Source: an uncultured bacterium
GTDB lineage: Bacteria; Caldisericota; JANLFM01
Assembly (NCBI GenBank): GCA_964614945.1
Contig: CAZTNW010000002.1
Coordinates: 43,959-107,958 of the forward strand
Direction of reading: 5' to 3'
DNA length: 64,000 nucleotides
Numbering within the stretch: position 1 is the stretch's first letter; every line of letters starts with the position of its first letter. The notes under the pieces were generated by a model. That model saw only the letters and a program-made list of their open reading frames with translations. It was not told where the DNA came from and did not search any database. This document shows, in pieces, positions 1 through 64,000 of this stretch. The translations under genes were made by a program, and so were the position numbers.

Positions 1-1
1 C

Positions 2-889
2 GAGCTGGAGGTCTCCGACCAGTGGCAGACGAACGAGGCCCTAACCTCCCTCGAGCAGATTCCTGGGATCGAGATCGCCACCGTCTACGCCGGCTCAGTG
101 CTGAACATCACCATGAACACGAAGAAGCCCCCCACGGACGACCTCCACTTCCGTCGAGCTCTGGCCTATTGCCTCGATTATGAGACCGTCTGCAACAAGC
201 TCTTCCCCGGTTGCAAGCAGGCGAAGGGTCCTGTAGCCGCCGTGACACCGGGTCACAACCCCGACCTCTTCCAGTTCACCCAGGATTTCGCCAAGGCAGA
301 GGAGGAGATCAAACAATCCAAGTACTATGGTCAGCTCGATCAGTACCCCTTTGAGCTCCACTGGATCTCCGAGGTGCCCGATGAGGAAAAGATCGCCCTC
401 ATGCTCCAGGCTAATGCCGCCAAGGTCGGGATCAAGATCAACGTAACCAAGACGCCCTGGATCTCCAACATCGACAACTGTGCCCAGATGGAGACCACCC
501 CCAACGGGATCGTCGTCTTTGTAGCTCCGCATTACGCCGAAGCCGGATCGATGTTAGAATCACGCTATCACTCTCGTTCCGCCGGAACCTGGGAGCAGGG
601 GGAATGGCTGCAGGATTCCGAGATTGACGCTCTGATCGAAGATGCGATCGCCACAATCGACCAGAAAGAGCGCTTCCAGAAATACTATGATATCCAGGAG
701 AAGCTCGTGGAGCTGTGCCCCACCCTCTTCATCTTCGACCAGGCGCAAAAACAGGCCATCCAGAACGACTACGTCGTCTTCCCCTCCTGGGAGGAGATTA
801 AAGCCGGTCGGCCTTCTCATCCCGTCATGGGCTACGACTTCTACTTCCGTGAGTTCAAAGTATTCCCGGATAAGATCCCCGCGTCCTGA
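2..889 (+). CDS. ABC transporter substrate-binding protein, family 5 (Opp/Dpp), 5'-truncated by the window edge
   Basis: Frame is open from base 2 (ELEVSDQWQTNEAL...). Clear paralog of 1790..3526: NTKKPPTDDLHFRRAL vs NSAKPPLDDVHFRRAL, WISEVPDEEKIAL vs WVSEVPDEEKVAL. Confidence 0.9.
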   Translation, partial: ELEVSDQWQTNEALTSLEQIPGIEIATVYAGSVLNITMNTKKPPTDDLHFRRALAYCLDYETVCNKLFPGCKQAKGPVAAVTPGHNPDLFQFTQDFAKAEEEIKQSKYYGQLDQYPFELHWISEVPDEEKIALMLQANAAKVGIKINVTKTPWISNIDNCAQMETTPNGIVVFVAPHYAEAGSMLESRYHSRSAGTWEQGEWLQDSEIDALIEDAIATIDQKERFQKYYDIQEKLVELCPTLFIFDQAQKQAIQNDYVVFPSWEEIKAGRPSHPVMGYDFYFREFKVFPDKIPAS

Positions 890-913
890 CGAATAAGCAA
901 TTACAGAGAGTAC

Positions 914-947
914 TCGGTGGGGAAGGGCGATCGCCCTTCCCCACCGA
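914..947. repeat. Perfect 34-bp palindrome downstream of SBP1 (hairpin; mRNA stabiliser, terminator or operator)
   Basis: tcggtggggaagggcga|tcgcccttccccaccga is an exact inverted repeat with no spacer and no strong U-tract. Confidence 0.75.
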
Positions 948-969
948 TAAAATCAGGAAAAGGAGAGCC

Positions 970-1683
970 ATGCAAAAGAAAATCAAAGTGATCGTCCCTG
1001 TCTCAACCGAGATCTGGAATGAGCCGACTCTGAAAGAGATGCAGAAATACAAAGATTCCGAGACCTCGATCGACATCGTCAGCCTCAAGAAGGGGCCGGA
1101 GTCAATTGAAGATTCCTATGATGAAGCCTGGTCCGCATTTCCGACAATACAGGAAGTCCTGAAAGCAGAGAAAGAGGGCTACGACGGCCTGATTATATAT
1201 TGTTACGGAGACCCTGCCCTGCGCGCAGCGAAGGAAGCGGTAAAGATTCCCATCGTTGGATTGGGAGAGAGCAGCGCCACCTTCGCTTCCTTATTGGGGC
1301 ACAAGTTCGGCATCGTGACCGCCGGCCCCCCGGAGTCAGGGTCCTATCTCATGGATAACTTGAAGATATATGAGTTGGATCACAAATGCGTGGGTGTCGC
1401 GTCAGTGGGGATTCCTGTTCTCGATTTGAAGGAAGGGGACAAGGAAGAGGAAAGGTTGCTCATCAAAATCGGGGACGAGATGATCAAAAAGGGAGCAGAG
1501 GTACTCATCTTAGGATGTGGTAGTATGCTCGGGGTCGCGGAGACTGCCTCGCGCAAACTTGGCGTACCGATCATTATTCCTGCTGCCGCCGCGCTCAAGC
1601 TCTGCGAAGCCATGATCTCTATGGGAGTGGCCCAGAGCAAAAAAGCCTTTTATCCGCCCGCAGAAAAGAAGCGGACGATGTAA
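970..1683 (+). CDS. Asp/Glu/hydantoin (allantoin) racemase family protein
   Basis: GPESIED, IIYCYGDP and ILGCGSM (two catalytic Cys), GVPII; AGGAG RBS. Confidence 0.9.
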   Translation: MQKKIKVIVPVSTEIWNEPTLKEMQKYKDSETSIDIVSLKKGPESIEDSYDEAWSAFPTIQEVLKAEKEGYDGLIIYCYGDPALRAAKEAVKIPIVGLGESSATFASLLGHKFGIVTAGPPESGSYLMDNLKIYELDHKCVGVASVGIPVLDLKEGDKEEERLLIKIGDEMIKKGAEVLILGCGSMLGVAETASRKLGVPIIIPAAAALKLCEAMISMGVAQSKKAFYPPAEKKRTM

Positions 1684-1789
1684 ATTAAATTTAACAGGGA
1701 AAGGGGATGAAAAAGACAATCATCTTTAGCTTTGGAAGACTTTGGGGGACGAGGAATATTACAGTTTTTTGAGACAAAAGGAGGAGCAG

Positions 1790-3526
1790 ATGAGTAAAGG
1801 AACCCCTAAGGCTTTAAGGGTCATTAGAATCAAGCTGGCGGCAGTGCTGGCCCTGGCTTTAGTTTTCGCCCTGCTGGTGTCTTGTGCACCGTCTCAACCC
1901 AGCACACCTACGAGCAGCTCTCCTACTAGTTCTTCCTCTCCCACGCCTACTTCGACAACACCCCCCAAGGAGAAGATCGTACGGGTTGTGCAGTCCTGGC
2001 CCTGCTACATCGATCCGGCCGTGGGACAGGATAATGTCGCCGCCATCGCTCACACCAATCTCTATGACCAGCTGGTCAAGATAAACGAGAAAGGGGAGGT
2101 AGCGCCTAAGGTCGCCAGAAGCTGGGATTTCGACGCCGCTTCCAATACCTATACTTTCCATTTGGAAAAGGGGATCAAATTCCACAATGGCGACATCCTA
2201 ACTGCAAAAGACGCACTTTTCAGCATGAAGCGTCTGATGACTATCGGCGAGGGATGGGCTTTCCTTTTCAAGAGGGTGATCGGGGAATACAGTGCCCCTG
2301 ACGCGGAGACGTTCGTGGTCACCTTGAAGGAAAATTACGGCCCCTTCCTCTCCACCTTGATCCATTTTTCCATCCTGAACGAGAAACAGGTCATGGCCAA
2401 CAAGAAGGCTGACGGACCGTACGGAGAAATGGGAGACTACGGCAAGGACTGGTTGGTCACCCATGATGCCGGTTCCGGCCCCTACATGGTCAAGGCGATG
2501 AAAACCGAGGAGTACCTCTACGCCGTTCGTGTCCCTGACTATTGGGGCGGATGGGACGAGAATGCCCCGGATTCTTTCAAGCTGATCGGCACGACGGAGC
2601 CGGTTACCGTTCGCACACTGATGAACAGGAAAGAGATTGAGATCACGGATGAGTGGCAACCCACGGAGAATTACAAGGCCATGAAGGACATCCCTGGTGT
2701 AGATGTAGCCAATTTCCTCGCCGGGGGTGTGCTCTACCTCTCCCTCAACTCCGCCAAGCCGCCGCTTGACGACGTGCATTTCCGTCGGGCCTTGCTGCAC
2801 CTCTTTGATTACAAGACCTGCCACGAAAAGATTTATCCTGAGGCCAAGCGTACGAACAGTCCGATTGGCTCAGCCCTTCCTGGATGGGATTCGACAATGC
2901 CTCTTTTAGAAAGGGATCTGGAAAAAGCCAAGGCTGAGCTCGCTCAATCTCCCTACGCGGATAAGCTGGACCAGTATCCTGTCGAATTCGCCTGGGTTTC
3001 AGAGGTGCCTGATGAGGAAAAAGTCGCCCTTCTTATGCAGAGCAACGCGGCCGATATTGGGATCAAAATAGAGGTCACCAAGAACCCTTGGCTTACAATG
3101 GTTGACCGGGCCGCGAGCCCCGACTCCTGTCCCCACATCTTCACCGAGATTAAGACGAGCATTCCTTATCCGGAGGCCGGAGCCCTGCTCGAAGAGGGAT
3201 ATCATTCTGCTGGAAGAGGGACTTTCGCCAATGTTCACTGGTTCACAGACGAGATTCAAAGCGAACTCGACAGACTTCTGGCCGATGCCCTTGGCACAAT
3301 GAACAATGAAGAGCGGTACGCGAAATACAGGGAACTAAGCCAGAAGCTCATCGATCTCGCCCCCGACATCTGGGCGGTGGAGCTCCCGCAGAGACACGCC
3401 TATCATGCCGATTATCTAATCTGGCCTGATGCTGACGCAGCCAAGGCTGGCAAGGCGATCAACATCATGCCCGGGCACAGGATGTACTTCAAGAATATGA
3501 AGTTCATCCCGGAGAAAATGCCATAA
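1790..3526 (+). CDS. oppA: ABC transporter substrate-binding lipoprotein, family 5
   Basis: ATG 1790 follows a GGAGGAG RBS. Lipobox LLVSC, S/T/P linker, family-5 core (YTFHLEKGIKFHNGDILTAKD). Confidence 0.92.
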   Translation: MSKGTPKALRVIRIKLAAVLALALVFALLVSCAPSQPSTPTSSSPTSSSSPTPTSTTPPKEKIVRVVQSWPCYIDPAVGQDNVAAIAHTNLYDQLVKINEKGEVAPKVARSWDFDAASNTYTFHLEKGIKFHNGDILTAKDALFSMKRLMTIGEGWAFLFKRVIGEYSAPDAETFVVTLKENYGPFLSTLIHFSILNEKQVMANKKADGPYGEMGDYGKDWLVTHDAGSGPYMVKAMKTEEYLYAVRVPDYWGGWDENAPDSFKLIGTTEPVTVRTLMNRKEIEITDEWQPTENYKAMKDIPGVDVANFLAGGVLYLSLNSAKPPLDDVHFRRALLHLFDYKTCHEKIYPEAKRTNSPIGSALPGWDSTMPLLERDLEKAKAELAQSPYADKLDQYPVEFAWVSEVPDEEKVALLMQSNAADIGIKIEVTKNPWLTMVDRAASPDSCPHIFTEIKTSIPYPEAGALLEEGYHSAGRGTFANVHWFTDEIQSELDRLLADALGTMNNEERYAKYRELSQKLIDLAPDIWAVELPQRHAYHADYLIWPDADAAKAGKAINIMPGHRMYFKNMKFIPEKMP

Positions 3527-3544
3527 GCGTTTAAGTATTTGAGC

Positions 3545-3579
3545 TTTAAGGAGGGGGCAATTAAAGCCCCCTCCTTAAA
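3545..3579 (+). terminator. Intergenic stem-loop between the SBP and the permease
   Basis: tttaaggagggggc-aattaaa-gccccctccttaaa: 14-bp perfect stem. The trailing tract is A-rich on +, so on the sense strand it is more likely a stabiliser or attenuator than a terminator. Confidence 0.65.
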
Positions 3580-3593
3580 AAAAGGAGAAGGTT

Positions 3594-4622
3594 ATGAAAC
3601 TTGGCCCATTTTTACTTCGGAGAATCCTCCTTTCTATATTCGTGCTATTCGGCATTTCGGTCCTGATCTTCGTGATCGCCAGGGTAGTACCCGGAGACCC
3701 CGCACGCATGGCATTGGGACCAAGGGCCCCCCAGGAGGTGGTGGACAGACTCAGGCAGGAAATGTATCTGGACAAATCCCTGCCCGAGCAATATTACTAC
3801 TGGATTAAAGGCGTCCTGACCGGAGACTTTGGCAGGTCACTCTTTACAAAGCGGGCGGTGATCGAGGATATCAAGGAGTACCTGCCCGCTACGATGGAGC
3901 TGGCCTTGCTTTCAGGAATACTGATGGTCATCTTTGCCATTATCCTGGGCTCGCTGGCGGCGCGTTACAGGGACACCTGGGTGGATACTCTAATTCGCAC
4001 CATGGCCTATTTTGGCGTGGCCTTACCGGCCTTCGTAGTCGCCGTGCTTTTTTTGCTTCTTTTCGGCTACGTGTGGCCCATCCTGCCGGCATTAGGCAGG
4101 ATCAGTGTGGGAGTCACGCCGCCGCCGACCATTACTGGGATGCTGACCTTGGACAGCCTGCTTACGGGAAATTTTGTCGCATTCTGGGATTCCTTCAAGC
4201 ACCTCCTCCTCCCTGGGCTTGCACTTGCCCTGGGGAGCATCTTTCAGGAGGCCCGGATAACCCGTTCCAGCATGGTTGATAATCTGCATAAGGATTTCCT
4301 TCTCGCCGAGAGAGGCTACGGCATACCTGAGCGCACGATCATGCTCAAATATTTGCTGAAGCCCTCACTGATCCCCACTGTCTCAGTCATGGGGTTAGAC
4401 TTCGCCTCCCTTCTGGGCAACGCCTTCCTCGTGGAATTGATCTTCAACTGGCCGGGGATTTCTCGTTACGGCATCAATGCCATGCTGCGCAAGGACCTTA
4501 ATGCAATCTCCGCGGTGATCGTGGTATTTGGCTTGGTCTTCGTCGTCGTGAACATCGTCGTGGATATCATCGTCGCCTACCTGGACCCCCGTATTCGCTT
4601 AGGCGGCGTAAAGGGGACATGA
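3594..4622 (+). CDS. oppB: Oligopeptide/dipeptide ABC permease B
   Basis: PGDPARM N-terminal motif, six TM segments, ARITRSSM/EAA-like loop, YLDPRI C-terminus. Confidence 0.93.
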   Translation: MKLGPFLLRRILLSIFVLFGISVLIFVIARVVPGDPARMALGPRAPQEVVDRLRQEMYLDKSLPEQYYYWIKGVLTGDFGRSLFTKRAVIEDIKEYLPATMELALLSGILMVIFAIILGSLAARYRDTWVDTLIRTMAYFGVALPAFVVAVLFLLLFGYVWPILPALGRISVGVTPPPTITGMLTLDSLLTGNFVAFWDSFKHLLLPGLALALGSIFQEARITRSSMVDNLHKDFLLAERGYGIPERTIMLKYLLKPSLIPTVSVMGLDFASLLGNAFLVELIFNWPGISRYGINAMLRKDLNAISAVIVVFGLVFVVVNIVVDIIVAYLDPRIRLGGVKGT

Positions 4623-5545
4623 AAATGGCTAATAATCCAAACAACGGTTCTGTAAGCCTGGAGGCCGCCCAAGCTCCATCGATAGCTGCTAGGATTAAAG
4701 AAGGCATGCGCAAGAACTGGTACAAGTTCTCACGCAATAAGCTTTCGGTGGTCGGTCTCGTCATTGTAGTTCTAGTGATCCTCCTGGCAATTTTCGCCCC
4801 CTGGGTCACTCCCTATCCGGAGCATGCCGGAGCTTTCGTGGATTACGACAACGCCGGCCTCGCTCCTTCCGGAACATACCTTCTCGGAAGTGATATTTTC
4901 GGCAGGGATATACTTACCCGCATCATCTACTCCTTCCGCGGAGCTCTGATCATGTCGATCGTCGTTCTCGGCCTCGCTGTCCCGCCCGGGGTGATCCTGG
5001 GGCTTCTGGCCGGCTACTTCAAGAATACCTGGATAGACACCCTGATCATGCGTATCACCGACATCTTCCTCGCACTCCCGCCCCTGATTCTCGCCCTGGC
5101 CATCGCTTCCGTGCTTGAGCCGAATCTGATGAACTCCATGATCGCCGTCACCTTAATGTGGTGGCCCTGGTACACCCGTTTAGTCTACGGGATGGCCTCT
5201 TCTTGGAGGAATGAATATTTTGTCATCGCCGCGGAGTTGACCGGAACGAGCAAGTTCCACATCCTCTTCCGCGAGATTCTGCCCAACTGCCTCTCCCCTG
5301 TCTTCACCAAGATGGCCCTCGATGTCGGCTGGGTAATTCTAATCGGCGCCTCCCTGAGTTTCGTGGGACTAGGAGAGCAACCGCCCACGCCTGCTTTAGG
5401 ACAAATGGTCTCTGACGGGGCCAAATATATGCCGGACCTCTGGTGGATGACTATCTTTCCCGCTCTAGCCATAGTCATTATCATCCTCGGTTTCAATCTG
5501 ATGGGCGACGGAATCCGAGACATGTTAGAGACAAGGATGGGCTGA
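4619..5545 (+). CDS. oppC: Oligopeptide/dipeptide ABC permease C
   Basis: LGSDIFGRDILTRIIY, EILPNC, LGFNLMGDGIRD. Confidence 0.93.
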   Translation: MKMANNPNNGSVSLEAAQAPSIAARIKEGMRKNWYKFSRNKLSVVGLVIVVLVILLAIFAPWVTPYPEHAGAFVDYDNAGLAPSGTYLLGSDIFGRDILTRIIYSFRGALIMSIVVLGLAVPPGVILGLLAGYFKNTWIDTLIMRITDIFLALPPLILALAIASVLEPNLMNSMIAVTLMWWPWYTRLVYGMASSWRNEYFVIAAELTGTSKFHILFREILPNCLSPVFTKMALDVGWVILIGASLSFVGLGEQPPTPALGQMVSDGAKYMPDLWWMTIFPALAIVIIILGFNLMGDGIRDMLETRMG

Positions 5546-5549
5546 CGAA

Positions 5550-6554
5550 ATGACTGAGAATTTGATCCTGAACATCCAAGACCTGCATGTATGGTACAAG
5601 GTATTCGGCGGTTATCTGAAGGTCCTCGACGGGGTGAATTTCACTGTCGGAAAGGGAGAGAAGGTCGGCCTGGTGGGCGAGACCGGTTGCGGGAAAACCA
5701 CCACGATGAAGGCCATTCTCCGAATTTTACCCGAGAAGGACTCGCACATTCCTCAGGGAGAAATCCTCTTTAAGGGCAAGGATACACTGAAGATGAGAGG
5801 ACACGAGCTGCAACGCGTTCGCTCGCAGGGTATCGCCATGATCTTCCAGGATCCGACGGCGGCTTTGAACCCTGTCTTCACCATCGGCACGCAGATGCAG
5901 GACGTGATCAAGTACTCGCTGGCCTCCCATAAAGGGGAGGAGGGCTCCGCAGATAAAAAAGAGAAGGAGTTGGTGCGTGATATCGCCATGCGGGCGCTTA
6001 AAGAGGTCTCCCTCCCAGATCAGGCCAGGATGCTGCATAATTATCCGATCCAGCTCTCGGGGGGGATGAGGCAGAGGGTTTGTATTTCCATGGCCATCAC
6101 CACCCAGCGCGATCTTCTGATTGCAGATGAGCCCGGCACTTCGCTGGATGTAACGATCCAGGACCAGATATTGCGTCTCCTGCGAGAACTAGTGGAGCAG
6201 AAAGGGACTTCCATCATCCTCATCACCCATTCCCTGGGAGTCGCCCGCGAGATGACGGACCGTATCTACGTCATGTATGCGGGCAATATGGTAGAAGTGG
6301 CAAAGGCCAAGGAACTTTTCGCCCACCCCAGACACCCTTACACTCTCGGCCTCCTGGCTTCCATCCCCAAGATTTCCGGCGGAGGTATCGCTGCAGGAAT
6401 AACCGGGCGCATCCCCAACTATCTGAATCCTCCCCCTGGTTGTCGTTTCCACCCGCGCTGCCTGAAGGCTATGCCGATTTGCTCCCAGGAGAAACCGACC
6501 TTCTACGAAGTAGGAGATGGCCATCAGGTGGCCTGTTTCCTCTACAAGAGGTGA
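5550..6554 (+). CDS. oppD: Oligopeptide ABC ATP-binding protein D
   Basis: Walker A GETGCGKT, LSGGMRQRV, ADEP, C-terminal PPPGCRFHPRC. Confidence 0.94.
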   Translation: MTENLILNIQDLHVWYKVFGGYLKVLDGVNFTVGKGEKVGLVGETGCGKTTTMKAILRILPEKDSHIPQGEILFKGKDTLKMRGHELQRVRSQGIAMIFQDPTAALNPVFTIGTQMQDVIKYSLASHKGEEGSADKKEKELVRDIAMRALKEVSLPDQARMLHNYPIQLSGGMRQRVCISMAITTQRDLLIADEPGTSLDVTIQDQILRLLRELVEQKGTSIILITHSLGVAREMTDRIYVMYAGNMVEVAKAKELFAHPRHPYTLGLLASIPKISGGGIAAGITGRIPNYLNPPPGCRFHPRCLKAMPICSQEKPTFYEVGDGHQVACFLYKR

Positions 6555-6559
6555 ATAAA

Positions 6560-7585
6560 GTGACACAAGAGATTCTGAAAATCAAGCAACTTAAGAAATA
6601 TTTCCGCATCGGAAAGAACAAACAAGGACCTATTTACGTTCGCGCCGTGGATGGAGTCAATTTCACCGTGAACGAAGGGGAGACCTTCGGACTGGTAGGC
6701 GAATCAGGCTCGGGCAAGAGCACCCTGGCTTACACCGTGATCGGCATGTACAAGCCGACAGCCGGCCAGATACTGTTCAAAGACAATAACATCGGCATAG
6801 AAGCCAGCAAGCGGTCCTTGGCTCTCAAAAAGGATATGCAGATCGTCTTCCAGGACCCTGGCTCCTCGCTCAATCCGCGGCGCAATATCCGCCAGATTCT
6901 CTCCGTACCTCTGAAATTGCACCGACAGATCCAGCGTGGCCGGATGGACGAGGTGATCATCGAGCTGTTGCAAAAGGTGGAGCTGCCGCCTGATTACATG
7001 TATAAATCCCCTCCTTTGATCGGCGGGGGGGAGAAACAAATGGTAGCCATCGCCAGAGCTCTGGCTCCCGATCCCTCCCTGATCGTCTTGGACGAGCCGA
7101 CCTCTGCTCTAGATGTCTCCGTCCAGGCGAAGATCATCACCAAGCTGATCGACCTGCAGAAGGAGATGAATCTCACTTACCTTTTCATCACTCACGACCT
7201 CAGCTTGATGAGGAATGTGGCTTCGAGAGTGGCCATTATGTACCTGGGGAGGATTTGCGAGCTGGCCAGCGCTGTGGAGTTTTTCCAGAAACCTCTTCAC
7301 CCCTACACAAGGATGCTTCTCTCGTCAGTGCCTGTTGTGTCGGAAGAGGAAGAATCATTGAGACCCAAAAAGATCATCTCCACCGGAGAGATTCCCAGCC
7401 CGGTCAACATCCCCCCGGGTTGCAGTTTCCACCTCCGCTGTCCGGAGAAGGTTGCGACCTGCTCAAAAGACGACCCCGAGATGCACGAGGTGAGCCCCGG
7501 GCATTTCGTACGCTGCCATCAGTTCCCCGCGAACCTTGAGGAGAGCACTTACAGCGATTCCGATCTTCTGAAAAAATCCCGGTAA
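6560..7585 (+). CDS. oppF: Oligopeptide ABC ATP-binding protein F
   Basis: Likely GTG start at 6560. GESGSGKST, DEPTSALD, PPGCSFHLRCP; the signature motif is slightly variant (LIGGGEKQ). Confidence 0.92.
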   Translation: MTQEILKIKQLKKYFRIGKNKQGPIYVRAVDGVNFTVNEGETFGLVGESGSGKSTLAYTVIGMYKPTAGQILFKDNNIGIEASKRSLALKKDMQIVFQDPGSSLNPRRNIRQILSVPLKLHRQIQRGRMDEVIIELLQKVELPPDYMYKSPPLIGGGEKQMVAIARALAPDPSLIVLDEPTSALDVSVQAKIITKLIDLQKEMNLTYLFITHDLSLMRNVASRVAIMYLGRICELASAVEFFQKPLHPYTRMLLSSVPVVSEEEESLRPKKIISTGEIPSPVNIPPGCSFHLRCPEKVATCSKDDPEMHEVSPGHFVRCHQFPANLEESTYSDSDLLKKSR

Positions 7586-7597
7586 AGGAGGAATAAA

Positions 7598-8371
7598 ATG
7601 GGCAAGATATTGTGGGTCAACCCTTTCGGCAATCCGAACTTCGACCTCCCGATCAAGGATTATTTGGCTAAAGCAAAGTCTCAGGCAAGCGAAATCAGGG
7701 TTATCTCTTTCCCTCGGGGGCCCAACCATCTGGAGTTCCATTATTATGAGTCCCTTCTCCTCTCAGATATCCTTCATGCCATAAAAAACGGGGAGAAGGA
7801 GGGCTTCGATGCGGCCATCATCGGCTGCTTCTATGACCCCGGCCTGAGGGAAGCGCGAGAGATCACGGAGCGGATGGTAGTGACCGCACCGGCCGAGTCC
7901 TCTATGCACATTGCCAGCACCCTGGGGAACAGCTTCTCCATCATCGTAGGCAGGAATAAGTGGATTCCTGCCATGCATGAAAACGTGGTTAAGTATGGCT
8001 TCAAGGATCGGCTGGCCTCTTTTAAATCGGTGGGCTTGGGGGTTCTGGAGTTTATGAAGGATGTGGCCGAGACGAACCGACGCCTGATCGAAGCCGCCAG
8101 GGAGGCCGTGGAGAAGGATCGGGCGGAGGTGATAATTTTAGGCTGTACAATTCAGTTTGGATTTTACCGGGAGCTGGAGCAGATGCTTGGCGTCCCGGTA
8201 ATCGATGCCGTCCTCGCTCCTTTAAAGTACGTTGAATTCCTCGTGGAGATCCGCGACCGTTTCGGCTGGGGCCACAGCAAGAAGTATGGTTACGAATCTC
8301 CTCCTCTCCAGGAGATTGAGGAATGGAAAATTGCCGAGCAGTATAACCTGGAAAATCTCTGGAAAAAATAA
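7598..8371 (+). CDS. Asp/Glu/hydantoin racemase family protein (copy A)
   Basis: IIGCFYDP and ILGCT catalytic Cys pair; AAGGAGG RBS. Confidence 0.88.
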   Translation: MGKILWVNPFGNPNFDLPIKDYLAKAKSQASEIRVISFPRGPNHLEFHYYESLLLSDILHAIKNGEKEGFDAAIIGCFYDPGLREAREITERMVVTAPAESSMHIASTLGNSFSIIVGRNKWIPAMHENVVKYGFKDRLASFKSVGLGVLEFMKDVAETNRRLIEAAREAVEKDRAEVIILGCTIQFGFYRELEQMLGVPVIDAVLAPLKYVEFLVEIRDRFGWGHSKKYGYESPPLQEIEEWKIAEQYNLENLWKK

Positions 8372-8376
8372 AGGAG
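7792..8376 (+). repeat. Direct repeat copy 1 (585 bp, identical to 8584..9168)
   Basis: Line-by-line comparison showed no mismatch at offset 792. 7725..7756 also equals 8517..8548. Confidence 0.92.
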
Positions 8377-8386
8377 GGTGAAGAAA

Positions 8387-9163
8387 ATGGCAAGGCGGAT
8401 TGCATACATCACCCCGGCAGGTGCAGATTTTTTCGACGCTCTCTTCCAGGAATACTTAGATCCGGCGAAGGACCCCCGAACCGATTTGCAGACACTCTCC
8501 TTAAAAAGAGGGCCCCACCATCTGGAGTTCCATTATTATGAGTCCCTTGTGCTTCAAGACACCCTTCATCTGATCAGGCAGAAGGAGAAGGAGGGCTTCG
8601 ATGCGGCCATCATCGGCTGCTTCTATGACCCCGGCCTGAGGGAAGCGCGAGAGATCACGGAGCGGATGGTAGTGACCGCACCGGCCGAGTCCTCTATGCA
8701 CATTGCCAGCACCCTGGGGAACAGCTTCTCCATCATCGTAGGCAGGAATAAGTGGATTCCTGCCATGCATGAAAACGTGGTTAAGTATGGCTTCAAGGAT
8801 CGGCTGGCCTCTTTTAAATCGGTGGGCTTGGGGGTTCTGGAGTTTATGAAGGATGTGGCCGAGACGAACCGACGCCTGATCGAAGCCGCCAGGGAGGCCG
8901 TGGAGAAGGATCGGGCGGAGGTGATAATTTTAGGCTGTACAATTCAGTTTGGATTTTACCGGGAGCTGGAGCAGATGCTTGGCGTCCCGGTAATCGATGC
9001 CGTCCTCGCTCCTTTAAAGTACGTTGAATTCCTCGTGGAGATCCGCGACCGTTTCGGCTGGGGCCACAGCAAGAAGTATGGTTACGAATCTCCTCCTCTC
9101 CAGGAGATTGAGGAATGGAAAATTGCCGAGCAGTATAACCTGGAAAATCTCTGGAAAAAATAA
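8387..9163 (+). CDS. Asp/Glu/hydantoin racemase family protein (copy B)
   Basis: Same C-terminal ~190 aa as copy A with a distinct N-terminus. ATG 8387 follows AAGGAGGGTG. Confidence 0.88.
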   Translation: MARRIAYITPAGADFFDALFQEYLDPAKDPRTDLQTLSLKRGPHHLEFHYYESLVLQDTLHLIRQKEKEGFDAAIIGCFYDPGLREAREITERMVVTAPAESSMHIASTLGNSFSIIVGRNKWIPAMHENVVKYGFKDRLASFKSVGLGVLEFMKDVAETNRRLIEAAREAVEKDRAEVIILGCTIQFGFYRELEQMLGVPVIDAVLAPLKYVEFLVEIRDRFGWGHSKKYGYESPPLQEIEEWKIAEQYNLENLWKK

Positions 9164-9168
9164 AGGAG
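8584..9168 (+). repeat. Direct repeat copy 2 (585 bp)
   Basis: Identical to 7792..8376, including the stop codon and the following AGGAG. Confidence 0.92.
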
Positions 9169-9173
9169 AATTA

Positions 9174-10793
9174 ATGAAGAACAATAGGCCAAATCAGATA
9201 CGCGTAGGCTTTGACGTAGGTGGAACCTTCACGGATGGTGTGCTGGTCGCCGGCACAGAGGTTCTTGCCAAGACCAAGAGCCTCACCACGGGAGATGTAA
9301 CATCCGGCATCGTCGCGGCCTTAGACCAGCTCTTAGAGGTATCAAAAGTGGACAAGGGGTCAATTGAGATGGTCTCCCTGGGAACCACTCATACCACTAA
9401 TGCCATTATCGAGCGCCGCAATCTGAACAAGGTAGGCGTCTTCCGGCTCGGGGCGCCAGCCACTACGGCGATCCCTCCTCTCACCGGCTGGCCTCAGGAG
9501 CTGGTCGATGCCATCGGTGGGTATCATAACGTCTTTATCATCCGCGGCGGGTCGGAGTATGACGGGAGAGACATCGTTGCCTTGGATGAGCGGTCGATAG
9601 TCGAAGCCTGTCACAAAATAAGGGGGAAAGTGGATGCAGTTGCCATCACTGGCGTCTTCTCCCCTATCATAAACGATCACGAGGATCGGGCGGCAAAAAT
9701 CGTCAAAGAAGAACTGGGCCCGAATGTCCATATTACCCTTTCCAATCGCATCGCCTCAATTTCCATCCTGGAAAGGGAGAACTCCACGATCCTGAACGCA
9801 TCGGTCATCAATGTCATGCGCCAGGCGGTGAGCTCCCTGAAAAAAGCAGTCACCGACAGGGGGATCAAAGCTCGTCTCTTCATCGTGCAGAACGACGGCA
9901 GCGTGATGTCCGCTGATTACGCAGTCGACTACCCTATCTTCACCATGGCCTCAGGCCCTGCTGCCAGCGTGCGCGGCGCTGTATATCTCTCCGGGATCGA
10001 GAACGGGGTAGTGGTGGATATCGGGGGTACTTCCACCGATGTGGGTTACATCGTTAAGGGCTTCCCGCGAGAATCCTCGATCACGGTGAATATCGGAGGA
10101 GTAAAAACCAATATCCGCTGTCCGGACCTCCTTTCTATCGCCTTAGGCGGAGGAACAATAGTAAAGCAAAAAGAGGGCAAGGTTACCGCCCTGGGGCCAG
10201 AGAGTGTTGGATACAACCTTGTGCGCCTAAGCAGAGCTTTTGGCGGACCTCTGCTGACGGTCCATGACATCGCTGTCGCCACCGGGAGGCTCAAGGAAAA
10301 GTTGGAGGTTTTCGACACCAACTACATGGTGGACAGCAAAAAGATTCAGGAGCTGAAGCCCGAGACCGTGCAATCAGCCGATGCCCTGATTAAAGAGACT
10401 CTGGAGGCAGCAATCGATAAGATGAAGACTGCGGCGGATGCCGTTCCAGCTATTTTCGTCGGGGGCGGAGCTATGGTTGTTCCCAACAAAGATCTGCACG
10501 GGATCAGCAAAGTCTTCCTACCCAAACATTTCGAGGTGGGCGGGGCGATCGGTACTACCATCGCGGAGATCGGCGCTTACGCTGAAGGGGTTTTCGACCT
10601 AGAAAAGGAGGATCGGGACGAATCTATTGCTCGTACAATCGAGCAGGCCAAGGACAACGCCAGTCTCTCCGGAGCAATCCGTTCGACCATAGAGGTCATC
10701 GACATCGAGGAAATCCCCTTCACCTACATGCCGGGCAAACGAGAGAAGGTCCGCGCCAGGGTCAAGGGAAAGATCTTTGAGGGAGCGAAATAA
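9174..10793 (+). CDS. Hydantoinase A / 5-oxoprolinase family protein (ATP-binding subunit)
   Basis: GFDVGGTFTD, GTTHTTNAI, SGPAASVRG, VDIGGTSTDVG; ATG 9174 follows AAGGAG. Confidence 0.9.
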   Translation: MKNNRPNQIRVGFDVGGTFTDGVLVAGTEVLAKTKSLTTGDVTSGIVAALDQLLEVSKVDKGSIEMVSLGTTHTTNAIIERRNLNKVGVFRLGAPATTAIPPLTGWPQELVDAIGGYHNVFIIRGGSEYDGRDIVALDERSIVEACHKIRGKVDAVAITGVFSPIINDHEDRAAKIVKEELGPNVHITLSNRIASISILERENSTILNASVINVMRQAVSSLKKAVTDRGIKARLFIVQNDGSVMSADYAVDYPIFTMASGPAASVRGAVYLSGIENGVVVDIGGTSTDVGYIVKGFPRESSITVNIGGVKTNIRCPDLLSIALGGGTIVKQKEGKVTALGPESVGYNLVRLSRAFGGPLLTVHDIAVATGRLKEKLEVFDTNYMVDSKKIQELKPETVQSADALIKETLEAAIDKMKTAADAVPAIFVGGGAMVVPNKDLHGISKVFLPKHFEVGGAIGTTIAEIGAYAEGVFDLEKEDRDESIARTIEQAKDNASLSGAIRSTIEVIDIEEIPFTYMPGKREKVRARVKGKIFEGAK

Positions 10794-11965
10794 TGTCAGT
10801 CTGGGACGTCATCAATGAATGGAAATTAGAGAAAACGGACTTTCAGGTCATCGATCATCAGGCCATCAAAGAGATCACGCTCGGCGCCTCCATTCTAGCC
10901 ACAGGGGGAGGAGGAGATCCGGAGATTGGCCTCCTCTGGACTTACAAGGTCCTGGATGAGCGAAAACCAATCGTGATGGTGGATCCAATGAAAATCCCGG
11001 ATGACGTGCTCGTATCGAGCATGGCTTGCCTGGGAGCAGCTTTAGTGCTCACGGAGAAACCTCCCAACGAGAATGTCCTGAATAAAGCAATCGCCAAGTT
11101 GGAGACATATTTGGGCGGTAAACTCCAAGCCACGATCCCCATCGAGTGCGGAGGGGTAAATTCACCCGTCGCCTACGCCGCTGCCGGCGAGCTGGGGATC
11201 CCCGTGATCGACGTGGACGGAATGAACCGAGCCTTTCCCGAACTGCAGATGACTTCCTGGGTCACACATGGAGTCCATGCCTCTCCCACAGTCTCCGCCG
11301 ACGACCGTGGGAATATCACCGTGATCGATACTGGAGACGATGACCTTCTATCCGAGACCATCTGCCGCAGGGTAGCCATGGCCTACGGAGGTATTTCCTG
11401 GATTGCCACCTATCCCATGCGGGGCAAAGAGGTGAAGGAGACCTCCATCCTTTACTCACAGAGTATCGCCTGGGCTGTGGGCAAGGCCGTCTGGGAAGCT
11501 CGTACGAAGCATCTGGATCCCGTGGAACAGGTAATGAAAAGCTTGAAGGAGAAAAGGAAGGTCGAGGGATTCAGCGTCTTCAAGGGCAAAATTGTGGACA
11601 TTCACCGCGAGTTTGGCGGAGAGACCACAAAAGGATTCACCCTGGGCAAGGTAATCATGGAAGGGATCGATGAGCACAGAGGGAGTACCGCCACCCTTGA
11701 TTTCCAGAACGAGTGGCTCAACTTGCTCGTGGATGGCCGTGTTCGCTGCATGCCCCCCGACCTGATCGCCATCCTGGACTCGGAAACGGGGGAACCGATC
11801 CGCACGGACATCATGAAGTACGGCTATCGAGGCACCGTCATTCTCATACCCGCTCACGAAAGGATGAGAACGGAGAAGGGTATTCAGATCTTCGGGCCAC
11901 GTCATTTCGGCTATGACTTAGATTATCAGCCTGTTGAAAAGCTCTGCGCGGATCTGAAAAGATGA
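10793..11965 (+). CDS. DUF917 family protein (S-methyl-thiohydantoin desulfurase-like fold), copy 1
   Basis: GASILATGGGGDP, ECGGVNS, DVDGMNRAFPELQM, FQNEWL, PDLIAILD. Confidence 0.85.
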   Translation: MSVWDVINEWKLEKTDFQVIDHQAIKEITLGASILATGGGGDPEIGLLWTYKVLDERKPIVMVDPMKIPDDVLVSSMACLGAALVLTEKPPNENVLNKAIAKLETYLGGKLQATIPIECGGVNSPVAYAAAGELGIPVIDVDGMNRAFPELQMTSWVTHGVHASPTVSADDRGNITVIDTGDDDLLSETICRRVAMAYGGISWIATYPMRGKEVKETSILYSQSIAWAVGKAVWEARTKHLDPVEQVMKSLKEKRKVEGFSVFKGKIVDIHREFGGETTKGFTLGKVIMEGIDEHRGSTATLDFQNEWLNLLVDGRVRCMPPDLIAILDSETGEPIRTDIMKYGYRGTVILIPAHERMRTEKGIQIFGPRHFGYDLDYQPVEKLCADLKR

Positions 11966-12252
11966 GGAGGGATATGATGGAAGAGATAATCGATAAGTTG
12001 ATACAGGAGAGGGATTGCGGCAAAGTAATCTCCATCGTCCTCGAGAATCCTTATATCGAGAAGGGGGCTTTAGCGGAGCAAGCCTCCATGAAGATAGAAG
12101 CCCTGGAAGGCGTTCTCGAAAAACTCATAGAGGCGATGATCCTGCTGGAGCTGGCCAGCCAGGCTGATTCAAGCATGGAATCGCGCGTGCCCAAGAAGAT
12201 CTACCTCGTGAATCCGGAGATCGAAGAAAAAGCAAGGCAATCGCTTTCATGA
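11962..12252 (+). CDS. Small hypothetical protein, possible winged-helix
   Basis: Overlaps both neighbours by ATGA, consistent with translational coupling. The helix-helix-helix plus beta-hairpin pattern is inferred by eye. Confidence 0.6.
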   Translation: MRRDMMEEIIDKLIQERDCGKVISIVLENPYIEKGALAEQASMKIEALEGVLEKLIEAMILLELASQADSSMESRVPKKIYLVNPEIEEKARQSLS

Positions 12253-13358
12253 CGGAAGAAAAGTCTTTTCCGGATCTCTCCGGCAGGCTGAACCTCTTCT
12301 ATAGTGAGATGGAAAAGCATAACTGCGATGCCGCGTTAATTACGGGCAGGGGGAATTTGCGCTATTTTACTGATTTTCGTCTGAACAGGGTGACCTCTGC
12401 GCTTTTAGCCGTACCTCGAACAGGCCAGTGCGCTTTTTTTGTCGCCCGACTTGACCTGGAGCGGGCCAGGAAGGAGTGCCCGTCCCTGCGCATCGTCCCT
12501 TTTCCCGAGGACACGCTCTCCTATCTCGACGGACTGAGAGGGGTTTTCGACCCCGCTCGAATCAAAACGCTGGCGGTGGACTCTTCCCTGCTCAATAACC
12601 AGGCCCAATTCCTGAAGGAGCTTTTACCCCACACCGGGCTGGTATCGATCGATACTGCCCTGCTCCACCTGAGGGCTGTCAAGGAGAAGGTGGAGGTAGA
12701 GAGGCTGAGGAAGGCCGCAGAAATTGCCGACAAAGCCATGCAGTATGTTCTGGAGCAGGCTGCCGAGGGCAAAAGGGAGCTCGAGCTTGTCGGTCTGGCC
12801 AAAATGATCATCGCCCGACAGGGTGGCGAGGACGAATCCTTCGAGTCCTTCATGATGTCGGGTGAGCGTTCCTGGCTCCCTCAGAGAGTGGCTACGGAAA
12901 AGGAGCTGCGCAAAGGAGAACTCATCATCTTTGACATGGGAGCCATTTTTCGGGGCTATTGCTCCGATATCACGCGCACATTTGCCCTGGGAGATCTCTC
13001 CCCGGAGCAGAAGAAAATTTTCCAGGTTGCTCTGAGGGCGCATGATCGAGCTATTAAGGCCATCCGTCCCGGTGTGGAAGCTCAATACATCGATCGGGTA
13101 GCCAGGTCCTGCATCGAGGAAAGCGGGTATGGTTCCTATTTTCCTCACCTGACAGGGCATGGTCTCGGGGTTGAGATCCACGAGCAACCGATACTGGACA
13201 GAGGTAGTTCCACCAGGCTTGAGGAGGACATGGTGCTGACGGTCGAGCCGGGTATCTATCTTCCCGGGGCAGGAGCAGCCCGGATAGAGGACATGCTGCT
13301 CGTTACTGAAGGGGGAGCAGAATTCCTCACTCACACCCCCCGTGATCTGATAAAGTAA
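12249..13358 (+). CDS. M24B Xaa-Pro peptidase (aminopeptidase P / prolidase family)
   Basis: Metal ligands in DMG, SDITRT, HGLG, HEQP, EPGIY, RIED. Confidence 0.92.
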   Translation: MTEEKSFPDLSGRLNLFYSEMEKHNCDAALITGRGNLRYFTDFRLNRVTSALLAVPRTGQCAFFVARLDLERARKECPSLRIVPFPEDTLSYLDGLRGVFDPARIKTLAVDSSLLNNQAQFLKELLPHTGLVSIDTALLHLRAVKEKVEVERLRKAAEIADKAMQYVLEQAAEGKRELELVGLAKMIIARQGGEDESFESFMMSGERSWLPQRVATEKELRKGELIIFDMGAIFRGYCSDITRTFALGDLSPEQKKIFQVALRAHDRAIKAIRPGVEAQYIDRVARSCIEESGYGSYFPHLTGHGLGVEIHEQPILDRGSSTRLEEDMVLTVEPGIYLPGAGAARIEDMLLVTEGGAEFLTHTPRDLIK

Positions 13359-13371
13359 ATAGGAGAAGCGG

Positions 13372-14517
13372 ATGAGCGTCTATCAAATCTTGCAAAAATG
13401 GGGGGTCAAGGATTTCGAACGCCTTGACATCCAAGCGATTTCCGAAATTACGTTAGGAGCTTCTATTCTGGCTACAGGAGGAGGAGGAGATCCTGAAATC
13501 GGCTTCCTCTGGGCCTGGAATGTCTTGAATGAGGGCAAAGAGATTGTCATGATCAGGGCCGTTGATATGCCTGACGATAGCTTAGCCACCATCGCCGGAT
13601 GTTTGGGAGCGGCTCTGGTTCTCACGGAAAAGCCCCCCAACGGCCGAGAATTGCTCTGGTGCTACGAGAAATTAGCCTCTTACATGGGTCGTCCCGTGGA
13701 GGCCGTCATCCCTCCTGAGGCGGGAGGGGTGAATACCCCAGTGCCCATGGCCGTAGCCGGAGCTGTGGGAATCCCTGTAATTGATGCCGACGGAATGGGA
13801 CGGGCCTTCCCGGAATTGCAGATGACCTCTTTCTACATCAACGGGGTTTCTCCCTCCCCTACCGCTGCCGCCAACGAGAAGGGACATGTCACGATTGTGG
13901 ATGCGGAAGAGGCTTTAATGGCGGAGGCCCTCGTGCGCAATGCCGCCATGGCTTACGGAGGAATCACCTGGATTGCTGGTTACCCGATGACCGGCAAACA
14001 ATTGAAGCAAGCCGCTATACCTGGTTCAATCTCTGTGGCCTGGAAATTAGGTCGGGCTGTCCTGGAGGCCAGGCGGAAACACGCCAACCCCATCCAAAAG
14101 GTGGTGGAGATTACGGGTGGTCAGGCCGCCTTCGAGGGGAAAATTGTGGACATCAATCGTCAGTTTGGCGCTGAAAAAACCAGGGGTTTCTCCCTCGGAC
14201 GCATTAAAATGGAGGGGGTCGACTCATATAGCGGGCAGAAGGCGGAGATAGATTTTCAGAATGAGTGGCTGAACTTCATCCTCAACGGAGAGGTCCTCTG
14301 CCTCCCTCCTGATCTTATCTGCATCCTGGACCCGGTTACCGGGGAACCAATCCGCACGGATATCGTCAAGTATGGATATCGGGGAACAGTGGTTCTTATC
14401 CCGGCTCATCCCCGCATGCGGACCCCCAAGGGAATTCAGACCTTCGGGCCTCGTTACTTCGGATATGATTACGACTACATCCCGGTAGAGAAGCTCTGGC
14501 TGAAAAGAAATGGCTGA
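13372..14517 (+). CDS. DUF917 family protein, copy 2
   Basis: GASILATGGGGDP, EAGGVNT, DADGMGRAFPELQM; paralog of 10793..11965. Confidence 0.85.
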   Translation: MSVYQILQKWGVKDFERLDIQAISEITLGASILATGGGGDPEIGFLWAWNVLNEGKEIVMIRAVDMPDDSLATIAGCLGAALVLTEKPPNGRELLWCYEKLASYMGRPVEAVIPPEAGGVNTPVPMAVAGAVGIPVIDADGMGRAFPELQMTSFYINGVSPSPTAAANEKGHVTIVDAEEALMAEALVRNAAMAYGGITWIAGYPMTGKQLKQAAIPGSISVAWKLGRAVLEARRKHANPIQKVVEITGGQAAFEGKIVDINRQFGAEKTRGFSLGRIKMEGVDSYSGQKAEIDFQNEWLNFILNGEVLCLPPDLICILDPVTGEPIRTDIVKYGYRGTVVLIPAHPRMRTPKGIQTFGPRYFGYDYDYIPVEKLWLKRNG

Positions 14518-15496
14518 TCGAGAATTATTGATTCCCGTGATTGACTCGCATACCGCTGGGGAGCCCACCCGGGTAATCCTCCGCTGTCCCTGGCGAATTC
14601 CCGGCAAGACCATGGAGGAAAAAAGAACCTGGTTCGAACAACACTGCGACTCTTTTCGTCGCCTGGTGCTCTCTGAGCCGCGTGGACACCGCGACATGTT
14701 CGGTGCATTACTCTTAGAGCCGATCCACCCCGAAGCAGACTTCGGGGTGTTCTTCCTGGAAAATGAGTCCACCTTGCGCATGTGCGTACACGGCTCCATG
14801 GGTGTCGCCAGCACGCTCTTCGCCATGGGCTTCCCTGGCCAGGAGATGGCGCTTGATTCGCCATCCGGGCTCATTCATGCAAGGCTCGAGGGAAAACAGG
14901 GTGGGTTCTCCATCGCACTGCGGAACGTCCCCTCCTTTTTCGTCCAGGATCTGGAATTGGATTGGAGGAGCCACCGCCTACACGTGGATATCTCCTGGGG
15001 AGGTAACCTATTCGCTCTTGTCCGCGCTGCTGACCTTTCCATCTCGCTCGAGGAGAAAAATATTCCTCGTCTGATCGAGCTAGGTGCAGCCCTGCGAGAG
15101 GAGGTCAACAAGCGGATGCATTTCACCCACCCCCTTCTCAAAAGTGAAGTCCGCGTGGATCTGGTGGAAATCTACGACGAGGATTGCCGGCCGCCAAAAA
15201 ATATCGTCGTCTTCGGCCGGGGGCAGGTGGATCGTTCTCCCTGCGGGACAGGAACGAGCGCTAAGATCGCCACCCTCTTCGCTAAAGGAAAACTGAGTCA
15301 GGGCGAGGAATACCGCTACAGAAGTATTCTGAACACGGAATTCAGGGCCAGGATTGTCGATAGGGAAAAAGTCGGTCCCTACGAAGCGGTGGTTCCAGAA
15401 ATTCAGGGAGTGGTTCACCTCTCCTCCCATCAGTTCCTCACGCTCGAAGAGGGAGATCCTTTCCCGTCGGGCTTCCAGCTCGGCGGAGATCAATAG
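14510..15496 (+). CDS. Proline racemase family protein, Cys/Cys type (proline racemase or hydroxyproline 2-epimerase)
   Basis: DSHTAGEPTR, EPRGHRDMFGA, MCVHG, DRSPCGTGTSA. Confidence 0.88.
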   Translation: MADRELLIPVIDSHTAGEPTRVILRCPWRIPGKTMEEKRTWFEQHCDSFRRLVLSEPRGHRDMFGALLLEPIHPEADFGVFFLENESTLRMCVHGSMGVASTLFAMGFPGQEMALDSPSGLIHARLEGKQGGFSIALRNVPSFFVQDLELDWRSHRLHVDISWGGNLFALVRAADLSISLEEKNIPRLIELGAALREEVNKRMHFTHPLLKSEVRVDLVEIYDEDCRPPKNIVVFGRGQVDRSPCGTGTSAKIATLFAKGKLSQGEEYRYRSILNTEFRARIVDREKVGPYEAVVPEIQGVVHLSSHQFLTLEEGDPFPSGFQLGGDQ

Positions 15497-16371
15497 CCGG
15501 AAATCTGGTCAATTAAGCCCCTTCTCTTCGCAATGCCCTCCGCACTGCGAAAAACGGCAAAGGAAATCAATACCAGGGCGGCAATGGAAACCACCAGCCA
15601 GAGCAGCAGCTCCCCATTATTAAAGCCGGCCAGAGCCCGACTGAAAGAGGAGCCAAGCAGGGAACGGCGGATGAGTTCCAGCCAATAGGTCAGGGGCAGG
15701 GAGCGGGAAATAACCTGTAGCCATGAGGGGAGCACGTCGATCGGGAAGACAGCCCCGGCCAGCAGATAGAGGACAGCGGCTACAGCCTCGGCAATGGCCC
15801 AGGCGTGCCTAGCCAGGACGAGACAGATCCCGGCCAAGAGAAAGCCCAAGAGCATGATGGCCAATAATCCGAGGAAGAAGGAGAGAAGAAAGAGTCCCAA
15901 GTCGATCTGCGATAGAGAAAGCGCGATTTTCAACGGCCAGATGCCCAGGAGCACGGTGATCAGGACAGAGAATGTGGTGGTCAGGGTCTGGGCCATCCCT
16001 CGTCCCATGAGGAAGACAAATATTTTCAGGGGAGAGATATAGATGTACTTGAGCATCTCGTAGTGTTCCCGGTCGTCGATAATGGCATAGGAAATACCCA
16101 TCATCACTCTGCCCACATACATGAAGAATGCGTTCCCCAGATACATGTGGGCGAAGAATGGGTGGGAAGTAGAGCCCTGTACGACCACAAGATACATGAA
16201 GACGAGGATGAAAGCGGTGGACAGGGGCCTGATCAGCGTGTATATGGCGAAGACAAAGGGGTCAGTCCAGTTGCTCTCGATCAACCAGCCCAGCCGGGTG
16301 GCGTTCTTGAACTGCAGCCAGATACTATGCCAGAAGCCAGGGATTGGTCGAGGGCTAAGCGCTATTGCCAT
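15490..16371 (-). CDS. ABC-2 type exporter permease
   Basis: Six hydrophobic segments, GAVFPIDVLPSWLQ and PLTYWLELIR ABC-2 motifs. Confidence 0.85.
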   Translation of the reverse strand: MAIALSPRPIPGFWHSIWLQFKNATRLGWLIESNWTDPFVFAIYTLIRPLSTAFILVFMYLVVVQGSTSHPFFAHMYLGNAFFMYVGRVMMGISYAIIDDREHYEMLKYIYISPLKIFVFLMGRGMAQTLTTTFSVLITVLLGIWPLKIALSLSQIDLGLFLLSFFLGLLAIMLLGFLLAGICLVLARHAWAIAEAVAAVLYLLAGAVFPIDVLPSWLQVISRSLPLTYWLELIRRSLLGSSFSRALAGFNNGELLLWLVVSIAALVLISFAVFRSAEGIAKRRGLIDQISGY

Positions 16372-17189
16372 CGTAAGGTCAACCTCCCCTCAATGCGAGC
16401 CGCTTTTTCCATTTTGGCCAGGGACTTCCCCGCCAGGTAGAGGAAGATAGGACACAACCCAAGAACAATCAGGGATTCCACAAGAGGAGAGAGAAAACCG
16501 AGGGTGGGGTCTGCCGGCACGATCAGTTGTCTCATGGCATCCAGTCCCAGCGTCAGGGGAAGGATCGAGGCCGCTGCTGCCCCCCAGAAACCGAGGCTCT
16601 TCACCGGAAAATAGAAACCAGAGAAGAGGTAAATCGGCTCCTGCAGCATATTGGAAAGGTTCCAGGCTTCCCGTCCAGACATCAGGAAAAGCGACGCTAG
16701 AAGCATGCCCATACCATAGAGCGCAACCAGGGTAAGGAAGAAGACGAGGAGCACTAGCCAGAGGCTGGCTATCTCGTAAGTGACGTCGAAGATCAGGCTC
16801 CCCATGAGGATCACAGCCGTCGCGCGGATCGTAGTAGAGAAGAGACCACCGACGCCCATTCCCAGAAGAATAGCCATGGGAGAGACAGGGGCCATAATGT
16901 ACAGCTGTAGGTTCGCCGTCTCCTTCTCCCAGTAGAATTGGGAAGCCATGCTCCAGAGCATATTAAGCCAATAAGCGGTCATCGCCCCTCCCAGAACAAC
17001 GTAAGCCACGAAGTACGAAGGAGCCTGCATCGCCTTGTAGATATAGACGTAGGCTGCAAGGCCTATGAGGGGCAAGAGGCTCTCCGTCACTAGCCAAGAC
17101 AGCTCTCGGTTCGCCCCTACCACACGAGGATAGGCCCGGCCTATGATCGCCCGCACGAACAGCTCAATCGGGTTCGGAACTCGTTCCAT
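16362..17189 (-). CDS. ABC-2 type exporter permease
   Basis: Hydrophobic profile, FSGFYFPV, PLTLGLDAMR. Confidence 0.85.
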   Translation of the reverse strand: MERVPNPIELFVRAIIGRAYPRVVGANRELSWLVTESLLPLIGLAAYVYIYKAMQAPSYFVAYVVLGGAMTAYWLNMLWSMASQFYWEKETANLQLYIMAPVSPMAILLGMGVGGLFSTTIRATAVILMGSLIFDVTYEIASLWLVLLVFFLTLVALYGMGMLLASLFLMSGREAWNLSNMLQEPIYLFSGFYFPVKSLGFWGAAAASILPLTLGLDAMRQLIVPADPTLGFLSPLVESLIVLGLCPIFLYLAGKSLAKMEKAARIEGRLTLRWQ

Positions 17190-18174
17190 TCGTCAGACCC
17201 CTTCCCACAAGAGTAATAAAAACGTCCTCCAAGGTCGGCTCCGTCGTGCGCATCGCTACGACGGGAAGCGCTCTCGCGTTGAAATCCGCGATAAGAGAGG
17301 TAATGGCTTCCTCTCCCTCGAGGACGAATTTGATGACCGTCCGGTTCTCCTGAATCGAAGAGACCACCTTAAACCCCTTCAGGCCAGCACTTCCCCGGAT
17401 CCAATCGAAAGAATTATAGGTCCCGTTCAACTCTATCTCGAACAGAGTGCCACCCGAGACTTTCTTCTTCAGGTGGGCAGGTGAATCGCAGGCCAGGATT
17501 TTCCCCTGCTCGATAATCGCCACCCTATCGCAGAGCTCATCGGCCTCGGCCATGTAATGAGTGGTGAGGAGGATGTTGCGCTCGGGATGTTCCTGCATCC
17601 ATCTTTTCACGTAGGATCGGATGTCCCTGGCGGCACCGACATCCAGCCCCAGGGTAGGCTCATCCAGAAAAAGGATCTTCGGGTCTGTGACAAAGCCACG
17701 GCAGAAGTTCATCTTCTGCCGCATTCCCGTCGAAAGCTTGGAAATGCGCGTTCGAGCCTCTGATTTCAATCCTACCACTTCGAGAAGTTCACTGATCCTA
17801 GGCAGAGCAATTTTATAGGGAATGCCGTAGAATTGCGAGAACATCCACAGGGTCTCCTGCACTGTGAGGATGCCGTAGCCGGAGAATTCTCCTCCTGAGA
17901 CCATGTTGATTCGCTGGCGAATGGGGAGGACATCCTTTGTCACATCCAGGCCGTCCACGAGAGCGGTCCCGGAAGTCGGATAGAGCAGGGTGACCAGGAT
18001 TTTGATCAGAGTTGTTTTTCCTGCGCCATTTGGCCCTAGAAGGCCGAAGAGCTCTCCCGGGTCAACCTGCAGGCTCACTCCGTCGAGAGCCCGGACCACT
18101 CTTCCTTCTCCGTTCTTCTTGCCTCGCGAACGAAACTCACGAACTAAATCAATTGTCTCAATCGCTTTATGCAT
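17164..18174 (-). CDS. ABC exporter ATP-binding protein (DrrA-like)
   Basis: GPNGAGKTT, LSTGMRQK, LDEPTLGLD, TTHYMAEADELC, PTLEDVF; ATG 18174 follows AAGGA. Confidence 0.92.
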   Translation of the reverse strand: MHKAIETIDLVREFRSRGKKNGEGRVVRALDGVSLQVDPGELFGLLGPNGAGKTTLIKILVTLLYPTSGTALVDGLDVTKDVLPIRQRINMVSGGEFSGYGILTVQETLWMFSQFYGIPYKIALPRISELLEVVGLKSEARTRISKLSTGMRQKMNFCRGFVTDPKILFLDEPTLGLDVGAARDIRSYVKRWMQEHPERNILLTTHYMAEADELCDRVAIIEQGKILACDSPAHLKKKVSGGTLFEIELNGTYNSFDWIRGSAGLKGFKVVSSIQENRTVIKFVLEGEEAITSLIADFNARALPVVAMRTTEPTLEDVFITLVGRGLTNGTSSEPD

Positions 18175-18257
18175 TCTTTTCCTTCTTTTGGGATAAACCA
18201 ATCAGATTAAATGGGCTTTTAAAGGAGATGAAAGGCCCCCGCAGCAAGATCCAATAA

Positions 18258-19664
18258 TTAGATGTGCTGGACCCTCTGATAGTTCGGTTGTTTGCTGCGC
18301 TCTTTTCTCCGCATTTTAAGATAGAGGGCACATTCCATTCTTTTGCGGATAAGCAGGCAGCTCAATCGTTCGGGCTTCCGCAAATTACCACTCAGCAGAT
18401 GGGCGTTCGCGTGGCAACCCCCGGAGCAGAGATAACGAGCCCAGCAGGAGGGGCAATCCTCATTCTCTAAAAAACTCAGGTGCCGAAACTCCTCCTGGAT
18501 TTCCGGCTGCATTACACCTGCCTGCACCGTACCGAGCAGGAAGCCCTCTCTGCCCACGAACTGATGACAGGGATAGAGCTGGCCAGAGGGGGTCACAGCC
18601 ATGTACTCGTTGCCAGCGCCGCAACCGCTCAGCCTTTTGGATAGACAGGAGAGTCCCGCGGTGTCCACCTCGAAGTGGAAAAAACGTAAGGGCCTCCCCT
18701 CCTCCTCGCGCCTGTCAATCGCGCACACTAAATCCTCATATTGCCGCAAAAGATAGGGGAGGTGCTCTTCCCGCAAAGCGTAGGGCTCCCCGGGAAGAGC
18801 GACCACCGGCTCCATGGAGATCTCGCAGTAGCCAAGGTCATGCAGGTAGAGGGCGTTTTCCAGGAAATTCAAGGTCCAGGCTGTATAGGTCCCCCTGAGA
18901 TAGTAATTTTCATTTCTCCGCCCGGCGAGAAAATCGCGGATCCGCCGGAGCACGACCTCATGTGAACCTGATCCATTTTTCAGCTTTCTCAGCCGGTTAT
19001 GGTCCGCGGCCCTTCCATCAATGGAGAGGACGACGCGCATGCTCTCCCGGTCGAGAAAATCATTCGTCTCCCGATCAAGCAGAAGGCAATTGGTGGTAAG
19101 GGTGAACCGAATCTCCTTACCCACACTGTGGGCTTTCTCCCTGCCGTACTCCACGGCGCTTTTGAGCACCTCAAAATTCAGCAAGGGCTCTCCGCCGAAA
19201 AAATCCACTTCCAGGCGATTGAGTGCTCCGGAGTTCCACAACAGAAAATCTATCGCCTGCTGCGCTACCTCCAATGGCATTAAATCCCGCTCCCCGCGGA
19301 AGGTTCCGCTTGCGGCAAAGCAGTATCCGCAGCGCATATTGCAATCATGCGCCAGATTCAGGCAGAGTGCTTTGAGGTAAGGGATGGGGGGAGGTCTCAG
19401 GGTGAGAGCAGGGTCAAGATTGAGGAGCTTGCCGGAAGCATGATAACTCTCCAGCTCCTCCTTCGCCCTCCAGACCTCATCGCCATATTCAGCTTCGAGG
19501 AGGGAGAGGGCTTCCGCCGTCTCGCATTTCCTGCCATAAGATAAAAAGGCATAAGCTACCGGTGAAAGGGAGAAGAGCGAGGATGAAGCCACATCGAAGA
19601 GAAGGAAGCGGCCTCCGAGCTGAAAAAGGTGGAGCTGCCCCTCATCCCAGGGAAGGGGGAGCAT
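18258..19664 (-). CDS. scfB: Radical SAM/SPASM thioether-forming SCIFF (ranthipeptide) maturase
   Basis: KALCLNLAHDCNMRCGYCFA, DFFGGEPLLN, SPASM cysteines GCGAG..PCHQF..CPSCWARYLCSGGC. Likely start ATG 19664, just after the precursor stop. Confidence 0.92.
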   Translation of the reverse strand: MLPLPWDEGQLHLFQLGGRFLLFDVASSSLFSLSPVAYAFLSYGRKCETAEALSLLEAEYGDEVWRAKEELESYHASGKLLNLDPALTLRPPPIPYLKALCLNLAHDCNMRCGYCFAASGTFRGERDLMPLEVAQQAIDFLLWNSGALNRLEVDFFGGEPLLNFEVLKSAVEYGREKAHSVGKEIRFTLTTNCLLLDRETNDFLDRESMRVVLSIDGRAADHNRLRKLKNGSGSHEVVLRRIRDFLAGRRNENYYLRGTYTAWTLNFLENALYLHDLGYCEISMEPVVALPGEPYALREEHLPYLLRQYEDLVCAIDRREEEGRPLRFFHFEVDTAGLSCLSKRLSGCGAGNEYMAVTPSGQLYPCHQFVGREGFLLGTVQAGVMQPEIQEEFRHLSFLENEDCPSCWARYLCSGGCHANAHLLSGNLRKPERLSCLLIRKRMECALYLKMRRKERSKQPNYQRVQHI

Positions 19665-19678
19665 CTCGCTTAATCGGG

Positions 19679-19852
19679 TTACCTTTCCGGGGTTAACCGC
19701 TCGCAGACTTGATTTGCCAGAGTGCAACTTGTTTTACATGCGGACTGACAGGAGGAAGCGCAATCGCGGCAATCCCAAACTCTCTGGAGATCCTGCTCCG
19801 GAGAGTCGACCAATTTTACGTGTTTTGCTTGATCCTGATCTTTGTGCATCAT
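19679..19852 (-). CDS. scfA: Six-cysteine ranthipeptide (SCIFF) precursor
   Basis: KHVKLV...CRDCASSCQSACKTSCTLANQVC matches the SCIFF core C..C...CQSACKTSC......C. GAGGTG RBS lies 6 nt before ATG 19852. Confidence 0.93.
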   Translation of the reverse strand: MMHKDQDQAKHVKLVDSPEQDLQRVWDCRDCASSCQSACKTSCTLANQVCERLTPER

Positions 19853-20037
19853 AGTTATCACCTCGAAATCCAGAGGTTAATTGTATCATAGTGTTATCTA
19901 TTGCCACAAGATCGATCCTCTCAACACCAGGGTAGTAAAACCTCCTCCCTTTCTCCCCTCATCAGGGGAACCTGTTAGCGGAATTACACTATCGCGGCTC
20001 CTGTTATAGAATGAAAGAGAGGAGGACGAAGATAAGC

Positions 20038-20487
20038 ATGAATACAATCGAATTGTTGGAGACTGCTATCTATAAAGAGGCGGCCGCTTTCGATTTTTAT
20101 CACGAAGTGGAGGAGCGAGTACAGAATCCCAAGGGAAAACACATTTTTCGCAAGCTGAAAGGGGAGGAGCGAGAACACAGGAAAATACTCGAAGGCTGGT
20201 TCCAGAAACAGACTAGTAAGGTTTTTTGCTTCGAATCCAATAAGAAGGGATGTCTCTTTCGTTTTCCTGAGAAGTTCGTACTCACGCAAAGTACAGCCTT
20301 AGAGGCCTTGAGCGTGGGGATCCAATCGGAAAAGGATTCGGTTAACTTCTATTCATCCTGGATGAAACAGGTGGAAGACTGCGAAATGAAGAAAATGCTC
20401 GAAGACCTGGCCCGGTTTGAGGAAGAACATTTTCTTCGTCTACGAAAGGAGTACGACGCGGTCTTAAACGACTTTTATTGGATTTAA
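20038..20487 (+). CDS. Ferritin-like / rubrerythrin-family diiron protein
   Basis: Duplicated E...ExxH pattern (AIYKE...EEREH; GIQSE...FEEEH); GAGGAGG RBS. Confidence 0.85.
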   Translation: MNTIELLETAIYKEAAAFDFYHEVEERVQNPKGKHIFRKLKGEEREHRKILEGWFQKQTSKVFCFESNKKGCLFRFPEKFVLTQSTALEALSVGIQSEKDSVNFYSSWMKQVEDCEMKKMLEDLARFEEEHFLRLRKEYDAVLNDFYWI

Positions 20488-20546
20488 ATATCTCCGTCGC
20501 TCTGACCGCCCTTCCTCCTATAAGAACAAAGAGGACGGAAGCTATT

Positions 20547-20555
20547 TGTTACAAT
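20547..20555 (+). promoter_or_regulatory. Extended -10 promoter (TGnTACAAT) 7 nt before the dNK start codon
   Basis: tgttacaat followed by agaggtt-GTG. Confidence 0.5.
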
Positions 20556-20562
20556 AGAGGTT

Positions 20563-21177
20563 GTGGCTGAGGAAAGAAAAAACTTTCATATCTCTGTAGA
20601 AGGTCCCATCGGCGTCGGAAAGACTTCGCTGACCATTTTGCTATCCTGGGAAATGAATCTGAAAGCCTTTTTCGAGCCGGTGGATTACAATCCCTATCTG
20701 GCGGATTTTTATTCCGATATGCAACGCTTTGCCTTCCCAGCTCAATTGTACTTCCTCGTGCAGAGGTTTCGTAAACAGCTCCGGCTGCAAAACCTGAAGA
20801 GAACACGATCCGTTATCTCGGATTTCTATTTTCTGAAGGATCAAATCTTCGCCCAGATGAACCTCTCGGAGAAAGATAAAGAGCTGTACGACCGCATTAT
20901 CGGCGAGATGCTCCCCTTCACGGAGGAGCCGGACCTCATCATCTACCTTGATGCTCCATTGCCCGTATTGATGGAAAGAATACATCGTCGGAGCAGGCAA
21001 GCTGAGCGGTTGATTTCTGAGGATTACGAGGATAAGGTGGCGGAAAATTACAAGAATTTTTTCCGCGGCTTCCAGCACGCCCCGCTTCTACCTGTGGATA
21101 CCACCTTCCTGGATTTCGTCAATCGGGAAAATGACAAAAAAGTTATTTTGCAAATCATCCGCGGAGCATTGAAGTGA
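20563..21177 (+). CDS. Deoxynucleoside kinase (dGK/dAK family)
   Basis: EGPIGVGKT, NPYLADFYSD, IYLDAP, RIHRRSR. Confidence 0.9.
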   Translation: MAEERKNFHISVEGPIGVGKTSLTILLSWEMNLKAFFEPVDYNPYLADFYSDMQRFAFPAQLYFLVQRFRKQLRLQNLKRTRSVISDFYFLKDQIFAQMNLSEKDKELYDRIIGEMLPFTEEPDLIIYLDAPLPVLMERIHRRSRQAERLISEDYEDKVAENYKNFFRGFQHAPLLPVDTTFLDFVNRENDKKVILQIIRGALK

Positions 21178-21827
21178 AGGCCTCCCCGTCCCTGGCTCCG
21201 TTAATAGCCGTCTCCGGAAATATCTCCGCAGGAAAGTCCACCCTCGCCGAGATTCTGGCGGTCCGTTGGAAATGGGAGCTTTTTAAGGAACCGGAGATTT
21301 CCAACCCTTATCTGGTAGATTTTTACAGGGAACAGGAGCGCTGGGCTCTCCATTCGCAGATCTTCTTCCTGTTAGAAAGGTTCCGGGGCCATCTTTCCCT
21401 GCAGCAGCAAGGAAAGCCAGCCATTCTGGATCGAACTATTTACGAGGACGCCGAGGTCTTTGCCTACCTCCTTCTGGACTCCCGCGACTGGAAGACATAC
21501 AGACATTATTATTATTATGCGCTCAGGCGCTTGCGCCAGCCCGCGCTGGTCGTTTACCTGCGCGCCTCGGCAGAAACCTTGCTTGAACGGTTGCGCCTCC
21601 GCGGTCGTTCCTATGAGAAGAACGTCTCTTTGGAGTATCTCGCCAAGCTAAACGAAAGATACGACCAGTGGGCCCTCAGGTTCCGCCGCGCCCCCCTTTT
21701 GACCATCGAGACAGATCACCTGAACTTCGCACATTCACTCGATGACCTGGAGGTCGCCATCCAGCAAATCGAACGGACACTGGATCAACAGGAGACTCGC
21801 TCGCTTTTTACACCCTCTCGACCGTGA
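21174..21827 (+). CDS. Deoxynucleoside kinase (dCK/dAK family)
   Basis: SGNISAGKST, NPYLVDFY, DRTIYED, RGRSYE. Confidence 0.9.
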   Translation: MKASPSLAPLIAVSGNISAGKSTLAEILAVRWKWELFKEPEISNPYLVDFYREQERWALHSQIFFLLERFRGHLSLQQQGKPAILDRTIYEDAEVFAYLLLDSRDWKTYRHYYYYALRRLRQPALVVYLRASAETLLERLRLRGRSYEKNVSLEYLAKLNERYDQWALRFRRAPLLTIETDHLNFAHSLDDLEVAIQQIERTLDQQETRSLFTPSRP

Positions 21828-21857
21828 TAAAATCGGGAAAGTACACTTGAGAGGATT

Positions 21858-23408
21858 TTGTTTGGTTTGACTAAACCTGAGATTGTGGATGATCTGGCCG
21901 AACTGCTGGATGTCCTACCGCCTCCAATCCGGCAGAATCTGGATCAGCTAGATCAGCTTTCAGATTTGATCGAGGTCGTGCTCGACTTGGGCAGGGTCCC
22001 CGAGGCTCGCTTTCCCGATAGCTTTTTCTATCTGAGCGACACCGCCGTGACCCAGGAGGAGATCGACTGCGTGGTGAAAAGGGTGGGGCATTTCGGGCCA
22101 GATCACCGCGCCGGCATTACCCGGACACTTCATCGGATCTCCTCTTTCGTTAACCGCAAGGGTGAGGTGATCGGCCTGACCTGTCGCGTGGGGCGCGCTG
22201 TTTTCGGTACGGTCGATATAATTCGGGACGTGGTGGAATCTGGGAAAAGCATCCTCCTTTTGGGGAGGCCGGGAGTGGGAAAAACCACCATGCTGCGAGA
22301 GGTAGCAAGGGTGCTGGCGGATGAACTGAAAAAGAGGGTGATCGTGGTAGACACTTCCAACGAGATCGCCGGGGACGGTGACATTCCCCATCCTGCAATC
22401 GGGCACGCCCGCCGGATGCAGGTCCCTACCCCAGACCTGCAGCACGAAGTGATGATAGAAGCGGTGGAAAATCACATGCCTGAGGTCATCATCATCGATG
22501 AGATCGGCCGCGAGCTGGAGGCGATGGCCGCCCGAACAATCGCTGAGCGAGGCGTACAGTTGGTAGCAACGGCGCACGGGAACACACTGGAAAACCTGAT
22601 CCAGAACCCCACTCTCTGTGATCTGGTCGGCGGGATCCAGGCTGTAACACTGTCTGACGAGGAAGCGCGCTTTCGCGGCACGCAGAAGACCGTACTAGAA
22701 AGAAGAGCTCCACCGACATTCCACATTCTAGTGGAGATCCACGATCGTGAGACCCTGACCATCCATCACGATGTTGCGGAGACGGTGGATCAACTGCTGC
22801 GTGATATCCTCCCTCAGCCCGAAGTCCGCTCTCGTTCCCCGCAAAAGGAGAAGGAGATGCGGGAAAGAATAGAGAGGGAGAGAGAGGAAGGGCAGGCGGA
22901 GGAGGAAAAAATAAGAAGTCAATTAGAAGAGTTCCCTCCCCGGGCTACAATTCACATCTATCCTTTCGCCATTTCCCGAAACCGCCTGGAGCGGGCTATC
23001 CAGGACATGAGCCTTCCTGCCCAAATTACGCGCAACCTGCAGGAAGCTCAGGCCGTGGTGACCGTGAAATCTCAGGAGAAGAGACAGCCCTACATTGTTA
23101 CACAGGCCGAGGAGCACGGTATCCCAGTCTATATCCTGCGCAATAATACCAGCGCTCAAATCCGATCATTTCTGCGGAGGCTATACGGCCTGCCGGAGAG
23201 GGAATGGGATTACAAAGTAATGGAAAAAACCGAGGAGTTGATACTGAAGGTCATGCGGACCCACCAGCCTGTGGAACTTCCCCCGGAGCCAACGCCGATT
23301 AGAAGATTGCAGCATCAAATGGCGGAGAGGTACGGCTTGCGCTCAGAGAGCCGGGGCGAGGAGCCGTATCGTCGCGTGGTAATTTTTCCTCATTCGTCTA
23401 AGCCATGA
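21858..23408 (+). CDS. AAA ATPase with C-terminal R3H domain (Ycf45-like)
   Basis: [34 protein letters not shown]-terminal RRLQHQMAE (R3H). Confidence 0.88.
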
Positions 23409-24055
23409 GGGGAATTTTTATCACTTTCGAGGGGATTGATGGCTGCGGGAAAAGCACTCAGACCCGCCTTCTTGCCTGCGAGCTGGAAAAGCTCGGATAC
23501 GAAATCGTCCTCACGCGAGAGCCGGGAGCTACCCCTGTTGGCCGACAAATTTCCTCCATCCTCTTGGACGGGAAAAACAGGGATCTCTGTCCATTGGCGG
23601 AAGCTCTGCTTTTCGCTGCCGACCGGGCGCAGCACGTGGAGAAGATAATCAGGCCGGCATTAAAGAGAGGCAAAATCGTCATTTCCTCCCGCTACATCGA
23701 CTCCTCGCTGGCTTATCAATCCTGGGGGCACGGACTGCCTCGTCAGGACGTTGAAAGCATCAATATTCTGGCCACAGGAAACCTCTGGCCGGATCTCACG
23801 ATCGTGCTAGATATTGCACCCGCACTCGGACTAGAGCGAAGCGGAAAGGACCGGATAGAATCGGAGGGCTTGGTCCTGCAGGAGAAAGTAAGAGGGGCCT
23901 ACCTTGCACTGGCCGTTCTCTATCCGGAGAGGATCCGTATAGTTTCGGCTCATGGCCGAGAAAAAGAAGTCTTTTCCCACGTCTGGCAATGGATTTCTCT
24001 TTTCTTGAACAATCAGTCTCGAGAATCCTTAGGAAATTCGAGGAGAAGAAGATGA
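23405..24055 (+). CDS. tmk: Thymidylate kinase
   Basis: [36 protein letters not shown]. Confidence 0.95.
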
Positions 24056-24381
24056 AACTGGTGATTTCGGTCGTACAGGACAAGGACGCGGGTGGATTGC
24101 TCACCGCCTTGATGCAGAAAGGTTATCGAGCCACGAAGATGGCTTCCACAGGAGGGTTCCTGCGCGAGGGAAACTCTACTATTTTCCTGGGAATAGAGGA
24201 AGAAAAAGTAGAGGAGGTGATCGCCATCATCAAGGAACGCTGTCACATGCGCGAACAGTACATCAATCCGGCTCCCTACGCACCGTCTGCTCCAGGAACC
24301 TACATCCCCTACCCTATGAAAGTAGAGATCGGAGGGGCCATGATCTTCGTGATACCGATCGACCGCTGGGAAAGGGTTTAA
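24052..24381 (+). CDS. darA: Cyclic-di-AMP receptor, PII-like (DarA/PstA/YaaQ)
   Basis: [31 protein letters not shown]; sits between tmk and holB as in Bacillus. Confidence 0.92.
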   Translation: MKLVISVVQDKDAGGLLTALMQKGYRATKMASTGGFLREGNSTIFLGIEEEKVEEVIAIIKERCHMREQYINPAPYAPSAPGTYIPYPMKVEIGGAMIFVIPIDRWERV

Positions 24382-25367
24382 TGGGGTTCGCTGATATCAC
24401 CGGGCATCCGCGGGCGAAGTCCATTCTGAGGTCAGCGCTCAAGCGAAAACGGCCCTCTCATTCCTACCTGTTCTCTGGCCCGGAAGGGGTGGGCAAATGG
24501 CTTACCGCGGTTCGCTTCGCCCAGGCTCTGGCCTGCGCAGAGGGCGAGGAAGGGTGTGGTGCATGCACTTCCTGCCGCCAGGTGCAGGCTGGCTCTCACC
24601 CCGACGTCCATTTTCTCGCTTCTGAGGGTGAGAGCATAAAGATTGACAGGGTACGCCATTTGCAAGAGTTCAGCTGTCTCCAGCCAATTGTCGCCCCCTG
24701 GGTGGTTAATCTGATTGATGATGCTGATCGCCTTACTCCAGAGGCCGGCTCTTCACTGCTCAAAATCCTCGAGGAACCGCCCAGCTATGTAGTGAACATC
24801 CTTGTCTCTTCTCGCCCTCACCTGCTCCAGCCCACCATACTCTCGCGCTGCCAGGAAATAGTGTTTCAGTATTTGTCTTCAGATGAAATGGAACGAACCC
24901 TCAAGCAGCGTGGGACGGAACATGCCGAACTTCTATGCCGTTTGGCTGGAGGGAGAATCGGGGAGGCCCTGCGCTGGGGAGAGAAAGAAAACTGGAAAAG
25001 ACGTCAGCGATTCCTGGAGCTGGGACTCCAGCTGGTAAGCGGAAATGGTTCCCCTCTTTTAATTTCGGAAAGTATCCTCAAAGAGAGGAGGGGTGTCCTG
25101 GATTTCCTTCGCGTCCTTCTCTCCCTGTGGCGTGATTTTGTCGTACTATCCGCGCTCAGAACCGCCATCGCCGGCGAGGATTGTCGCCTGATAAACCTGG
25201 ATCAGGAGGAATGTATCCGCAAGATCGCTCATCAGCGCTCCCCCCTATCCTGGGGCGAGGGGGCGAGGGCGATAGAAGAGGCCACGGAATTGTCATTCAC
25301 TTCCGTGAACATGAGCATGGTGCTCCCGGTTCTATTGCTGAAACTGGAGGGCAGGGTCTCCCATTGA
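24381..25367 (+). CDS. holB: DNA polymerase III subunit delta'
   Basis: SYLFSGPEGVGK, zinc cysteines C..GC..C..C, HPDV, LLKILEEPP, TILSRC. Confidence 0.93.
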   Translation: MGFADITGHPRAKSILRSALKRKRPSHSYLFSGPEGVGKWLTAVRFAQALACAEGEEGCGACTSCRQVQAGSHPDVHFLASEGESIKIDRVRHLQEFSCLQPIVAPWVVNLIDDADRLTPEAGSSLLKILEEPPSYVVNILVSSRPHLLQPTILSRCQEIVFQYLSSDEMERTLKQRGTEHAELLCRLAGGRIGEALRWGEKENWKRRQRFLELGLQLVSGNGSPLLISESILKERRGVLDFLRVLLSLWRDFVVLSALRTAIAGEDCRLINLDQEECIRKIAHQRSPLSWGEGARAIEEATELSFTSVNMSMVLPVLLLKLEGRVSH

Positions 25368-25414
25368 CAGGCTTTACTCGGAAAGATATTCGATCATAGA
25401 GGAGGGAGAATTAC

Positions 25415-26248
25415 TTGCAACCAAAACAGGTTGTTGGCATAAGATTTCAAGAGGCTGGCCGTGTTCACATCTTTGACCCGGGCATCCTCCGTCTTTCCGT
25501 GGGAGATGAGGTGATCGTGGAAACTTCCCGGGGAGTGGAGATGGGTGCGGTTATTTATGGCCCGAGAGAATTGCTGCCCCAGGAGGCCTCCCAGCCGATT
25601 CATCGGGTAATCCGCAAGGCTACGCGCAAAGATCGGGAAAGGCTGGAAGAGAACAAGGAGGAGGAAAAGAGGGTCCTCCGCGTCTGCTCGGAGAAGATTA
25701 AAGAGCATCTTCTCTCGATGAACCTGGTCTCGGTTGAGTATCTGTTCGATCGATCCAAGTATATTTTTTATTTCACGGCCGAAAGCCGGGTAGATTTTCG
25801 GGAGCTCGTGCGCGATTTAGCCTCTGTGCTTCACAACCGGGTGGAACTCTGGCAGATCGGAGCGAGAGACGAAACCAAGGTCTTTGGCGGGCTGGGAATC
25901 TGCGGCAGGGCGCTCTGTTGCACAACTTTTCTCAAGGAATTCAACCCCGTAACTATCAAGATGGCCAAAGAGCAATCCCTGGCTTTAAACCCTTTGAAGA
26001 TCTCAGGAGTCTGCGGGCGTTTGATGTGTTGCCTTCGCTACGAGTATGAAACCTACCGTGAGGCCCGTTCTCATCTGCCCAAGGAAGGGTCGTCTGTAAT
26101 TACCCCTCAGGGGCGGGGCAGGGTAGTGGAAGTAAACGCTCTCAAGGAAACGGTGCTGATCGAGCTGGAGAATCAAGCACTAATAGAGTGCACTCCTCCT
26201 GAAATAAGAGGGGAGGGGAAAGACAAAATTGGCTCGGGTGAGAATTGA
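25415..26248 (+). CDS. ricT: PSP1-domain protein (YaaT/RicT)
   Basis: VIVETSRGVEMG, YFTAESRVDFRELVRDLA, GICGRALCC, ISGVCGRLMCCLRYE. Confidence 0.92.
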   Translation: MQPKQVVGIRFQEAGRVHIFDPGILRLSVGDEVIVETSRGVEMGAVIYGPRELLPQEASQPIHRVIRKATRKDRERLEENKEEEKRVLRVCSEKIKEHLLSMNLVSVEYLFDRSKYIFYFTAESRVDFRELVRDLASVLHNRVELWQIGARDETKVFGGLGICGRALCCTTFLKEFNPVTIKMAKEQSLALNPLKISGVCGRLMCCLRYEYETYREARSHLPKEGSSVITPQGRGRVVEVNALKETVLIELENQALIECTPPEIRGEGKDKIGSGEN

Positions 26249-26499
26249 GGACTCCCGCTGCCAGTCGAAGGTGAAGGAACCAATGGAACCACTCACTTCC
26301 TGTTCGCGACAGGCGGGAGGAAGAGTTCTTCGAGTGTTATGGCGGCTTCCCGGCCGGGAAATCTTTTATCCGTTACTGCAAGAGGGGATCCCGGAGAGAC
26401 AATTGAAAGGACGCGCTGCGTAGTAAAATAGTTTTTCAAAAAGAAAGATAGCCAGAAGGGGAGGCGGGGGAAGATGATGTACAACGTAGGTAATTTGTT

Positions 26500-26724
26500 A
26501 TGCCAATTTATGAGCATCGCTGCCAGAGATGCCCCGCCCGTCTCGAGCACCTGGTTGGCGTCGGCAGCGGTGTCAACGATCCGCGCTGTCCTTCTTGCCG
26601 ATCGCGCTCCGTGGAACGTTTGTTTTCTACCTTCCCCTTTTTCGACAGCTCCAACAGCTGGCGATCAAAAAATGGAGGTGAAGATAAGGCGAACAAGTCC
26701 CGGAAAGTCCTGGAAAAGAGGTAA
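26500..26724 (+). CDS. FmdB family zinc-ribbon protein
   Basis: MPIYEHRCQRC...CPSC...ERLFS. Confidence 0.85.
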   Translation: MPIYEHRCQRCPARLEHLVGVGSGVNDPRCPSCRSRSVERLFSTFPFFDSSNSWRSKNGGEDKANKSRKVLEKR

Positions 26725-26734
26725 AAGGCCCTAT

Positions 26735-26772
26735 AAAGCAAAAGGCCGGCGGGCGCCGGCCTTTTGCTTTTT
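26735..26772. terminator. Bidirectional intrinsic terminator
   Basis: aaagcaaaaggccggc-gggc-gccggccttttgcttt with T tracts on both strands, between convergent genes. Confidence 0.85.
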
Positions 26773-26912
26773 GGGAAAGCGGGGGAAACAAGGCAAGGGG
26801 TTTGTGAGGGCGGGGGGAGCCGCCCTCACACTAAGGAGGTGGGTGGTCAAATGGTATTATATACAGGTTGTCCTACAATTGCAATACTCCCTTGTAAATT
26901 TTTTTAAAGTAA

Positions 26913-27200
26913 TCACTGTACAAACTCCGGCCCCTTGTTGGATGGGGGTCGAGCGGGAAGATTGATCGGTCCGAATTGATTCTCGAAGCGGCGAATGTTC
27001 TCCTCAAGAGCGTGCAGGAAAGCTTTGGTATGTTGCGGGCTCATTACAATACGGGTGATAATCCTGATCAGCTCAGCTTCATCCGGGGTAGTCCTGCCGA
27101 AATCCACCACGAATTCGAAAGGGGTGTGCGAGATGCGCACCGTATTCGAATAAACGCCAGGTTTAACCTCTGGCGCGATCTCCACTTTAATCTCCTTCAT
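26913..27200 (-). CDS. DUF3467 domain protein
   Basis: GVYSNTVRISHTPFEFVVDF...RIVMSPQHTKAFLHALEENIRRFE. Confidence 0.85.
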   Translation of the reverse strand: MKEIKVEIAPEVKPGVYSNTVRISHTPFEFVVDFGRTTPDEAELIRIITRIVMSPQHTKAFLHALEENIRRFENQFGPINLPARPPSNKGPEFVQ

Positions 27201-27261
27201 CCTGAGGCTCCTTTCTCTAATTTTCTTAATCTTCCCTCATTACCCCGTAAAGCGAAAATGG

Positions 27262-28995
27262 CTAACGCCATTTTCTGAGAGCATGATAGTCCGAGACCAT
27301 CTTATTGAGGTCCCCCTCCTGGAGTCCTTTCCCCGAATCCTTTAATTTTTCCCGATAAAATCTCGCAGGAAGCCGATCATCCTCGAGGCTGAGGCCCTCC
27401 CTCAGGTTAAATTTCCGGGCCTGATTGAGGACATTCAGGGCGATGGTCTGCAGGTCCGCCCGCGACAGATCCCATCCCGTCAGCGCGAGAATCATCGTTC
27501 TGTACTCAGGCCAGAGATAGATGTCGCGGAAGAAACGGCAGAGGATGAGTGTGTCCTGGATCGTGAGCCGGTCCTCCCAATCGATAAAAGCCTCGGCTTT
27601 CCTGTCAATATCCTCCGGATCGAGCATTCCGCTTATTTCTGCCTTATAGATCGTCGAGCGCAGGTGACAGGCGCCGCGATCTGAGGTGGCATAGGCCAGG
27701 GCCATCCCCTTGAGCACACGTGGTTCATATCCCGGGGGATCCAAGCCCTTGCTGTGAACGGCTAAATCATCGAGGCCCCAGTGAGAGCTGGCGAAAAGAA
27801 TTCCCTCCGCCAATACGGCACCGACGCCCTCTTTAGCGGCAATTTGCTCTATGAGTCGGGCGATCCCGTCTGCATCTCCGTATTCCAGCTTGATTCCGAT
27901 CTTCTTTCTCCTGCTCGCCTCGATCGTAAAGCCGGCTAGATTCCCCGTGGTAATAGTGTCGAGGCCCAATCGGTCACAAAGGTCATTCAGATAGAGGATC
28001 TCGCGAATGTCGTCGATCAGGCAAATTCCTCCAAAAGCATTGATTGTCTCGTATTCTGGGCCCTCGATTCTCAGCCCAGCGTGCCTGCCTTCCCTGACTT
28101 GAGAGAGCTTTCCACAGGCCAAAAAACATTTAGGGCAAGCGTGTGAGACTATATCGCATTGCTCATGCAGTGCGGTGGAATTGATTCTTTCCCAACGCTC
28201 GAACTTACCGCGTGACCAGTACTCAGTAGGAAAGGCCCCCAGCTGGTTGGTGAGATCAACCAGCATCGGGGTACCCAATTTCTGGTATGCGGTGGCTGTT
28301 GCGCTCCTCGTTCCCCTCAGGGCGGTTTTTCGATAGAGCTGATCTAGAATATCAGGGTGAGCTATCTCCTTTTTCCTGTCGCCCCAAAAAGCCAGGGCCT
28401 TAACCAGCTTGGAGCCGAGGACCGCTCCGGAGCCTCCTCGTCCGAGCGAGCGCCAATGATCATTTTCGATCAGGGCGAAGCGGACCTTATTCTCCCCCGC
28501 GGGTCCGATAACGGCTACTCCGACATCCCTCTTCCCGATTTCTCCACGCACGGTATCCTCTGAAGAATAAGTATCCTTTCCCCAGACGTGGTGAGCATCG
28601 TGAAATTTAACCTTTCCGGGGGAGATCTCCAGGTATATCGGCCGCTCCGCCTGGCCCCGAAGGAGTACAGCGTCATACCCGGTGCGGCTAAGAGGCTCGG
28701 CCACCGATCCTCCCGCATATGACTCCAGATAGATACCGGTTAAGGGGGACTTGGTGAAGACGCCATAACGAGAAGAGCCGAAGACCCTGGTATCCGTTGC
28801 CGGGCCAGAGGCAAAAATCATGACATTTTCTCCGGAAAATGGGTCCGTTCCAGCCTTTGTGTGCTCTAAAAGAAGGTATGAAGCCAAACCCTTGCCTCCT
28901 AAAAACCGGCGGAAAATTTCATCGGAAATGTTCCGCTCTTGCCAGTCCTGTTTATCTAAATCAATCTGCAGGACTTTGTTATGAAATCCTAACAT
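27262..28995 (-). CDS. aor: Aldehyde:ferredoxin oxidoreductase (W-pterin family)
   Basis: GGKGLA, KSPLTG, IGPAGEN, GRGGSGAVLGSK, C..C..AC, GPEYET, CDRLGLDTI, RGACHL. Confidence 0.93.
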   Translation of the reverse strand: MLGFHNKVLQIDLDKQDWQERNISDEIFRRFLGGKGLASYLLLEHTKAGTDPFSGENVMIFASGPATDTRVFGSSRYGVFTKSPLTGIYLESYAGGSVAEPLSRTGYDAVLLRGQAERPIYLEISPGKVKFHDAHHVWGKDTYSSEDTVRGEIGKRDVGVAVIGPAGENKVRFALIENDHWRSLGRGGSGAVLGSKLVKALAFWGDRKKEIAHPDILDQLYRKTALRGTRSATATAYQKLGTPMLVDLTNQLGAFPTEYWSRGKFERWERINSTALHEQCDIVSHACPKCFLACGKLSQVREGRHAGLRIEGPEYETINAFGGICLIDDIREILYLNDLCDRLGLDTITTGNLAGFTIEASRRKKIGIKLEYGDADGIARLIEQIAAKEGVGAVLAEGILFASSHWGLDDLAVHSKGLDPPGYEPRVLKGMALAYATSDRGACHLRSTIYKAEISGMLDPEDIDRKAEAFIDWEDRLTIQDTLILCRFFRDIYLWPEYRTMILALTGWDLSRADLQTIALNVLNQARKFNLREGLSLEDDRLPARFYREKLKDSGKGLQEGDLNKMVSDYHALRKWR

Positions 28996-29090
28996 TAAAC
29001 TCCTCTCCGGTAGATCCTGACTGTATTATGTCACCAAGCGCTTCTGCATCACAGCTTTTCCGTTTAAATGACCGAACCAGCGCCCTTTTG

Positions 29091-29096
29091 TATAAT
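29091..29096 (+). promoter_or_regulatory. -10 box TATAAT 6 nt upstream of the start codon (leaderless-type promoter)
   Basis: ttgTATAATtcaatcATG; weak -35 (atgacc) at 17-nt spacing. Confidence 0.55.
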
Positions 29097-29102
29097 TCAA
29101 TC

Positions 29103-29825
29103 ATGGAAGAGATGCTGAAACCTGAGGAGTTCTTCGATTTATCAGAGTGCCCCTTCGCCTCCCTCTTTGAGGGAGTGAATTTTGTCTGGGAAATCCTTCC
29201 CCGTATCCCCGGCTTTCTTCGGTCTTTCCTCCGCCCGCAAATCTTGGGCGAGGTGATGGAGGGGGCTTTCCTCTGGGGAAACGACATTTACATCGGGCCA
29301 GGCACCGTTGTTGAACCTGGCGCTTTGATTAAAGCGCCAGTTTACATCAGCGCAGAGTGCGAAATTCGACAAGGAGCCTATGTGCGGGGAAACGTTCTCG
29401 TAGGAAAGCGTAGCATTATCGGCCACGCCACTGAAATTAAAAATTCTATAGTGCTCAATCATGCCTCGGCGGCTCACTTCAATTATGTGGGCGATTCGAT
29501 TTTGGGCAATTATGTGAATCTGGGAGCTGGCACTCGCCTAGCAAATCTGAAAAACATGGATTCCGAGGTGATTATTCGCTACGGGGAGAGGGAATTCCCC
29601 ACCGGTCTGCGCAAATTTGGTGCAATCCTGGGTGACGGAGTCAAGACCGGCTGCAATGCCGTCTCAAACCCTGGCACGATTGTAGGCAGGGACACGATCA
29701 TTTACCCATGTTTATCCATCCGGGGGGTGATTCCGGCAGGGAGCATCTTGAAACAGAAGGAGCCTTATCTGATACAGATTCACACTAAGTCGAGGCCCTT
29801 AAAAACCGGACACAATTTGCCCTAA
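29103..29825 (+). CDS. Stand-alone hexapeptide-repeat (LbH) acetyltransferase resembling the GlmU C-terminal domain
   Basis: IRQGAYVRGN, GHATEIKNS, AHFNYVGDSILG, NLGAGT, KFGAILGD; no N-terminal uridyltransferase domain. Confidence 0.82.
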   Translation: MEEMLKPEEFFDLSECPFASLFEGVNFVWEILPRIPGFLRSFLRPQILGEVMEGAFLWGNDIYIGPGTVVEPGALIKAPVYISAECEIRQGAYVRGNVLVGKRSIIGHATEIKNSIVLNHASAAHFNYVGDSILGNYVNLGAGTRLANLKNMDSEVIIRYGEREFPTGLRKFGAILGDGVKTGCNAVSNPGTIVGRDTIIYPCLSIRGVIPAGSILKQKEPYLIQIHTKSRPLKTGHNLP

Positions 29826-29862
29826 AGAACCTCATCCCATAGAATCTGGAGGGGAAGCTTGG

Positions 29863-30273
29863 ATGGAGGGAAATGAGAGGACTCGAAGCCTCATCCTGGA
29901 AGCGGAAAAGCTGCTCGTCAGAATGAAGCAGCTCGAACCGCTCAAGCGCTGGGAGGAAATCTGCGGGTGCGCGCGCGAAGCCTGCGAGAAGATCCTGCTA
30001 AGCTACCTCCTGGCTGTCGGCTCCTCAGTCGGCGAGCATCGCTTCCTCACAACTTTGGGTTGTTGCGCCAGAGCATCGGAGCTGGACTTCGATTCCTTTC
30101 TTTTCGATCTGGAAAAATTGGACACCTATTTCTGGTTACAAGAAGACTTCCCTGAGTGCTACCGCAGGGGGAGGAGAAACCTTAAGCTCGCGCGCAGGGT
30201 CGCTAAATCAGCCATGTCCCTCACGGAGAATTTGTTGACCTTCGCGCGCGAAAAGCTCCGGGGGAATTTGTAA
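29863..30273 (+). CDS. HEPN-like domain protein
   Basis: All-helical; EEICGCAREACEKILLSYL resembles the HEPN 'ACF.AQQAAEK.LKA.L' segment. Confidence 0.55.
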   Translation: MEGNERTRSLILEAEKLLVRMKQLEPLKRWEEICGCAREACEKILLSYLLAVGSSVGEHRFLTTLGCCARASELDFDSFLFDLEKLDTYFWLQEDFPECYRRGRRNLKLARRVAKSAMSLTENLLTFAREKLRGNL

Positions 30274-31002
30274 ATGTGCCGGTTGTTGTTCGTCTCAGCC
30301 AAAACGAGAGTGGATCCGTCCTGGATTCACGCATTCCGCACCCTCAGCTTCCAGGGGAAAGTGCCAACCGGCTCCTCACGCGGCCACCTTGATGGCTGGG
30401 GTTTCGCCTGGTTCAAATCCTCTCGCGGTTGGGGGCTCAGGAAGGAGGCACATGATCCCAGATCTGCTTCCTTCCTGCAAGCAGCGGAGCGCCTGAATAT
30501 GGACGAGCCTAACCTGATCATCGCCCATCTTCGTAAGGCCTCCCCGGGCATAGGAGTCACAATCTGGAACACTCAACCTTTCGAGAGAAACGGTTGGATA
30601 TTTGTCCACAACGGCACTATCCAGAATCCCAGGCAGATCCCGCTCTCCAACTTAAGCCCGCGAGGAGACTCGGACAGTGAACGGCTCTTTCTTTTCTTGT
30701 TGGAAAAATTGGAAACGAGCGGGGCTGCTTTGACTATTGAACTCCTGGAGGAGGCCTTGGTGGAAATTGAGAACCTGTGCGCCTACTCCGCCCTCAATTT
30801 TATCCTGAGTGATGGTCGGACTACCGTCGCCTCTTGCCGTTTTTCTCATAGAAAAGAGGCGGAATATTACACCCTTTGGTTCCTCGAGGGAGAGGGTATC
30901 CGGGCAATATGCTCAGAGCCTATTCTCAAACTTTCCTGGAAACCATTGCAGAATAGAGCCCTTCTCTTTTGCACTGACGATCAGGCAATCCAGCTAAGAT
31001 AA
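30274..31002 (+). CDS. Class II glutamine amidotransferase (YafJ/EgtC-like)
   Basis: N-terminal MCRL nucleophile, DGWG, AHLRKAS, NTQPF, FVHNGTI, DSDSE. Confidence 0.88.
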   Translation: MCRLLFVSAKTRVDPSWIHAFRTLSFQGKVPTGSSRGHLDGWGFAWFKSSRGWGLRKEAHDPRSASFLQAAERLNMDEPNLIIAHLRKASPGIGVTIWNTQPFERNGWIFVHNGTIQNPRQIPLSNLSPRGDSDSERLFLFLLEKLETSGAALTIELLEEALVEIENLCAYSALNFILSDGRTTVASCRFSHRKEAEYYTLWFLEGEGIRAICSEPILKLSWKPLQNRALLFCTDDQAIQLR

Positions 31003-31330
31003 GGCGCTACTGTGACGATGTCCCCCGGCCAGCTCGATTGGGACGTGAGCGAGCAGCATACCTGTTCAGGCTGATCGACCCGCGGAGGAGATCGGCGTGA
31101 CGCTCACACCAGTTCAATGATGAAACCGGTCAAGTCCGCGACTGGGGTGTCCGGGGCCGGGACCATCCAGGGTCCGGCGCGGCCATTTTGCCTGCGCGAG
31201 ATATGTCCCAGGAGGGACGCCTGCGCGTATCGGGCCGAGAACGACCAGCCTGATTGATTCATAATGTTGATTCAACCATTTCAAACTCGACTGGACGCTG
31301 GATGATTTTCGCAGTTTCAGCGACAGAATA

Positions 31331-31585
31331 TCAATTTGCGAGATAGCTTTTTGCTATAACCGCCATCGATTCGCCAATCTCTATTATATGATGATCGGGA
31401 TCATAGGTCCGGACAACCCGCTGCTGCCAATCGTGTTTCTTGGGAGGAGGAACATATTCGATCTCCGAATTAGATTCCAACTTACGGATGAATTCGTCAA
31501 AGTCATCGACTTCAAAGTATAATTCCATGTTGTTGGATTTCTCGACAACGGTATTTTGCGGAAGACCGATAAGCCAGGCAAATGC
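31331..31585 (-). pseudogene. Glyoxalase/VOC family gene fragment lacking its 5' part
   Basis: In-frame FAWLIGLPQNTVVEKSNNMELYFEVDDFDEF...HDWQQRVVRTYDPDHHIIEIGESM; similarity ends near 31585 with no start. Confidence 0.65.
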
Positions 31586-31589
31586 TTGG

Positions 31590-31925
31590 CCTTGAAGTCC
31601 AATCCTGGGCTGCTGGAGTTGTGGAACAGGGTGTACGAGTCGACGTCCTTCTTCGTGGGCAAAGCCGACGATCTCACCCCCGTCATCCTGATGGATGCGA
31701 TGGACGGAGCATTCGGCAAGGGTCGGGATCCAGACGCGGTGAGCGAAGACAACCGCTTGGAGTCACTCGTAGAAGCGGCGCGGAAGTTGCCCGGCCCGAG
31801 GATCAAGATGAATCTGATGGGGATCCCGGCGGACTGCAATTCAGGTTTATGGGTCAGAGGTACATCGCTGATTCGGAAGTTCTCCAGAACCTGCCGAAGT
31901 GGCCGGAGCGCACGTTTCCCAAGGT
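31590..31925 (+). pseudogene. Frameshifted internal fragment of a DUF3160-like gene
   Basis: LWNRVYESTSFFVGKADDL...LPGPRI in one frame continues as FRFMGQRYIADSEVLQNL...RTFPK in another. Both resemble DUF3160 motifs as I recall them. Confidence 0.5.
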
Positions 31926-31982
31926 GGCGCCTTCCGAGATCAATGGACAAAGGTCGGTTACCATGCTCTCCTCCAGCATTTA

Positions 31983-32010
31983 TTGACAATTTATCACTTC
32001 TAACTATATA
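31983..32010 (+). promoter_or_regulatory. Sigma70-type promoter for the GNAT gene
   Basis: TTGACA-16 nt-TATATA, 8 nt before ATG 32019. Confidence 0.5.
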
Positions 32011-32018
32011 TAGAAGAA

Positions 32019-32708
32019 ATGGGCGACTTGCAGGCCCGGATAGTGAAATTCCTACGCCAGGACCCGGTAAGGAATTTTGAAGCTCTCTACCACGTTGAAC
32101 GCGGGGGGGAAGCACGTTTCTGGTATAGTAAGGATACCTTTCTGATCGAGCTGCCTGCAGCGCGCAAGGTCTTCCTAGATGGAGATCTGGATACCGCTCA
32201 GTGCCTCCTTTCCCATCTTTCTTTACCGGCTTACATCGTTCAGACCTCCTCCTGCTTGCTCCCCCTCCTGAAGAAGGATTTCTTCATCAAAGAAGTACAA
32301 CTGAACCTTGTCTATACGCTGGAAAAGGAGGATTTCCTCCTGATCCGGGATTCCCGTGTCCGCCCCCTGATCCCCCGGGGTTTTCCTATCTCCTACTCCG
32401 TGGGCGAAGAAAAAATATCGCTGGAGACCTTCTTTGGCCTTTTCGTCGGCGATTGCCTCGTCTCCTACGGAGGTACGCAATTCGAGACCGAAGAATGGGC
32501 AGAGATAGCTTGGCTCAAGACGGAAGACGCCTATAAAAGACGGGGCTACGGGAGCAAGGTGGTATCCGCTATCGTCGAGGACCTTCTCCGAGCGGGCAAG
32601 CGCCCGCTCTATCGGTCCACAGCCGAGAATATTGCCTCGCGGCGGTTAGCGGAAAAGCTAGGATTTCACCTCCACTCGGAGTATATCTACGTGAACCTGC
32701 GAAAGTAA
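32019..32708 (+). CDS. GNAT family N-acetyltransferase
   Basis: C-terminal AcCoA motif YKRRGYGS, NIASRRLAEKLGF. Confidence 0.85.
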   Translation: MGDLQARIVKFLRQDPVRNFEALYHVERGGEARFWYSKDTFLIELPAARKVFLDGDLDTAQCLLSHLSLPAYIVQTSSCLLPLLKKDFFIKEVQLNLVYTLEKEDFLLIRDSRVRPLIPRGFPISYSVGEEKISLETFFGLFVGDCLVSYGGTQFETEEWAEIAWLKTEDAYKRRGYGSKVVSAIVEDLLRAGKRPLYRSTAENIASRRLAEKLGFHLHSEYIYVNLRK

Positions 32709-32751
32709 AAGGGCTACCCGCTGATCATTGCGCTCTTTGCTCGTACACAAA

Positions 32752-32783
32752 AAAGACTCCCGGTATGAGTCCCGGGAGTCTTT
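32752..32783 (-). terminator. Intrinsic terminator of the cold-shock gene
   Basis: 12-bp stem aaagactcccgg/ccgggagtcttt with a T tract on the minus strand. Confidence 0.75.
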
Positions 32784-32810
32784 CATCCTAAAATCTAAAA
32801 GGCGAACCTT

Positions 32811-33011
32811 TTATATCTTAGTCACATTTTTCGCTTGCAGGCCCTTGGGCCCTTTAACTACTTCGAACTGCACTCGTTGTCCTTCGTCCAGCGTCTTAAA
32901 GCCATCATCTTGAATCTGAGCATAGTGGACGAAAACATCCTCACCACCATCGATCTCGATGAAGCCATAACCTTTCTGGGCGTTGAACCACTTGACTTTA
33001 CCTTCAGCCAC
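32811..33011 (-). CDS. Cold-shock protein (CspA family)
   Basis: GTG start 33011; [15 protein letters not shown] and DVFVHY (RNP1/RNP2). Confidence 0.95.
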
Positions 33012-33208
33012 GCGGTTTCTCCCTTCTACAAAATTCGTCCCCAGCTCGCTGGCTGAGAACGATTCAGGATGACAGATTCTTTGCAGGTTGTCAAGGCAGG
33101 AAAAGATAAGCACGCCCCAAGCAACTAATTTTCAATTACCTTCCTCTTGTTTTCTTCGTCTTCCTGTGCTAAAACTCTGGAAATTTATTCGCTGAGGGGT
33201 ACAAGGCG

Positions 33209-34537
33209 TTGCCAAGTAAAGAAGAAATAATCGCTACTTTGAAAAAGGAAAAAGCCCGTTTTGTCAGCCTCCAGTTCACCGATCTTCTGGGCATTATCAA
33301 AAACGTCACGCTGCCTGTAAGTCAATTTATCGAGGACTGCCTGGAGTTCGGAACCTGGTTTGACGGCTCCTCGATTGAGGGATTCGCCCGCATTGCGGAA
33401 AGTGATATGTTCCTGGTTCCCGACCTGCAGACTCTGGCCATCATTCCGTGGGATCGCGGCAATTTCACCACCACAGCGCGCTTTATCTGCGACGTGCATA
33501 CTCCTCAAGGGGAACCCTTTCCCGGGGATCCCCGCTTTATCCTGAGGAGGGCACTAAAGGAAGCAGAGGAAATGGGATTGATCTACCAAACAGGGCCGGA
33601 ATTGGAATTCTTCCTCTTCAAGTCCAATGGGGGAGACTCCTTCCCTGCAGAACCGCACGACCGGGCGGGATATTTCGACGTCTCCACCGACATGGCCACG
33701 CATATTCGGAGACAGATCGTGAATGCTCTGGCTTCCTTCGGCATCCAGGTGGAGGCCCACCACCATGAAGTAGCCATCGGGCAGCACGAAATCGACTTTC
33801 ACTACGCGGATGCCATGCAGACGGCGGATAATGTGATCTCCCTTCGCCTGACAGTAAAGGCTGTCGCCCAGCACAACGGTCTCTACGCGACCTTCATGCC
33901 CAAGCCGGTTTACGGCATCAATGGCTCGGGAATGCATGTTCATCAGAGCTTGGTTGACGCCTCCGGCAATAACCTTTTTGTCGACGACAGGGATCCCTAC
34001 GGACTCTCCGAACTGGCGAAAGCTTTTATCGCCGGGCAACTCCACCATGCCCAAGGCATGTGTGCCGTCCTCGCTCCTTTAGTGAATTCCTATAAACGCC
34101 TGGTCCAGGGATACGAGGCCCCTGTCTATATCTCCTGGGGATGCCGGAACCGTTCCGCTCTCATCCGTGTACCACGGCGTAATCCGCGCCGCACTGAGGC
34201 AACGAGGTTGGAACTGCGCTGCCCGGATCCATCCTGCAACCCCTACCTGGCTTTCGCGGTAATGTTGGCTTGCGGCCTCGATGGCATCAAGAGAAATCTG
34301 CCTCTGCCTCAACCTGCAGAAGAAGACCTTTATAACACAGTCAAGGACCCTCTTCTTCCTCACCTGCCAGGATCTTTGCGCGAAGCGCTCGAGGCTCTAG
34401 AAAAAGATCAGGTGGTGCAGGATGCCCTGGGGGAACACACCTACCATCGTTTCTTTGAGGCGAAGACGCAGGAATGGCAGGAATACAGAAGACAGGTAAC
34501 CCGCTGGGAACTCGATCGTTATCTGCCCGTCTTCTGA
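33209..34537 (+). CDS. glnA: Glutamine synthetase type I
   Basis: FDGSSIEGF, HHEVAIGQHEI, FMPKPVYGINGSGMHVHQS, NSYKRLV, NRSALIRVP, ELRCPDPSCNPYLA. Confidence 0.95.
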   Translation: MPSKEEIIATLKKEKARFVSLQFTDLLGIIKNVTLPVSQFIEDCLEFGTWFDGSSIEGFARIAESDMFLVPDLQTLAIIPWDRGNFTTTARFICDVHTPQGEPFPGDPRFILRRALKEAEEMGLIYQTGPELEFFLFKSNGGDSFPAEPHDRAGYFDVSTDMATHIRRQIVNALASFGIQVEAHHHEVAIGQHEIDFHYADAMQTADNVISLRLTVKAVAQHNGLYATFMPKPVYGINGSGMHVHQSLVDASGNNLFVDDRDPYGLSELAKAFIAGQLHHAQGMCAVLAPLVNSYKRLVQGYEAPVYISWGCRNRSALIRVPRRNPRRTEATRLELRCPDPSCNPYLAFAVMLACGLDGIKRNLPLPQPAEEDLYNTVKDPLLPHLPGSLREALEALEKDQVVQDALGEHTYHRFFEAKTQEWQEYRRQVTRWELDRYLPVF

Positions 34538-34632
34538 GTAAGTAACGCCTACTTCGATTGAGCAGTAACCTCTACTCCGTTAGGGACGCGCTTTTCTTTC
34601 GCCTCAGGGGATAAAGAGAAAGCTCCCAGAGC

Positions 34633-36915
34633 TCAGAATTTTGTCGCGCTTTCCTCCCTGCGTTTACGGAAGCCGCCGCGCTTTGAGTAAATGATGGAGG
34701 CAAAAATCACCAGCGCTCCCAGCACGATCGTCACGATTACCCCGGGATCGGAATTCTTGTACTGGATGAGAACCGGGGCCGCAAGGAGGGAGACCAGGTT
34801 GATCACCTTGATCATTGGGTTGAGCGCAGGTCCGGCAGTATCCTTGAGAGGGTCGCCGACGGTATCCCCTACCACTGAGGCTTTGTGGGGTTCGGAACCC
34901 TTACCTCCATAGAGACCATCCTCGATGGATTTCTTCGCATTGTCCCAGGCTCCTCCGGAATTTGCCATGAAGACGGCCAGAAGCTGTCCGGAGAGTATCA
35001 CACCGGCCAGAAATCCGCCCAGGGCTTCGACCTCAAGCAGCATGCCAATGACCAGGGGGGCAAGTACAGCAATTAGGGCCAGAGCGACCAGTTCCTTCTG
35101 CGCGGCGATGGTACAGATGTTAACAGCGCGGCCATAATCAGGACGAACTTTGCCCTCCATCAGGCCGGGGATACGGAATTGCCTTCTCACTTCATCCACA
35201 ATCAGGCAGGCCGCCCGCGCAACAGAGTTGATCGTCAAGGAGGAGAAAAGCCAAGGAATCGAGCCGCCAATTAACATACCGATAAAGACCCTCGGATCAG
35301 ATATGCGGATTCCAGTGTTGAGCAAGCGCAGGCTTTCCGCCAATCCCATCTGAGCCTGGACTTTTGTGATATCAGCCAGAAAAGAGCCGAAAAGGGAAAC
35401 CGCGGCAATCACGGCCGAGCCTATGGCCACCCCTTTCGTGATCGCTTTCGTCGTATTGCCCACGGCATCCATGTCGGCCAATATCTGGCGCGCCTCTGGC
35501 TCCATCCTGGTCATCTCTCCGATGCCGTTAGCGTTGTCTACGATCGGACCATAGGAATCCATGGCCACATTATTTCCGGTCAGGGTGAGCATCCCGATAC
35601 CGGTCATGGCCACCCCGTACAACACGAAGATCACGGGCTGCCCCCAGTAAATGATCACCGCGGCGAGGATGGTAAGGGCAATCACCACAATCTGCCAGAC
35701 GGAGGCCTCGAAACCAACCGCCAATCCTCGCAAAATCAGCGTGGCTGATCCTGTCCGGGAGGCTGAGGCGATATCCTTGACCGGCTTGTGATGGGTGTCG
35801 GTGAAATACTTCGTTATCTCATCAATCACAATGGCCAGCACGATGCCCACCCCGACGGAGAGAAACGCCCTCCACTCGTGCATATAGAAAACGGCTAGGA
35901 TAAGGAAAGAAACGATGGATATCCCGGCAGAGGTATAAAAGCCACGGTTAATCGAAGCCATGGCATTTCCGCGTTTTTCCTCTCTCCGCCCCCTCACGAG
36001 GTAAGTGCCGATGATAGAGGACAGGACTCCAATCCCGCGCACGAGCAGGGGGAAGACAATCCATTTCAATTCCTGGGTAATGGAGACGAGGGCAAGCCCA
36101 AGGATCAATCCGGAGACGATCGTGACCTCATAGGACTCGAAGATGTCTGCGGCCATTCCGGCGCAATCACCTACGTTGTCCCCAACCAGGTCTGCTACCA
36201 CTGCAGCATTGCGCGGGTCATCCTCAGGCACACCTGCTTCAACCTTCCCTACAAGGTCAGCCCCGACATCGGCCGCTTTGGTGTAAATCCCTCCACCCAC
36301 ACGCATGAATAGAGCGAGGAGTGTCCCGCCGAACCCGAAACCCAATAGGGCGTCGGGGGCGGCGATGCCAAAGATAATGAAGATGACCGTCCCTCCCAGC
36401 AGGCCGAGCCCGTCCGTAAGCATCCCGGTAATAGTGCCGGAGCGGTAAGCGATCTTGAGCGCTTCGGAAAAACTCCTGCGCGAGGCCGCCGCTACACGTA
36501 CGCTCCCCTGCACAGCCATCCGCATCCCGAACTGGCCAACGATGAGAGAGAAAAGAGCTCCCATAACGAAAGCTAAGGCCCTCCCCACTCCCACGATTAA
36601 TCGTACCTGATCAGGGGTGAAAGAGACAAACCGCTCGAGTGCCTCTTCGGTGGGGGGAACAACGTAGACGGAGAAAAAGAGCACCACCGTTAGAACGATT
36701 ATCAGAGGAAGTATGGTCTTGAGCTGCCTGCTTAAATAGGCATCAGCCCCCAGGCGGATGGCATCCCAGACCTCCTGCATTTTGGAGGTCCCTTTTTCCT
36801 TCCGCAAGATCTGCCTCCGAAGGAATAGGGCATAAGCCAACCCAAGAAAGGCGATAAAGAGAACGCTCCAGATGGCCACAATCTCAAAAGGGCTGGCATG
36901 AGTCAAACCTGCCAT
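34633..36915 (-). CDS. hppA: Membrane-bound H+-translocating pyrophosphatase, K+-independent type
   Basis: KAADVGADLVGKVE, DNVGDCAG, GNTTKA (Lys marks K+-independence), GDTVGDPLKDTAGP; likely ATG 36915. Confidence 0.94.
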   Translation of the reverse strand: MAGLTHASPFEIVAIWSVLFIAFLGLAYALFLRRQILRKEKGTSKMQEVWDAIRLGADAYLSRQLKTILPLIIVLTVVLFFSVYVVPPTEEALERFVSFTPDQVRLIVGVGRALAFVMGALFSLIVGQFGMRMAVQGSVRVAAASRRSFSEALKIAYRSGTITGMLTDGLGLLGGTVIFIIFGIAAPDALLGFGFGGTLLALFMRVGGGIYTKAADVGADLVGKVEAGVPEDDPRNAAVVADLVGDNVGDCAGMAADIFESYEVTIVSGLILGLALVSITQELKWIVFPLLVRGIGVLSSIIGTYLVRGRREEKRGNAMASINRGFYTSAGISIVSFLILAVFYMHEWRAFLSVGVGIVLAIVIDEITKYFTDTHHKPVKDIASASRTGSATLILRGLAVGFEASVWQIVVIALTILAAVIIYWGQPVIFVLYGVAMTGIGMLTLTGNNVAMDSYGPIVDNANGIGEMTRMEPEARQILADMDAVGNTTKAITKGVAIGSAVIAAVSLFGSFLADITKVQAQMGLAESLRLLNTGIRISDPRVFIGMLIGGSIPWLFSSLTINSVARAACLIVDEVRRQFRIPGLMEGKVRPDYGRAVNICTIAAQKELVALALIAVLAPLVIGMLLEVEALGGFLAGVILSGQLLAVFMANSGGAWDNAKKSIEDGLYGGKGSEPHKASVVGDTVGDPLKDTAGPALNPMIKVINLVSLLAAPVLIQYKNSDPGVIVTIVLGALVIFASIIYSKRGGFRKRREESATKF

Positions 36916-37102
36916 AATGATTTCATCCTTTCTTCCGAGTCTCGCACACAGAAGGTCAAGGGACATTCTACAAAAATTTGCCCCAGGAGTAAATGAAACC
37001 AGCTGGCGCACCAATTTGAGGAAAGGGTGGGATAGGAAGGGATTGAATATCGGGGGCTTTTTTTTGTTATGTTCTATGTAATACTGAGAGAGGCGGGAAC
37101 AA

Positions 37103-38266
37103 ATGAGACCATACATATATCTTGATAATTCGGCCTCCACACGTCTCGATGAGAGGGTGCTGGAAGCGATGAAGCCCTTCTTTTTCGAGAATTACGCAGT
37201 GGCGACATCGGAGTTCGCCTACTCACTGGGGGTCGAGGCGAAAGAAGCGCTGGAGGGAGCAAGGGAGAGGATTTCCCGACTGCTGGGGGCATCTCCGGGA
37301 GAATTCCTCTTCACCTCTGATCCTACGGAAGCGAACAATCTCGCCATCCAGGGAGTGGCCACTGCACTGGCGGAGCAAGGAAGAATGCACTTCATCACCT
37401 CCAAGATCGAGGACTTCTCCGTACTCAACACCTTCCGAGCTTTAGAAAAAAGAGGGGCTTCCGTAACCTACCTTGCTGTGGACGAGAGAGGATTTGTGGA
37501 CCTCGATTTGCTCCGCAGGTCCCTGCGGAAGGATACAGCGCTCATCTCCATCCAGCACGCGAACCAGGAAATCGGCACAGTGCAGGACCTGGCGAAGATC
37601 GCGCGCCTGGCGAAGGAGCATGGTCTGATTTTTCACTCAGACTGCGCCCACACCTTCATGCGGGCCCCTCTTGATGTGAGCGCGATCCCGGCCGACCTGT
37701 TGACAGTCTCCGCTCATACTCTGCACGGCCCCAGGGGAATCGCCGGCTTATATGTCCGTAAAGGCACCCCCATTCGCAAGATCCTCGAGGGGGGGTTTCA
37801 GGAGAATAACCTCAGACCCGGGATGGAAAATATACCCGGTGTGATGGGCTTCGCCCGAGCCCTGGAGTTGATCACCCCGGAGGAAAATGAGAGGCTCAGA
37901 GAGATGCGCGATCGTCTGATCGAAGGACTCCTGTCCTCTGTCCCGGACAGCATCCTCAACGGGGATCGGTGGAAGCGGATTCCGCAAAACGCAAATATCA
38001 CCTTCCGCTTCGTGGAGGGAGAGTCTCTCACCCTGCATCTGGACTTCAGGGGCATCGCCGTAAACACCGGCTCCGCCTGCTTCAGCAAGTCTCTGGAGGC
38101 AAGTCACGTGATCCTCGGGATCGGCGGTGACCACGAGAGGGCTCATGGTTCACTGCGTTACACCCTCTCACGCTTCAATACGATGGAGGAAATGGAGACG
38201 GTCATTCAGACCACAGCGGAAATCGTCTCCCGCTTGCGCAAGATCAGTCCCTTAGGAAAGGAGTGA
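37103..38266 (+). CDS. IscS/NifS-like cysteine desulfurase homolog lacking PLP-binding residues
   Basis: YLDNSAST, RPGMEN, GSAC (catalytic Cys) and SHV are kept, but SAHK reads SAHT, EH reads ED and DxxQ reads DCAH. Confidence 0.88.
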   Translation: MRPYIYLDNSASTRLDERVLEAMKPFFFENYAVATSEFAYSLGVEAKEALEGARERISRLLGASPGEFLFTSDPTEANNLAIQGVATALAEQGRMHFITSKIEDFSVLNTFRALEKRGASVTYLAVDERGFVDLDLLRRSLRKDTALISIQHANQEIGTVQDLAKIARLAKEHGLIFHSDCAHTFMRAPLDVSAIPADLLTVSAHTLHGPRGIAGLYVRKGTPIRKILEGGFQENNLRPGMENIPGVMGFARALELITPEENERLREMRDRLIEGLLSSVPDSILNGDRWKRIPQNANITFRFVEGESLTLHLDFRGIAVNTGSACFSKSLEASHVILGIGGDHERAHGSLRYTLSRFNTMEEMETVIQTTAEIVSRLRKISPLGKE

Positions 38267-38272
38267 GGATCA

Positions 38273-38914
38273 ATGCCTTTTCCCTACAGCGAAAAGGTCT
38301 TAGAGCATTTCAAGAATCCGCGTAATGTGGGCAAGATGGAAAATCCTGATGGGAAGGCTATAGAGGGTAGTCCGGCCTGCGGTGACATGGTGGCCGTATA
38401 TATAAAAGTGGAACCCGAGACCAAGACCATCAGCGACATTAAGTTCGAGTCATACGGCTGTGCTTCCAATATCGCCACCGGTTCTATCATCACCGAATTG
38501 GCCAAAGGGAAGACGCTGGAGGAGGCCAAGAAGATCACCTGGATGCAGGCCTCGGAAGCGCTGGGCGGCCTCCCTCCGCTCAAGGTCCACTGTTCGGTTC
38601 TGGCCGTGGAAGGTCTGCGGGAAGCTATCCGCGATTACGAGGAAAAGCACGGCCTCGCCATCTTAAAGGAGCCCACCTCCAAGGAGGTGGTGATTTCCCG
38701 GCTGCGCCACGTGATGAATCCCTTGACAGGGCTGGATCTGATCCGAACGAAGATTGTGAAAGATGTGACGGTTGAAGCCGGGATCGTAACTGTATCCATC
38801 GACCTTGCCGAGGACCATCCGTTTGCTAATTCCATTCGCGAGGATATAAAGGAACGGATCGGCAGGCTCCAGGACATCAGGGAGGTCAGGGTGCTCTTTC
38901 AGGGAGGAAAATGA
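38273..38914 (+). CDS. iscU: IscU/NifU Fe-S scaffold with a C-terminal DUF59/MIP18-like extension
   Basis: YSEKVLEHFKNPRNVG, CGD, GCASNIA, LPPLKVHCS, plus ~85 extra C-terminal residues. Confidence 0.9.
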   Translation: MPFPYSEKVLEHFKNPRNVGKMENPDGKAIEGSPACGDMVAVYIKVEPETKTISDIKFESYGCASNIATGSIITELAKGKTLEEAKKITWMQASEALGGLPPLKVHCSVLAVEGLREAIRDYEEKHGLAILKEPTSKEVVISRLRHVMNPLTGLDLIRTKIVKDVTVEAGIVTVSIDLAEDHPFANSIREDIKERIGRLQDIREVRVLFQGGK

Positions 38915-38915
38915 A

Positions 38916-39137
38916 ATGGCCGATTGGAAAATTGACGTAACCGGAGAGACCTGCCCCGTCCCTCTTGTGGAGGTGCGCAAGGCCATCCGCAAGGCCAGGG
39001 AGGGCGATGTAGTGGAGGTAACGGGAACCCATCCGGCCTCGAAGAAGGAGATCCCGATGGCGGCGGAGGCGATGGACTTGAAGGTACTGGAGATCAAAGA
39101 GGCAGGGGAAAAATGGACAATTCGCATCCAGAAGTAA
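38916..39137 (+). CDS. tusA: TusA/SirA family sulfur carrier
   Basis: IDVTGETCPVP (CPxP motif), 73 aa. Confidence 0.9.
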   Translation: MADWKIDVTGETCPVPLVEVRKAIRKAREGDVVEVTGTHPASKKEIPMAAEAMDLKVLEIKEAGEKWTIRIQK

Positions 39138-39559
39138 CCGCTTCAAAGAGGACCACCATCATAGTACACAGCTATTCTCTCGACCACCTGATGAGCGCCT
39201 TGATCATAGGAACGGGCTCCCTCTCCATGGGCATGGGGTGCTCCCTCTTCTTCACCTTCTGGGGGCTGAATGCCTTGAGGAAGGAGGGCTTAGAAAAAGC
39301 GCCCCTCTCGAAGATGAATATGCTGGGATTGGGACGCTGGATGATGAAAAAGAGGATGGGAGCACGGAATGTAGCAACGCTCAGAAGATTGATGGCGGAT
39401 TTCAAGGAGCTGGGGGGAAAGATCATCGCCTGCGAGATGACGATGGAGATCATGGGGGTAAAGAAGGAAGACCTTGAGCAGGGCCTGATCGACGACTACG
39501 GTGCCGTTGGAACTTACCTCAAAGACGCCAGGGACTCGACCATCAATCTGATTGTTTAG
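39113..39559 (+). CDS. DsrE2-like (DsrE/DsrF/DrsH family) sulfur-transfer protein
   Basis: LFFTFWGL, IIACEMTMEIMG (conserved Cys), GAVGTYL. Confidence 0.88.
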   Translation: MDNSHPEVTASKRTTIIVHSYSLDHLMSALIIGTGSLSMGMGCSLFFTFWGLNALRKEGLEKAPLSKMNMLGLGRWMMKKRMGARNVATLRRLMADFKELGGKIIACEMTMEIMGVKKEDLEQGLIDDYGAVGTYLKDARDSTINLIV

Positions 39560-39770
39560 AATCCTCCGCTGCCCCTTTTGCTACCCTCTGTAAAAGCATC
39601 CCGAGGACAAGAGGAGGCTTGGGAAAAGGGTCGAGAATTTCGCGTTTTCTATTGGATCGGCTGAATTTAAACAAAAATCTGAGAGATAGATCACCCATCT
39701 GGCCCGGGACTCAGCTTTGACCGATTCTGCAATCTGAGATACCATTTTAACCAGCCATGGAAGAGGGTAA

Positions 39771-40934
39771 ATGGTTTTATTATCCTGGTCCTTTTTAATT
39801 CTGATCGCCGTGAGCTGGGCTTACTGGCTGGTCGTCCTCGGTACCGCTCTCCATTTCTTCAGTCAGAAGCGCCGTATCGATCCGTCTTTTCTCCCTCCTG
39901 TCTCCATTTTGAAACCGGTAAAGGGGATGGAGCGCGGAGCCTACGAAAACTTCGCCTCCTTCCTCGAGCAGGATTATCCGGACTACGAGGTGCTCTTCGG
40001 CGTCGAAGATCCCAATGATCCGGCCGTGCTTGTAATCAGGCAGATCCAGAGGGATTTCCCCTCCGCCAGGGTGGGACTCTACGTTACTCCTCCCCTGGGG
40101 GCAAATCGAAAAGTGGCCATCCTGCAGCATTTGCAGGAGAAAGCATCCAACGAGATCCTTGTCCTGAGCGATTCAGATATCCGGGTGCGCCGGGATTTCC
40201 TCAGCAATATCGTCGCCCCTCTGGCCGACGGTAAGACGGGGTTGGTCAGCAGCTTCTATCGCAGTGAGCAGGCCCTCAGTTCAGCGGCAAGGGTGGAATC
40301 GCTCCTGATCTCGACTCTGATGCTACCCTCGGGGATTCTCGGTTCGTACCTGATAGGCCTCCGCTATGCTTTCGGCGCCGCTATCGCCTTGAGACGGAGG
40401 GCCTTAGAGGACATGGGGGGATTCCTTGTGATCAAGGACCACCTGGCGGACGATCATCAGTTGGGTGCACTGATCGGTCGCGCAGGATGGGGAGTAGTGC
40501 TGTCGAATCATGTGGTCTCCAACATGATGAACCACATCAGCTGGCGAGGCTTCTGGGATAGACAATTGCGCTGGATGAGGGTAGCTCGCGTCTGCCGGAG
40601 AAAAGAGTATCCCGGCATGCTCCTGATCTTCACCTTCCCTCTGTCATTGGCCTTCGTTTTCCTCTCCCTCTTCTCTCCGCTCTCCGTCTGGCTTTTTATC
40701 GGCTCGCTGGCCCTGCGCTTCTCTTTTGCCTTCTGCTTCGCCGTCTACCTGGATCATCGGCAGATGAGACGCTGGCTCCACCTTTTGCCCCTTGCTGATT
40801 TTTTTTACTTCATCCTCTGGGTTAAAGCCATGTTCACATCTCAGGTCGCCTGGCGCCAGCATGAGTTCCTACTGCTTGCGGACGGCAGAATGAAACCCAC
40901 CGGCCTCCAATCCAACGGAAAGGAAGAGGATTAG
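39771..40934 (+). CDS. HpnI-like / ceramide glucosyltransferase-type glycosyltransferase
   Basis: N-terminal TM, PPVSILKPVKG, QDYPDYEVLFGV, GANRKV, SDSDI, LADD, RQLRW. Confidence 0.85.
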   Translation: MVLLSWSFLILIAVSWAYWLVVLGTALHFFSQKRRIDPSFLPPVSILKPVKGMERGAYENFASFLEQDYPDYEVLFGVEDPNDPAVLVIRQIQRDFPSARVGLYVTPPLGANRKVAILQHLQEKASNEILVLSDSDIRVRRDFLSNIVAPLADGKTGLVSSFYRSEQALSSAARVESLLISTLMLPSGILGSYLIGLRYAFGAAIALRRRALEDMGGFLVIKDHLADDHQLGALIGRAGWGVVLSNHVVSNMMNHISWRGFWDRQLRWMRVARVCRRKEYPGMLLIFTFPLSLAFVFLSLFSPLSVWLFIGSLALRFSFAFCFAVYLDHRQMRRWLHLLPLADFFYFILWVKAMFTSQVAWRQHEFLLLADGRMKPTGLQSNGKEED

Positions 40935-41051
40935 TTCTGTCCGGCCATACTGGCGCGAGAAAATTTGTTCAGTCTTTTAGGTGAGTGTGCGGCTGCTTCT
41001 CTTCCCAAGAAAGTGGCCAAGTCATATTGCGGTTGAAGAAAGGAAATTGAA

Positions 41052-42629
41052 TTGCGGATCTGGAGAAAAATCGTCATCTGGTTGATCATTCTTGCCCTAC
41101 TGGGAGGAGTGGCTTATTATTTCCTCTTCTTCAGGGAAAGGCCAGAGAAGGAGAGCACCCCCCTCCTGGTGAAAGTGGAGAGACAGGATATCGCTCAAAT
41201 CGTGTCCCTTTCGGGTAGCGTGGCCCTTCTGAATCAGGTCAATGTGACCGCCCGACTGACAGGAAAAATAGCAGTGATCATGGTTCAGGCCGGGGATCAT
41301 GTCGAGCTGGATCAGGAACTCCTTCGTTTAGACGCCTCCGATTTAGAAAATCAGATCGCCTTAGGCAGGGTGAATTTGGAAGTGGCCCAACTCAAGTTCC
41401 AGCAATTGAAGGAGGGGGCTTCTGTCTCAGAATTGGAGATTTTACGCCTCTCCCTGGACAGAGCGGAGAACGACCTCACGCTGGCCGGTGAAAATCTCAC
41501 TCGCAGCAGGGAGACAGTCAGCTTGACCGCTTCCATCGCTCAAACCGCAATTTATACCGCGGAACGAAGGCTCGAAGAGGTCCGGGCCAATCTCGTTCTG
41601 ACGGAAAAAAGCGCCAATCAATCAGTTCAGTCCAGCCAGCGCCAGGTGGATGACGCTGAAAAAAACCTGGAGAGCGGACTTCCCACCGAATCGGCGCGCA
41701 AGCAGGCTGAACAAGCAATGAAACTGGCAGAGGAAAACCTCGAGGCCGCCAGGATTTCTGCCGAGCAGCGCGTGGCGCAGGCGGAAGTCCAAGTGAAAAT
41801 AGCGGAGGACGCACTGCTCCAGGCAGAGCAGGGGGCAGAACAGAGGGAGACCGCCAATCGTGATCTCATCGCCCAGGCAGAGGCTCAGGTAAAAGCAGCA
41901 GAGCTGGAATTAAAGCTCGCCCAAGCACAATATGACCAGAAAACTGCACCTCTATCTGCGACCGCCCTCTCCCTCGCGGAAAAAGCGGTAGAGCAGGCAG
42001 AGATAACTTTGAACAACTTGCTCAGTCAGCTCAGGGACTCCATTATCCGTGCTCCAGTCGCAGGCAATGTCGGCCAGGTGAACGTCAAGCCCGGCGACAC
42101 GATTGCACCGAATATGGTCCTTTTGAATTTGATTGACACCCTGGCGCTCGAAGTGACAGCCAATGTCCCAGAGGTGAATGTGGCGCAACTACAGCCGGGC
42201 ATGGAGGCCAGGGTCTCCTTTGATGCTTATCGAGACCGAGCCTTCAGCGTCAGCTTGTGCTCTATCAGCCCCTTGCCCACCATCACTCAGGGAGTAGTTA
42301 ATTACATCGCTCATTTCTCCCTGAAGGGGGAGCCTCTGGAGTTTCTGCGCCCCGGGATGAGCGCGGAGGTCAAAGTAATCGTGTCCGAATCCAAGAATGC
42401 CCTTGTTGTGCCAAGGTCCGCCTTAAAGCTTGCGGGGATAGACTACTTCGTTCAATTCTGGGATGGAGAGAAGTTAACCTCGCGCAAGGTGGAGGTGGGC
42501 ATCATCAGTGACGTCCAGGTTGAGATAACGAGCGGCCTGAACGAATTGGACGAGGTGGCCATCGGAAGCCAGGATCAGTCCGCCACTACCCGCATCACCA
42601 TCCACCCCATGAGCACTCCGGATCGATGA
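41052..42629 (+). CDS. Efflux periplasmic adaptor / membrane fusion protein (MacA/YknX-like)
   Basis: N-terminal TM, GKIAVIMVQAGDHV lipoyl half, long Ala/Gln/Glu coiled coil, IRAPVAG, LRPGMSA. Confidence 0.88.
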   Translation: MRIWRKIVIWLIILALLGGVAYYFLFFRERPEKESTPLLVKVERQDIAQIVSLSGSVALLNQVNVTARLTGKIAVIMVQAGDHVELDQELLRLDASDLENQIALGRVNLEVAQLKFQQLKEGASVSELEILRLSLDRAENDLTLAGENLTRSRETVSLTASIAQTAIYTAERRLEEVRANLVLTEKSANQSVQSSQRQVDDAEKNLESGLPTESARKQAEQAMKLAEENLEAARISAEQRVAQAEVQVKIAEDALLQAEQGAEQRETANRDLIAQAEAQVKAAELELKLAQAQYDQKTAPLSATALSLAEKAVEQAEITLNNLLSQLRDSIIRAPVAGNVGQVNVKPGDTIAPNMVLLNLIDTLALEVTANVPEVNVAQLQPGMEARVSFDAYRDRAFSVSLCSISPLPTITQGVVNYIAHFSLKGEPLEFLRPGMSAEVKVIVSESKNALVVPRSALKLAGIDYFVQFWDGEKLTSRKVEVGIISDVQVEITSGLNELDEVAIGSQDQSATTRITIHPMSTPDR

Positions 42630-42644
42630 AATTTTCTCACCCTC

Positions 42645-43382
42645 ATGCATAAGGTCATCGCCGTCTCTAACCTGGTGAAAAATTATCGTCTGGGCAGGGA
42701 TACCGTCGTCAAAGCGTTGCGCGGGGTATCCTTCGAAGTGGAAGAGGGAGAGTTCCTTGCTATCATGGGGCCTTCCGGTTCAGGCAAGTCCACACTGATG
42801 CATATCCTGGGATGCCTAGATATTCCCACGTCCGGCCAATATCTCCTTGAAGGAATGAATACCTCAACCATGACAGATAACCAGCTCGCTCGCCTGCGCA
42901 ATCACAAGATCGGTTTTGTATTCCAGAGTTTCAATCTCCTTCCGCGCACAACCGCCTTGGAGAACGTCGAGCTTTCGCTGATCTACAATGGTTATGCCCG
43001 ACCACGCAGGCTGGCGGAGGAAGCACTGGCAAAAGTGGGGCTGGCTGCCCGAATGGGGCATCGCCCGAATGAACTCTCCATCGGACAGCAGCAGAGAGTG
43101 GCCATCGCTCGCGCTCTGGTCACGAATCCCTCCCTCATTCTGGCCGACGAACCGACGGGCAACCTCGATACTCGCTCCTCGGAGGAAATTATGGCGCTTT
43201 TTCAGAGCCTGAACCAGGAAGGACGCACCATCATCCTCGTCACGCACGAGCATGACATCAGTCGTCATGCCGGGCGCTTGATCAGTCTGCGGGACGGCTG
43301 CATCAAATCAGATGAAGGGGTGAGGGATATCCTCGATGCCAAGTGGATCCTGTCCTCTCTCCCAGCAGAAGGAAAGGAATGA
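42645..43382 (+). CDS. ABC ATP-binding protein (MacB/LolD type)
   Basis: [38 protein letters not shown]. Confidence 0.92.
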
Positions 43383-44602
43383 TATTCCTTCGCAGCCTCC
43401 AGATTGCCTGGAGAGCAATCCTGCATAATCGAAGCAGAGCTTTCCTCACCATGCTGGGGATAATCATCGGTGTGGCCGCCGTGATGATGATGCTTTCCAT
43501 TGGCACAGGTGCTCAAATTTTGGTTGTAGAGGAAATCCAGTCCCTCGGCTCCAACCTCCTGGTTGTGCTGCCCGGGGCGATAAGTATGAGCGGCATCAGA
43601 ACAGCAGCGGGAAACGTGACCACCTTGACGCTCGAGGACAGCCAGGCTATCTCCACCCTGCCAGAGGTCTCAGGCGCAGTACCGACATTCGGCCGGCCTG
43701 CCCAGGTTATCGCCGGGAGCAACAATAGTAATACCCAGGTAATCGGCACGATCCCCTATTACTCCGTAGCCCTCAATACCCTGCCTTCCTCCGGCAGTTT
43801 TTTCTCCCAGGAGGAGATGGATAACTGGGAGAGAGTGGCGGTCCTCGGCCAGACTGTTGCCGATAACCTTTTTGGCGATGAAGACCCCCTGGGCAAATCG
43901 ATCCAGATAGTCTCGGGCAGTGTCCGCAAGAGCTTTCGCGTCATCGGCGTCCTCGCGGCGAAGGGGGTGACCGGCTTCTTCAATCGCGACGATCAGCTCT
44001 TCGTCCCCATCACAGTGGCACAGAAGCTCCTGTTCGGGGTCAGGCACGTCGGTTCGATTTTCGTGGAGGTCTCCTCCCCTGAAAAAATGGACGCCGTCTC
44101 CACGGAAATTGCCACTCTCTTGCGACTGCGGCACAACATCAGTAAAAACTCTCCGAATGATTTCACAATCTTCAGCCAACAGGATCTCCTCGGCACCTTG
44201 AGCACCGTCTTCGGCTATTTCACGATCCTTCTCGCCGGAATTGCCGGGATCTCCCTCCTTGTAGGAGGGATCGGGATCATGAACATTATGCTGGTCTCCG
44301 TGACCGAGCGCACAAGAGAGATCGGCCTGCGTAAAGCCCTGGGCGCCTTGCGGCGCGACATCATTCTTCAATTCTTAGTAGAAGCCGTGACCCTCTCCAC
44401 CCTTGGTGGAGGACTGGGAATCCTCCTCGGTTATCTGGGATCTATTGCCATTGCTGAGGCCGTGGGGTGGCCTGCGGTGATTACTCCCACCTCAGTGCTC
44501 CTCGGTTTCCTCTTCTCCATGGCTGTGGGTCTTTTCTTCGGTATCTATCCTGCACGCCGGGCGGCCAACTTGCACCCGATCGATGCCCTGCGTTACGAAT
44601 AA
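43379..44602 (+). CDS. MacB-type ABC permease
   Basis: [49 protein letters not shown]. Confidence 0.93.
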
Positions 44603-44660
44603 TGATGGCAGAGAGCGTGGTATACTGGGAGGAACCTAAGTAAAAGGAGGGCGCTGTCGG

Positions 44661-45221
44661 ATGATCGCTTTATGGGTGATTTTAGGCATAATTGGCCTGA
44701 TCTTATTGTGGGCGATCGCTATCTACAATGGACTCATAACTCTGAAAAGACGGATTGAAAACGCCTGGAGCCAGATTGACGTCCAGCTCAAGCGTCGATA
44801 TGACCTGATCCCCAACCTGGTGAACTCGGCCAAGGGCTACATGCAATACGAACAGGAAACCTTGACCAGGGTCATGGATGCAAGGGCAAAGGCAGTATCG
44901 GCGCAGACGGTACCGGACAAGATTCAAGCAGAGGGAGTGCTAACACAAGCTCTCCGCGGCCTTCTGGCGGTTGTGGAGAACTATCCCGATCTCAAGGCTA
45001 CTCAGGAGGTCATGAACCTCATGGAAGAGCTGAAGAATACCGAAAATTTGATCTCCTTCTCCCGCCAGTTCTATAACGATTCAGTCATGCTCTTCAATAC
45101 GAGGATCTCTGTATTTCCCTCTAACATCGTCGCCAACATGTTCAACTTCAAGGCGCAGCCATTCTTCGAATTAGCCGCACCCACCGAGAGAGAAGCTCCC
45201 AAGGTAGATCTGACCTCTTAA
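44661..45221 (+). CDS. lemA: LemA family protein
   Basis: YNGLI..., VQLKRRYDLIPNLV, VENYPDLKA, RQFYND, FPSNIVA. Confidence 0.94.
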   Translation: MIALWVILGIIGLILLWAIAIYNGLITLKRRIENAWSQIDVQLKRRYDLIPNLVNSAKGYMQYEQETLTRVMDARAKAVSAQTVPDKIQAEGVLTQALRGLLAVVENYPDLKATQEVMNLMEELKNTENLISFSRQFYNDSVMLFNTRISVFPSNIVANMFNFKAQPFFELAAPTEREAPKVDLTS

Positions 45222-45223
45222 AG

Positions 45224-46204
45224 ATGGCGGTCATCCAATTTTACGAGGAACAGCGCCGCAACATCGTCAAAAGTTATGTCTTAATCACGTTTTTCATTAT
45301 TTTAATGGCGACCTTCGGTCTGATTATCGATTACCTTTTTGAGATCTTCCCTCGCTTCACCTTGATCTTCCTCGGCATTGCCCTCCTTCAAGTCCTGGTC
45401 GCCAGCCTCGCTGGTCCCAACCTGGTTTTGACCTCCGTCGGAGCAAAGCCGCTCAATCAGGCAGATCCGGAACAAGCTCAGCTCAAGAACATTGTCACCG
45501 AACTCTGCATCGCTGCAGGAATGACCAGCCGACCGCAGCTATACGTAATCCCGGACGAAAAGACCATTAATGCGTTCGCCACGGGCCTACGGAAGGACAA
45601 AACCTACGTGTGCGTCACCTCCGGTCTTTTGAAGAGCCTGGATCGGGCGGAGACCCAGGGGGTGATCGCGCATGAGCTGAGCCACATCCAGAATCGGGAC
45701 ATGCTGTACATGACACTCATTTCCGCTATCTTAGGTGCGGTCGTGATCATCCAGGTCTTTGCCTTCAGGGGAGCCTGGTTCGCGGCAAGTTCAGGTGGGG
45801 GGAGTTCGCGCAAGGACTCGAGCGGCTGTGGTTACGCCATGATCTTCCTTTTAGTGGTGGGGGTACTGGCCTCGGTCTTTGCCTTCTTAGGGAGAATCGT
45901 CCTGTTCGCAGTATCCCGCCAGAGGGAGTACTTATCCGATGCCCACGCTGTAGAGCTCACTCGCAATCCTTACGGTCTTTCCTCGGCCTTGCGGAAAATC
46001 GCTATGGTGCCGAGTAAGGTCAAGACGGCCTCCATCGCCACCGCTCATCTCTTCATATCTGATCCCTTAAAGCGCAGGGTGAATGAAAGGAGCAGCGGCT
46101 TCTGGAACAACCTGTTCAGCACTCACCCTCCCCTCTATCAGCGAATTTCCCGCTTGGAGGGCAAGAGCCTCGAACAAGTACAAGGAGAATTGGGGCAGGC
46201 CTGA
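45224..46204 (+). CDS. htpX: M48 zinc metalloprotease (HtpX)
   Basis: NAFATG, AHELSH (HExxH), SRQREYLSD, FSTHPP. Confidence 0.92.
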   Translation: MAVIQFYEEQRRNIVKSYVLITFFIILMATFGLIIDYLFEIFPRFTLIFLGIALLQVLVASLAGPNLVLTSVGAKPLNQADPEQAQLKNIVTELCIAAGMTSRPQLYVIPDEKTINAFATGLRKDKTYVCVTSGLLKSLDRAETQGVIAHELSHIQNRDMLYMTLISAILGAVVIIQVFAFRGAWFAASSGGGSSRKDSSGCGYAMIFLLVVGVLASVFAFLGRIVLFAVSRQREYLSDAHAVELTRNPYGLSSALRKIAMVPSKVKTASIATAHLFISDPLKRRVNERSSGFWNNLFSTHPPLYQRISRLEGKSLEQVQGELGQA

Positions 46205-46256
46205 ATTTTATTTTTTGGTCAAGCGGTAAAAGAAGAAAGAAAGAGGGGATGAAGAA

Positions 46257-47285
46257 ATGAAGAAAAGCTGGAATCCGCCCGCAGATTGGATCAGGATTAG
46301 GACCATCGATTCTCATGCCGCCGGCGAGCCCCTGCGAGTTATTGTAGAGGGGGTGCCACCCATCCCTGGCTCGAGCATTCTGGCTAAGCGCCGCTATCTA
46401 AAAGAGAACCTCGATTTCCTCCGCACCTCCTTGATGTGGGAACCAAGAGGCCATGCTGACATGTATGGGGCGATTGTGACCGAGCCCGTGACCCCTGACG
46501 GGGACATAGGGGTGCTCTTTCTCCATAATGAGGGGTACAGCACAATGTGCGGCCACGGCATCATCGCATTAAGCACCGTCCTCCTGGATACAGAATGGGT
46601 GGAGAAACCGGGCGAAGAGGTTGTCCTCCGGATGGACACTCCGGCTGGAAGGGTCACAGCAAGGGCCCGGCGAGAGAGAGGGAGGGTGAAGGACGTCTCT
46701 TTCGTAAACGTCCCCTCCTTCGTCTACGCCCATGATCAGGTCGTATCCGTTCCGGGAGTCGGTTCTCTGCGATACGATCTCGCCTTCGGAGGAGCGTTTT
46801 ACGCTTTTGTCAGGGCGGAGGATCTCGCTATCGGCCTGGAGGCCAAGGACTTTCGAATGTTGATCGACCTCGGCATGCGGGTCAAGAAGACCGTGATGGA
46901 AAGCCTCTCGATCAAGCACCCTTTTGAGGAAGATCTGGGTTTCCTCTATGGCACGATCATTGTAGGAAAGGCTCTGGATCCCTCTCATCATAGCCGCAAC
47001 GTCTGTATCTTCGCCGATGGAGAAGTGGACCGCTCCCCGACCGGCACCGGTGTCAGCGCGCGAGCAGCAATCCATTTCTCGCGGGGAGAGCTCGCTTTAG
47101 CAGAGTCCTTCACGGTGGAGAGCATTCTCGGAACCTGTTTCTCCGGTCGGGTGATCGAGACGACTCGCTTTGGCCAATTTTCCGCCGTAATGCCTGAGAT
47201 CACAGGGGCAGCATCAATCGTGGGGAGCGCGGAATGGTGGATCGACCCCTCCGATCCCCTGCGGCACGGTTTCATGCTGCGATGA
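46257..47285 (+). CDS. Proline racemase family protein, Cys/Thr type (trans-3-hydroxy-L-proline dehydratase-like)
   Basis: DSHAAGEPLR, EPRGHADMYG, MCGHG and DRSPTGTG (Thr in place of the second Cys). Confidence 0.88.
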   Translation: MKKSWNPPADWIRIRTIDSHAAGEPLRVIVEGVPPIPGSSILAKRRYLKENLDFLRTSLMWEPRGHADMYGAIVTEPVTPDGDIGVLFLHNEGYSTMCGHGIIALSTVLLDTEWVEKPGEEVVLRMDTPAGRVTARARRERGRVKDVSFVNVPSFVYAHDQVVSVPGVGSLRYDLAFGGAFYAFVRAEDLAIGLEAKDFRMLIDLGMRVKKTVMESLSIKHPFEEDLGFLYGTIIVGKALDPSHHSRNVCIFADGEVDRSPTGTGVSARAAIHFSRGELALAESFTVESILGTCFSGRVIETTRFGQFSAVMPEITGAASIVGSAEWWIDPSDPLRHGFMLR

Positions 47286-47304
47286 CTGGTCAAAGTAGAG
47301 GAAG

Positions 47305-47333
47305 TTGAAAATTGGCCAAAGCGACTCTATAAT
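47305..47333 (+). promoter_or_regulatory. Sigma70-type promoter of the liv operon
   Basis: TTGAAA-17 nt-TATAAT. Confidence 0.7.
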
Positions 47334-47550
47334 TTTTTCACAATGGGGACAGACAAGATGATAGAGAATGTGTAAACACAAAACTCTCTCGAGTAATTTT
47401 CTAAACTTTTATCCTGCCTTGCGATTCTCTCTATTCAAGGCTCAATTTCCACGAGCCGGGTTCTAAAACCTTGAAGGGGGGTTGAAAGCTGGAAAGCTGA
47501 AAAGATCGGTTGGCTGAGTAAGGAATCATATGGCAAAAGGAGGAAAGGTA

Positions 47551-48756
47551 ATGAAGAAGGCTGTTTTAATTTTATCGATGGGAATCCTATCTCTGACTCT
47601 CCTGATTTCCGGTTGCGGGGGTGCAGGGACAGCTACCCCTACGCAGACCTCGGCATCCCCTACACCATCCCAGGCTGAGCCTGTCAAAATCGGCCTACAG
47701 GCCCCGCTGACGGGGAATTTCGCCGCTGAAGGAAAATGGGCTCAACAGTGTGTGGAGGTCGCGGCCGATTTAATCAACAAGAAGGGCGGCATCCTGGGCG
47801 GACGTAAAGTAGAGATTGTGGTGGCAGATGATGCCTCCAATCCCAAGGACAGCGCTACGGCTGCCCAGAAACTGATCTCCCAGGGCCTGAAAGAGGTCAT
47901 CGCCTCTTACGGCTCCTCGGTCACCGCTCCCGCTGCCGATCTTTATGACGAGAACAAAGTGGTCTCAGTGGGATACGGCTGCACCGCCGTTCGTCTCACT
48001 ATGGACAAGCAACGCCCTTACTTCTTCCGCACGGCAGGGCGGGATGACACTCAATCCGAGTTCTTCGCTAAATTCGCTATGGAGAAATTAGCCGCCAAGA
48101 AAATTGCCATCATGCATGACAACCAGGACTACGGCAAGGGGGTTGCCGAGGACGCCAAGAAGTTCCTCCAGCCCCATGTTAACGCCGGCAAGTGCGAGAT
48201 CGTTTACTATGATGCCATCACTCCCGGCCAGAGCGATTACTCCGCAGCAATCACCAAGCTGAAGGAGATCAACCCGGACTGTTGGTTCTTTACCGCCTAT
48301 TACAATGAGGCTGCCCTCCTGATCAAGCAGGCGCGCGAGATGGGCTTCAGCGTCACCTTTGTGGGCAACAACTCTGTCCCCACCCCCGAGTTCGAGAAAA
48401 TCGCCGGGGTCGACGCCATCAAGGGGACCTACATGTTGAATGAGCCGATGCCGCAATTCCTCAGCTACCCTGAGTCGACCGAATTCATGTCAGCCTACAA
48501 GGCCAAATTCAATGAGATGCCCGGCTCCATCTGGGCCGTTTATGCTGCTGACGCCCTGAACGCCCTCTGTGCCGCCATCGATAAGGCTGGCTCTACTGAC
48601 CCTGATAAGGTTGCCCAAACGATGCGTACGATGACTGACGCCAAGGGAATCACAGGTCCATTGAAGTTCACCGATCGCGGTGACCGCAAGGACATCCCCT
48701 ACTATGCGTATATCTATACCGAGGAAGGGAAGCTGGATCTGTTCTGGCCGAAGTAA
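47551..48756 (+). CDS. livK: Branched-chain amino acid ABC substrate-binding lipoprotein
   Basis: AGGAGG RBS, lipobox LLISGC, KIGLQAPLTG, DDASNP, DYGKG. Confidence 0.9.
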   Translation: MKKAVLILSMGILSLTLLISGCGGAGTATPTQTSASPTPSQAEPVKIGLQAPLTGNFAAEGKWAQQCVEVAADLINKKGGILGGRKVEIVVADDASNPKDSATAAQKLISQGLKEVIASYGSSVTAPAADLYDENKVVSVGYGCTAVRLTMDKQRPYFFRTAGRDDTQSEFFAKFAMEKLAAKKIAIMHDNQDYGKGVAEDAKKFLQPHVNAGKCEIVYYDAITPGQSDYSAAITKLKEINPDCWFFTAYYNEAALLIKQAREMGFSVTFVGNNSVPTPEFEKIAGVDAIKGTYMLNEPMPQFLSYPESTEFMSAYKAKFNEMPGSIWAVYAADALNALCAAIDKAGSTDPDKVAQTMRTMTDAKGITGPLKFTDRGDRKDIPYYAYIYTEEGKLDLFWPK

Positions 48757-48802
48757 AAGTTAAAAACGCTCGAATGAGCTAACCGGGGGGAAGAGGTCAC
48801 TG

Positions 48803-49714
48803 ATGGAGACTTTTCTACAGCAGCTGATTAACGGATTGACTATCGGTTCTTTCTACGCCTTAGTGGCCATGGGTTACTCTATGGTCTACGGAGTGATGAA
48901 GCTAATCAACTTCGCCCACGGTGACCTCTTTACCTTGGGGAGTTACCTGGGCTACACCGTGCTTGTTATCGGTGCAGGCTGGGTCACTCAAACTTTTGGG
49001 ATCTGGGGCGGTATGGTGGTTGCACTTGGAGCGGCGATGATCGGCATTGGCGTTGCCGGATTAGTAGTAGAACGCATTGCCTACCGCCCCGTTTATAAGG
49101 CTGGGCGCCTTCCTCTTGTCGTTTCCGCCCTGGGAATGTCTTTCGTCATCTCCCAGGGAATCATGGCCATCTGGGGGCCGAATCCACAGGCTTATGCTCC
49201 CACCTGGACGCCCAAGGAAAGCATCATTTTAGGAAATATTCAGCTCCCCCTTCTGCAGGTAGCCATTCTCATTTTAGCCCTCGGGTTGATGGCCCTCATT
49301 TACTGGGTAGTGGAGAGGACAACATTTGGTGCGGCGATTAGAGCGGCTGCCTTAGATCGAAACACCGCCACCTTGATGGGCATCAACTTCAACAAGATCA
49401 TCTTCTTCGTCTTTGCCCTGGGTCCTGCCCTCGGTGGCATGGCAGGAGTGATGCAGGGTCTCAAATACACCCGCATCATGTTCAATATGGGATGGGGTTA
49501 TGGCTTGAAGGCCTTCACCGCCTCAATTTTGGGGGGAATTGGCAACATTCCGGGAGCGATGATCGGAGGGCTTCTCCTTGGCGTGCTGGAGGCAATGTTT
49601 GAAGGTTATGTATCCGGCGCCTGGAAGGATGTTTTCATCTTTCTCGTCTTGATCCTTGTGCTGATCTGGCGGCCCACCGGCTTGATCGGTGAAAAGATTG
49701 CGGAGAAGGTCTAA
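48803..49714 (+). CDS. livH: BCAA ABC permease
   Basis: QQLINGL..GSFYALVAMGYSMVYG, INFAHG, KAFTASILGGIGNIPGA. Confidence 0.93.
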   Translation: METFLQQLINGLTIGSFYALVAMGYSMVYGVMKLINFAHGDLFTLGSYLGYTVLVIGAGWVTQTFGIWGGMVVALGAAMIGIGVAGLVVERIAYRPVYKAGRLPLVVSALGMSFVISQGIMAIWGPNPQAYAPTWTPKESIILGNIQLPLLQVAILILALGLMALIYWVVERTTFGAAIRAAALDRNTATLMGINFNKIIFFVFALGPALGGMAGVMQGLKYTRIMFNMGWGYGLKAFTASILGGIGNIPGAMIGGLLLGVLEAMFEGYVSGAWKDVFIFLVLILVLIWRPTGLIGEKIAEKV

Positions 49715-49716
49715 CC

Positions 49717-51609
49717 ATGCCCGACTTAACATCAAAACTTACCCAAAGGATTCTACAATCCCAATCCAATAAGAGCAGGAGCAAGCTCCCCCGTTCTCTG
49801 CGATACGGCCTCCTGATCATCGCTGTCGTGCTTCTCGTTTCCTATCCCCTTCTTCCCATGGTGGACAATTACATGATCGATATAGGCTTCCTGGTAGGCA
49901 TTTATGCTCTCCTGGGCTTGAGCCTGAATATCGTTCTGGGGGAAGTAGGGCTCTTCGATTTAGGTCATACCGCCTTTTATGCAATTGGAGCGTATACCAC
50001 AGGGATTCTCTACACTCAATTCCACCTTCCCATTCTCCTCCTACTCCCTATCAGCGGAATCGTGGCGGCAGGATTCGCCTTCCTCGTGACTTCCCCGATC
50101 ATCCACCTGCGCGGTGATTATCTCTGCATTGTTACCATCGGGATCGGGGAAATCGTCCGCTTGGCCCTGCAGAATGACCCGGGCGGTCTAACCCACGGGC
50201 CTAACGGAATAACGGGCATTGGGCGACCTGACCTGGGGCTTCTGGCCATCCAGACACCCGCGCAGTTCTATTATTATGTCTGGATCATTATTGGGCTCGT
50301 GATCATCGCTCTGGTAAACCTGCAGAAATCCCGAGTGGGAAGAGCGTGGAACTACATCCGGGAAGACGAGATCGCAGCGGAGGCGAACGGAATCGATGTC
50401 CGCTCTTACAAGTTACTGGCTTTTGTTCTGGGCGCTGCGCTGGCCGGACTCGCCGGCAATATTTACGCTTCCAAATTCATGTTCATCGAGCCGAACAATT
50501 TCAGCTTCTTGGAGTCCTCTCTTCTTTTCTGCATCGTCCTTTTAGGAGGCCTTGGCTCGATTCCGGGCAGCCTTTTGGGAGCTGGAGCAATCGTAATCTT
50601 CCCGGAAATATTCCGGCAATTCTACAGCTTCCGCCTGCTCTTCTTCGGCGTTGCCCTGATTCTGATGATGATCTTCCGTCCTGGCGGGCTCTGGCCGAGA
50701 AGGAGGGAAGGGGTGGGCTATGCCGGTCTGGGTATCCCCGGGTTGCCCGCCGATGAAAACAAAGTGCTGGAGAAAGGAATACCCAAACCAGTTGCCCAAC
50801 TGCAGGAAAGACTAATCAGCTCGACTGAGACCGATCCCTCAAACGACGTTGTCCTCGCTACAAGCAAGGTCACGCAGAAGTTCGGCGGGCTCGTCGCGGT
50901 TAATTCTTTCGATCTCGTCGTGCGGCGTGGACTTATTACCTCACTCATCGGCCCCAATGGTGCAGGAAAGACCACCTTATTTAACAACATCACGGGGATC
51001 TATAAACCCACTTCCGGCTCCATCTCCTTCCTCGGGGAGCCCATAACCGGCTTGAAACCCCACAAGATCATCGACAAGGGGGTGGCCCGTACGTTCCAGA
51101 ATATTCGCCTTTTCCCCTCCCTGACCTGTATCGAAAATGTTATGTCCGGGCCTCACTGCCATGCTAAGGCAGGCACATGGCCTGCTATCTTCCGCACACC
51201 CGGTCAGGTGAGGGAAGAGCGAGAGATTGTTGATGTCGCTTCCCATCGCTTAAACCAGGTGGGACTATGGCAGTATCGCAACGAGTTGGCCAAGAACCTC
51301 CCCTACGGTAAACAAAAGGTGTTGGAGATCGCTCGAGCGCTGGCCACCAACCCTCAATTATTAATCCTGGACGAGCCTTCCTCAGGCCTGAACGACAAGG
51401 AGACGGAAGAGCTCATGCAGCTCCTGCAGAGCTTGCTCAAGGAGGGCTTCACGATACTCCTGATCGAGCATGATATGAATGTGGTCATGGGTGTCTCCCA
51501 TTCTGTAACAGTGATGGACATGGGATCAAAGATCGCCGAAGGACCGCCGAAGGCAGTTTACAATGACCAGCGCGTGATCGAGGCTTACTTAGGGAAGGAG
51601 GAAGACTAG
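49717..51609 (+). CDS. livM: Fused BCAA ABC permease (LivM) and ATPase (LivG)
   Basis: LRGDYLCIVTIGIGEI and GGLGS permease half, then FGGLVAV, GPNGAGKTT, LPYGKQK, DEPSSG, EAYLG, with no internal stop. Confidence 0.9.
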   Translation: MPDLTSKLTQRILQSQSNKSRSKLPRSLRYGLLIIAVVLLVSYPLLPMVDNYMIDIGFLVGIYALLGLSLNIVLGEVGLFDLGHTAFYAIGAYTTGILYTQFHLPILLLLPISGIVAAGFAFLVTSPIIHLRGDYLCIVTIGIGEIVRLALQNDPGGLTHGPNGITGIGRPDLGLLAIQTPAQFYYYVWIIIGLVIIALVNLQKSRVGRAWNYIREDEIAAEANGIDVRSYKLLAFVLGAALAGLAGNIYASKFMFIEPNNFSFLESSLLFCIVLLGGLGSIPGSLLGAGAIVIFPEIFRQFYSFRLLFFGVALILMMIFRPGGLWPRRREGVGYAGLGIPGLPADENKVLEKGIPKPVAQLQERLISSTETDPSNDVVLATSKVTQKFGGLVAVNSFDLVVRRGLITSLIGPNGAGKTTLFNNITGIYKPTSGSISFLGEPITGLKPHKIIDKGVARTFQNIRLFPSLTCIENVMSGPHCHAKAGTWPAIFRTPGQVREEREIVDVASHRLNQVGLWQYRNELAKNLPYGKQKVLEIARALATNPQLLILDEPSSGLNDKETEELMQLLQSLLKEGFTILLIEHDMNVVMGVSHSVTVMDMGSKIAEGPPKAVYNDQRVIEAYLGKEED

Positions 51610-52353
51610 ATGGCGACCTCCATCTTGAAAATTGACAACCTTTCGGTCTCCTACGGGGCCGTGGAGGCGCTCAAGAATGTCTCCCTGGAACTGGGGGAGG
51701 GGGACATCATCACAGTCCTCGGGGCGAACGGCGCCGGAAAGACCACCTTGCTCAAATCCATCTCCCGCCTGCAAACCTTTAAGAGTGGCTCCATCTACCT
51801 TAAAGGCCGGGATTTGACCAAATACATGCCTCATCAATTATCCGCTCTGGGCATATCGCACGTACCGGAAGGACGCAAAGTATTCGCCACCTTAACCGTT
51901 GAGGAAAATCTCAACCTGGGTGCCTACGGAGTGCGCAGCCTGCCGCAGGGGAAAGAGTTAACTAAGACCAAGGAGTGGATCTTTCAGCTCTTCCCCATAC
52001 TGAAGCAGAGGCGAAGGCAATTAGCCGGAACGCTCTCCGGAGGAGAGCAACAAATGCTGGCGATTGGGAGAGGACTTATCTCCAAGCCTCAGCTGCTCCT
52101 CTTAGATGAACCTTCTTTAGGACTCGCTCCCATCATCGTGCAGGAAATCTTCAGGGTCATTCGCCAGATTCACAAAGACGAGGGCGTTTCCATTCTGCTC
52201 GTGGAACAGAACGCTCGCAAGGCACTGAACGTGGCTCGCTACGGCTATATTCTAGAGATAGGGAAGGTCGCTATTCAGGGAGAGGCCTGCGATCTGAAGA
52301 ACGATGAGCGAGTGCGGGCAGCGTATCTTGGAGGGGCCAGGGTAGTCTGCTGA
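51610..52353 (+). CDS. livF: BCAA ABC ATP-binding protein
   Basis: GANGAGKTT, HVPEGRKVF, LSGGEQQMLAIGR, DEPSLGLAP. Confidence 0.94.
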   Translation: MATSILKIDNLSVSYGAVEALKNVSLELGEGDIITVLGANGAGKTTLLKSISRLQTFKSGSIYLKGRDLTKYMPHQLSALGISHVPEGRKVFATLTVEENLNLGAYGVRSLPQGKELTKTKEWIFQLFPILKQRRRQLAGTLSGGEQQMLAIGRGLISKPQLLLLDEPSLGLAPIIVQEIFRVIRQIHKDEGVSILLVEQNARKALNVARYGYILEIGKVAIQGEACDLKNDERVRAAYLGGARVVC

Positions 52354-52457
52354 ACGTCTCAGGCTTAAGTCCAATCCTGTATTTCAGCCACTCTCTGGCT
52401 CTCATAATTCTGCCCTGGCCTCTGGCCTGAGGAAAAGGACCGACTGGAGGATAACAG

Positions 52458-53627
52458 ATGACGCCAGATCAGGATCTTTTCGAATACTGTTTACAGATCC
52501 GTAGGCACCTGCATCAATTACCTGAACTGAGCTTCGAGGAGAGGAACACTCAAGCGTATATCGGAGAGCAACTAATCCTGTTGGGCCTCGAGGGACATAA
52601 AGTGGCAGGAACGGGTCTTTATACAAAGATAACCGTCGGCCGGCCAGGGCCCAGGATTGCTTTTCGAGCGGACATCGACGCCCTTCCTCTCGCGGAAAAA
52701 ACGGGCGCGGCATACGCCTCGAAGGTGCCGGGGGTAATGCATGCCTGCGGGCATGACGGTCACGTCGCCGTGCTTTTAGGGCTCGCCAGAACGCTGGCGG
52801 CAAAGCCCGAGGAGATAAAGGGGGAGGTCCTGCTTATCTTCCAGCCAGCGGAAGAGAAGCCTCCCGGCGGTGCAGCACAGGTGGTTGAGAGCGGGGTCCT
52901 GCAAAATTTCGACGCGGTCTTTGGCCTCCACCTCTGGGATGGACTCCCGCAGGGAAAGGTGGGGATCAGCCCGGGACCTATGCTGGCAGCTGCCGACACC
53001 TTCACGTTGGAGATTCAAGGCCAGGGAACACATGGAGCTATGCCGCACAAGGGAGTTGATCCCATCATCATCGGAGCCCAGATCGTGAACGCCTGGCAAA
53101 CGATCCCCAGCCGCCGGATAAATCCTCTGGAACCTGTTGTGGTGACTGTCGGCACATTCCAAGCTGGCACCAATTTCAATATCATTCCCGACACGGCAGT
53201 GCTTACCGGGACAGTGCGCTCACTCTCCGAGGAAGCGCGGACCGCTCTGGAGTGGAGTTTGAAAGAGATGGCGGAAAAAATCAGTGCTGCTTCCGGCGGA
53301 AGCGCTAAGTGGCTATATGAGAGAGGCTATCCGGTTTTAAGCAACAACCCGGAGATGACCGGGGTTGTGCTCAAAGCAGCCTCCGCCGCCCTGGGCGAGG
53401 GATCAGTCGCAGGAATTCCTCCCGTGATGGGTGGGGAAGATTTTTCTTACTACGGCCTTCACGTCCCCGCCGCTTTCTTCTTCCTGGGCATTCAGAATGT
53501 CGAAAAGGGATACATCTACCCCAATCACAGCCCCCATTTTGATTTCGATGAGGAGGTCCTGTTCAGGGGAGTGCAAGTGTTCACCGCCATTCTCGACCAG
53601 TTGAGTGCCATGGATCCGGCTGGCTGA
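52458..53627 (+). CDS. M20D amidohydrolase (N-acyl amino acid hydrolase family)
   Basis: RRHLHQLPELSFEE, RADIDALP, MHACGHDGH, FQPAEE, GEDFS, NHSPHF. Confidence 0.92.
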   Translation: MTPDQDLFEYCLQIRRHLHQLPELSFEERNTQAYIGEQLILLGLEGHKVAGTGLYTKITVGRPGPRIAFRADIDALPLAEKTGAAYASKVPGVMHACGHDGHVAVLLGLARTLAAKPEEIKGEVLLIFQPAEEKPPGGAAQVVESGVLQNFDAVFGLHLWDGLPQGKVGISPGPMLAAADTFTLEIQGQGTHGAMPHKGVDPIIIGAQIVNAWQTIPSRRINPLEPVVVTVGTFQAGTNFNIIPDTAVLTGTVRSLSEEARTALEWSLKEMAEKISAASGGSAKWLYERGYPVLSNNPEMTGVVLKAASAALGEGSVAGIPPVMGGEDFSYYGLHVPAAFFFLGIQNVEKGYIYPNHSPHFDFDEEVLFRGVQVFTAILDQLSAMDPAG

Positions 53628-53767
53628 GCGAGGAAGGAACTGTCGGAGCTCTCCGGCATTGGCTGAAGCCGTTGTCAATAACTGTATTGGCTCCTACTTC
53701 AGAAAGTGGCTACTTAAGTCCCACTCTGGACGGAAGATGTTAGTCATTCAGCCCGGTCGGACGACGA

Positions 53768-54574
53768 TCAATGGGGTGGCGCGACTACCTCTCCCCAAAG
53801 GCAGATCCCTCGATCCGGGTTTGCCAGGTAGCGGAACCGCTCTGGCGCGCGGATAAAGCTGAGGTAGAGCGGAGTGCTCTTGACGATACCCATTTCCGGG
53901 AATTCCCTCGTTCCAAGGAATCGTAGCGGAGGAAGTTTAGCGTAGCGCGGATTCCTGAGGAAATTTTCCTCTCCGAGGAGGGCGTAATAAGCGGGCCCCT
54001 GTTCTTCAAAACGCCCGTATACGGATGTAAATAAGCTTTCCACCAGGTTGGATATCACCAAGATGTCCCCCGTCGTATTTATAGTTACATGCCCATAGCC
54101 AGGAGGGATCAGGACTTTCTCCCCCGGGCGGGCCTTTATGGCCACGACGTCTTCCACTATTCCTTCTCCGGCCGTTTTCTGCATGAGATAAATGGCCTCC
54201 CCTGCCAGCACTTCGTAGGCTTCCGGGTAGGTAAGGCCGAATGAGGAAGTAGGGGCCAGAGGGTGTTCGTGCCCGATCGTGCGCACAAATTCATCCCCCA
54301 CCTGTCCGGGAAAGATCACGGTGATATCAAAACGGAGTCCCAGTCTGCGAAAAAGCCCCTCATCCTCCCTCCTCATCACTCCCCGATATATATAATAGAG
54401 TTCCTTCGGAGAGGCGGCATCAGGATTAAGGAAAAAGGATCGAGCATCGACAAGCCGACGAACATCGGGGTGAGTCGGGGTCAAGCATTCCGGGAAAATC
54501 ATCTTCCGTGTCCTGCAATCGAATTTCAGAGACAAACCGGAAGGGGCAAGGTCAATTTCCTTTTTTATCCTCAT
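53768..54574 (-). CDS. Cupin-type (archaeal) glucose-6-phosphate isomerase family protein
   Basis: RFDITVI, GHEHP, YPEAYEVLAGE, IPPGYGHVTIN. Confidence 0.85.
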   Translation of the reverse strand: MRIKKEIDLAPSGLSLKFDCRTRKMIFPECLTPTHPDVRRLVDARSFFLNPDAASPKELYYIYRGVMRREDEGLFRRLGLRFDITVIFPGQVGDEFVRTIGHEHPLAPTSSFGLTYPEAYEVLAGEAIYLMQKTAGEGIVEDVVAIKARPGEKVLIPPGYGHVTINTTGDILVISNLVESLFTSVYGRFEEQGPAYYALLGEENFLRNPRYAKLPPLRFLGTREFPEMGIVKSTPLYLSFIRAPERFRYLANPDRGICLWGEVVAPPH

Positions 54575-54615
54575 CTGCCGCTCTCCTTATCCCCATTATA
54601 ATATTTGGCATATTA

Positions 54616-56595
54616 TCAGGCTCGAGCGAAAGAAAACCCCAGTTTGAGCGGTCGGAAGCCTCCCTGCTGGTCTTGAACCTTCCAGAGAGGGAAGAGGGAA
54701 ATCCCCTGAATGATACGCTCAGATCCCTGCTCGGAGGAGGAGATAGTCTCCAAGGGAGCGAGGAAAAAAGCGGCTTCCGGGTCAAGGGTAACCTGGAGAA
54801 GAAATCCCTTATCAGGCCAGAAGAACTGCAGGGAGCTGAAGGTTTCCTTTTCAAAGTATGAGCTGTTCAGGGCCCACCTCTGACTTTCAGAGCGAAGCAT
54901 AAAATGCTCCGGATCGAAACCGCTCATTGAAGCGAGGTTGATTTCCACCGCACACCAGAGGTTCATCGAAGTCGGCCCGAGATTTTCCAGGAAGAGCTCC
55001 ATGCTTAAGCTGCCATCGGCCTTAGCCTGGAAAGTTTTAGTCGCACACACCAGGGTCTCTTTTCCTCCGGAGCTCACCCTGCCCTCCCTGGCGAAGGAGA
55101 GATTTACCCGGGAGGCGATTCTTTCCTTGATCTTCGGCAAGTAGGGACCAATAAAGTCGCCCCTTTGCGCCAGATCCTCTGGAAGAGGCTCCCGGGCGAA
55201 AAGATGAAGGAGAAAGGAATAAGGCGGTGAGGGATCTAGCGGGAGAGGTTCCCCCCGAAGTTTAACATCGGAAGGTGACAGCTCTTGGTAAGGCGACAAA
55301 GTAGCGGAGAAATTGAAGTTTAAGGGCTTGTAATCCCATTCGAAGAGAGAGCCTCCTATCCTCGGGGAAAAATAGAGGTTGGCCAAGGGGCCCTCGCAGA
55401 GAATCTCTTTCTCCCCGTCACAATTGAAATCGTACTCCTTGAGGAGGATCCCGGATTGGCCCCTTTCCTCGTCCGCTCTTTTCTCTGCCTCGATCAAGTG
55501 CTCGTAAATGCCGAACCTGAGGTGGGGAAGGAATAGCCCGCCGAATAACCCATGCCAGTAGGCGCAATTACACTGTCCGAGGAACAGCTCGCGCTTCAGC
55601 TCGCGCGAAGGATTCAAGCACGAGGCTACCTTCTCGCTCACGTAAAGCATTTTCTTGTGCATATTGTTCGCCTCCTCGAAGCGGGCCAGGAAATTTCGCC
55701 ACAGCCCGCAGGGAGAAGCTCTCCCGGCTGCCGCCCTCTCTCCGGGAGAAAAAGATGACCATTCCATCATCTCCGGATAGGAAGCGGAGGGCAGATAAAC
55801 TCTCCCGGCAGGAGGCAACAGGTCCCGTGCCTGTGACAATGTCCGGGTCTCGATCCAGGAGGAGTTTTCGAGCAGCAGATCGAAGAAATGAGAGAGCCAT
55901 CCTTTTTCATAACATAGTTCGTAGGTGGAGGGCCAGAGGCCGAACTTCTCGCCGTCGTCCCCCATCACCTTGAGCCAATGCTCATCCTGCCATGCTCGCC
56001 GCAGGAAACTGATGGTTTCCTCTGCAGCCTGAAACGGTATCAGATAGCGCAGTTCCCTGTCGATGGGAAAGAGGGAGAGAATCTCTCCCTCCTCTTCCGT
56101 GAGCCAGTAACTCCGCAGCTGCTCCAATTTTATCCCGGTCAGGAGAAAGTGGTGATCGTCAAGCAGGGTGAATTCCAATCCAGCCCGGCGGATGACTTTG
56201 GGCAGATGAGGTTCCCAGATTCTTTCCGCGAGCCAGAGGCCGTTCGGCTTTATACCTAAGGCCCTCTGCAGGAACTCATTCATCTCCCCAATCTGGCCCA
56301 GAGCGTCTCGCTCGGGAATCGCAGGCAGAATCGGCTCCCCCATCCCTCCAGAGAGAACCTCCACCTGCCCTCGGTCGATCATGGCTCTGAGGCGGTGAAA
56401 AAACTCTTTGTGCCTGCGCTCCAGCTCTAAAAGAAGGCAGCCGGAGTAATGGAGGTTGACTCTGATCTGAGGATAGCGCTCCAGTATATCCAAAAATGGC
56501 TTGTAGGCGCGTTGATAGGCCTCCTCAATCACCCAACCGAGATTTCCCACCGGTTGGTGATTGTGGATCACAAGAAGAAAGAAAATAGGATTCAC
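54616..56595 (-). CDS. GH57 alpha-amylase / 4-alpha-glucanotransferase
   Basis: HNHQP, WLAERIWEP (nucleophile Glu), DDGEKFG (acid/base Asp), QCNCAYWHG; GTG 56595 overlaps the upstream TGA. Confidence 0.9.
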   Translation of the reverse strand: MNPIFFLLVIHNHQPVGNLGWVIEEAYQRAYKPFLDILERYPQIRVNLHYSGCLLLELERRHKEFFHRLRAMIDRGQVEVLSGGMGEPILPAIPERDALGQIGEMNEFLQRALGIKPNGLWLAERIWEPHLPKVIRRAGLEFTLLDDHHFLLTGIKLEQLRSYWLTEEEGEILSLFPIDRELRYLIPFQAAEETISFLRRAWQDEHWLKVMGDDGEKFGLWPSTYELCYEKGWLSHFFDLLLENSSWIETRTLSQARDLLPPAGRVYLPSASYPEMMEWSSFSPGERAAAGRASPCGLWRNFLARFEEANNMHKKMLYVSEKVASCLNPSRELKRELFLGQCNCAYWHGLFGGLFLPHLRFGIYEHLIEAEKRADEERGQSGILLKEYDFNCDGEKEILCEGPLANLYFSPRIGGSLFEWDYKPLNFNFSATLSPYQELSPSDVKLRGEPLPLDPSPPYSFLLHLFAREPLPEDLAQRGDFIGPYLPKIKERIASRVNLSFAREGRVSSGGKETLVCATKTFQAKADGSLSMELFLENLGPTSMNLWCAVEINLASMSGFDPEHFMLRSESQRWALNSSYFEKETFSSLQFFWPDKGFLLQVTLDPEAAFFLAPLETISSSEQGSERIIQGISLFPLWKVQDQQGGFRPLKLGFSFARA

Positions 56596-59027
56596 CCCTG
56601 TTTTTTCAAGAACCGGGCCGCCTCCTCCGGCGGCGTGGGATTGATGTAGAAATCGGTGCCCCACTCAAAGCCGGCGGGGGTAGTCAGGCGAGGGATGATC
56701 TCAATATGCCAGTGGTATTCGGGCCAGAAAAGGAGGCCCAGAGGGCTGGAGTGAATCATCATGTTATATGGAGGGTCATTGACCACTTCCTTGAGCCGGC
56801 CGAGGGTGAACAACAAAACCTGCGCCAGGGACTCGACCTCCCCGTTATCCAGCTCAGAGAAGGCTGCCTGGTGGCGTTTCGGCAGAATCAGGGTCTCGAA
56901 GGGGAAGCGGGAGGCGTAGGGTTCGAAGACGATGAAATCAGCGGAATCGTAGACCAGCCTTTTGCCTTGAGCCAGCTCCTCCTGGATCGAATCACAGAAG
57001 ATACATTGTCCCGTGTGTTCCCAGTAGGTGTGCGCGGAATCCAGCTCTTCCTTGATGCGGCGCGGGACGATGGGGGTGGCAATCAACTGGGAGTGTGGAT
57101 GAGAGAGAGAAGCGCCGGCTGACCTACCGTAATTACGAAAGATAAGTATATAGCGTAGATCTTTGTTTTTTGACAGCTCGCGGTAGCGATGGCGGTAGGC
57201 CGCGCACACCAGCTCCATTTGCTCCAGGGATAAATCAGCCATCGCCAGGTCGTGCCGGGGCGTTTCTACTATTACCTCATGCGCTCCCAATCCAGAAATG
57301 CTCGTATAAAGGTGGGAGTGAACATATGCCGGTTCTTCTTCTTTGATCAGCGCCGGAAATTTGTTATCGAAGACTCGCACGGACCAGCCCGGTTCATTGG
57401 CCCGAGTACCCGCTTTACGAATGGCAAAGAGCTCGTAGGGGGTCATGCCCTCGTGCTGTTCGCAGAAAGGACAGTTAGCTGTGTCGTTCGTGACATGCTG
57501 ATCGGCCGGCACTTTGAAATCACTTGGGCGTTTGGTGCGTCCCTTGGCGATGATTGACCATTCCTCAAGAATCGGGTCTTTGCGGATTTCTGGAGAAATG
57601 ATGGCCCCTTTCCTCTTTCCGTGGAAGAAGAGGGCCTTTCGATAGACCTTCTCGTAGCTGGGAAGGGCGGAACTCCAGGAGTGGTCCTCTGACATCCCCG
57701 TCCGCCTGATTTGGTCCCAATGGGTATGGAGGGCATAGTGCTCCAGGGCTTCCTCCAGAGAAGTTAGGAAGGCTCCGGCCTCATACTGATTGAACAGAAA
57801 TCCGTTCCCCTCCCCGGTTTCCGGGTTATAGGGAGAGACTGTATCCGTCAGGCCTCCCGTCTTCCGCACAACTGGGACGGTTCCATAGCGGAGGGCGATC
57901 AACTGTCCCAGGCCGCAGGGCTCGAAACGCGATGGCATGAGAAAGATATCCGCTCCGGCGTAAATTTGCTTCGCCAGCTCCTCGTCGAAAGTTAAACGAA
58001 GAGTGAACTTCTGGGGGAAACGAGAGCTGAGGTCTCGCAAATATTCCTCGTAACGTCGCTCACCGGTGCCGAGGATTACGAGCTGAAGTGGTTTCGCCAG
58101 CAGCCGGTCCATGATCGGGGGAAAAAGGTCGAGCCCCTTCTGTTCCGTAAGCCTGGAAATCATGGCCAGCAGAGGGGCATCCCGATCAAGCGGCAATCCC
58201 AGCTTCCCTTGTAGTTCTGTCTTTATCTCCGGTTTGCGACTGCGCAGGTTGGACAGGCTCAACCCGAAAGATGCGGGATCGTATTCCTCAATATCGATCC
58301 CATTCGTGATCCCCATAAGCTGTTTTTTTCTCAAGGCCAGCGCCCCCTCAAGCCCCATCCCTAATGCCGGTGTCTGGATCTCACGCCCATAGGTATCGCT
58401 GACGGTGGTGATGAAATCGCTGGTGAGAATTGCCCCCTTGAGAAGGTTAGCCTTGCCGTAGAATTCAATCCTCTCGTCGCGGAAGGAAAGGGGCAAACCG
58501 ATTCGGGAGAACATCTCCTGTTCCACCAATCCCTGGAAGGCAAGGTTGTGGATTGTTAGCACACAGGCCAGCGAGGAGAATTCGACCTTCCCGGCGAGAA
58601 TGGTCTCCAGATAAAGGGGAACCGGGCTGGTGTGCCAATCGTGGATATGCAGGATTTCCGGAAATCCGAGCAGGGGAAGGGATTCTAAGGCTGAGCGAGA
58701 GAAGAAGGCGAATCGTTCGACATCGTCGGGGCAGCCGTAAATTATGTCACGGTCAAAATAACGGGGGTTCTCTAAAAAGAAAAAATCAATGCCGTGAAGC
58801 ACCTCTCGGCGGATCGTGAGGGGCTCAATCCGTCCTTGCCATGCTATCTCGACCTCCCCTACTTTCTCCCGCTGTTCGAGATCAGGGATAGAGCGGTACG
58901 CTGGCAGGAAAACGTTAACAAGGTGTCCCTTTTTCGCCAGGACTTTGGAGAGGGATCCCGCGACATCGCCTAATCCCCCGACTTTAGCAAAGGGAGAGGC
59001 TTCAGCAGCAATTAACGAGATTTTCAT
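56592..59027 (-). CDS. glgA: Glycogen synthase fused to a C-terminal GalT-family (HIT-related) nucleotidyltransferase
   Basis: N-terminal KVGGLGDV, HIHDWHT, PSRFEPCGL. From ~57599: RKDPILEEW, CPFC, NKFPAL, GAHEVIVE, NYGRSAGASLSHPHSQ, WHIEIIPR. Single 811-aa frame. Confidence 0.92.
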   Translation of the reverse strand: MKISLIAAEASPFAKVGGLGDVAGSLSKVLAKKGHLVNVFLPAYRSIPDLEQREKVGEVEIAWQGRIEPLTIRREVLHGIDFFFLENPRYFDRDIIYGCPDDVERFAFFSRSALESLPLLGFPEILHIHDWHTSPVPLYLETILAGKVEFSSLACVLTIHNLAFQGLVEQEMFSRIGLPLSFRDERIEFYGKANLLKGAILTSDFITTVSDTYGREIQTPALGMGLEGALALRKKQLMGITNGIDIEEYDPASFGLSLSNLRSRKPEIKTELQGKLGLPLDRDAPLLAMISRLTEQKGLDLFPPIMDRLLAKPLQLVILGTGERRYEEYLRDLSSRFPQKFTLRLTFDEELAKQIYAGADIFLMPSRFEPCGLGQLIALRYGTVPVVRKTGGLTDTVSPYNPETGEGNGFLFNQYEAGAFLTSLEEALEHYALHTHWDQIRRTGMSEDHSWSSALPSYEKVYRKALFFHGKRKGAIISPEIRKDPILEEWSIIAKGRTKRPSDFKVPADQHVTNDTANCPFCEQHEGMTPYELFAIRKAGTRANEPGWSVRVFDNKFPALIKEEEPAYVHSHLYTSISGLGAHEVIVETPRHDLAMADLSLEQMELVCAAYRHRYRELSKNKDLRYILIFRNYGRSAGASLSHPHSQLIATPIVPRRIKEELDSAHTYWEHTGQCIFCDSIQEELAQGKRLVYDSADFIVFEPYASRFPFETLILPKRHQAAFSELDNGEVESLAQVLLFTLGRLKEVVNDPPYNMMIHSSPLGLLFWPEYHWHIEIIPRLTTPAGFEWGTDFYINPTPPEEAARFLKKQG

Positions 59028-59036
59028 GGTTGTTTG

Positions 59037-59065
59037 ATCTTAGGTAAAGGAGGGGGAGCTGTCAA
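59037..59065 (-). promoter_or_regulatory. Sigma70 promoter of the glgA-galT operon, near-leaderless
   Basis: On the minus strand TTGACA-17 nt-TAAGAT, then 9 nt to ATG with no Shine-Dalgarno. Confidence 0.7.
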
Positions 59066-59287
59066 ATTTCCCGTTGCGCCCTTTTCCCCTAAATTTGCCT
59101 CCCTACCAGGGTTTCGGCCCTCTCCATCAACAGAGGTTTTGCACTTCCGATGATCGCAATTCTGCTCTCGGTGAGCTCTGCATATTCTGGACAGGGGAAG
59201 CTGGGGGGCCTACAATTAAGTCGTATCATTCTGGTTTATCAACTGAATACTTGATTTTTAAAAAATTTTTTTAAGGTATCGAGGTCC

Positions 59288-60508
59288 GTGGCTTTATTTA
59301 TTGCTTATTCGATTGTGGTGACTTTGGTCCTAATTTGGGTTCTCTGGAATTTCCGCAGAAACCTGCGTGATCTTATTCCGCTCTCCTCGTTTCACTGGCC
59401 CGCTTCCACGCGGAAACCCCTCGTTTCCCTGCTTGTTCCAGCAAGAAACGAGGAGCGTAACATTGAGCGATGCCTGTACAGCCTGCTGGCTCAGGACTAC
59501 GAGGTTTTTGAGATCCTGGTGCTCAACGATCATTCCACTGACGGCACCCGAGCGATTGTGGAGAGAATCTCCGTCTCAGACGAGAGAGTGCGTCTCATCG
59601 AGGGAAAGCCTCTGCCCTCGGGTTGGGTGGGGAAGGGCTTCGCCTGTCATCAACTCTTCCAGGAAGCGCAGGGAGAATACCTCCTCTTCGTTGATGCCGA
59701 CACCTGGCTCGCCCCCTTTGCTGTTTCCTCAAGCATGGCAGCGACGAGGGAAAGAAAAGCTGATTTCCTCAGCCTGATGCCCCACGAAAAAACGCAGACC
59801 CTCTCCGAGAGACTGTCCATCCCCTTCATAAACCTGGCGGTAATGTGGTTCTTTCCCTTGCGGAAGATCTGGGGGAGCCCGAATCCCCTTTTCTCCTTCG
59901 CCGTGGGACAGTTCATGCTGTTCCGCCGGGGTGCTTATCTGGCGGTGGGAGGACATGCTGCTGTTCGCGCGGAGATTTTGGAAGACATGGTGCTGGCCAG
60001 ACGCGTAAAAGAGCTCGGCTTGAAGGCTCTGCTTTTAGATGGTCAGGGAGCGGTCTTCTGCCGCATGTACCAGAATTTACGAGAAGTCTGGAACGGTTTC
60101 TCCAAGTTCCTCTTCACCGTCTTCCACTTTCAGCTCTTTCCTCTTATGCTGACTATGGTCTTATTCGACCTTCTGCTCTTCGGGCCATTTTTCTTTCTGG
60201 CCTGGATACTCTATGCAGGGGAAGGAGTGTCTCTCGTCTTCGGCCTGACCGTGTTCCAGGTCCTCGTCTTGTTGCTTGCGCGCACCATTCTATCAATGCG
60301 CTTCGACTATAGCCTCTGGGAGGCAGCACTGCACCCTCTCGCTATGTTCCACATCAATCTACTGGCTCTCTATTCCGTCTACCTCCATTTGAGCGGTCAG
60401 GGATTGACCTGGAAGGGCAGGCGATATATCACGGAAACGTCTCTGGCCCAGGAGACGATAGATGAAGCGGCCGAGCAACCCAATGTCGATGAAAGGCAGA
60501 TTCCTTAA
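59288..60508 (+). CDS. GT2 glycosyltransferase (CruC/CrtQ-like lipid or carotenoid glycosyltransferase)
   Basis: N-terminal TM, LVPARNEE, NDHSTDGT, GWVGKGFAC, FVDAD, GQFMLF, ILEDM, RMY..L.EVWNGFSK, C-terminal TMs. Confidence 0.85.
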   Translation: MALFIAYSIVVTLVLIWVLWNFRRNLRDLIPLSSFHWPASTRKPLVSLLVPARNEERNIERCLYSLLAQDYEVFEILVLNDHSTDGTRAIVERISVSDERVRLIEGKPLPSGWVGKGFACHQLFQEAQGEYLLFVDADTWLAPFAVSSSMAATRERKADFLSLMPHEKTQTLSERLSIPFINLAVMWFFPLRKIWGSPNPLFSFAVGQFMLFRRGAYLAVGGHAAVRAEILEDMVLARRVKELGLKALLLDGQGAVFCRMYQNLREVWNGFSKFLFTVFHFQLFPLMLTMVLFDLLLFGPFFFLAWILYAGEGVSLVFGLTVFQVLVLLLARTILSMRFDYSLWEAALHPLAMFHINLLALYSVYLHLSGQGLTWKGRRYITETSLAQETIDEAAEQPNVDERQIP

Positions 60509-60526
60509 ACAGGGAGAGCGATAGGG

Positions 60527-61162
60527 ATGGAGTGGTGGCAGATCATAGAGCTGGGCGGACTGATGCTGGGAGCTTTCCTCCTGGGGGGAATCCTGTTTTC
60601 CCTTCACTTAGGCAGGATCTCAGCCGGGAAGGACCTGCGCAACGTGGGGGACCACAATCCGGGTGCCTGGAATCTGATCTTCAATGTCAACAAGTGGGTG
60701 GGGATTTTAGGGGCCTTACTGGACGCCGGGAAAGGGGTTTTAGCCTATTACCTCGGCTTCTGGTTTTTTGGCGTCGGCCTGGTTCCCTACCTGACTGCCG
60801 TCTCGGCTGTGGCCGGCCACAATTGGTCTCCTTTCCACGGCTGGCGGGGAGGCAAGGGAGTAGCCACGACCATCGGAGCGCTATTCGCGGCAAACATCCT
60901 CACCCTGCCAGTCTTTTCAGCTCTGGTTGTGGCTCTGCTCTTCTTCACGCACCGCATGATCCTCGGAATCTTAGGGGGGGTGGCCGGAGCTTTAGCATTC
61001 CTCGTAGCTGTACAGCAGGAGCTCAATGTCGTAATTTTCGCCATACTCCTTCTCGCGGTCCTCACTCCCAAGTATATAATGGAGTCTCGCGCATTGAAGG
61101 AGCAACAAGAGGGCGACGATAGGCGCCCTCCTCTCGACCTCTTCACCGCCAAGCCGCGCTGA
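60527..61162 (+). CDS. PlsY-family membrane acyltransferase
   Basis: GDHNPGAWN (motif 1 variant), LDAGKG, GHNWSPF..WRGGKGVAT (motif 2); motif 3 (HxxNIxR) not evident. Confidence 0.8.
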   Translation: MEWWQIIELGGLMLGAFLLGGILFSLHLGRISAGKDLRNVGDHNPGAWNLIFNVNKWVGILGALLDAGKGVLAYYLGFWFFGVGLVPYLTAVSAVAGHNWSPFHGWRGGKGVATTIGALFAANILTLPVFSALVVALLFFTHRMILGILGGVAGALAFLVAVQQELNVVIFAILLLAVLTPKYIMESRALKEQQEGDDRRPPLDLFTAKPR

Positions 61163-61239
61163 TTAGAGCCAGACCAGACGACCTTTTCGCCTCTTTCCTC
61201 CGACTGATACAATGGGGGAAAAAGCGGGGGGCGAGAGCG

Positions 61240-63738
61240 ATGAAAGCAGTAGTAATGGCCGGCGGGTTCGGTACCCGTTTACGGCCCTTAACCCTCCACA
61301 TTCCGAAACCAATGGTCCCGATCGTGAATCGTCCGGTGATGGAGCATGTGATCGAGTTGCTCAAAACCAACGGATTTAAAGACTTGATCGTGCTCCTCTA
61401 TTTTCAGCCCGAGGCGATCGAGGGTTATTTTCAAAGCGGAGAAAAATGGGGGGTTAAGATTCAATATATCCGCCCGGAAATGGACTTCGGCACGGCAGGG
61501 AGCGTAAGGCTTGCCCGGGACCTCCTCGATGAGACCTTCCTCGTTATCTCGGCAGACGTACTCACAGATTTCAGCCTGCAATCGGCCCTGGGATTTCACG
61601 AGGAGAACAAATCGCTGGCAACGCTCCTCCTCACTCGAGTAAAGGATCCCCGCTCATACGGAATCGTCGTTACGGAAGGGAATGGCAAAATCCTCTCCTT
61701 CCTGGAGAAACCGACCTGGGGGGAGATCTTTTCCGATACGGTAAACAGTGGCATCTACGTACTCCAACCTGAGGTTCTCGATCGCGTTCCGCGAGATCGC
61801 GAGTTCGACTTCTCCAAAGGGCTTTTTCCTGCCCTACTTGAGGAGGGAGCTCCTCTTTTCGGTACTGTAATCTCGGGCTACTGGAGGGATATCGGTAATT
61901 TAGAGGATTACTGGCAGGCCCACCTCGATGTGCTCCACGGCGAGGTGAATCTAAAAGTGGCAGGAAAGAGGATAGAGAAAGTGGGAACGGATGTCTGGGT
62001 GACTGAGGGAGTGGAAATTCATCCCCGCGCCCGCCTGCGCGGGACGGTGATTTTAAGTGAGGGAACAGAGGTAGAGGAAAACGCTTCCCTCTATAACTCC
62101 ATCGTCGGTCGCGGGGGTAAGATCGAGGAGGAGGCCCAGATCGAGGAGTCCGTCCTCTGGGACCAGGTCGTAGTGGGAAGACGCAGCCGACTGAGGCAGT
62201 CTGTCATCGGCTCTCGCTCGAAAATAGGCTCCCTCGTCAATGTACAGGAAAAGGTGGTGATCGCTGAGGATTGCCAGATCGGGAGCGGTGCCATAATTAC
62301 GAGTGGAGCGAGAATCTGGCCGCAAAAAGAAGTGGAGGGCGGTGCTACCGTCACGAGCTCCTTAGTTTGGGGCGAGAGATGGGGAAAAAGCCTCTTTGGC
62401 AACTACGGCATAACCGGGTTGGCAAACTCCGAGATCGTGCCGGAGTTCGCCGCCAAAGTGGGGGCGGCTTACGGGACGATCCTCAAGCGAGGAAACAGCA
62501 TTCTCTCATCCTACGACGGCCACAGGGCTTCCCGGGTCATCCATCGCTCTCTGATGGCAGGCCTTTTATCCGCCGGGATCAACAACTATGATTTAGGGCG
62601 CGCGGCTGTCCCTGTCGCCCGCCATGCCATCCGTTCCTTAGAGGCTGAAGGAGGAGTGCATGCCGCCATCTCGCCCTTCAATCCCTCCGTAATCGATATT
62701 AAATTTTTTGACAGCGTCGGGCTGGATCTCTCCCCCGCCAGGGAGAGGGCGATCGAAGGTGCTTATTTCCGGGAGGAATTCAGCCGTGCGTCGACCGCGG
62801 ATGTGGGCGGTATTTCTTTCCCGGCAAGGGTACTGGAGTATTACGAGGAAGCCTTCCTCCATGCCCTCGAGCTTGCTGCGATTGAGAGAGCGGGATTCCG
62901 CATCGTCGTAGACTACGGCTTCGGCACCGCCTCCACAGTTCTACCCAGTATTTTCGGCAAGACTGGGATCGAAGTCGTAGCCCTCAACGCCTACTTGGAT
63001 GAAAAAAAGATCACCAAGAGCGAGGAGGAATACAGGCGCTCTCTGGAGACCCTGGCGGAAATCGTCCTCTCCCTGAAATGCCATGCGGGTTTCCTGCTCG
63101 ACGCCGGTTCGGAAAAGATTTTCCTGGTGGATGAAAAGGGGCGGGTGCTGGACGGGGATTTGAGCCTGGCCTGCGTCTCCTTTCTGGTGTTCCGGCGCTA
63201 TTCTCGAGCGAGCATCGCCGTCCCCGTCTCCGCCTCGTCAATCCAGGAAGAGATGAGCAGGAATTTTGAGGGTCGCGTGTTCTACACCAAGACATCCACC
63301 CGCTCAATGATGGAAATGGCCAGAAGCAAAGAGGTTCAGTTCGTGGGGGAGGTCAAGGGCGGCTATATCTTCCCTCAATTTCAGCCCTTTGCCGACGGTA
63401 TGTTCGCCCTCGTCAAAATCCTGGAAATGCTCGCCTTAGCAAAAAACAGTCTGGGGGAGATCTCCGCGCTGATTCAGCCGAAGGCGATGGTTAAGGAACA
63501 CTTTCCCTGCCCCTGGGAGATGAAGGGCACGGTCATGCGCCGACTGATCGAGGAGAGCAAGGACCTGGACACTCTTTTAATCGACGGGATCAAAATCTTT
63601 TTCGATTCAGGTTGGGTATTCATCCTGCCGGACAAAGACAGGCCGCTTCTGCACATTAACGCCGAGGCAGGAAAGGAGAGCGAGGCCCGCAGGCTGCTTC
63701 AGCTCTATTCAGAAAAAATTTCCCGCTGGTTAGGCTAA
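61240..63738 (+). CDS. Mannose-1-phosphate guanylyltransferase-like nucleotidyltransferase + LbH + phosphomannomutase-like fusion
   Basis: MAGGFGTRLRPLT..PKP, FLEKP, YWRDIG, hexapeptide repeats, then a PGM/PMM four-domain region ending RPSxxE-like LPDKDRP. Confidence 0.9.
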   Translation: MKAVVMAGGFGTRLRPLTLHIPKPMVPIVNRPVMEHVIELLKTNGFKDLIVLLYFQPEAIEGYFQSGEKWGVKIQYIRPEMDFGTAGSVRLARDLLDETFLVISADVLTDFSLQSALGFHEENKSLATLLLTRVKDPRSYGIVVTEGNGKILSFLEKPTWGEIFSDTVNSGIYVLQPEVLDRVPRDREFDFSKGLFPALLEEGAPLFGTVISGYWRDIGNLEDYWQAHLDVLHGEVNLKVAGKRIEKVGTDVWVTEGVEIHPRARLRGTVILSEGTEVEENASLYNSIVGRGGKIEEEAQIEESVLWDQVVVGRRSRLRQSVIGSRSKIGSLVNVQEKVVIAEDCQIGSGAIITSGARIWPQKEVEGGATVTSSLVWGERWGKSLFGNYGITGLANSEIVPEFAAKVGAAYGTILKRGNSILSSYDGHRASRVIHRSLMAGLLSAGINNYDLGRAAVPVARHAIRSLEAEGGVHAAISPFNPSVIDIKFFDSVGLDLSPARERAIEGAYFREEFSRASTADVGGISFPARVLEYYEEAFLHALELAAIERAGFRIVVDYGFGTASTVLPSIFGKTGIEVVALNAYLDEKKITKSEEEYRRSLETLAEIVLSLKCHAGFLLDAGSEKIFLVDEKGRVLDGDLSLACVSFLVFRRYSRASIAVPVSASSIQEEMSRNFEGRVFYTKTSTRSMMEMARSKEVQFVGEVKGGYIFPQFQPFADGMFALVKILEMLALAKNSLGEISALIQPKAMVKEHFPCPWEMKGTVMRRLIEESKDLDTLLIDGIKIFFDSGWVFILPDKDRPLLHINAEAGKESEARRLLQLYSEKISRWLG

Positions 63739-64000
63739 GCAGCGCCCTGGAGTCGATAGATATCCCCGTACTTCTGCTTGAGATAGGAAATGTAGGGCTC
63801 TGGATTGATCGGCCCTCCCGTTATTTTATGCACAAGCTCTTTCGGAAAATATTTCGCTCCGTGGCGGTGAATATTCTCCCTCCCCCAAGCGAGTAGATTC
63901 TGGAATTCCCCCCGGGCGAATTGGTCCAGAAGGTCCGGCATTTCCTTCAGGGCCAGGGCGAAAAACTGAACCGAGAGGATGTTCCCCAGGGAATAAGTGG
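63735..64000 (-). CDS. M32 carboxypeptidase (Taq type), 3' end only
   Basis: Frame open to the window edge: PTYSLGNILSVQF...NIHRHG...LVHKITGGPINPEPYISYLKQKY. Confidence 0.88.
   Translation of the reverse strand, partial: TYSLGNILSVQFFALALKEMPDLLDQFARGEFQNLLAWGRENIHRHGAKYFPKELVHKITGGPINPEPYISYLKQKYGDIYRLQGAA

Follow-up and report, generated by a model that had tools for sequence, protein, structure and literature searches.

Genes for the hydrolysis of diketopiperazines are essentially unknown (PMC3852281), and it has been suggested that mis-annotated oxoprolinases might hydrolyse cyclic dipeptides (PMC6061476). Where clusters encode a cyclodipeptide oxidase (CDO) but no cyclodipeptide synthase, PF01177 racemases, DUF917 proteins, peptide ABC transporters and peptidases are reported to be over-represented in them (bioRxiv 10.1101/2023.09.25.559410). 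The window analysed here, a 64 kb stretch of DNA, carries at positions 1-15496 an operon of 13 genes that is conserved nearly gene for gene over several bacterial phyla, and for which no published function was found in the literature searched.

Gene content of the operon

Every operon gene is on the plus strand, and the genes are densely spaced. The features of the region are listed below, with the matches that support each assignment in parentheses.

2..889, +, SBP0, family-5 solute-binding protein, C-terminal 295 aa (Pfam SBP_bac_5, E 1e-19)
970..1683, +, racemase 1 (PF01177, E 9e-44)
1742..3526, +, second SBP, family-5 solute-binding lipoprotein (PF00496, E 1e-60)
3594..4622, +, putative OppB permease (BPD_transp_1, OppC_N, ABC_tran and oligo_HPY domains across OppBCDF)
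4619..5545, +, putative OppC permease (same OppBCDF domain set)
5550..6554, +, putative OppD ATPase (same OppBCDF domain set)
6551..7585, +, putative OppF ATPase (same OppBCDF domain set)
7598..8371, +, racemase 2 (PF01177, E 1e-32)
8378..9163, +, racemase 3 (PF01177)
9174..10793, +, short HyuA, 539 aa (Hydant_A_N and Hydantoinase_A)
10793..11965, +, DUF917a (PF06032 and PF20906)
11962..12252, +, winged-helix protein, 96 aa from 11962 or 91 aa from 11977 (homologues; predicted fold)
12249..13358, +, putative M24B Xaa-Pro dipeptidase, M24 (Pfam Creatinase_N and Peptidase_M24)
13372..14517, +, DUF917b (PF06032 and PF20906)
14510..15496, +, Pro_racemase, ProRac (PF05544, E 1e-88)

Start and stop codons overlap by 1-8 nt at OppB/OppC, OppD/OppF, HyuA/DUF917a, DUF917a/winged helix, winged helix/M24 and DUF917b/ProRac; the remaining intergenic gaps from OppB to ProRac measure 4-13 nt, and gaps of 58-80 nt flank racemase 1 and the second SBP. 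The SBP0 frame is open from base 2 and the gene is cut by the left window edge; since SBP0 extends past this edge, the true 5' end of the operon is outside our view. ProRac ends the operon; the gene convergent with it, on the minus strand, encodes an ABC-2 exporter unrelated to the operon. The gene content, strand and coordinates given by an earlier sequence-only reading held, all the genes it named being found, as did its claims that many of them are translationally coupled and that no B subunit is present in the window: a tblastn search of the 64 kb with HyuB from L084 detected none (best E-value 5.8). Its gene list was incomplete, as it omitted the 91-aa winged-helix ORF (11962/11977-12252).

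From sequence alone, the two permeases and two ATPases of OppBCDF are inferred to form a peptide-type ABC importer of the Opp/Dpp kind, with orthologues of 57-82% identity at the matching position in relatives. The second SBP, which shares 40% identity with SBP0, has a probable ATG start at 1790 and an N-terminal lipobox (LVSC) ahead of a linker rich in Ser, Thr and Pro; its closest solved structures are the di/tripeptide binders HbpA, MppA and DppA. Racemase 1 contains both catalytic cysteine motifs (IYCYGDP and LGCGSM), has the hydantoin/allantoin racemases 3QVJ and 5LFD as top PDB matches, and is predicted to be a two-cysteine epimerase of that type. Racemase 2 (motifs GCFYDPGL and LGCTIQ) matches 3QVJ (E 1e-23) and the OpaE epimerase 9QBX (E 9e-16), and is likewise a putative hydantoin-racemase-like two-cysteine epimerase. 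Racemase 3 is its tandem paralogue, the final 546 nt of both genes being 100% identical in the DNA identity profile; in relatives this position holds either a single racemase or two.

The HyuA gene, whose ATG at 9174 is preceded by an AAGGAG ribosome-binding site, encodes a predicted ASKHA-type ATPase of the hydantoinase-A/oxoprolinase family, in a short form without the Hydant_A_C domain. The phosphate-binding motifs DVGGTFTD and DIGGTSTD and a GGG motif are invariant among its orthologues, which are spread over several phyla at 57-92% identity, and its top PDB match is an N-methylhydantoinase (7HK5). M24 aligns over nearly its whole length with the P. furiosus prolidase 1PV9 (E 9e-69), with the five metal ligands of prolidase all aligned and conserved; it appears to be a complete prolidase-type enzyme with a full dimetal site, not a creatinase-like one. 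The ProRac motifs MCVH and DRSPCGTG provide the Cys/Cys catalytic pair, and the nearest solved structures belong to genuine proline racemases (7PB3, E 5e-76; 6J7C; 1W61).

The conserved 91-96 aa ORF between DUF917a and M24 had no Pfam or NCBIfam matches. Its 29 homologues (88-92 aa) share an invariant wing in the alignment, LELASQADSSxESRVPKKIYLVNPE, and its AF2 model (pLDDT 87) shows an ArsR/MarR-like fold. The protein is acidic (median pI 4.7), and we consider a role as accessory or protein-binding subunit likelier than one as classical repressor.

Conservation in relatives and the pairing of HyuA with DUF917

About 55 loci of Bipolaricaulota, Aerophobetes and Bacillota carry the cassette with almost no change; Tepidanaerobacteraceae, Biomaibacter and Cytobacillus are also among the named carriers. 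Its order is near-invariant (SBP-OppBCDF-racemase-HyuA-DUF917a-wHTH-M24-DUF917b-ProRac), with the winged helix present in 49/49 loci, M24 in 40/40, DUF917b in 33/34 and ProRac in 26/30. Because this order repeats in about 55 independent loci, the arrangement is far beyond chance. The sequence-only reading would have been refuted had the gene set not co-occurred elsewhere, but it does co-occur, across phyla. Judging by source names, the carriers are sediment and subsurface anaerobes; such organisms live on detrital peptides.

Directly 5' of the SBP, CDOA (PF00881) and CDOB (PF19585) genes were present in 17-19 of the 23-24 loci with this region visible. In relatives, each subunit of the L-proline dehydrogenase from P. 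horikoshii (complex 1Y56) has a homologue encoded 3' of ProRac; the FAD enzymes there also show likeness to sarcosine and opine oxidases. Neither the oxidase pair nor proline dehydrogenase is in the window, whose left edge truncates the operon. Upstream of the oxidase, 14/18 relatives contain a canonical long HyuA-HyuB pair, in which HyuB is accompanied by its own full-length HyuA. This position falls beyond the left window edge, and a HyuB near the operon may therefore exist.

DUF917a, which has S-Me-THD-like N- and C-terminal domains, is the best-conserved operon protein (72-95% identity). Its gene starts on the last nucleotide of the HyuA stop codon, a 1-nt overlap, and was immediately 3' of HyuA in 50/50 loci. 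The only significant PDB fold match of its AF2 model (pLDDT 84) is 2O3I. DUF917b is a paralogue with 58% identity, and all 52 family-invariant residues are retained in both proteins, each of which appears, on sequence grounds, catalytically competent. Of the 150 50%-identity representatives nearest to the short HyuA, about one-third are 880-1100 aa long, and all ten long representatives tested were eukaryotic fusions of short HyuA and DUF917, from Naegleria, Anaeramoeba, Acanthaster and Hyaloraphidium. In 79 control loci the long HyuA was partnered with HyuB and never with DUF917. The earlier proposal that DUF917 replaces HyuB is thus supported by invariable adjacency, natural fusions and mutually exclusive pairing, and DUF917a is predicted to be the hydrolytic partner of HyuA. 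The enzyme partnership is well supported, whereas a physical complex and ATP-dependent chemistry are inferred, without biochemistry.

The pair also recurs in different gene arrangements, where the transporters differ and the tailoring enzymes include SDR and luciferase-like monooxygenases. One separate cluster (43% identity) again includes an Opp-type importer and M24. In another subfamily the pair adjoins an NCS1 nucleobase/hydantoin permease, indicating that the module is not inherently peptide-specific.

Proposed pathway and rival readings

The reading we favour, which could as readily prove wrong as right, is that the operon serves the catabolism of proline-containing 2,5-diketopiperazines, or closely similar small cyclic amides yielding Xaa-Pro. 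The analysis shows which genes are present and that they are conserved, that HyuA-DUF917 fusions exist and that the catalytic motifs are intact; the substrate identity is inferred from gene neighbours only. The import-racemise-ring-open catabolic pathway put forward by the sequence-only reading is supported by the comparative evidence. Among the substrates it named, proline diketopiperazines are favoured because the operon of relatives has CDO and L-proline dehydrogenase pairs, and because M24 appears to be a complete prolidase.

The compound would be imported by the family-5 binding proteins and OppBCDF, and the two-cysteine hydantoin-type racemases would epimerise ring alpha-carbons, converting mixed D/L stereoisomers to the form accepted by the hydrolase. 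The short HyuA ATPase would phosphorylate the lactim oxygen of the sole secondary amide of the ring (Pro-CO-NH-Xaa), and the DUF917 hydrolase would add water to the activated imidate, opening the ring to linear Xaa-Pro. The tertiary amide bond of Xaa-Pro requires a prolidase and would be cleaved by M24, while the Cys/Cys proline racemase would interconvert D- and L-proline for onward use, in relatives by the adjacent L-proline dehydrogenase. Probably, DUF917a and DUF917b either combine with HyuA in a mixed complex or act on different isomers. The two DUF917 paralogues and the winged-helix protein are not accounted for by this reading.

Against the diketopiperazine reading, there is no experiment for any HyuA-DUF917 pair, and the canonical HyuA-HyuB of relatives could itself open the ring of the main substrate. 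A hydantoin-type ring also remains possible, since hydantoin/allantoin racemases (3QVJ, 5LFD) are the closest matches of the racemases and every named DUF917 enzyme acts on thiohydantoins. In this possible alternative, a natural "hydantoinase process" of hydantoin/ureide catabolism, the starting hydantoin (or thiohydantoin), 5-substituted or fused to proline, would first be racemised. ATP-dependent HyuA-DUF917 would then open the ring, giving an N-carbamoyl amino acid or N-carbamoyl-proline for M24 to decarbamoylate, by analogy with the related creatinase, which cleaves an N-amidino group. The N-methylhydantoinase in the HyuA family and the NCS1 permease of one subfamily support it, and the M20 peptidase of the Bipolaricaulota loci could be a carbamoylase. 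However, the conserved core has no carbamoylase, the importer is of the peptide-type class, M24 has the prolidase rather than a creatinase-like site, and the oxidase pair is left unexplained. Natural sources of such hydantoins are few.

It is unlikely that the operon degrades linear proline peptides that are partly racemised or blocked at the N-terminus. Linear di-/tripeptides would be taken up, the racemases would work on stereocentres of peptides or amino acids, and pyroglutamate derived from N-terminal Gln/Glu would be cleared by HyuA-DUF917 as an alternative, ATP-dependent 5-oxoprolinase. This agrees with the di/tripeptide-binding relatives of the importer, the prolidase and proline racemase, the place of 5-oxoprolinase in the HyuA family and the detrital-peptide ecology of the carriers. 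However, no action on linear peptides is known for hydantoin-type two-Cys racemases, the oxidase pair and the two DUF917 paralogues are unexplained, the cluster lacks a pyroglutamyl peptidase, and the cluster of many relatives already contains canonical HyuA-HyuB, the usual oxoprolinase type. Also doubtful is a different proline-yielding substrate, either a small cyclic amide or a derivative of a modified amino acid (for example a lactam, cyclic imide or opine-like conjugate), with the enzymes keeping their general roles on a ring that is not a diketopiperazine. HyuA-type enzymes take varied lactams in the literature, caprolactam and valerolactams among them, the HyuA-DUF917 module varies in its transporters and tailoring enzymes, and the downstream FAD enzymes resemble sarcosine/opine oxidases too, but no specific compound matches the importer, prolidase, ProRac, CDO and racemases as economically as cyclo(Xaa-Pro). 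Least likely is that the cluster makes or tailors a natural product based on a modified cyclic dipeptide. Every cyclodipeptide oxidase characterised so far is a tailoring enzyme of a biosynthetic cluster, but no cyclodipeptide synthase or NRPS was found in the loci examined, the cluster has an importer and binding protein and no exporter, and the prolidase, proline racemase and proline dehydrogenase indicate degradation.

If the diketopiperazine reading is correct, the operon would be a testable genetic candidate for cyclic-dipeptide breakdown, the genes for which are largely unknown, and its proline-releasing pathway would include an uncharacterised ATP-driven ring-opening enzyme composed of short HyuA and DUF917 in place of HyuB.

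Comparison with HyuB and named DUF917 enzymes

No homology between DUF917 and HyuB was detected by fold or profile comparison, suggesting that DUF917 is an analogous, not a divergent, counterpart. A HyuB-like mechanism for DUF917 has no homology support. In oxoprolinase, N-methylhydantoinase and caprolactamase, HyuB has the hydrolytic role proposed here for DUF917. The named DUF917 members (NCBIfam) are thiohydantoin and S-methyl-thiohydantoin desulfurases, which hydrolyse the activated C2 of a five-membered ring, a chemistry that, by analogy, would parallel attack on a phospho-imidate.

Gene content and conservation of the operon

The first part of the window (1-15496) holds an unbroken run of genes on the + strand, which is very likely a conserved catabolic operon yielding proline. 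Its genes are as follows.

2-889, + strand: C-terminal part of a family-5 solute-binding protein (SBP); the frame is open from base 2 and the gene exceeds the left window edge
970-1683, + strand: PF01177 racemase (racemase 1)
1742-3526, + strand: second family-5 SBP, with a lipoprotein signal and a Ser/Thr/Pro-rich linker
3594-7585, + strand: OppB, OppC, OppD and OppF
7598-8371 and 8378-9163, + strand: two further PF01177 racemases (racemase 2 and racemase 3)
9174-10793, + strand: hydantoinase-A/oxoprolinase-type ATPase (HyuA), with an AAGGAG ribosome-binding site
10793-11965, + strand: DUF917a, the first of two DUF917 paralogues
11962-12252, + strand: small ORF without a family match
12249-13358, + strand: Creatinase_N/M24 peptidase
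13372-14517, + strand: DUF917b, the second paralogue
14510-15496, + strand: Pro_racemase protein

Start and stop codons overlap by 1-8 nt at six junctions, and the remaining gaps from OppB to the Pro_racemase gene measure 4-13 nt, so the translational coupling claimed in the sequence-only reading is correct. The gene content it described also held as a whole, although it missed the conserved small ORF, the short form of HyuA, which lacks Hydant_A_C, and the truncation of the operon 5' end by the window. No match was found in an Rfam scan of window 1-21 kb, and promoter and terminator scans gave no signal above shuffled expectation. Look-ups with exact proteins, aimed at the DNA beyond the left window edge, yielded nothing more than short Logan contigs that end at the racemase repeat.

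Neighbourhoods were compared by tblastn with the window proteins, using annotated Biomaibacter, Cytobacillus and Bipolaricaulota loci and 50 metagenome loci. The HyuA orthologues, 57-92% identical, come from metagenomes and from genomes named Bipolaricaulota, Aerophobetes, Bacillota, Biomaibacter acetigenes, Cytobacillus, Sporosarcina and Salinicoccus. The order common to the relatives is SBP, OppBCDF, one or two racemases, HyuA, DUF917a, small ORF, M24, DUF917b and Pro_racemase.

Presence of operon genes in relatives, counting only loci long enough to show the given position
DUF917a: 50/50 observable loci
Small ORF: 49/49 observable loci
M24: 40/40 observable loci
DUF917b: 33/34 observable loci
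Pro_racemase: 26/30 observable loci
Opp genes: 24/28 observable loci

These counts are not independent because the loci include near-duplicates, but they still extend over several phyla and a HyuA identity range of 70-92%. Conservation is highest in DUF917a, HyuA and DUF917b (63-95% identity) and lowest in the SBP, M24, small ORF and Pro_racemase (40-86%). The earlier reading had proposed neighbourhood conservation as a check, and the gene set does recur elsewhere, strikingly conserved.

For the small ORF, 29 homologues of 88-92 aa were found. Its AF2 model (pLDDT 87) is an ArsR/MarR-like winged helix, with Foldseek TM scores of 0.7-0.77 to CzrA, CadC, SmtB and NadR, and it did not match the Pfam HTH models. 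Its wing (LELASQADSSxESRVPKKIYLVNPE) is invariant, whereas the recognition-position helix varies in sequence and is acidic, and the median pI is 4.7, a conservation pattern unusual for a repressor. The ORF was missing from both other HyuA-DUF917 contexts examined (the Opp/M24 type and the NCS1 type), and a distinct HTH-cupin or PucR regulator gene is found in several relatives. We favour an accessory function in protein binding that is particular to operons with two DUF917 genes; in the absence of DNA-binding data, a regulator is not excluded.

Beyond the operon lie unrelated genes on the opposite strand, namely an ABC-2 exporter, a radical SAM enzyme and a rubrerythrin. The exporter (two permeases and an ATPase with a DrrA C-terminal domain) and a following radical SAM/Fer4_12 protein of ~470-490 aa occupy window 15490-19727 on the minus strand, convergent with the operon; they could represent a peptide-maturation and export unit, apparently unrelated to it. 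Further away on the + strand, a row of genes (41052-46204) encodes an HlyD-type adaptor, the ATPase and permease of a MacB-type ABC system, LemA and an M48 peptidase.

HyuA and its probable partnership with DUF917

The window HyuA contains the Hydant_A_N and Hydantoinase_A domains (Pfam E 1e-35 and 5e-38), and the nucleotide-binding motifs DVGGTFTD, DIGGTSTD and GGG are invariant among its orthologues. It lacks the Hydant_A_C domain (PF19278), which is present in the long HyuAs of two comparison loci (L084, from Cytobacillus, and L085). A tblastn search of the whole 64 kb for HyuB (PF02538), the usual HyuA partner, detected none (best E 5.8); the position at which relatives carry a long HyuA-HyuB pair falls beyond the window edge.

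The short HyuA and DUF917 genes are always adjacent, with a one-base overlap in the window. In a search of 1.84 billion representative proteins, ~50 of the best 150 HyuA matches were 880-1100 aa long, and all ten long matches scanned (10/10) were single polypeptides with Hydant_A_N, Hydantoinase_A, S-Me-THD_N and S-Me-THD_C. These HyuA-DUF917 fusions are eukaryotic, found for example in Naegleria gruberi, Anaeramoeba ignava, Acanthaster planci and Hyaloraphidium curvatum.

Controls came from a profile search with the HyuA alignment, in which the DVGGTFTD motif proved generic and 79 of 80 loci were of the long-HyuA type. These control homologues (~26-33% identical to the window HyuA) had HyuB adjacent in ~65 of 79 loci and DUF917 in none (0/79). 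Nine loci carried, around position 10001, HyuA-like genes (26-31% identity) with neither HyuB nor DUF917 nearby (L025, L031, L035, L043, L044, L046, L055, L074 and L077); that of L043 is a 741-aa ORF.

More distant short HyuAs (40-43% identity) again adjoin DUF917, in other settings. One comparison locus (L138, 6850-17602) reads DUF917, HyuA, family-5 SBP, Opp, SDR, luciferase-like protein and M24, with a sigma-54 activator in front; another (L141, 5649-9551) reads NCS1 nucleobase/hydantoin-type permease, DUF917 and HyuA, the arrangement of the co-regulated C. difficile genes CDR20291_1615-1617 (PMC12915319).

Constant adjacency, the eukaryotic fusions, control loci without DUF917 and recurrence in other contexts together indicate that the short HyuA works with DUF917. 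They support the proposal, made from sequence alone, that DUF917 stands in for HyuB, although a physical complex is inferred. The pair is likely an ATP-dependent ring-opening hydrolase, an activity that is likewise inferred.

Both paralogues contain S-Me-THD_N (PF06032) and S-Me-THD_C (PF20906), with Pfam E values of 1e-46 to 1e-64. The possibility that DUF917 is a divergent HyuB was rejected. A Foldseek search with the AlphaFold (AF2) model of DUF917a (pLDDT 84) matched in the PDB only 2O3I, a structural-genomics DUF917 entry (TM 0.71-0.76), and no HyuB chain, and hhalign against a 40-sequence HyuB profile gave a probability of 0.09%. Since neither fold nor profile comparison shows a HyuB signal, DUF917 is regarded as a non-homologous partner.

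Within the DUF917 family, only thiohydantoin and S-methyl-thiohydantoin desulfurases have been named. Against the corresponding equivalogs (NF058529 and NF058532) the window proteins scored 61-103 bits, far under the cut-offs of 440-450, and so are not desulfurase orthologues.

DUF917a and DUF917b share 58% identity, and each occupies a constant place of its own in the operon. Of the residues that hardly vary among a-type, b-type, single-partner and fused eukaryotic proteins, both have 52/52, and fixed a/b differences occur at only ten positions, so both are likely active, as inferred from this conservation, and the duplication is old and maintained. A degenerate, non-catalytic copy was rejected on the same residues. 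The two could form a mixed complex, or each could serve different isomers.

Predicted peptide and proline functions, and additions at the operon ends in relatives

The importer is of the Opp/Dpp type, with a family-5 SBP bearing a lipoprotein signal, a pair of BPD_transp_1 permeases and a pair of ATPases carrying an oligo_HPY tail; the SBP is nearest to di- and tripeptide binders. All three racemases belong to PF01177 and have both catalytic cysteines. Their best PDB matches are hydantoin/allantoin racemases and the epimerase OpaE; none matched an NCBIfam equivalog, and their substrate is inferred from context.

Racemase 2 and racemase 3 are 100% identical in DNA over their last 546 nt (window 7826-8371 and 8618-9163), while their first ~240 nt are only 45-80% identical. 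Relatives have two clearly different tandem racemases or a single one, and Logan contigs of the same sample are interrupted at either side of the repeat, which could be a very recent gene conversion or an assembly artefact.

The M24 protein combines Creatinase_N with a pita-bread domain. It aligns over nearly its full length with the P. furiosus prolidase 1PV9 (E 9e-69), and all five metal ligands (5/5) align with D209, D220, H284, E313 and E327 of that enzyme. Because of this match and the complete set of dimetal ligands, a non-peptidase of the creatinase or ectoine-hydrolase kind was rejected, and the protein is inferred to be a genuine Xaa-Pro peptidase type. Its score against the NCBIfam PepQ equivalog (253 bits) lies under the 630-bit cut-off, so it is a family member and not a proven PepQ orthologue.

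The Pro_racemase protein has a Cys/Cys catalytic pair (MCVH, DRSPCGTG), on which a hydroxyproline dehydratase was rejected. Its nearest structures are true proline racemases (7PB3, E 5e-76; 6J7C; 1W61), ahead of other solved family members including 3-hydroxyproline dehydratase. The proline racemase equivalog cut-off was not reached (310 bits against 556), so proline versus 4-hydroxyproline specificity is left undecided.

A second Pro_racemase-family gene (window 46257-47285), 36% identical to the operon copy, has the motifs MCGH and DRSPTGTG, a Cys/Thr pair of the trans-3-hydroxy-L-proline dehydratase type. It is followed (47530-53627) by a Liv-type amino-acid ABC importer with Peripla_BP_6, two BPD_transp_2 permeases and ATPases, and together they may form a separate hydroxyproline utilisation locus.

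Directly 5' of the SBP, a PF00881 nitroreductase-family gene followed by a PF19585 gene was found in 17-19 of 23-24 observable relative loci. The two genes encode CDOA and CDOB, the subunits of cyclodipeptide oxidase (CDO), whose known substrates are cyclic dipeptides (bioRxiv 10.1101/2023.09.25.559410). The same study reported, without explanation, that 88% of CDO clusters lack a cyclodipeptide synthase; it found CDO neighbourhoods enriched in PF01177 racemases, DUF917, peptide ABC transporters and peptidases, and guessed that DUF917 proteins are hydantoinases. Directly 3' of Pro_racemase, ~15 loci carry two FAD-protein genes whose best solved relatives are chain B (E 5e-57) and chain A of PDB 1Y56, the Pyrococcus horikoshii L-proline dehydrogenase complex.

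A canonical long HyuA and HyuB pair lies directly 5' of the CDO genes in 14 of the 18 relatives where this position is visible (at ~1-2800 in L097, L102, L106, L113, L116, L117, L120, L121, L123 and L131; partial in L101, L105, L115 and L135). The CDO-bearing super-clusters would thus hold two different ATP-dependent ring-opening systems, the activity of HyuA-DUF917 being inferred. In Cytobacillus (L084) the cassette is surrounded by three canonical HyuA-HyuB pairs, an M19 dipeptidase and an extra M24. In relatives the operon is variably accompanied by NicX-like (PF26233) proteins and an M20 peptidase (L085, 1-1946; L122, 2868-3689; L128, 1323-3255; L088, 39-860), which are absent from the window.

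The window has neither the FAD dehydrogenase pair nor the canonical HyuA-HyuB pair seen in relatives. CDOA and CDOB were also not found within it, but the operon is cut by the left window edge at the place of these genes in relatives, and the upstream extras may be missing because the window ends inside the first SBP gene.

Proposed function and relation to known systems

The preferred reading is that the operon breaks down proline-containing 2,5-diketopiperazines. A peptide-type importer, alpha-carbon epimerases, a ring opener, a prolidase and a proline racemase fit together in it with the CDO and proline dehydrogenase of the relatives; the substrate is inferred from neighbours, and we consider the full reading slightly more apt to fail than to hold. 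The importer would take up the substrate, and the epimerases would act on alpha-carbons with an acidic ring C-H. ATP-driven HyuA-DUF917 would then open the Pro-CO-NH-Xaa bond of cyclo(Xaa-Pro), giving linear Xaa-Pro for the prolidase. This bond is inferred because an ATP-dependent lactamase would activate secondary amides only, via the lactim form, and cyclo(Xaa-Pro) has no other secondary amide; the Xaa-Pro product would hold exactly the prolidase bond, which supports the diketopiperazine reading. The expense of ATP would be justified because hydrolysis of such rings, as with 5-oxoproline, is presumably not strongly favourable.

In a bolder reading, for which the balance tips towards doubt, short HyuA and DUF917 form an unrecognised class of ATP-dependent ring-opening hydrolase in which a HyuB-unrelated protein performs hydrolysis. 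The enzyme would be the long-sought diketopiperazine hydrolase, a complex in which two DUF917 paralogues and a dedicated winged-helix subunit join a single ATPase, and the operon the first genetically defined diketopiperazine catabolic pathway.

A hydantoin-type substrate remains possible, if unlikely: the structural matches of the racemases and the named DUF917 members point to such rings. Another proline-yielding cyclic amide is a further unlikely rival. That the operon handles linear or blocked peptides, with HyuA-DUF917 as an oxoprolinase, would agree with the peptide-type SBP and is also improbable, with the epimerases and CDO to be accommodated. A biosynthetic role, for which only the frequent company of CDO could be cited, is very unlikely for a set comprising an importer, a peptidase and, in relatives, a proline dehydrogenase. 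The diketopiperazine reading has its own weaknesses: the window itself lacks the oxidase and dehydrogenase, and the canonical HyuA-HyuB of the relatives could be the opener of the principal ring.

No functional study of the HyuA-DUF917 pair or of the operon was found in the literature searched, which did not cover subscription journals, so an existing characterisation is not fully excluded; none of the models in the NCBIfam release of June 2026 is specific for the operon proteins. Diketopiperazine-hydrolysing strains were described in 2013 without any genes (PMC3852281), and the caprolactamase authors only speculated that some annotated oxoprolinases are cyclic dipeptide hydrolases (PMC6061476). 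What is new here is an ATP-dependent cyclic-amide hydrolase, its activity inferred, with a non-homologous hydrolytic partner and a new pathway context.

Diketopiperazines are abundant as microbial signals, antibiotics and products of protein heating and ageing, and occur in sediments and foods. The genes that degrade them are essentially unknown, and the operon is a concrete, clonable candidate with cultivable carriers (Biomaibacter acetigenes and Cytobacillus oceanisediminis). If the proposal is true, it would give a function to two large groups of unknown role, DUF917 and the short HyuA including its fused eukaryotic form, the short proteins being routinely mis-annotated as hydantoinase or oxoprolinase. 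It would also mean two separate origins of the ATP-dependent lactamase strategy, each with a hydrolytic partner unrelated to the other, and would explain many synthase-less CDO clusters; under the bolder reading, many eukaryotes would have the same enzyme as a single fused protein. Practical uses could include mild enzymatic opening of stable cyclic amides and stereoconvergent dipeptide production.

Among known systems, the relatives of the operon belong to exactly the class of CDO clusters without a synthase, for which the CDO study named neither a function or pathway nor the HyuA partner (bioRxiv 10.1101/2023.09.25.559410). The HyuA/HyuB enzymes (5-oxoprolinase, N-methylhydantoinase and caprolactamase CapAB, with acetone and acetophenone carboxylases as relatives) share the ASKHA ATPase with Hydant_A_N, Hydantoinase_A and intact motifs, paired with a second catalytic protein. 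The eukaryotic HyuA-DUF917 fusion parallels eukaryotic 5-oxoprolinase, a HyuA-HyuB fusion, and ATP activation of a stable cyclic amide is probably the shared logic. In contrast, the window HyuA is ~150 aa shorter, without Hydant_A_C, its DUF917 partner has no detectable HyuB homology, and a single ATPase is accompanied by two partner paralogues and a small winged-helix protein.

The desulfurases of the S-Me-THD family belong to the same two-domain fold family, and GGGG, E-x-GG, D-x-DG-x-RA-P and QNE are kept, whereas the window DUF917 is obligatorily linked to an ATPase. Desulfurases of this family are not known to require ATP. In them water displaces a leaving group at an activated ring carbon and, by analogy, the same type of step would be needed after HyuA phosphorylates the lactam oxygen.

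Archaeal and bacterial clusters for proline or hydroxyproline utilisation combine a proline racemase or Hyp epimerase with a prolidase and a dye-linked L-proline dehydrogenase (e.g. P. horikoshii PDH1, 1Y56). The operon resembles them in its P. furiosus-like prolidase and Cys/Cys proline racemase, and its relatives also in having homologues of the two PDH subunits, but these clusters are without HyuA-DUF917, hydantoin-type racemases and CDO. The hydantoinase process genes (racemase HyuE, hydantoinase and carbamoylase) follow the same dynamic kinetic resolution logic of racemase, ring opener and downstream hydrolase; the window core differs in having no cyclic-amidohydrolase-type hydantoinase or carbamoylase, and a prolidase takes the third place.

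Follow-up and report, generated by a model that had tools for sequence, protein, structure and literature searches.

A four-gene cassette in the 64,000-nucleotide stretch of DNA analysed here (the window) suggests that Fe-S clusters can be built without sulfur taken from cysteine. Its first gene encodes a homologue of the cysteine desulfurases IscS and NifS that has no Schiff-base lysine (hereafter the Lys-less IscS), and it is followed by genes for an IscU-DUF59 fusion, TusA and a DsrE2B-like sulfur carrier. The four genes can be read as one Fe-S cluster assembly module of the ISC/MIS type with a rewired sulfur input. There is about an even chance that the desulfurase-dead protein serves as a docking platform and Cys-loop shuttle, through which persulfide sulfur passes from TusA/DsrE2 to IscU. 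The genes, and the residues of the Lys-less IscS that matter most, are the following:

37103 to 38266, + strand: iscS homologue of the group-I cysteine desulfurases, 387 aa, intact open reading frame, Pfam Aminotran_5 8e-62
37412 to 37414, + strand: Asp104 (GAC, IED motif), replacing the PLP-stacking His (E. coli His104)
37565 to 37567, + strand: Gln155 (CAG), replacing E. coli Asn155, a PLP contact; canonical copies have Asn
37649 to 37651, + strand: His183 (CAC), replacing E. coli Gln183; the DxxQ motif reads DCAH (37640 to 37651)
37718 to 37720, + strand: Thr206 (ACT), replacing the Schiff-base Lys (E. coli Lys206); SAHT spans residues 203 to 206
38078 to 38080, + strand: Cys326 (TGC, GSAC motif), the mobile-loop cysteine (E. 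coli Cys328)
38273 to 38914, + strand: iscU-DUF59 fusion, 213 aa, Pfam NifU_N 8e-42 and FeS_assembly_P (DUF59) 3e-12
38916 to 39137, + strand: tusA, 73 aa, Pfam TusA (PF01206) 1.2e-21; active Cys in CPVP (TGC, 38952 to 38954)
39113 to 39559, + strand: dsrE2B-like sulfur-carrier gene, 148 aa, Pfam DrsE_2 (PF13686) 3.5e-35

The Lys-less IscS has a full-length fold-type I class V domain (PF00266, residues 5–366 of 387) and matches PDB structures of IscS, NFS1 and NifS at 1e-75 to 1e-96, the top match being Archaeoglobus fulgidus IscS2 (4eb5, E 2e-96); its AF2 model is poor (pLDDT 57). All NCBIfam desulfurase cut-offs are missed, with 421 bits against 531 for NifS and 339 against 643 and 350 against 548 for the IscS models. 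Residue equivalences come from an alignment with E. coli IscS and A. fulgidus IscS2, anchored on E. coli His104, Gln183, Lys206 and Cys328. In this alignment five PLP contacts are replaced together in the family: H104D, N155Q, Q183H, K206T and Thr243, which becomes hydrophobic (Met in the window protein). The Thr206 codon is two changes away from AAA or AAG. Retained, in E. coli numbering, are Cys328, Arg354, Asp180, Ser203, His205 and Thr76; the substrate-carboxylate Arg354 corresponds to Arg352 of the window protein and is invariant in 120 of 120 homologues. The alignment also indicates that the residues by which E. coli IscS contacts TusA are not kept. The comparison with the E. coli and A. 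fulgidus proteins had been called for in the preliminary description of this DNA, and it confirms the residues assigned there: the losses of the Lys, the His and the DxxQ Gln and the retained GSAC Cys were placed correctly to the base in a frame that is, as claimed, intact and full length, and only the changes of Asn155 to Gln and Thr243 to Met were missing from the list.

Lys206 is needed for desulfurase chemistry. Having lost the residues for PLP chemistry, the protein is predicted to be capable of neither an internal aldimine with PLP nor cysteine cleavage any longer. It was rejected as an enzymatic group-I cysteine desulfurase, the PLP Lys and the other contacts being gone and the equivalog scores lying under cut-off, with the fold, the loop Cys and the Arg kept. 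That it still acts as a cysteine desulfurase, holding PLP non-covalently or using another base in place of Lys, is very improbable: the six retained residues would serve such a reaction, but all five replaced contacts, the scores under every curated cut-off, fold-type I PLP enzymology and the inactive A. fulgidus IscS argue otherwise.

The loss of catalytic residues would also be expected of a functionless, decaying paralogue or a sequencing artefact, a reading that can practically be dismissed and was rejected on family signature, spread, synteny, selection and identical DNA. The iscS DNA is the same base for base in contigs of three other sequencing runs or samples (L001–L003), and Thr206 is therefore not a read error. 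Two observations named beforehand as refuting the proposal, reads with Lys at this codon and relaxed selection with dN/dS near 1, are absent: dN/dS is about 0.06 against an 84% identical homologue. Since, in addition, 130 of 387 columns are invariant among 26 homologues from both domains and the signature is common to 120 of 120 homologues, the gene is evidently under strong purifying selection and not decaying. The operon is conserved, and the M. acetivorans orthologue is found in the proteome.

The family is present in at least 571 species-level genomes of anaerobic bacteria and archaea, with hosts among Dehalococcoidia, Anaerolineae, Syntrophales, Thermodesulfovibrionales, Clostridia, Thermoplasmata, Hadarchaeota and methanogens. 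What had been described as a one-off pseudoenzyme is a member of this large family, and a Lys-less member, IscS1 (MA0808) of Methanosarcina acetivorans, was already in print (PMC7585200). The signature D104/Q155/H183/T206 is essentially invariant. Asp104 occurs in 71 of 71 family loci and 120 of 120 database homologues, Gln155 in 71 of 71 family sequences, His183 in 70 of 71 loci and 118 of 120 homologues, and Thr206 in 71 of 71 loci and 113 of 120 homologues (the remainder have I, A or N). The loop Cys326 is invariant (120/120), and every full-length Lys-less representative has the loop Cys (16 representatives, one of which, P0124, is a fragment ending short of the position).

This constancy raises the question of whether the rebuilt pocket is a new active or binding site. 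Asp104, Gln155, Asp180, His183, His205 and Thr206, with a phosphate cup (Thr76/Ser203/His205) and Arg354, would hold Fe(II), or thiosulfate or a similar oxyanion, for Cys326 to attack, and the protein would mobilise sulfur or iron enzymatically without PLP. The new residues do not vary between bacteria and archaea and are of a polar or metal-binding kind, Arg354, Asp180, His205 and Thr76 are retained despite the loss of PLP, and the Cys loop that enters the pocket is invariant. However, with one third of the family columns invariant, four invariant sites are nothing special, and the Lys-less relatives P0123 (A104, W183, G205, L206) and P0150 (R104, L206) fill the pocket otherwise, in part with hydrophobic residues. 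Simple void-filling is therefore favoured, and a new active site is quite improbable.

The partner proteins retain the residues expected of their families. In the IscU-DUF59 fusion, the NifU_N scaffold domain (residues 5–126) carries the ligand residues C36, D38, C63, H106 and C107, which are 99–100% conserved among 68 sequences, as well as an LPPxK-like motif (GGLPPLKVHC) in the protein; the FeS_assembly_P/DUF59 domain (residues 137–207) is without Cys. The fusion misses the NCBIfam IscU/NifU equivalog cut-offs (157 against 188) and has A. fulgidus IscU as its top PDB match (4eb5_C, 2e-41). The CPVPL motif of TusA is invariant in 74 sequences, and the protein scores under the NCBIfam equivalog cut-offs for TusA, YedF and YeeD. 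The DsrE2B-like protein has a single conserved Cys107 in the motif IIACEM (TGC, 39431 to 39433), kept in 98% of 57 sequences, and resembles the DsrE2B of Sulfolobus solfataricus (PDB 2qs7, 3e-19, residues 11–143). Two of the first gene names therefore need qualification: 'iscU' is indeed a scaffold gene but encodes a DUF59 fusion, and 'DsrE2' is right as to the DrsE_2 domain and the likeness to 2qs7, with identity as curated DsrE2 (NCBIfam NF047629) rejected at 61.6 bits against a cut-off of 210. The four genes are translationally coupled in the window, with a 6-nt gap between iscS and iscU (iscU starts 7 nt past the iscS stop), a 1-nt gap between iscU and tusA (tusA starts 2 nt past the iscU stop) and a 25-nt overlap of tusA with the dsrE2B-like gene.

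Across 80 species-level family loci, tusA, dsrE2, the Lys-less iscS and iscU-DUF59 are all adjacent in 66, in two gene orders, which upholds the linkage first noted in the window. Beyond these genes there is no conserved neighbour around the 80 loci. HscAB, Fdx and IscA are absent within ±6 kb of all 80, neither IscA nor HscAB lies near the cassette in the window, and rhodanese, SQR, a thiosulfate importer or other sulfur-mobilising enzymes are not among its conserved neighbours. In Anaerolineae, genes for glutaredoxin-like and ferredoxin:thioredoxin-reductase-like proteins come after the cassette, which fits thiol/persulfide redox chemistry.

The nearest Lys-bearing relatives provide the control. 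In metagenomes, tusA and dsrE2 occur in the flanks of none of 78 such loci, and for 45 of these the sequence reaches 1.5 kb or more to each side; of the 80 loci retrieved as controls, 53 have iscU, and the sole one with both dsrE2 and tusA (L143) is itself Lys-less. Adjacency to tusA and/or dsrE2 is thus exclusive to Lys-less homologues, at 76 of the 80 family loci against 0 of 78, in raw counts without phylogenetic correction. The search for Lys-less iscS genes beside tusA/dsrE2 had been suggested in the preliminary description, and its outcome lends real comparative support to TusA/DsrE2 as the point of sulfur entry in place of cysteine.

By the clade count of a crude NJ tree, three further Lys-less lineages adjoin tusA, with pocket signatures differing from that of the window family. 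The tusA neighbours are found beside Lys-less P0123, a close relative within the window family's NJ clade, and beside P0130, the Af-type P0148 and L143, which lie outside it. Among the Af-type metagenomic relatives, L090 adjoins tusA and L143 adjoins both dsrE2 and tusA. Lys loss with recruitment of TusA, usually along with DsrE2, could accordingly be a repeated, convergent route from ISC/MIS to cysteine-independent Fe-S assembly on environmental sulfane sulfur or sulfide, with the pocket of the main family as a new catalytic or metal site; this combined proposal is improbable. The pocket formed by Asp104, His183, His205, Thr206, the phosphate cup and Arg354 would then mobilise sulfur (from thiosulfate or polysulfide) or iron, and the protein would be no passive adaptor. 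If true, it would fill a long-standing gap, namely the proteins that lead inorganic sulfur into the Fe-S clusters of strict anaerobes.

The preferred reading, in which the Lys-less IscS docks and shuttles, demands less. Of a group-I desulfurase the protein retains the fold, an architecture of the dimer type and the mobile loop with Cys326. It most likely docks the IscU-DUF59 scaffold in the manner of A. fulgidus IscS, and is likely also to shuttle sulfur on its Cys loop or to act as a ligand of the cluster. The sulfane sulfur would be brought in on Cys107 of the DsrE2B-like protein and on the CPVP Cys of TusA, in the form of a persulfide (or thiosulfonate), passing then to Cys326 or straight to IscU, and the DUF59 domain may help to pass on the finished cluster. 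The direction from TusA/DsrE2 to the Lys-less IscS and IscU is purely inferential, and one can only conjecture that the ultimate source is sulfide-derived polysulfide, thiosulfate or S0. Canonical IscS-IscU exists alongside the cassette in some Dehalococcoidia and in M. acetivorans; the cassette is therefore an additional system and need not be the sole Fe-S system of the cell, so that the 'cysteine-independent system' first proposed stands as an extra route, not necessarily as the only one.

Synteny is symmetric as to direction, and sulfur could also run the other way. The Lys-less IscS and IscU-DUF59 would take it from free sulfide or a cluster and hand it via Cys326 to TusA and DsrE2, the output being thio-cofactors (tRNA thiolation, molybdopterin, thiamine) and not Fe-S clusters. 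The order IscS to TusA to TusD is established in E. coli, and a Lys-less archaeal relative (L089) adjoins a PUA/PAPS-reductase-type enzyme that may act in tRNA thiolation. But no acceptor gene (TusE/DsrC, MnmA, MoaD/ThiS-type or other) is conserved near the cassette, a mere sulfur relay would have no need of the full IscU ligand set and the DUF59 delivery domain that are retained, and without PLP the Lys-less IscS has no obvious route to a persulfide. This opposite direction is unlikely.

It is distinctly unlikely that the Lys-less IscS does solely what A. fulgidus IscS does, supporting IscU structurally and giving its Cys as the fourth ligand to a cluster made there from free sulfide and iron, with TusA and DsrE2 co-regulated for sulfur homeostasis (buffering, detoxification or regulation) and not feeding the scaffold. 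The A. fulgidus complex is both the precedent and the best match for the Lys-less IscS and for IscU, the hosts are anaerobes of sulfidic, sulfide-rich settings, and SMS systems offer a precedent for direct use of sulfide. Such a role would nevertheless leave unexplained why tusA/dsrE2 track Lys loss so exclusively and why the association recurs in separate Lys-less lineages, and the tight coupling of tusA/dsrE2 to iscU in the window points to stoichiometric co-function.

A. fulgidus IscS is inactive as a desulfurase, and its Cys completes the ligation of the [2Fe-2S] cluster on IscU as the fourth ligand. The A. fulgidus IscS2-IscU complex (4eb5/4eb7/4hvk; D199K variant 4r5f) is the best structural match for both proteins of the window, and IscS2 shares with the Lys-less IscS the absence of Lys and the retained loop Cys. 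To that extent the parallel drawn at the outset is sound. However, identity is only about 45%, the IscS2 pocket keeps H104 and N155 and has A183, N205, D206 and L354, unlike the window signature, and A. fulgidus IscU has no DUF59 fusion. The NJ tree also puts IscS2 into a different clade, together with Lys-bearing sisters, which indicates that Lys was lost independently. The window protein was therefore rejected as an IscS2-type member and is a candidate only for working in a like way.

In E. coli, IscS has distinct sites for IscU and TusA, and sulfur is relayed from IscS to TusA to the DsrE-type TusD as a persulfide between single cysteines. The relay IscS-TusA-TusBCD (DsrEFH-type)-TusE draws on the same three families as the cassette: IscS, TusA and a DsrE-type protein. 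The E. coli genes are unclustered, the DsrE-type member is TusD where the cassette has a DsrE2B-like protein, and E. coli IscS donates sulfur as an active PLP enzyme, whereas the Lys-less IscS is predicted to be unable to make persulfide. Flow is therefore probably reversed; the proposed path runs opposite to the E. coli order.

The MIS (minimal iron-sulfur) system, MisS-MisU (Garcia et al. 2022), is described in later summaries as relying on a working cysteine desulfurase and lacking a carrier (PMC13066941, PMC12192291). Like the cassette, it occurs in anaerobes of both domains and is built on a two-component core, one IscS-like and one IscU-like protein, with no chaperones, ferredoxin or A-type carriers. 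The cassette differs in its Lys-less MisS-like protein, in its scaffold, which is fused to a DUF59 domain, and in its two sulfur carriers. Full MIS membership was rejected: the IscS-like/IscU-like pair stands without HscAB, Fdx or IscA, but a MisS is a functional desulfurase, and here Lys and the PLP contacts are gone. SMS systems take sulfide directly (PMC12192291). SmsCB resembles the cassette as an Fe-S assembly system of anaerobes without cysteine desulfurase, and differs in its unrelated proteins (a SufBC-type ATPase scaffold) and in having no known sulfur carrier.

The closest solved relative of the DsrE2B-like protein, over its full length, is the TusA-paired DsrE2B of Sulfolobales (S. 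solfataricus SSO1126, 2qs7), of the soluble trimeric sulfur-carrier type. In these aerobic thermoacidophiles, dsrE2B/tusA lie beside sHdr genes of sulfur oxidation, whereas their partners in the window are the Lys-less IscS and IscU, in anaerobes. Metallosphaera cuprina has the gene set dsrE3A-dsrE2B-tusA, and its DsrE2B reportedly gave no reaction with the sulfur compounds tried by Liu et al. in 2014. The function of DsrE2 has been called unclear (PMC11094781).

The nearest known counterpart is the isc1 cluster of M. acetivorans: IscU1 (MA0807), IscS1 (MA0808), a DsrE-superfamily protein (MA0809) and a SirA/TusA-like protein (MA0810) (Deere et al. 2020, PMC7585200). Its IscS1 motifs (IED, HSNQE, ATH, SAHT and STGSACFS; Fig. 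S2 of that paper) give the same D104/Q155/H183/T206 signature and TGSACFS loop, and the 24.2 kDa of IscU1 is the size expected of the IscU-DUF59 fusion. Family and cassette are the same; the gene order is tusA-dsrE-iscS-iscU, that of the majority, against iscS-iscU-tusA-dsrE2 in the window. By signature and adjacent genes, the window protein is thus placed in the IscS1-type family. Deere et al. saw that IscS1 is without Lys and PLP residues and proposed a role like that of A. fulgidus IscS; they labelled the isc1 neighbours 'genes of unknown function' and drew no link to a sulfur relay or a wider family. IscS1 is expressed in M. acetivorans and was insoluble in E. coli (PMC7585200). The absence of Lys from IscS1 is hence already known, and the present comparison suggests beyond it that the same cassette forms a wide family, linked to a sulfur relay through its TusA and DsrE2B-like partners.

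The cassette is headed by iscS*, the Lys-less IscS/NifS homologue, and its genes are tightly spaced (gaps of 6 nt and 1 nt, then a 25-nt overlap). Residues of the encoded protein, IscS*, were assigned by alignment to E. coli IscS (MG1655) and A. fulgidus IscS2, the latter being its top PDB match (4eb5, E 2e-96).

Cassette genes, substituted or retained residues, and host markers in the window
37103-38266, + strand: iscS*, class-V aminotransferase fold, 387 aa (Pfam PF00266, 8e-62)
37412-37414, + strand: GAC, Asp104 (IED), at E. coli His104
37640-37651, + strand: DCAH, with His183 at E. coli Gln183
37718-37720, + strand: ACT, Thr206 (SAHT), at E. coli Lys206
38078-38080, + strand: TGC, Cys326 (GSAC), at E. 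coli Cys328
38273-38914: iscU-DUF59 fusion, IscU/NifU-N scaffold with C-terminal DUF59 (FeS_assembly_P), 213 aa
third cassette gene: tusA, motif CPVP
fourth cassette gene: dsrE2-like, PF13686, motif IIACEM
20011-20487: rubrerythrin, host marker
27262-28995, - strand: aldehyde:ferredoxin oxidoreductase, tungsten-type, host marker
39771-40934: hopanoid glycosyltransferase HpnI, host marker

Re-reading of the frame shows that the preliminary description placed the losses of Lys and His, and the retained GSAC cysteine, at exactly the right codons, and its DCAH reading of the lost Gln is likewise correct. Two further PLP contacts are changed relative to E. coli IscS (Asn155 to Gln, Thr243 to Met), and Asp180, Ser203, His205, Thr76 and Arg354 are retained. 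The iscS* DNA is identical in contigs of three other runs, so the Thr206 codon is real and a read error at 37718-37720 is excluded. The tusA and DsrE2-like genes are as first described; the supposed plain iscU is an IscU-DUF59 fusion, with DH in place of the usual CP cysteine of the DUF59 part. An AlphaFold2 model of IscS* from a 26-sequence family alignment has a mean pLDDT of 57, too low for the model to be of use.

The host is an anaerobic bacterium. Neither another desulfurase nor a further scaffold was found within the 64-kb window, to which the search was confined. A marginal similarity to E. coli IscA (6131-7582, + strand, phmmer E 9e-5), within a longer ORF, could reflect an A-type carrier domain or be fortuitous. 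Upstream, the mechanical ORF of a membrane pyrophosphatase (34633-37140, - strand) opens with a GTG at 37140 and so runs, on the opposite strand, across the start of iscS*; its family match starts only at residue 83, so the true start is probably ~250 nt further in, and the two divergent genes would then be ~200 nt apart. A scan of 36800-39900 for sigma-70 promoters and terminators gave shuffle-level counts, with nothing usable 5' of iscS* or 3' of dsrE2, and neither Rfam nor a tRNA search had a match in the window.

The preliminary description called IscS* a pseudoenzyme. It is no isolated case and belongs to a large and constrained family: at least 571 species, scanned at one genome per species, carry family-specific peptide patterns. 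Among the 120 best database matches (62-84% identity), Asp104, Cys326 and Arg352 are kept in all, His183 in 118 and Thr206 in 113, with Ile, Ala or Asn in the remainder. The relative given as nearest lies in an unclassified MAG (L004, 69%). Against an 84%-identical homologue the dN/dS of iscS* is ~0.06, with dS near saturation; relaxed selection is therefore excluded, and there is next to no chance that iscS* is a decaying gene. Eighty family loci were fetched from the at least 571 carriers, spanning bacteria (Dehalococcoidia, Anaerolineae, Syntrophales, Thermodesulfovibrionales/Nitrospiraceae, Clostridia/Acetobacterium, Atribacteria) and archaea (Thermoplasmata, Methanofastidiosa, Hadarchaeota, Methanobacteriaceae). 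In the 71 family sequences from these loci, D104, Q155, H183 and T206 each occur in 70-71. Such invariance might suggest that the former PLP pocket has been rebuilt as a new active or metal site, but invariant columns make up 34% of the total and the pocket is filled differently in sister Lys-less lineages; the argument was downgraded, and this reading is very unlikely.

The linkage seen in the window recurs in other genomes. All four parts (tusA, dsrE2, iscS* and iscU-DUF59) are adjacent in 66 of the 80 family loci, and tusA and/or dsrE2 are present in 76; two of the other four are short contigs. The commonest order is tusA-dsrE2-iscS*-iscU, and the order of the window, iscS*-iscU-tusA-dsrE2, is common to Anaerolineae and some unclassified bacteria. 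The scaffold is fused to DUF59 in 71/80 loci, IscU C36/D38/C63/H106/C107 are conserved at 99-100%, DsrE2 Cys107 at 98%, and the TusA motif CPVPL is invariant. A selenium-related (YedF-like) reading of tusA was rejected (43 bits vs a 79-bit cut-off, no selenium genes nearby). The true exceptions are two Anaerolineae loci (L005, L006; around 5300-8350) with no iscU, tusA or dsrE2 near iscS*. Around iscS* there lie genes for a free-standing DUF59 protein that has the CP cysteine and for a small 4Fe-4S ferredoxin, together with rubrerythrin-like, Crp-like and nitroreductase genes; Grx-like and FTR-like genes are found downstream.

Clustering of all flanking ORFs of the 80 loci yielded no fifth conserved gene, and no rhodanese, SQR, transporter or acceptor is a conserved neighbour; only lineage-restricted ones occur (P-type ATPase, ABC ATPase, histidine kinase, Grx/FTR). 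In those Anaerolineae loci that share the gene order of the window, a glutaredoxin-like (Grx-like, CGWC) gene and an FTR-type gene follow dsrE2 on the same strand, the latter encoding a ferredoxin:thioredoxin reductase catalytic subunit with a rubredoxin-like domain. The pair is also found 2.5 kb downstream in a Hadarchaeon and is absent from the window. In 14 loci (L012, 8701-10980, and 13 others, mostly Dehalococcoidales) an HMA-domain heavy-metal P-type ATPase lies just 3' of the cassette, in some with a nearby small membrane protein that is His-rich and has a SHOCT domain; this adjacency may reflect lineage synteny or a metal-supply link.

Neighbouring genes in individual family loci
L063 9069-9856; L082 8815-9803; L034 9385-9888; L067 10348-11171: Grx-like/FTR-like pair
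L027, L039, L052, L076: Grx-like gene only
L014 9230-10796; L068 8718-10285; L071 8722-10285; - strand: canonical iscS-iscU beside the cassette

In the last three loci, all from Dehalococcoidia, the canonical iscS (K206, all PLP contacts) and iscU lie ~2 kb from the cassette and convergent to it. Methanosarcina acetivorans also has an active IscS2. Because canonical IscS coexists with it, the cassette is a distinct, additional system.

The association with tusA and dsrE2 is exclusive to Lys-less homologues. For the control, the closest canonical relatives were taken from metagenomes, 80 loci in all (45-60% mutual identity, ~45-49% to IscS*), 53 of them with iscU. Lys206 is present in 78, and both tusA and dsrE2 are missing from the flanks of every one of these (45 have 1.5 kb or more on each side). 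The sole control locus with dsrE2 and tusA, L143, is itself Lys-less, with Gln at 206. The contrast of 76/80 with 0/78 is a clean comparative signal; a raw Fisher test, which ignores kinship of the sequences, gives p ~1e-39. Set beside this signal, an A. fulgidus-like ligand role with free sulfide, to which TusA and DsrE2 would be unrelated, is distinctly unlikely.

Lys-less homologues recur among group-I desulfurases. Lys is absent from 16 of the best 150 50%-identity cluster representatives, with several different pocket signatures, and the loop Cys is kept in all that reach the position (P0124 is a fragment). In a crude NJ tree with the signature columns left out, they fall into six or more clades, all of which have Lys-bearing sisters. 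Three of the contexts below place the association of tusA with Lys loss in ~3 separate clades.

Other Lys-less homologues
P0123, P0130, P0135, P0145, P0148, P0149, P0150, P0164, P0170, P0175, P0193, P0214, P0218, P0222, P0260: other Lys-less representatives
L088-L093, L143, L162: loci of Lys-less homologues
P0123: iscS*-iscU/DUF59-tusA
P0130: iscS*-iscU-tusA
P0148 (Af-type): tusA-iscS*
P0150, P0149: iscU only (P0149 contig short)

In an archaeal locus (L089), the gene divergent to that of P0150 (3028-4902, - strand) encodes a 624-aa protein of PUA and PAPS-reductase type (+TGT_C2), which may serve in tRNA thiolation or another tRNA modification.

The mechanism that these observations support best has three parts, and we give it an even chance overall: (i) IscS* would be a desulfurase-dead platform binding IscU-DUF59, as A. 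fulgidus IscS binds IscU, (ii) its retained mobile Cys would act as persulfide shuttle and/or cluster ligand, and (iii) sulfane sulfur from TusA and the DsrE2B-like protein would replace cysteine cleavage, with DUF59 aiding delivery. Established PLP enzymology and the A. fulgidus precedent suggest that IscS* is inactive as a desulfurase; remaining activity is extremely unlikely in a protein that has lost Lys and four other PLP contacts. We infer both the source of the sulfur and its transfer from TusA/DsrE2 to IscS*/IscU. The known E. coli relay runs the opposite way, from IscS to TusA to TusD, which counts against this mechanism and would suit a reversed flow toward thio-cofactors, itself rather unlikely. 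Further points against the proposed mechanism are that no persulfide-generating enzyme is conserved nearby in the 80 loci, that the residues of E. coli IscS contacting TusA are not conserved in IscS*, and that we know of no demonstrated activity of DsrE2B. The Grx-like and FTR-like genes following the cassette in Anaerolineae lend it side support, as their products could plausibly reduce intermediates of the persulfide or disulfide type. The interpretation first offered is partly supported and sharpened, and the observation beneath it is confirmed.

A member of the family has already been described. The isc1 cluster of M. acetivorans encodes IscU1 (MA0807, 24.2 kDa) and IscS1 (MA0808, STGSACFS), next to MA0809 ('DrsE superfamily') and MA0810 ('SirA-like'), termed genes of unknown function (Deere et al. 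2020, PMC7585200). IscS1 has IED, HSNQE, ATH and SAHT (Fig. S2 of PMC7585200), and MA0808 therefore belongs to the IscS* family; by its size, IscU1 appears to match the IscU-DUF59 fusion of the window. The same study recorded the missing Lys and PLP residues, suggested a role like that of A. fulgidus IscS, and found IscS1 insoluble in E. coli and detected in the proteome (PMC7585200). In the literature searched, incompletely, no paper treats DsrE2, TusA, IscU and IscS together, an earlier mention being possible, and tracking of Lys loss by tusA/dsrE2 was not found as a reported signal; recent MIS/SMS reviews do not mention such a cassette.

The cassette is widespread, conserved and essentially uncharacterised, and its carriers include organohalide respirers, syntrophs and methanogens. 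How sulfur reaches Fe-S scaffolds without or beside cysteine desulfurases in strict anaerobes is an acknowledged open question: reviews know of no sulfurtransferase for SMS and describe MIS as the system that has been studied least (PMC13066941, PMC12192291). The cassette offers a concrete candidate route, with a desulfurase-dead IscS bearing a Cys loop, two persulfide carriers and a scaffold-delivery fusion, and the copy in M. acetivorans (MA0807-MA0810), an organism open to genetics, allows a direct test of the hypothesis. Where these genes are annotated as 'cysteine desulfurase', the label is likely wrong, which matters for metabolic reconstructions of MAGs.

Compared with known systems, IscS* is a group-I IscS/NifS homologue by fold and ancestry that lacks the residues defining a desulfurase and scores below all NCBIfam cut-offs. 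It belongs to the IscS1-type Lys-less family and not to the A. fulgidus IscS lineage, and by analogy it probably works like A. fulgidus IscS. The DsrE2-like protein of the window falls far below the curated DsrE2 cut-off and resembles DsrE2B in a structure-sequence match to 2qs7. The cassette as a whole appears to be a variant of the ISC/MIS kind in which the sulfur input has been rewired.

What the first reader, a model, noticed from the sequence alone, without database searches (positions are those of the whole stretch)
56592..59027. Glycogen synthase-GalT fusion: possible built-in sugar-nucleotide supply or control
Seen: one 811-aa frame joining an intact GlgA (KVGG) to an intact GalT-family domain (CPFC zinc site, HPHSQ nucleophile), in an operon with GH57 and cupin PGI; no glgC in the window. 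Established: GalT-family enzymes transfer NMP between hexose-1-phosphates, and a plant GalT-like protein is an ADP-glucose phosphorylase. Inference: the domain may make, interconvert or dissipate the NDP-glucose donor next to the synthase, which would be a GlgC-independent or futile-cycle-regulated route to glycogen.
Basis: partly seen in the sequence, partly recalled or inferred. Interest (0 to 1): 0.68.

Follow-up and report, generated by a model that had tools for sequence, protein, structure and literature searches.

The report
Glycogen synthase fused to ADP-glucose phosphorylase
An uncultured sludge bacterium joins its glycogen-building enzyme to an enzyme that most likely interconverts the sugar donor ADP-glucose and glucose-1-phosphate; the same two genes sit side by side in many bacterial phyla, pointing to an unrecognised step in bacterial glycogen metabolism that databases label as galactose metabolism.

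Summary
ORF 56592-59027 (-) encodes one 811-aa protein: an intact GT5 glycogen synthase (residues 1-466), a 12-residue linker, and an intact GalT-family double-HIT domain (479-811). Independent assemblies span the junction.

The HIT half is not a Leloir GalT. By sequence, fold and signature residues it sits closest to Arabidopsis At5g18200, the only characterised ADP-glucose phosphorylase.

Free-standing homologues (~335 aa, auto-named "GalT") have GlgA as their commonest neighbour: 30 of 80 loci, and 17 of 26 non-acidobacterial taxon labels. GH57 enzymes and sugar-1-P nucleotidyltransferases also recur. galK and galE do not. The two domains have fused at least twice, in both orders.

"No glgC" holds only in name. 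An NTP-transferase-PGM fusion 2.2 kb away belongs to the same conserved glycogen locus.

Best reading (inferred, not assayed): the two active sites exchange ADP-glucose and ADP, so that Glc-1-P + glucan(n) <-> glucan(n+1) + Pi. Direction and nucleotide preference are untested. The main rival is an ADP-glucose relief valve or pyrophosphate-generating cycle. I found no prior report of this linkage. It is a new variant of known enzyme kinds and can be tested directly.

The parts
56592..59027 (-). Whole fusion gene, 811 aa plus stop: GT5 glycogen synthase fused to a GalT-family (ADP-glucose-phosphorylase-like) double-HIT domain
   Evidence: ORF; Pfam and NCBIfam; colinear homologues; junction present in independent assemblies
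57630..59027 (-). GlgA domain, residues 1-466. Motifs present: KVGGL (res 15-19), HDWH (129-132), SRLTEQKG (291-298), SRFEPCGLGQ (366-375)
   Evidence: TIGR02095 scores 497.9 bits over residues 1-464. PDB best hits are starch and glycogen synthases, 250-271 bits. Foldseek matches E. coli glycogen synthase 3COP with TM 0.91 and rmsd 2.1 A. The motifs are invariant in the fusion family.
57594..57629 (-). Short linker of about 12 residues (HGKRKGAIIS...) between the last GlgA helix and the conserved PEIRKDP start of the HIT domain
   Evidence: AF2 pLDDT dips to 80-88 here, with a helix at 451-472 followed by a strand at 480.
56595..57593 (-). GalT-family double-HIT domain, residues 479-811. Zn site C519/C522/H592/H643; nucleophile motif S-H643-P-H645-S-Q647; second metal site C675/C678/H719/H772
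   Evidence: PDB best hit is At5g18200 (1Z84) at 250.6 bits over the full length, against 165 for PaGalT and 94 for E. coli GalT. Foldseek gives TM 0.90 and rmsd 2.7 A to 1Z84/2H39. Signature residues; residue mapping.
54616..56595 (-). GH57 enzyme of the 4-alpha-glucanotransferase/alpha-amylase (AmyA) type, 659 aa. Its GTG start overlaps the fusion's stop codon (GTGA), so the two genes are translationally coupled.
   Evidence: Pfam Glyco_hydro_57 + AmyA-A_glucT_m + AmyA-gluTrfs_C; gene call and overlap; 38% identical to the GH57-AmyA gene next to the HIT gene in L007
53768..54574 (-). Cupin-type glucose-6-phosphate isomerase, 268 aa, the last gene of the operon
   Evidence: Pfam PF06560 GPI, E 1.2e-31; same strand, 41 nt after the GH57 stop
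59037..59065 (-). Promoter-like site (TTGACA, 17 nt, TAAGAT) ending 10 nt before the ATG. A consensus match only.
   Evidence: The number of such sites in the region equals the shuffle expectation, so this is weak evidence.
61240..63738 (+). Divergently transcribed 832-aa sugar-1-P nucleotidyltransferase (NTP_transferase + LbH) fused to PGM/PMM. It is the likely G6P -> G1P -> NDP-glucose supply module of the same glycogen locus.
   Evidence: Pfam and NCBIfam. 66% identical homologue in the same position in the Caldiserica relative. 44-45% identical full-length homologues lie between the GH57 branching enzyme and GlgA in L005 and L007. Nearest PDB relatives are LbH-type UGPase and GMPP; E. coli GlgC scores only 53 bits.

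Best explanation
The gene encodes a bifunctional enzyme: a glycogen (alpha-1,4-glucan) synthase joined to an NDP-glucose phosphorylase, most likely specific for ADP-glucose.

Proposed chemistry:
1. The HIT half works by a ping-pong mechanism through a covalent His645-AMP intermediate: ADP-glucose + Pi <-> ADP + Glc-1-P.
2. The GlgA half catalyses ADP-glucose + glucan(n) <-> ADP + glucan(n+1).
3. The two reactions share both nucleotide species. Fused, or encoded side by side, they form a closed loop in which ADP acts as a catalytic carrier.
4. The net reaction is Glc-1-P + glucan(n) <-> glucan(n+1) + Pi. That is the same overall reaction as a GT35 glycogen phosphorylase, reached by a different route and without ATP.

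Direction should follow the Pi/Glc-1-P ratio. At ordinary cellular ratios it would favour phosphorolysis of stored glucan to Glc-1-P. At low Pi or high Glc-1-P it would favour ATP-free synthesis. The neighbouring NTP-transferase-PGM enzyme would supply the ATP- or NTP-driven route for unconditional synthesis. The co-transcribed GH57 glucanotransferase would remodel chain ends, and the cupin PGI (with the PGM domain) would connect Glc-1-P to glycolysis.

Shown: both domains are present and have intact active sites; the HIT domain's affinity to the ADP-glucose phosphorylase; the conserved genomic coupling.
Inferred: the nucleotide and substrate identity, the ADP loop, channelling between the sites, and the direction.
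For: 1. Both halves are intact. The catalytic motifs are invariant across the nine-member alignment of the fusion and its closer homologues (P0002-P0009).

2. The HIT half is nearest to the only characterised ADP-glucose phosphorylase.
- Bit scores are 250 against At5g18200, 165 against PaGalT and 94 against E. coli GalT.
- Foldseek gives TM 0.90 at 2.7 A, against 0.81 at 4.9 A for E. coli GalT.
- At5g18200 groups with the bacterial clade in the NJ tree.
- Of 81 columns at least 90% conserved in the bacterial clade, At5g18200 shares 61, PaGalT 46 and EcGalT 39. Exclusive sharing is 18, 3 and 3.
- At5g18200 is documented as ADPG + Pi -> ADP + G1P with Km(ADPG) about 7 uM (PMC4136846; PMC6329318).

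3. The GlgA half matches the ADP-glucose-type model TIGR02095.

4. Rosetta-stone evidence: GlgA->HIT fusions occur in several lineages (P0001-P0009; the divergent P0241, P0242, P0244, P0307). A HIT->GlgA fusion occurs in Phosphitispora (P0010).

5. Neighbourhood evidence.
- GlgA is the most frequent neighbour of free-standing homologues: 30 of 80 loci, 24 immediately adjacent, 29 of the 30 on the same strand, with gaps from slightly overlapping to about 100 nt for most adjacent pairs.
- Outside Acidobacteriota it is linked in 29 of 49 loci and 17 of 26 taxon labels.
- Other recurrent neighbours are alpha-glucan genes.
- No GT35 phosphorylase was identified in any flank or in the window, although not every flanking ORF was annotated.

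6. Thermodynamic consistency, from values recalled from memory and not checked here.
- Keq is about 5-40 towards ADP + G1P for At5g18200 (McCoy 2006 abstract).
- It is several tens towards the glucan for E. coli glycogen synthase.
- The product is close to the known phosphorylase equilibrium, [Pi]/[G1P] of about 3-4.
Against: - No biochemistry exists for any bacterial member of this clade.
- Global identity to At5g18200 is only 38%. PaGalT, a genuine UDP-Glc:Gal-1-P transferase, is 37% identical over the core.
- The bacterial clade keeps E661 and H774, as both true GalTs do, whereas At5g18200 lacks them.
- A pyrophosphorylase-type enzyme accompanies the pair in this locus and in 17 of 80 loci. 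The HIT enzyme is therefore not simply a GlgC substitute, and during pyrophosphorylase-driven synthesis it would compete with GlgA for ADP-glucose.
- The nearby nucleotidyltransferase resembles UGPase and GMPP more than GlgC, so the nucleotide could be UDP or GDP rather than ADP.
- In Acidobacteriota the HIT gene is not linked to GlgA (1 of 31 loci).
- AF2 pTM of 0.67 gives no firm inter-domain geometry, and the expected HIT dimer was not modelled.
- The presence or absence of GlgC and GT35 across the whole genome could not be checked.
Confidence: 0.5

Rival explanations
1. ADP-glucose relief valve or pyrophosphate-generating cycle. The HIT domain only consumes ADP-glucose made by the locus's pyrophosphorylase. 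Together the two reactions give ATP + Glc-1-P -> ADP-Glc + PPi followed by ADP-Glc + Pi -> ADP + Glc-1-P, a net ATP + Pi -> ADP + PPi. Attached to GlgA, the domain partitions the donor between storage and recycling according to Pi. It acts as a Pi-sensitive brake on glycogen synthesis and possibly as a PPi source.
For: - Phosphorolysis is the favoured and characterised direction of At5g18200 (PMC4136846).
- A nucleotidyltransferase is part of this locus and of many related loci.
- The window encodes a membrane H+-pyrophosphatase, so PPi is an energy currency in this organism.
- The same net stoichiometry has been proposed for glycogen cycling in PPi-dependent anaerobes (PMC8863071).
Against: - A valve on the pyrophosphorylase product would be expected to fuse or pair with the pyrophosphorylase. 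Instead the conserved partner, and the fusion partner in both orders, is GlgA.
- Many GlgA-linked loci show no nucleotidyltransferase within about 6 kb.
- In C. thermocellum, glycogen cycling proved not to be a major PPi source (PMC8863071).
Confidence: 0.25
2. ATP-dependent ADP-glucose synthase by covalent catalysis. The HIT domain takes AMP from ATP (E-His + ATP -> E-His-AMP + PPi) and passes it to Glc-1-P. That would make it a GlgC analogue feeding the fused synthase, the first reader's 'GlgC-independent supply'.
For: - GalT-family and Ap4A-phosphorylase-type HIT enzymes transfer NMP between phosphate acceptors.
- At5g18200 is reported to transfer AMP from ADP-glucose to 'various phosphates' (recalled from the McCoy 2006 abstract, not checked here).
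- Fusion to the consumer of ADP-glucose would fit a supply role.
Against: - Phosphate, not pyrophosphate, is the best acceptor of the characterised relative.
- A separate pyrophosphorylase module is conserved in the locus, which makes a second ATP-driven supplier redundant.
- Nothing in the sequence argues for ATP binding.
Confidence: 0.08
3. An ordinary Leloir UDP-glucose:galactose-1-phosphate uridylyltransferase that happens to be fused to GlgA, as current annotation says.
For: - TIGR00209 (galT_1) scores 118 bits against a cut-off of 102.
- PaGalT, a true GalT, is the second-nearest structure.
- NCBI names relatives 'galactose-1-phosphate uridylyltransferase'.
Against: - The equivalog model NF008724 scores 154 bits against a cut-off of 448.
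- No GHMP-kinase or epimerase family recurs among neighbours in 80 loci.
- The conserved partners are glycogen genes.
- Classical GalTs are the most distant relatives by sequence, fold and signature positions.
- The C-terminal hexose-binding segment KFMVGYEML of E. coli GalT is replaced by AGFEWGT.
Confidence: 0.05
4. The HIT domain is a non-catalytic, nucleotide-sugar-sensing regulatory or oligomerisation module of the synthase.
For: - Class I GalT-family proteins are obligate dimers (bioRxiv 10.64898/2026.09.13.751320), so the domain would dimerise GlgA.
- One fusion lineage has a degenerate first zinc site.
Against: - The nucleophile motif HxHxQ and nearly all active-site positions are invariant in every fusion lineage, including the divergent one.
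- Free-standing homologues are equally conserved.
Confidence: 0.04

Closest known systems
Arabidopsis thaliana At5g18200 ADP-glucose phosphorylase (EC 2.7.7.36; PDB 1Z84, 1ZWJ, 2H39)
   Same: Same double-HIT GalT-like fold. CxxC/His zinc site and S-H-x-H-S-Q nucleophile motif are present. It is the best PDB match by sequence (250 bits, full length) and by fold (TM 0.90). It shares 61 of 81 clade-conserved positions, 18 of them exclusively.
   Different: - Only 38% identical overall.
- The plant enzyme is free-standing and cytosolic, with no known partner.
- The bacterial clade keeps two metal-site residues (E661, H774) that the plant protein lacks.
- Here the domain is covalently joined to a glycogen synthase.
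Bacterial GT5 glycogen synthase GlgA (E. coli GS, PDB 2QZS/3COP; A. tumefaciens GS 1RZU)
   Same: Full-length GT-B fold (TM 0.91) with all catalytic motifs. It passes the ADP-glucose-type model TIGR02095.
   Different: - Carries a 345-residue C-terminal extension (a 12-residue linker plus the 333-residue HIT domain) with a second active site.
- It falls below every GlgA 'equivalog' cut-off of NCBIfam (496 bits against 603 for the best one).
- It sits in a GH57-type locus rather than a glgBXCAP-type locus.
Class I Leloir GalT (E. coli GalT 1HXP/1HXQ, human GALT)
   Same: Same superfamily, same ping-pong chemistry through a histidine-NMP intermediate, same HxHxQ motif and zinc site.
   Different: - Only 26% identical.
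- It is the most distant of the characterised relatives.
- The hexose-binding C-terminal segment differs.
- No galK, galE or galM context.
Pyrobaculum aerophilum GalT (PDB 6K5Z)
   Same: Second-nearest solved relative (165 bits) and 37% identical over the core. It shares SLTHPHSQ and the second CxxC.
   Different: It is described as a true GalT in the deposited entry names and in bioRxiv 10.64898/2026.09.13.751320. The aligned part of the deposited chain starts at residue 39 and does not cover the PELRKDP...RPxDF N-terminal segment that At5g18200 and the bacterial clade share; from memory, the original paper describes PaGalT as lacking that N-terminal region. It falls outside the bacterial + At5g18200 group in the tree. 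The fold match is poorer (rmsd 7-9 A).
GT35 glycogen/maltodextrin phosphorylase (GlgP/MalP)
   Same: Its reaction, glucan(n) + Pi <-> glucan(n-1) + Glc-1-P, is the net reaction proposed for the fusion. In classical operons glgP sits next to glgA, as the HIT gene does here.
   Different: Unrelated in mechanism: a single PLP-dependent active site with no nucleotide carrier. No GT35 gene was identified in the window or in the annotated part of the 80 loci.
Other fused alpha-glucan pathway enzymes (TreS-Mak/Pep2; GlgB-MalQ of Neisseria)
   Same: They set a precedent for fusing consecutive alpha-glucan pathway steps, which has been read as evidence of flux direction and coupling (Chem Rev 2024, PMC11046441).
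   Different: Different enzymes. That review, in the part held, mentions no GalT-like enzyme and no ADP-glucose phosphorylase.

Membership tests
GT5 glycogen/starch synthase, ADP-glucose type | GT-B architecture: starch-synthase catalytic domain (PF08323) followed by a GT1 domain (PF00534) | tested here: met
   Pfam residues 2-230 and 280-439; Foldseek TM 0.91 to E. coli GS
GT5 glycogen/starch synthase, ADP-glucose type | N-terminal K-x-G-G-L motif, plus the conserved HDWH, SRLxxQKG and SRFEPCGLxQ segments | tested here: met
   KVGG verified at 58974-58985. All motifs are invariant in the fusion family.
GT5 glycogen/starch synthase, ADP-glucose type | Scores above the curated family cut-off | tested here: met
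   TIGR02095 scores 497.9 against a cut-off of 328.45. All narrower 'equivalog' GlgA models fall below their cut-offs.
GT5 glycogen/starch synthase, ADP-glucose type | Uses ADP-glucose as donor to extend alpha-1,4-glucan | not testable with these tools
   Needs an enzyme assay
ADP-glucose phosphorylase (At5g18200 type, EC 2.7.7.36) | GalT-like double-HIT fold with an H-x-H-x-Q nucleophile motif and a CxxC/His zinc site | tested here: met
   Pfam PF01087 + PF02744; SHPHSQ and CPFC verified; residue mapping; TM 0.90 to 1Z84/2H39
ADP-glucose phosphorylase (At5g18200 type, EC 2.7.7.36) | Closer to the characterised phosphorylase than to characterised uridylyltransferases | tested here: met
   Bit scores 250, 165 and 94; tree; rmsd 2.7 A against 4.9-9 A; 61, 46 and 39 of 81 conserved positions shared
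ADP-glucose phosphorylase (At5g18200 type, EC 2.7.7.36) | Catalyses ADP-glucose + Pi -> ADP + Glc-1-P and lacks GalT activity | not testable with these tools
   Needs an enzyme assay. No bacterial member has been characterised in the libraries searched.
Leloir class I GalT (EC 2.7.7.12) | Scores above the curated cut-offs of the GalT models | tested here: inconclusive
   TIGR00209 scores 118.3 against 102.1 (passes). NF008724 scores 154 against 448 (fails).
Leloir class I GalT (EC 2.7.7.12) | Genomic association with galK, galE or galM | tested here: not met
   No GHMP-kinase or epimerase family recurs in the 80 loci. Neighbour clusters; aggregated Pfam of 128 further neighbours. None in the window operon.
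Leloir class I GalT (EC 2.7.7.12) | C-terminal hexose-binding segment K-F-x-V-G-Y-E (E. coli residues 311-317; the role of these residues is recalled from memory) | tested here: not met
   Aligned segment reads AGFEWGT in the fusion and GGFEIGT in At5g18200. The E. coli reference sequence was validated as 348/348 identical to 1HXQ.
GlgC ADP-glucose pyrophosphorylase (for the neighbouring 832-aa protein) | NTP_transferase domain followed by a left-handed beta-helix | tested here: met
   PF00483 at residues 2-232, LbH at 252-354
GlgC ADP-glucose pyrophosphorylase (for the neighbouring 832-aa protein) | Scores above the GlgC equivalog cut-off, or is nearest to solved GlgC structures | tested here: not met
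   TIGR02091 scores 126 against 424.9. E. coli GlgC scores 53 bits, against 211 for an LbH-type UGPase.

The most novel reading that the evidence does not exclude
A widespread, unrecognised bacterial route links glucose-1-phosphate and glycogen through ADP-glucose without ATP and without a GT35 phosphorylase. An ADP-glucose phosphorylase is paired with, or fused to, GlgA and uses ADP as a recycled catalytic carrier. It would run towards synthesis when Pi is scarce and towards phosphorolysis when Pi is plentiful. If so, the many genes in many phyla now annotated as 'galactose-1-phosphate uridylyltransferase' are core glycogen-metabolism genes.
Probability: 0.35. Interest if true: 0.85.

Novelty: new variant of a known kind. 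Interest (0 to 1): 0.7.

Why it matters
Bacterial glycogen metabolism is taught as GlgC-GlgA-GlgB for synthesis and GlgP-GlgX for breakdown, or as the GlgE route. A 2024 comprehensive review of prokaryotic alpha-glucan enzymes contains no GalT-like or ADP-glucose-phosphorylase step in the part held.

The data here show a HIT-family enzyme that is genetically tied to GlgA in at least 17 taxon labels. These include cultivable Moorella, Fervidobacterium and Phosphitispora. The two genes have fused at least twice.

If the enzyme is an ADP-glucose phosphorylase, four things follow:
- It reassigns a large gene family now labelled as Leloir GalT, which affects metabolic reconstructions of many uncultured anaerobes.
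- It offers a physiological role for an enzyme class whose function has been unclear even in plants.
- It suggests an energy-saving or Pi-responsive way of filling and emptying glycogen stores in energy-limited anaerobes.
- It provides a natural two-site enzyme for making alpha-glucans from Glc-1-P with only catalytic nucleotide, which is of biotechnological interest.

All of this can be tested directly with one recombinant protein.

Tried and rejected
- The primary paper on At5g18200 (McCoy 2006; PMID 16519510, PMC2532824) is not held. Its kinetic and equilibrium values are therefore cited from memory, or through PMC4136846.
- Literature searches found nothing relevant. They covered a GlgA-GalT fusion, TM0895/TM0896, ADP-glucose + histidine triad + glycogen, and synonyms of ADP-glucose phosphorylase in bacteria. 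My memory that Thermotoga maritima has glgA next to a galT-like gene could not be checked directly. A Fervidobacterium locus does show that arrangement (L020).
- The 835-aa ORF at 34633-37140 was suspected to be a GT35 phosphorylase. It is an H+-pyrophosphatase.
- tblastn of GH57 branching enzyme, the second GH57 type, DUF4912, NTP_transf_4 and GlgC-like representatives against the window found no further glycogen genes.
- Rfam found no RNA family in the window.
- The GC dip at 20-22 kb holds only small ORFs.
- The promoter and terminator scan gave no more sites than the shuffles did.
- Metatranscriptome runs gave only three 151-nt contigs at depth 2 in the 5' part of the gene. That is too little to show expression or co-transcription.
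- My first neighbourhood census lost 17 anchor genes to longer antisense ORFs. It was redone with the anchors forced in.
- P0243 and P0273 looked like new HIT fusions but are tandem HIT-HIT duplications.
- The AF2 monomer (pTM 0.67) gives no reliable inter-domain geometry, so no channel or tunnel claim is made.
- Whole-genome presence or absence of GlgC and GT35 could not be tested with the available tools.

Full report
THE OBSERVATION

The minus-strand ORF 56592-59027 is real and encodes 811 residues.

- Pfam places a starch-synthase catalytic domain at residues 2-230 and a GT1 domain at 280-439. The two halves of the GalT family lie at 476-655 and 662-776.
- NCBIfam's ADP-glucose-type glycogen/starch synthase model scores 498 bits against a cut-off of 328.
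- The junction reads through without a stop...YRKALFFHGKRKGAIISPEIRKDP....

The fusion is not an assembly error.

- The junction is held at 100% of sampled words in six sludge or bioreactor runs from three studies.
- A 1304-nt contig of one run spans it without a difference.
- Eight other 90%-identity clusters at 47-83% identity are colinear, with a linker of about 12 residues and invariant catalytic motifs in both halves.

The closest named relative is a Caldiserica MAG (63% identity). It keeps the same neighbourhood.

THE OPERON AND ITS SURROUNDINGS

- The next gene is a GH57 enzyme with the 4-alpha-glucanotransferase/alpha-amylase architecture. It starts at a GTG overlapping the fusion's TGA (GTGA), so the two are translationally coupled.
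- A cupin-type glucose-6-phosphate isomerase follows 41 nt later.
- Upstream and divergent lie a GT2 glycosyltransferase, PlsY, and an 832-aa protein made of an NTP_transferase domain, a left-handed beta-helix and a PGM/PMM module.

- It is 66% identical to the protein in the same position in the Caldiserica relative.
- It is 44-45% identical, end to end, to ~800-aa proteins in the candidate division WOR-1 locus L005 and the uncultured-bacterium locus L007.
- In those two loci the protein sits inside the operon GH57 - GH57(AmyA) - HIT - DUF4912 - GH57 branching enzyme - NTP-transferase/PGM - GlgA.

So the locus does have a G6P -> G1P -> NDP-glucose module. It is simply not a canonical GlgC.

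- TIGR02091 scores 126 against a cut-off of 425.
- The nearest solved relatives are an LbH-type UGPase and GMPP enzymes; E. coli GlgC scores only 53 bits.
- Its nucleotide preference cannot be read from sequence.

No other glycogen gene and no GT35 phosphorylase was found in the parts of the 64-kb window examined: a tblastn scan with alpha-glucan gene representatives plus Pfam scans of 17 of the larger ORFs. The one ORF of the right size is an H+-pyrophosphatase.

WHAT THE GALT-LIKE HALF IS

Against all solved structures, the domain's best match is Arabidopsis At5g18200.

| Reference | Bit score | Foldseek |
|---|---|---|
| At5g18200 (1Z84/2H39) | 250.6, full length | TM 0.90, 2.7 A |
| Pyrobaculum GalT (6K5Z) | 165 | TM 0.80-0.82, 7-9 A |
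| E. coli GalT | ~94 | TM 0.81, 4.9 A |
| Human GALT | ~94 | TM 0.81-0.83, 4.7-6.1 A |

At5g18200 is the plant protein shown to be an ADP-glucose phosphorylase rather than a GalT. It carries out ADPG + Pi -> ADP + G1P, EC 2.7.7.36, with a Km for ADPG of about 7 uM (PMC6329318; PMC4136846).

An AlphaFold model of the fusion (pLDDT 90.9, pTM 0.67) gives the fold matches in the table. Its N-half matches E. coli glycogen synthase at TM 0.91. No PDB entry covers both halves.

In a distance tree, At5g18200 groups with the bacterial clade. PaGalT lies just outside and E. coli GalT far outside.

At the 81 alignment columns that are at least 90% conserved in the bacterial clade and present in all three references:

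- At5g18200 has the clade's residue at 61.
- PaGalT has it at 46.
- E. coli GalT has it at 39.
- Eighteen positions are shared only with At5g18200, against three each for the two true GalTs.

Caveats:

- Overall identity to At5g18200 is only 38%.
- The bacterial clade keeps two metal-site residues that the plant enzyme lacks.
- No bacterial member has been characterised in the literature I could search.

The assignment as an NDP-glucose phosphorylase, probably specific for ADP-glucose, is therefore a well-supported inference and not a demonstrated fact.

COMPARATIVE GENOMICS

This is the strongest evidence for functional coupling.

Free-standing homologues of about 335 aa and about 50% identity are abundant in many phyla. 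All are auto-named GalT. A scan of one genome per GTDB species with a profile of the domain returned 80 loci.

Clustering all ORFs within 4 kb showed which families recur:

| Neighbour family | Loci (of 80) |
|---|---|
| GT5 GlgA | 30, of which 24 immediately adjacent |
| GH57, first type | 8 |
| GH57, AmyA type | 8 |
| NTP_transferase+LbH proteins | 8 |
| NTP_transf_4 proteins | 7 |
| GH57 branching enzyme | 4 |
| DUF4912 | 3 |
| UDPGP | 2 |

- GlgA is the single most frequent neighbour. It lies on the same strand in 29 of the 30 loci, and for most adjacent pairs the gap runs from slightly overlapping to about 100 nt.
- Outside Acidobacteriota, GlgA is linked in 29 of 49 loci and 17 of 26 taxon labels. 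These include Zixibacteria 6/6, Ignavibacteria, WOR-3, Nitrospirota, Nitrospinota, Verrucomicrobiota, Planctomycetota, Moorella and Fervidobacterium.
- In Acidobacteriota it is linked in 1 of 31 loci.
- The remaining large clusters are an acidobacterial synteny block of housekeeping genes.
- No GHMP kinase (GalK) or epimerase (GalE) family recurs, either in the clusters or in an aggregated Pfam scan of 128 further close neighbours.

An exhaustive HMMER search of 1.84 billion representatives found only a handful of fusion lineages:

- the window's group;
- a more divergent GlgA->HIT group (P0241, P0242, P0244, P0307), in which the first CxxC zinc site is degenerate but the HxHxQ nucleophile motif is kept;
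- in the complete genome of Phosphitispora sp. TUW77, a fusion in the opposite order, with HIT at residues 1-330 and GlgA at 352-830.

Fusion in both orders, together with widespread operonic adjacency, is classical Rosetta-stone evidence that the two proteins work on the same metabolites. The only metabolites they plausibly share are the nucleotide sugar and its nucleoside diphosphate.

MECHANISM

I commit to the following.

- The HIT half catalyses ADP-glucose + Pi <-> ADP + Glc-1-P through a His645-AMP intermediate.
- The GlgA half catalyses ADP-glucose + glucan(n) <-> ADP + glucan(n+1).
- Joined, they form a loop in which ADP is a recycled carrier.
- The net reaction is Glc-1-P + glucan(n) <-> glucan(n+1) + Pi.

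The numbers behind the thermodynamics are recalled from memory and were not verified here.

- Keq is about 5-40 towards ADP + G1P for At5g18200.
- It is several tens towards the polymer for E. coli glycogen synthase.
- Their combination is consistent with the textbook phosphorylase equilibrium, [Pi]/[G1P] of about 3-4.

At ordinary cellular Pi/G1P ratios the loop would therefore run towards phosphorolysis, a GT35-independent way of mobilising glycogen. That fits three observations: the very low Km of the characterised phosphorylase for ADP-glucose, the co-transcribed disproportionating GH57 enzyme and PGI, and the absence of any GT35 gene identified in these loci.

At low Pi or high G1P the loop would run towards ATP-free synthesis. 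In either direction the intermediate would be at micromolar or lower concentration, which gives a rationale for fusion.

The NTP-transferase-PGM enzyme would provide nucleotide-triphosphate-driven synthesis.

Steps shown: domain identity, intact active sites, genomic coupling. Steps inferred: nucleotide identity, the loop, channelling, direction. Confidence is about 0.5.

RIVALS

- Relief valve or PPi cycle (0.25). The HIT domain only drains ADP-glucose made by the pyrophosphorylase. It acts as a Pi-sensitive brake, or with the pyrophosphorylase as an ATP + Pi -> ADP + PPi cycle. The same stoichiometry has been proposed for glycogen cycling in PPi-dependent anaerobes (PMC8863071), and the window's H+-pyrophosphatase shows a PPi economy. 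Against it, the conserved partner, and the fusion partner, is GlgA and not the pyrophosphorylase.
- ATP-dependent GlgC analogue working by covalent catalysis (0.08).
- Ordinary Leloir GalT (0.05). This is contradicted by gene context and by every similarity measure.
- Non-catalytic regulatory or dimerisation module (0.04). This is contradicted by the invariant catalytic residues.

NOVELTY AND VERDICT

Both domains belong to known families, and the plant ADP-glucose phosphorylase is known. What I could not find reported anywhere in the held literature is:

- the fusion itself;
- the broad GlgA-HIT gene pairing;
- the implication that this large 'GalT' clade belongs to glycogen metabolism.

The searches included a 2024 comprehensive review of prokaryotic alpha-glucan enzymes. 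Annotators currently name the fusion after whichever half they notice: 'galactose-1-phosphate uridylyltransferase', 'glycogen synthase GlgA' or 'starch synthase'.

I rate this a new variant of a known kind, with interest 0.7. Its interpretation is partly supported: the donor-handling idea holds, but the 'GlgC-independent' premise does not.

Noticed in passing
window 61240-63738 (+): 832-aa three-part fusion: sugar-1-P nucleotidyltransferase + left-handed beta-helix + PGM/PMM. Full-length homologues (44-66% identity) occur in the Caldiserica relative and inside the glycogen operons of the WOR-1 locus L005 and the uncultured-bacterium locus L007. Nearest solved relatives are LbH-type UGPase and GMPP, not GlgC. 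It is probably the G6P->G1P->NDP-glucose supply enzyme of GH57-type glycogen loci.
   Followed up: partly
window 34633-37140 (-): 835-aa membrane H+-translocating pyrophosphatase (PF03030, 821 bits). The organism therefore uses PPi as an energy currency, which bears on the PPi-cycle rival.
   Followed up: partly
window 53768-54574 (-): Cupin-type phosphoglucose isomerase (PF06560), a type known mainly from Euryarchaeota (from memory). Here it is 268 aa and is the last gene of the glycogen operon of a bacterium.
   Followed up: no
window 59037-59065 (-): Promoter-like TTGACA-17-TAAGAT whose -10 element ends only 10 nt before the fusion's ATG, with no obvious Shine-Dalgarno sequence. The transcript may be leaderless or nearly so. 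This is a consensus match only.
   Followed up: no
L003 (Phosphitispora sp. TUW77, CP156677.1) 9968-12505 and 14948-16435: The reverse-order fusion (HIT then GlgA, 834 aa) has a second, free-standing GT5 GlgA 2.4 kb downstream. This suggests that the fused synthase may be a specialised paralogue.
   Followed up: partly
P0241, P0242, P0244, P0307 (no loci fetched): A divergent lineage of GlgA->HIT fusions. The first zinc site is degenerate (CxxC becomes CxxE, CxxD or DxxA, and H592 becomes G in two of them). The HxHxQ motif and the second Cys/His site are intact.
   Followed up: partly
L029 7965-10048, L033 996-3032; proteins P0273, P0243: Tandem duplications of the HIT gene. In two database proteins there are HIT-HIT fusions of 599 and 871 aa.
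   Followed up: partly
L006, L010, L028, L050, L061, L078 (downstream of GlgA): A conserved protein of about 630 aa follows GlgA in six loci: four Zixibacteria (L006, L010, L061, L078) and two Ignavibacteria (L028, L050). It has only weak TPR hits. In two loci it is followed by dockerin-containing proteins. Function unknown.
   Followed up: partly
L010, L006, L023, L031, L050, L061, L078 (immediately upstream of the HIT gene): A protein of about 420 aa from the little-studied NTP_transf_4 family (PF13562, 'sugar nucleotidyl transferase') lies directly upstream of HIT-GlgA in seven loci. It is a candidate non-canonical NDP-glucose pyrophosphorylase.
   Followed up: no
Acidobacteriota loci (e.g. 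L015, L036, L045, L056, L080): In 30 of 31 acidobacterial loci the HIT gene is not next to GlgA. It sits in a fixed block with a class-III aminotransferase, CysRS, a methyltransferase and UPF0102. Its partner, if any, is elsewhere in those genomes.
   Followed up: partly
alignment of HIT domains (window residues 661 and 774): The bacterial clade keeps E661 and H774. These align with second-metal ligands of E. coli GalT and are also present in PaGalT, but At5g18200 has R and F there. The bacterial enzymes may bind a second metal that the plant enzyme lost.
   Followed up: no
window 27262-28995 (-): Aldehyde:ferredoxin oxidoreductase (AFOR_N + AFOR_C), consistent with a strictly anaerobic lifestyle. 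The runs that hold the sequence are anaerobic sludge and bioreactor metagenomes.
   Followed up: no
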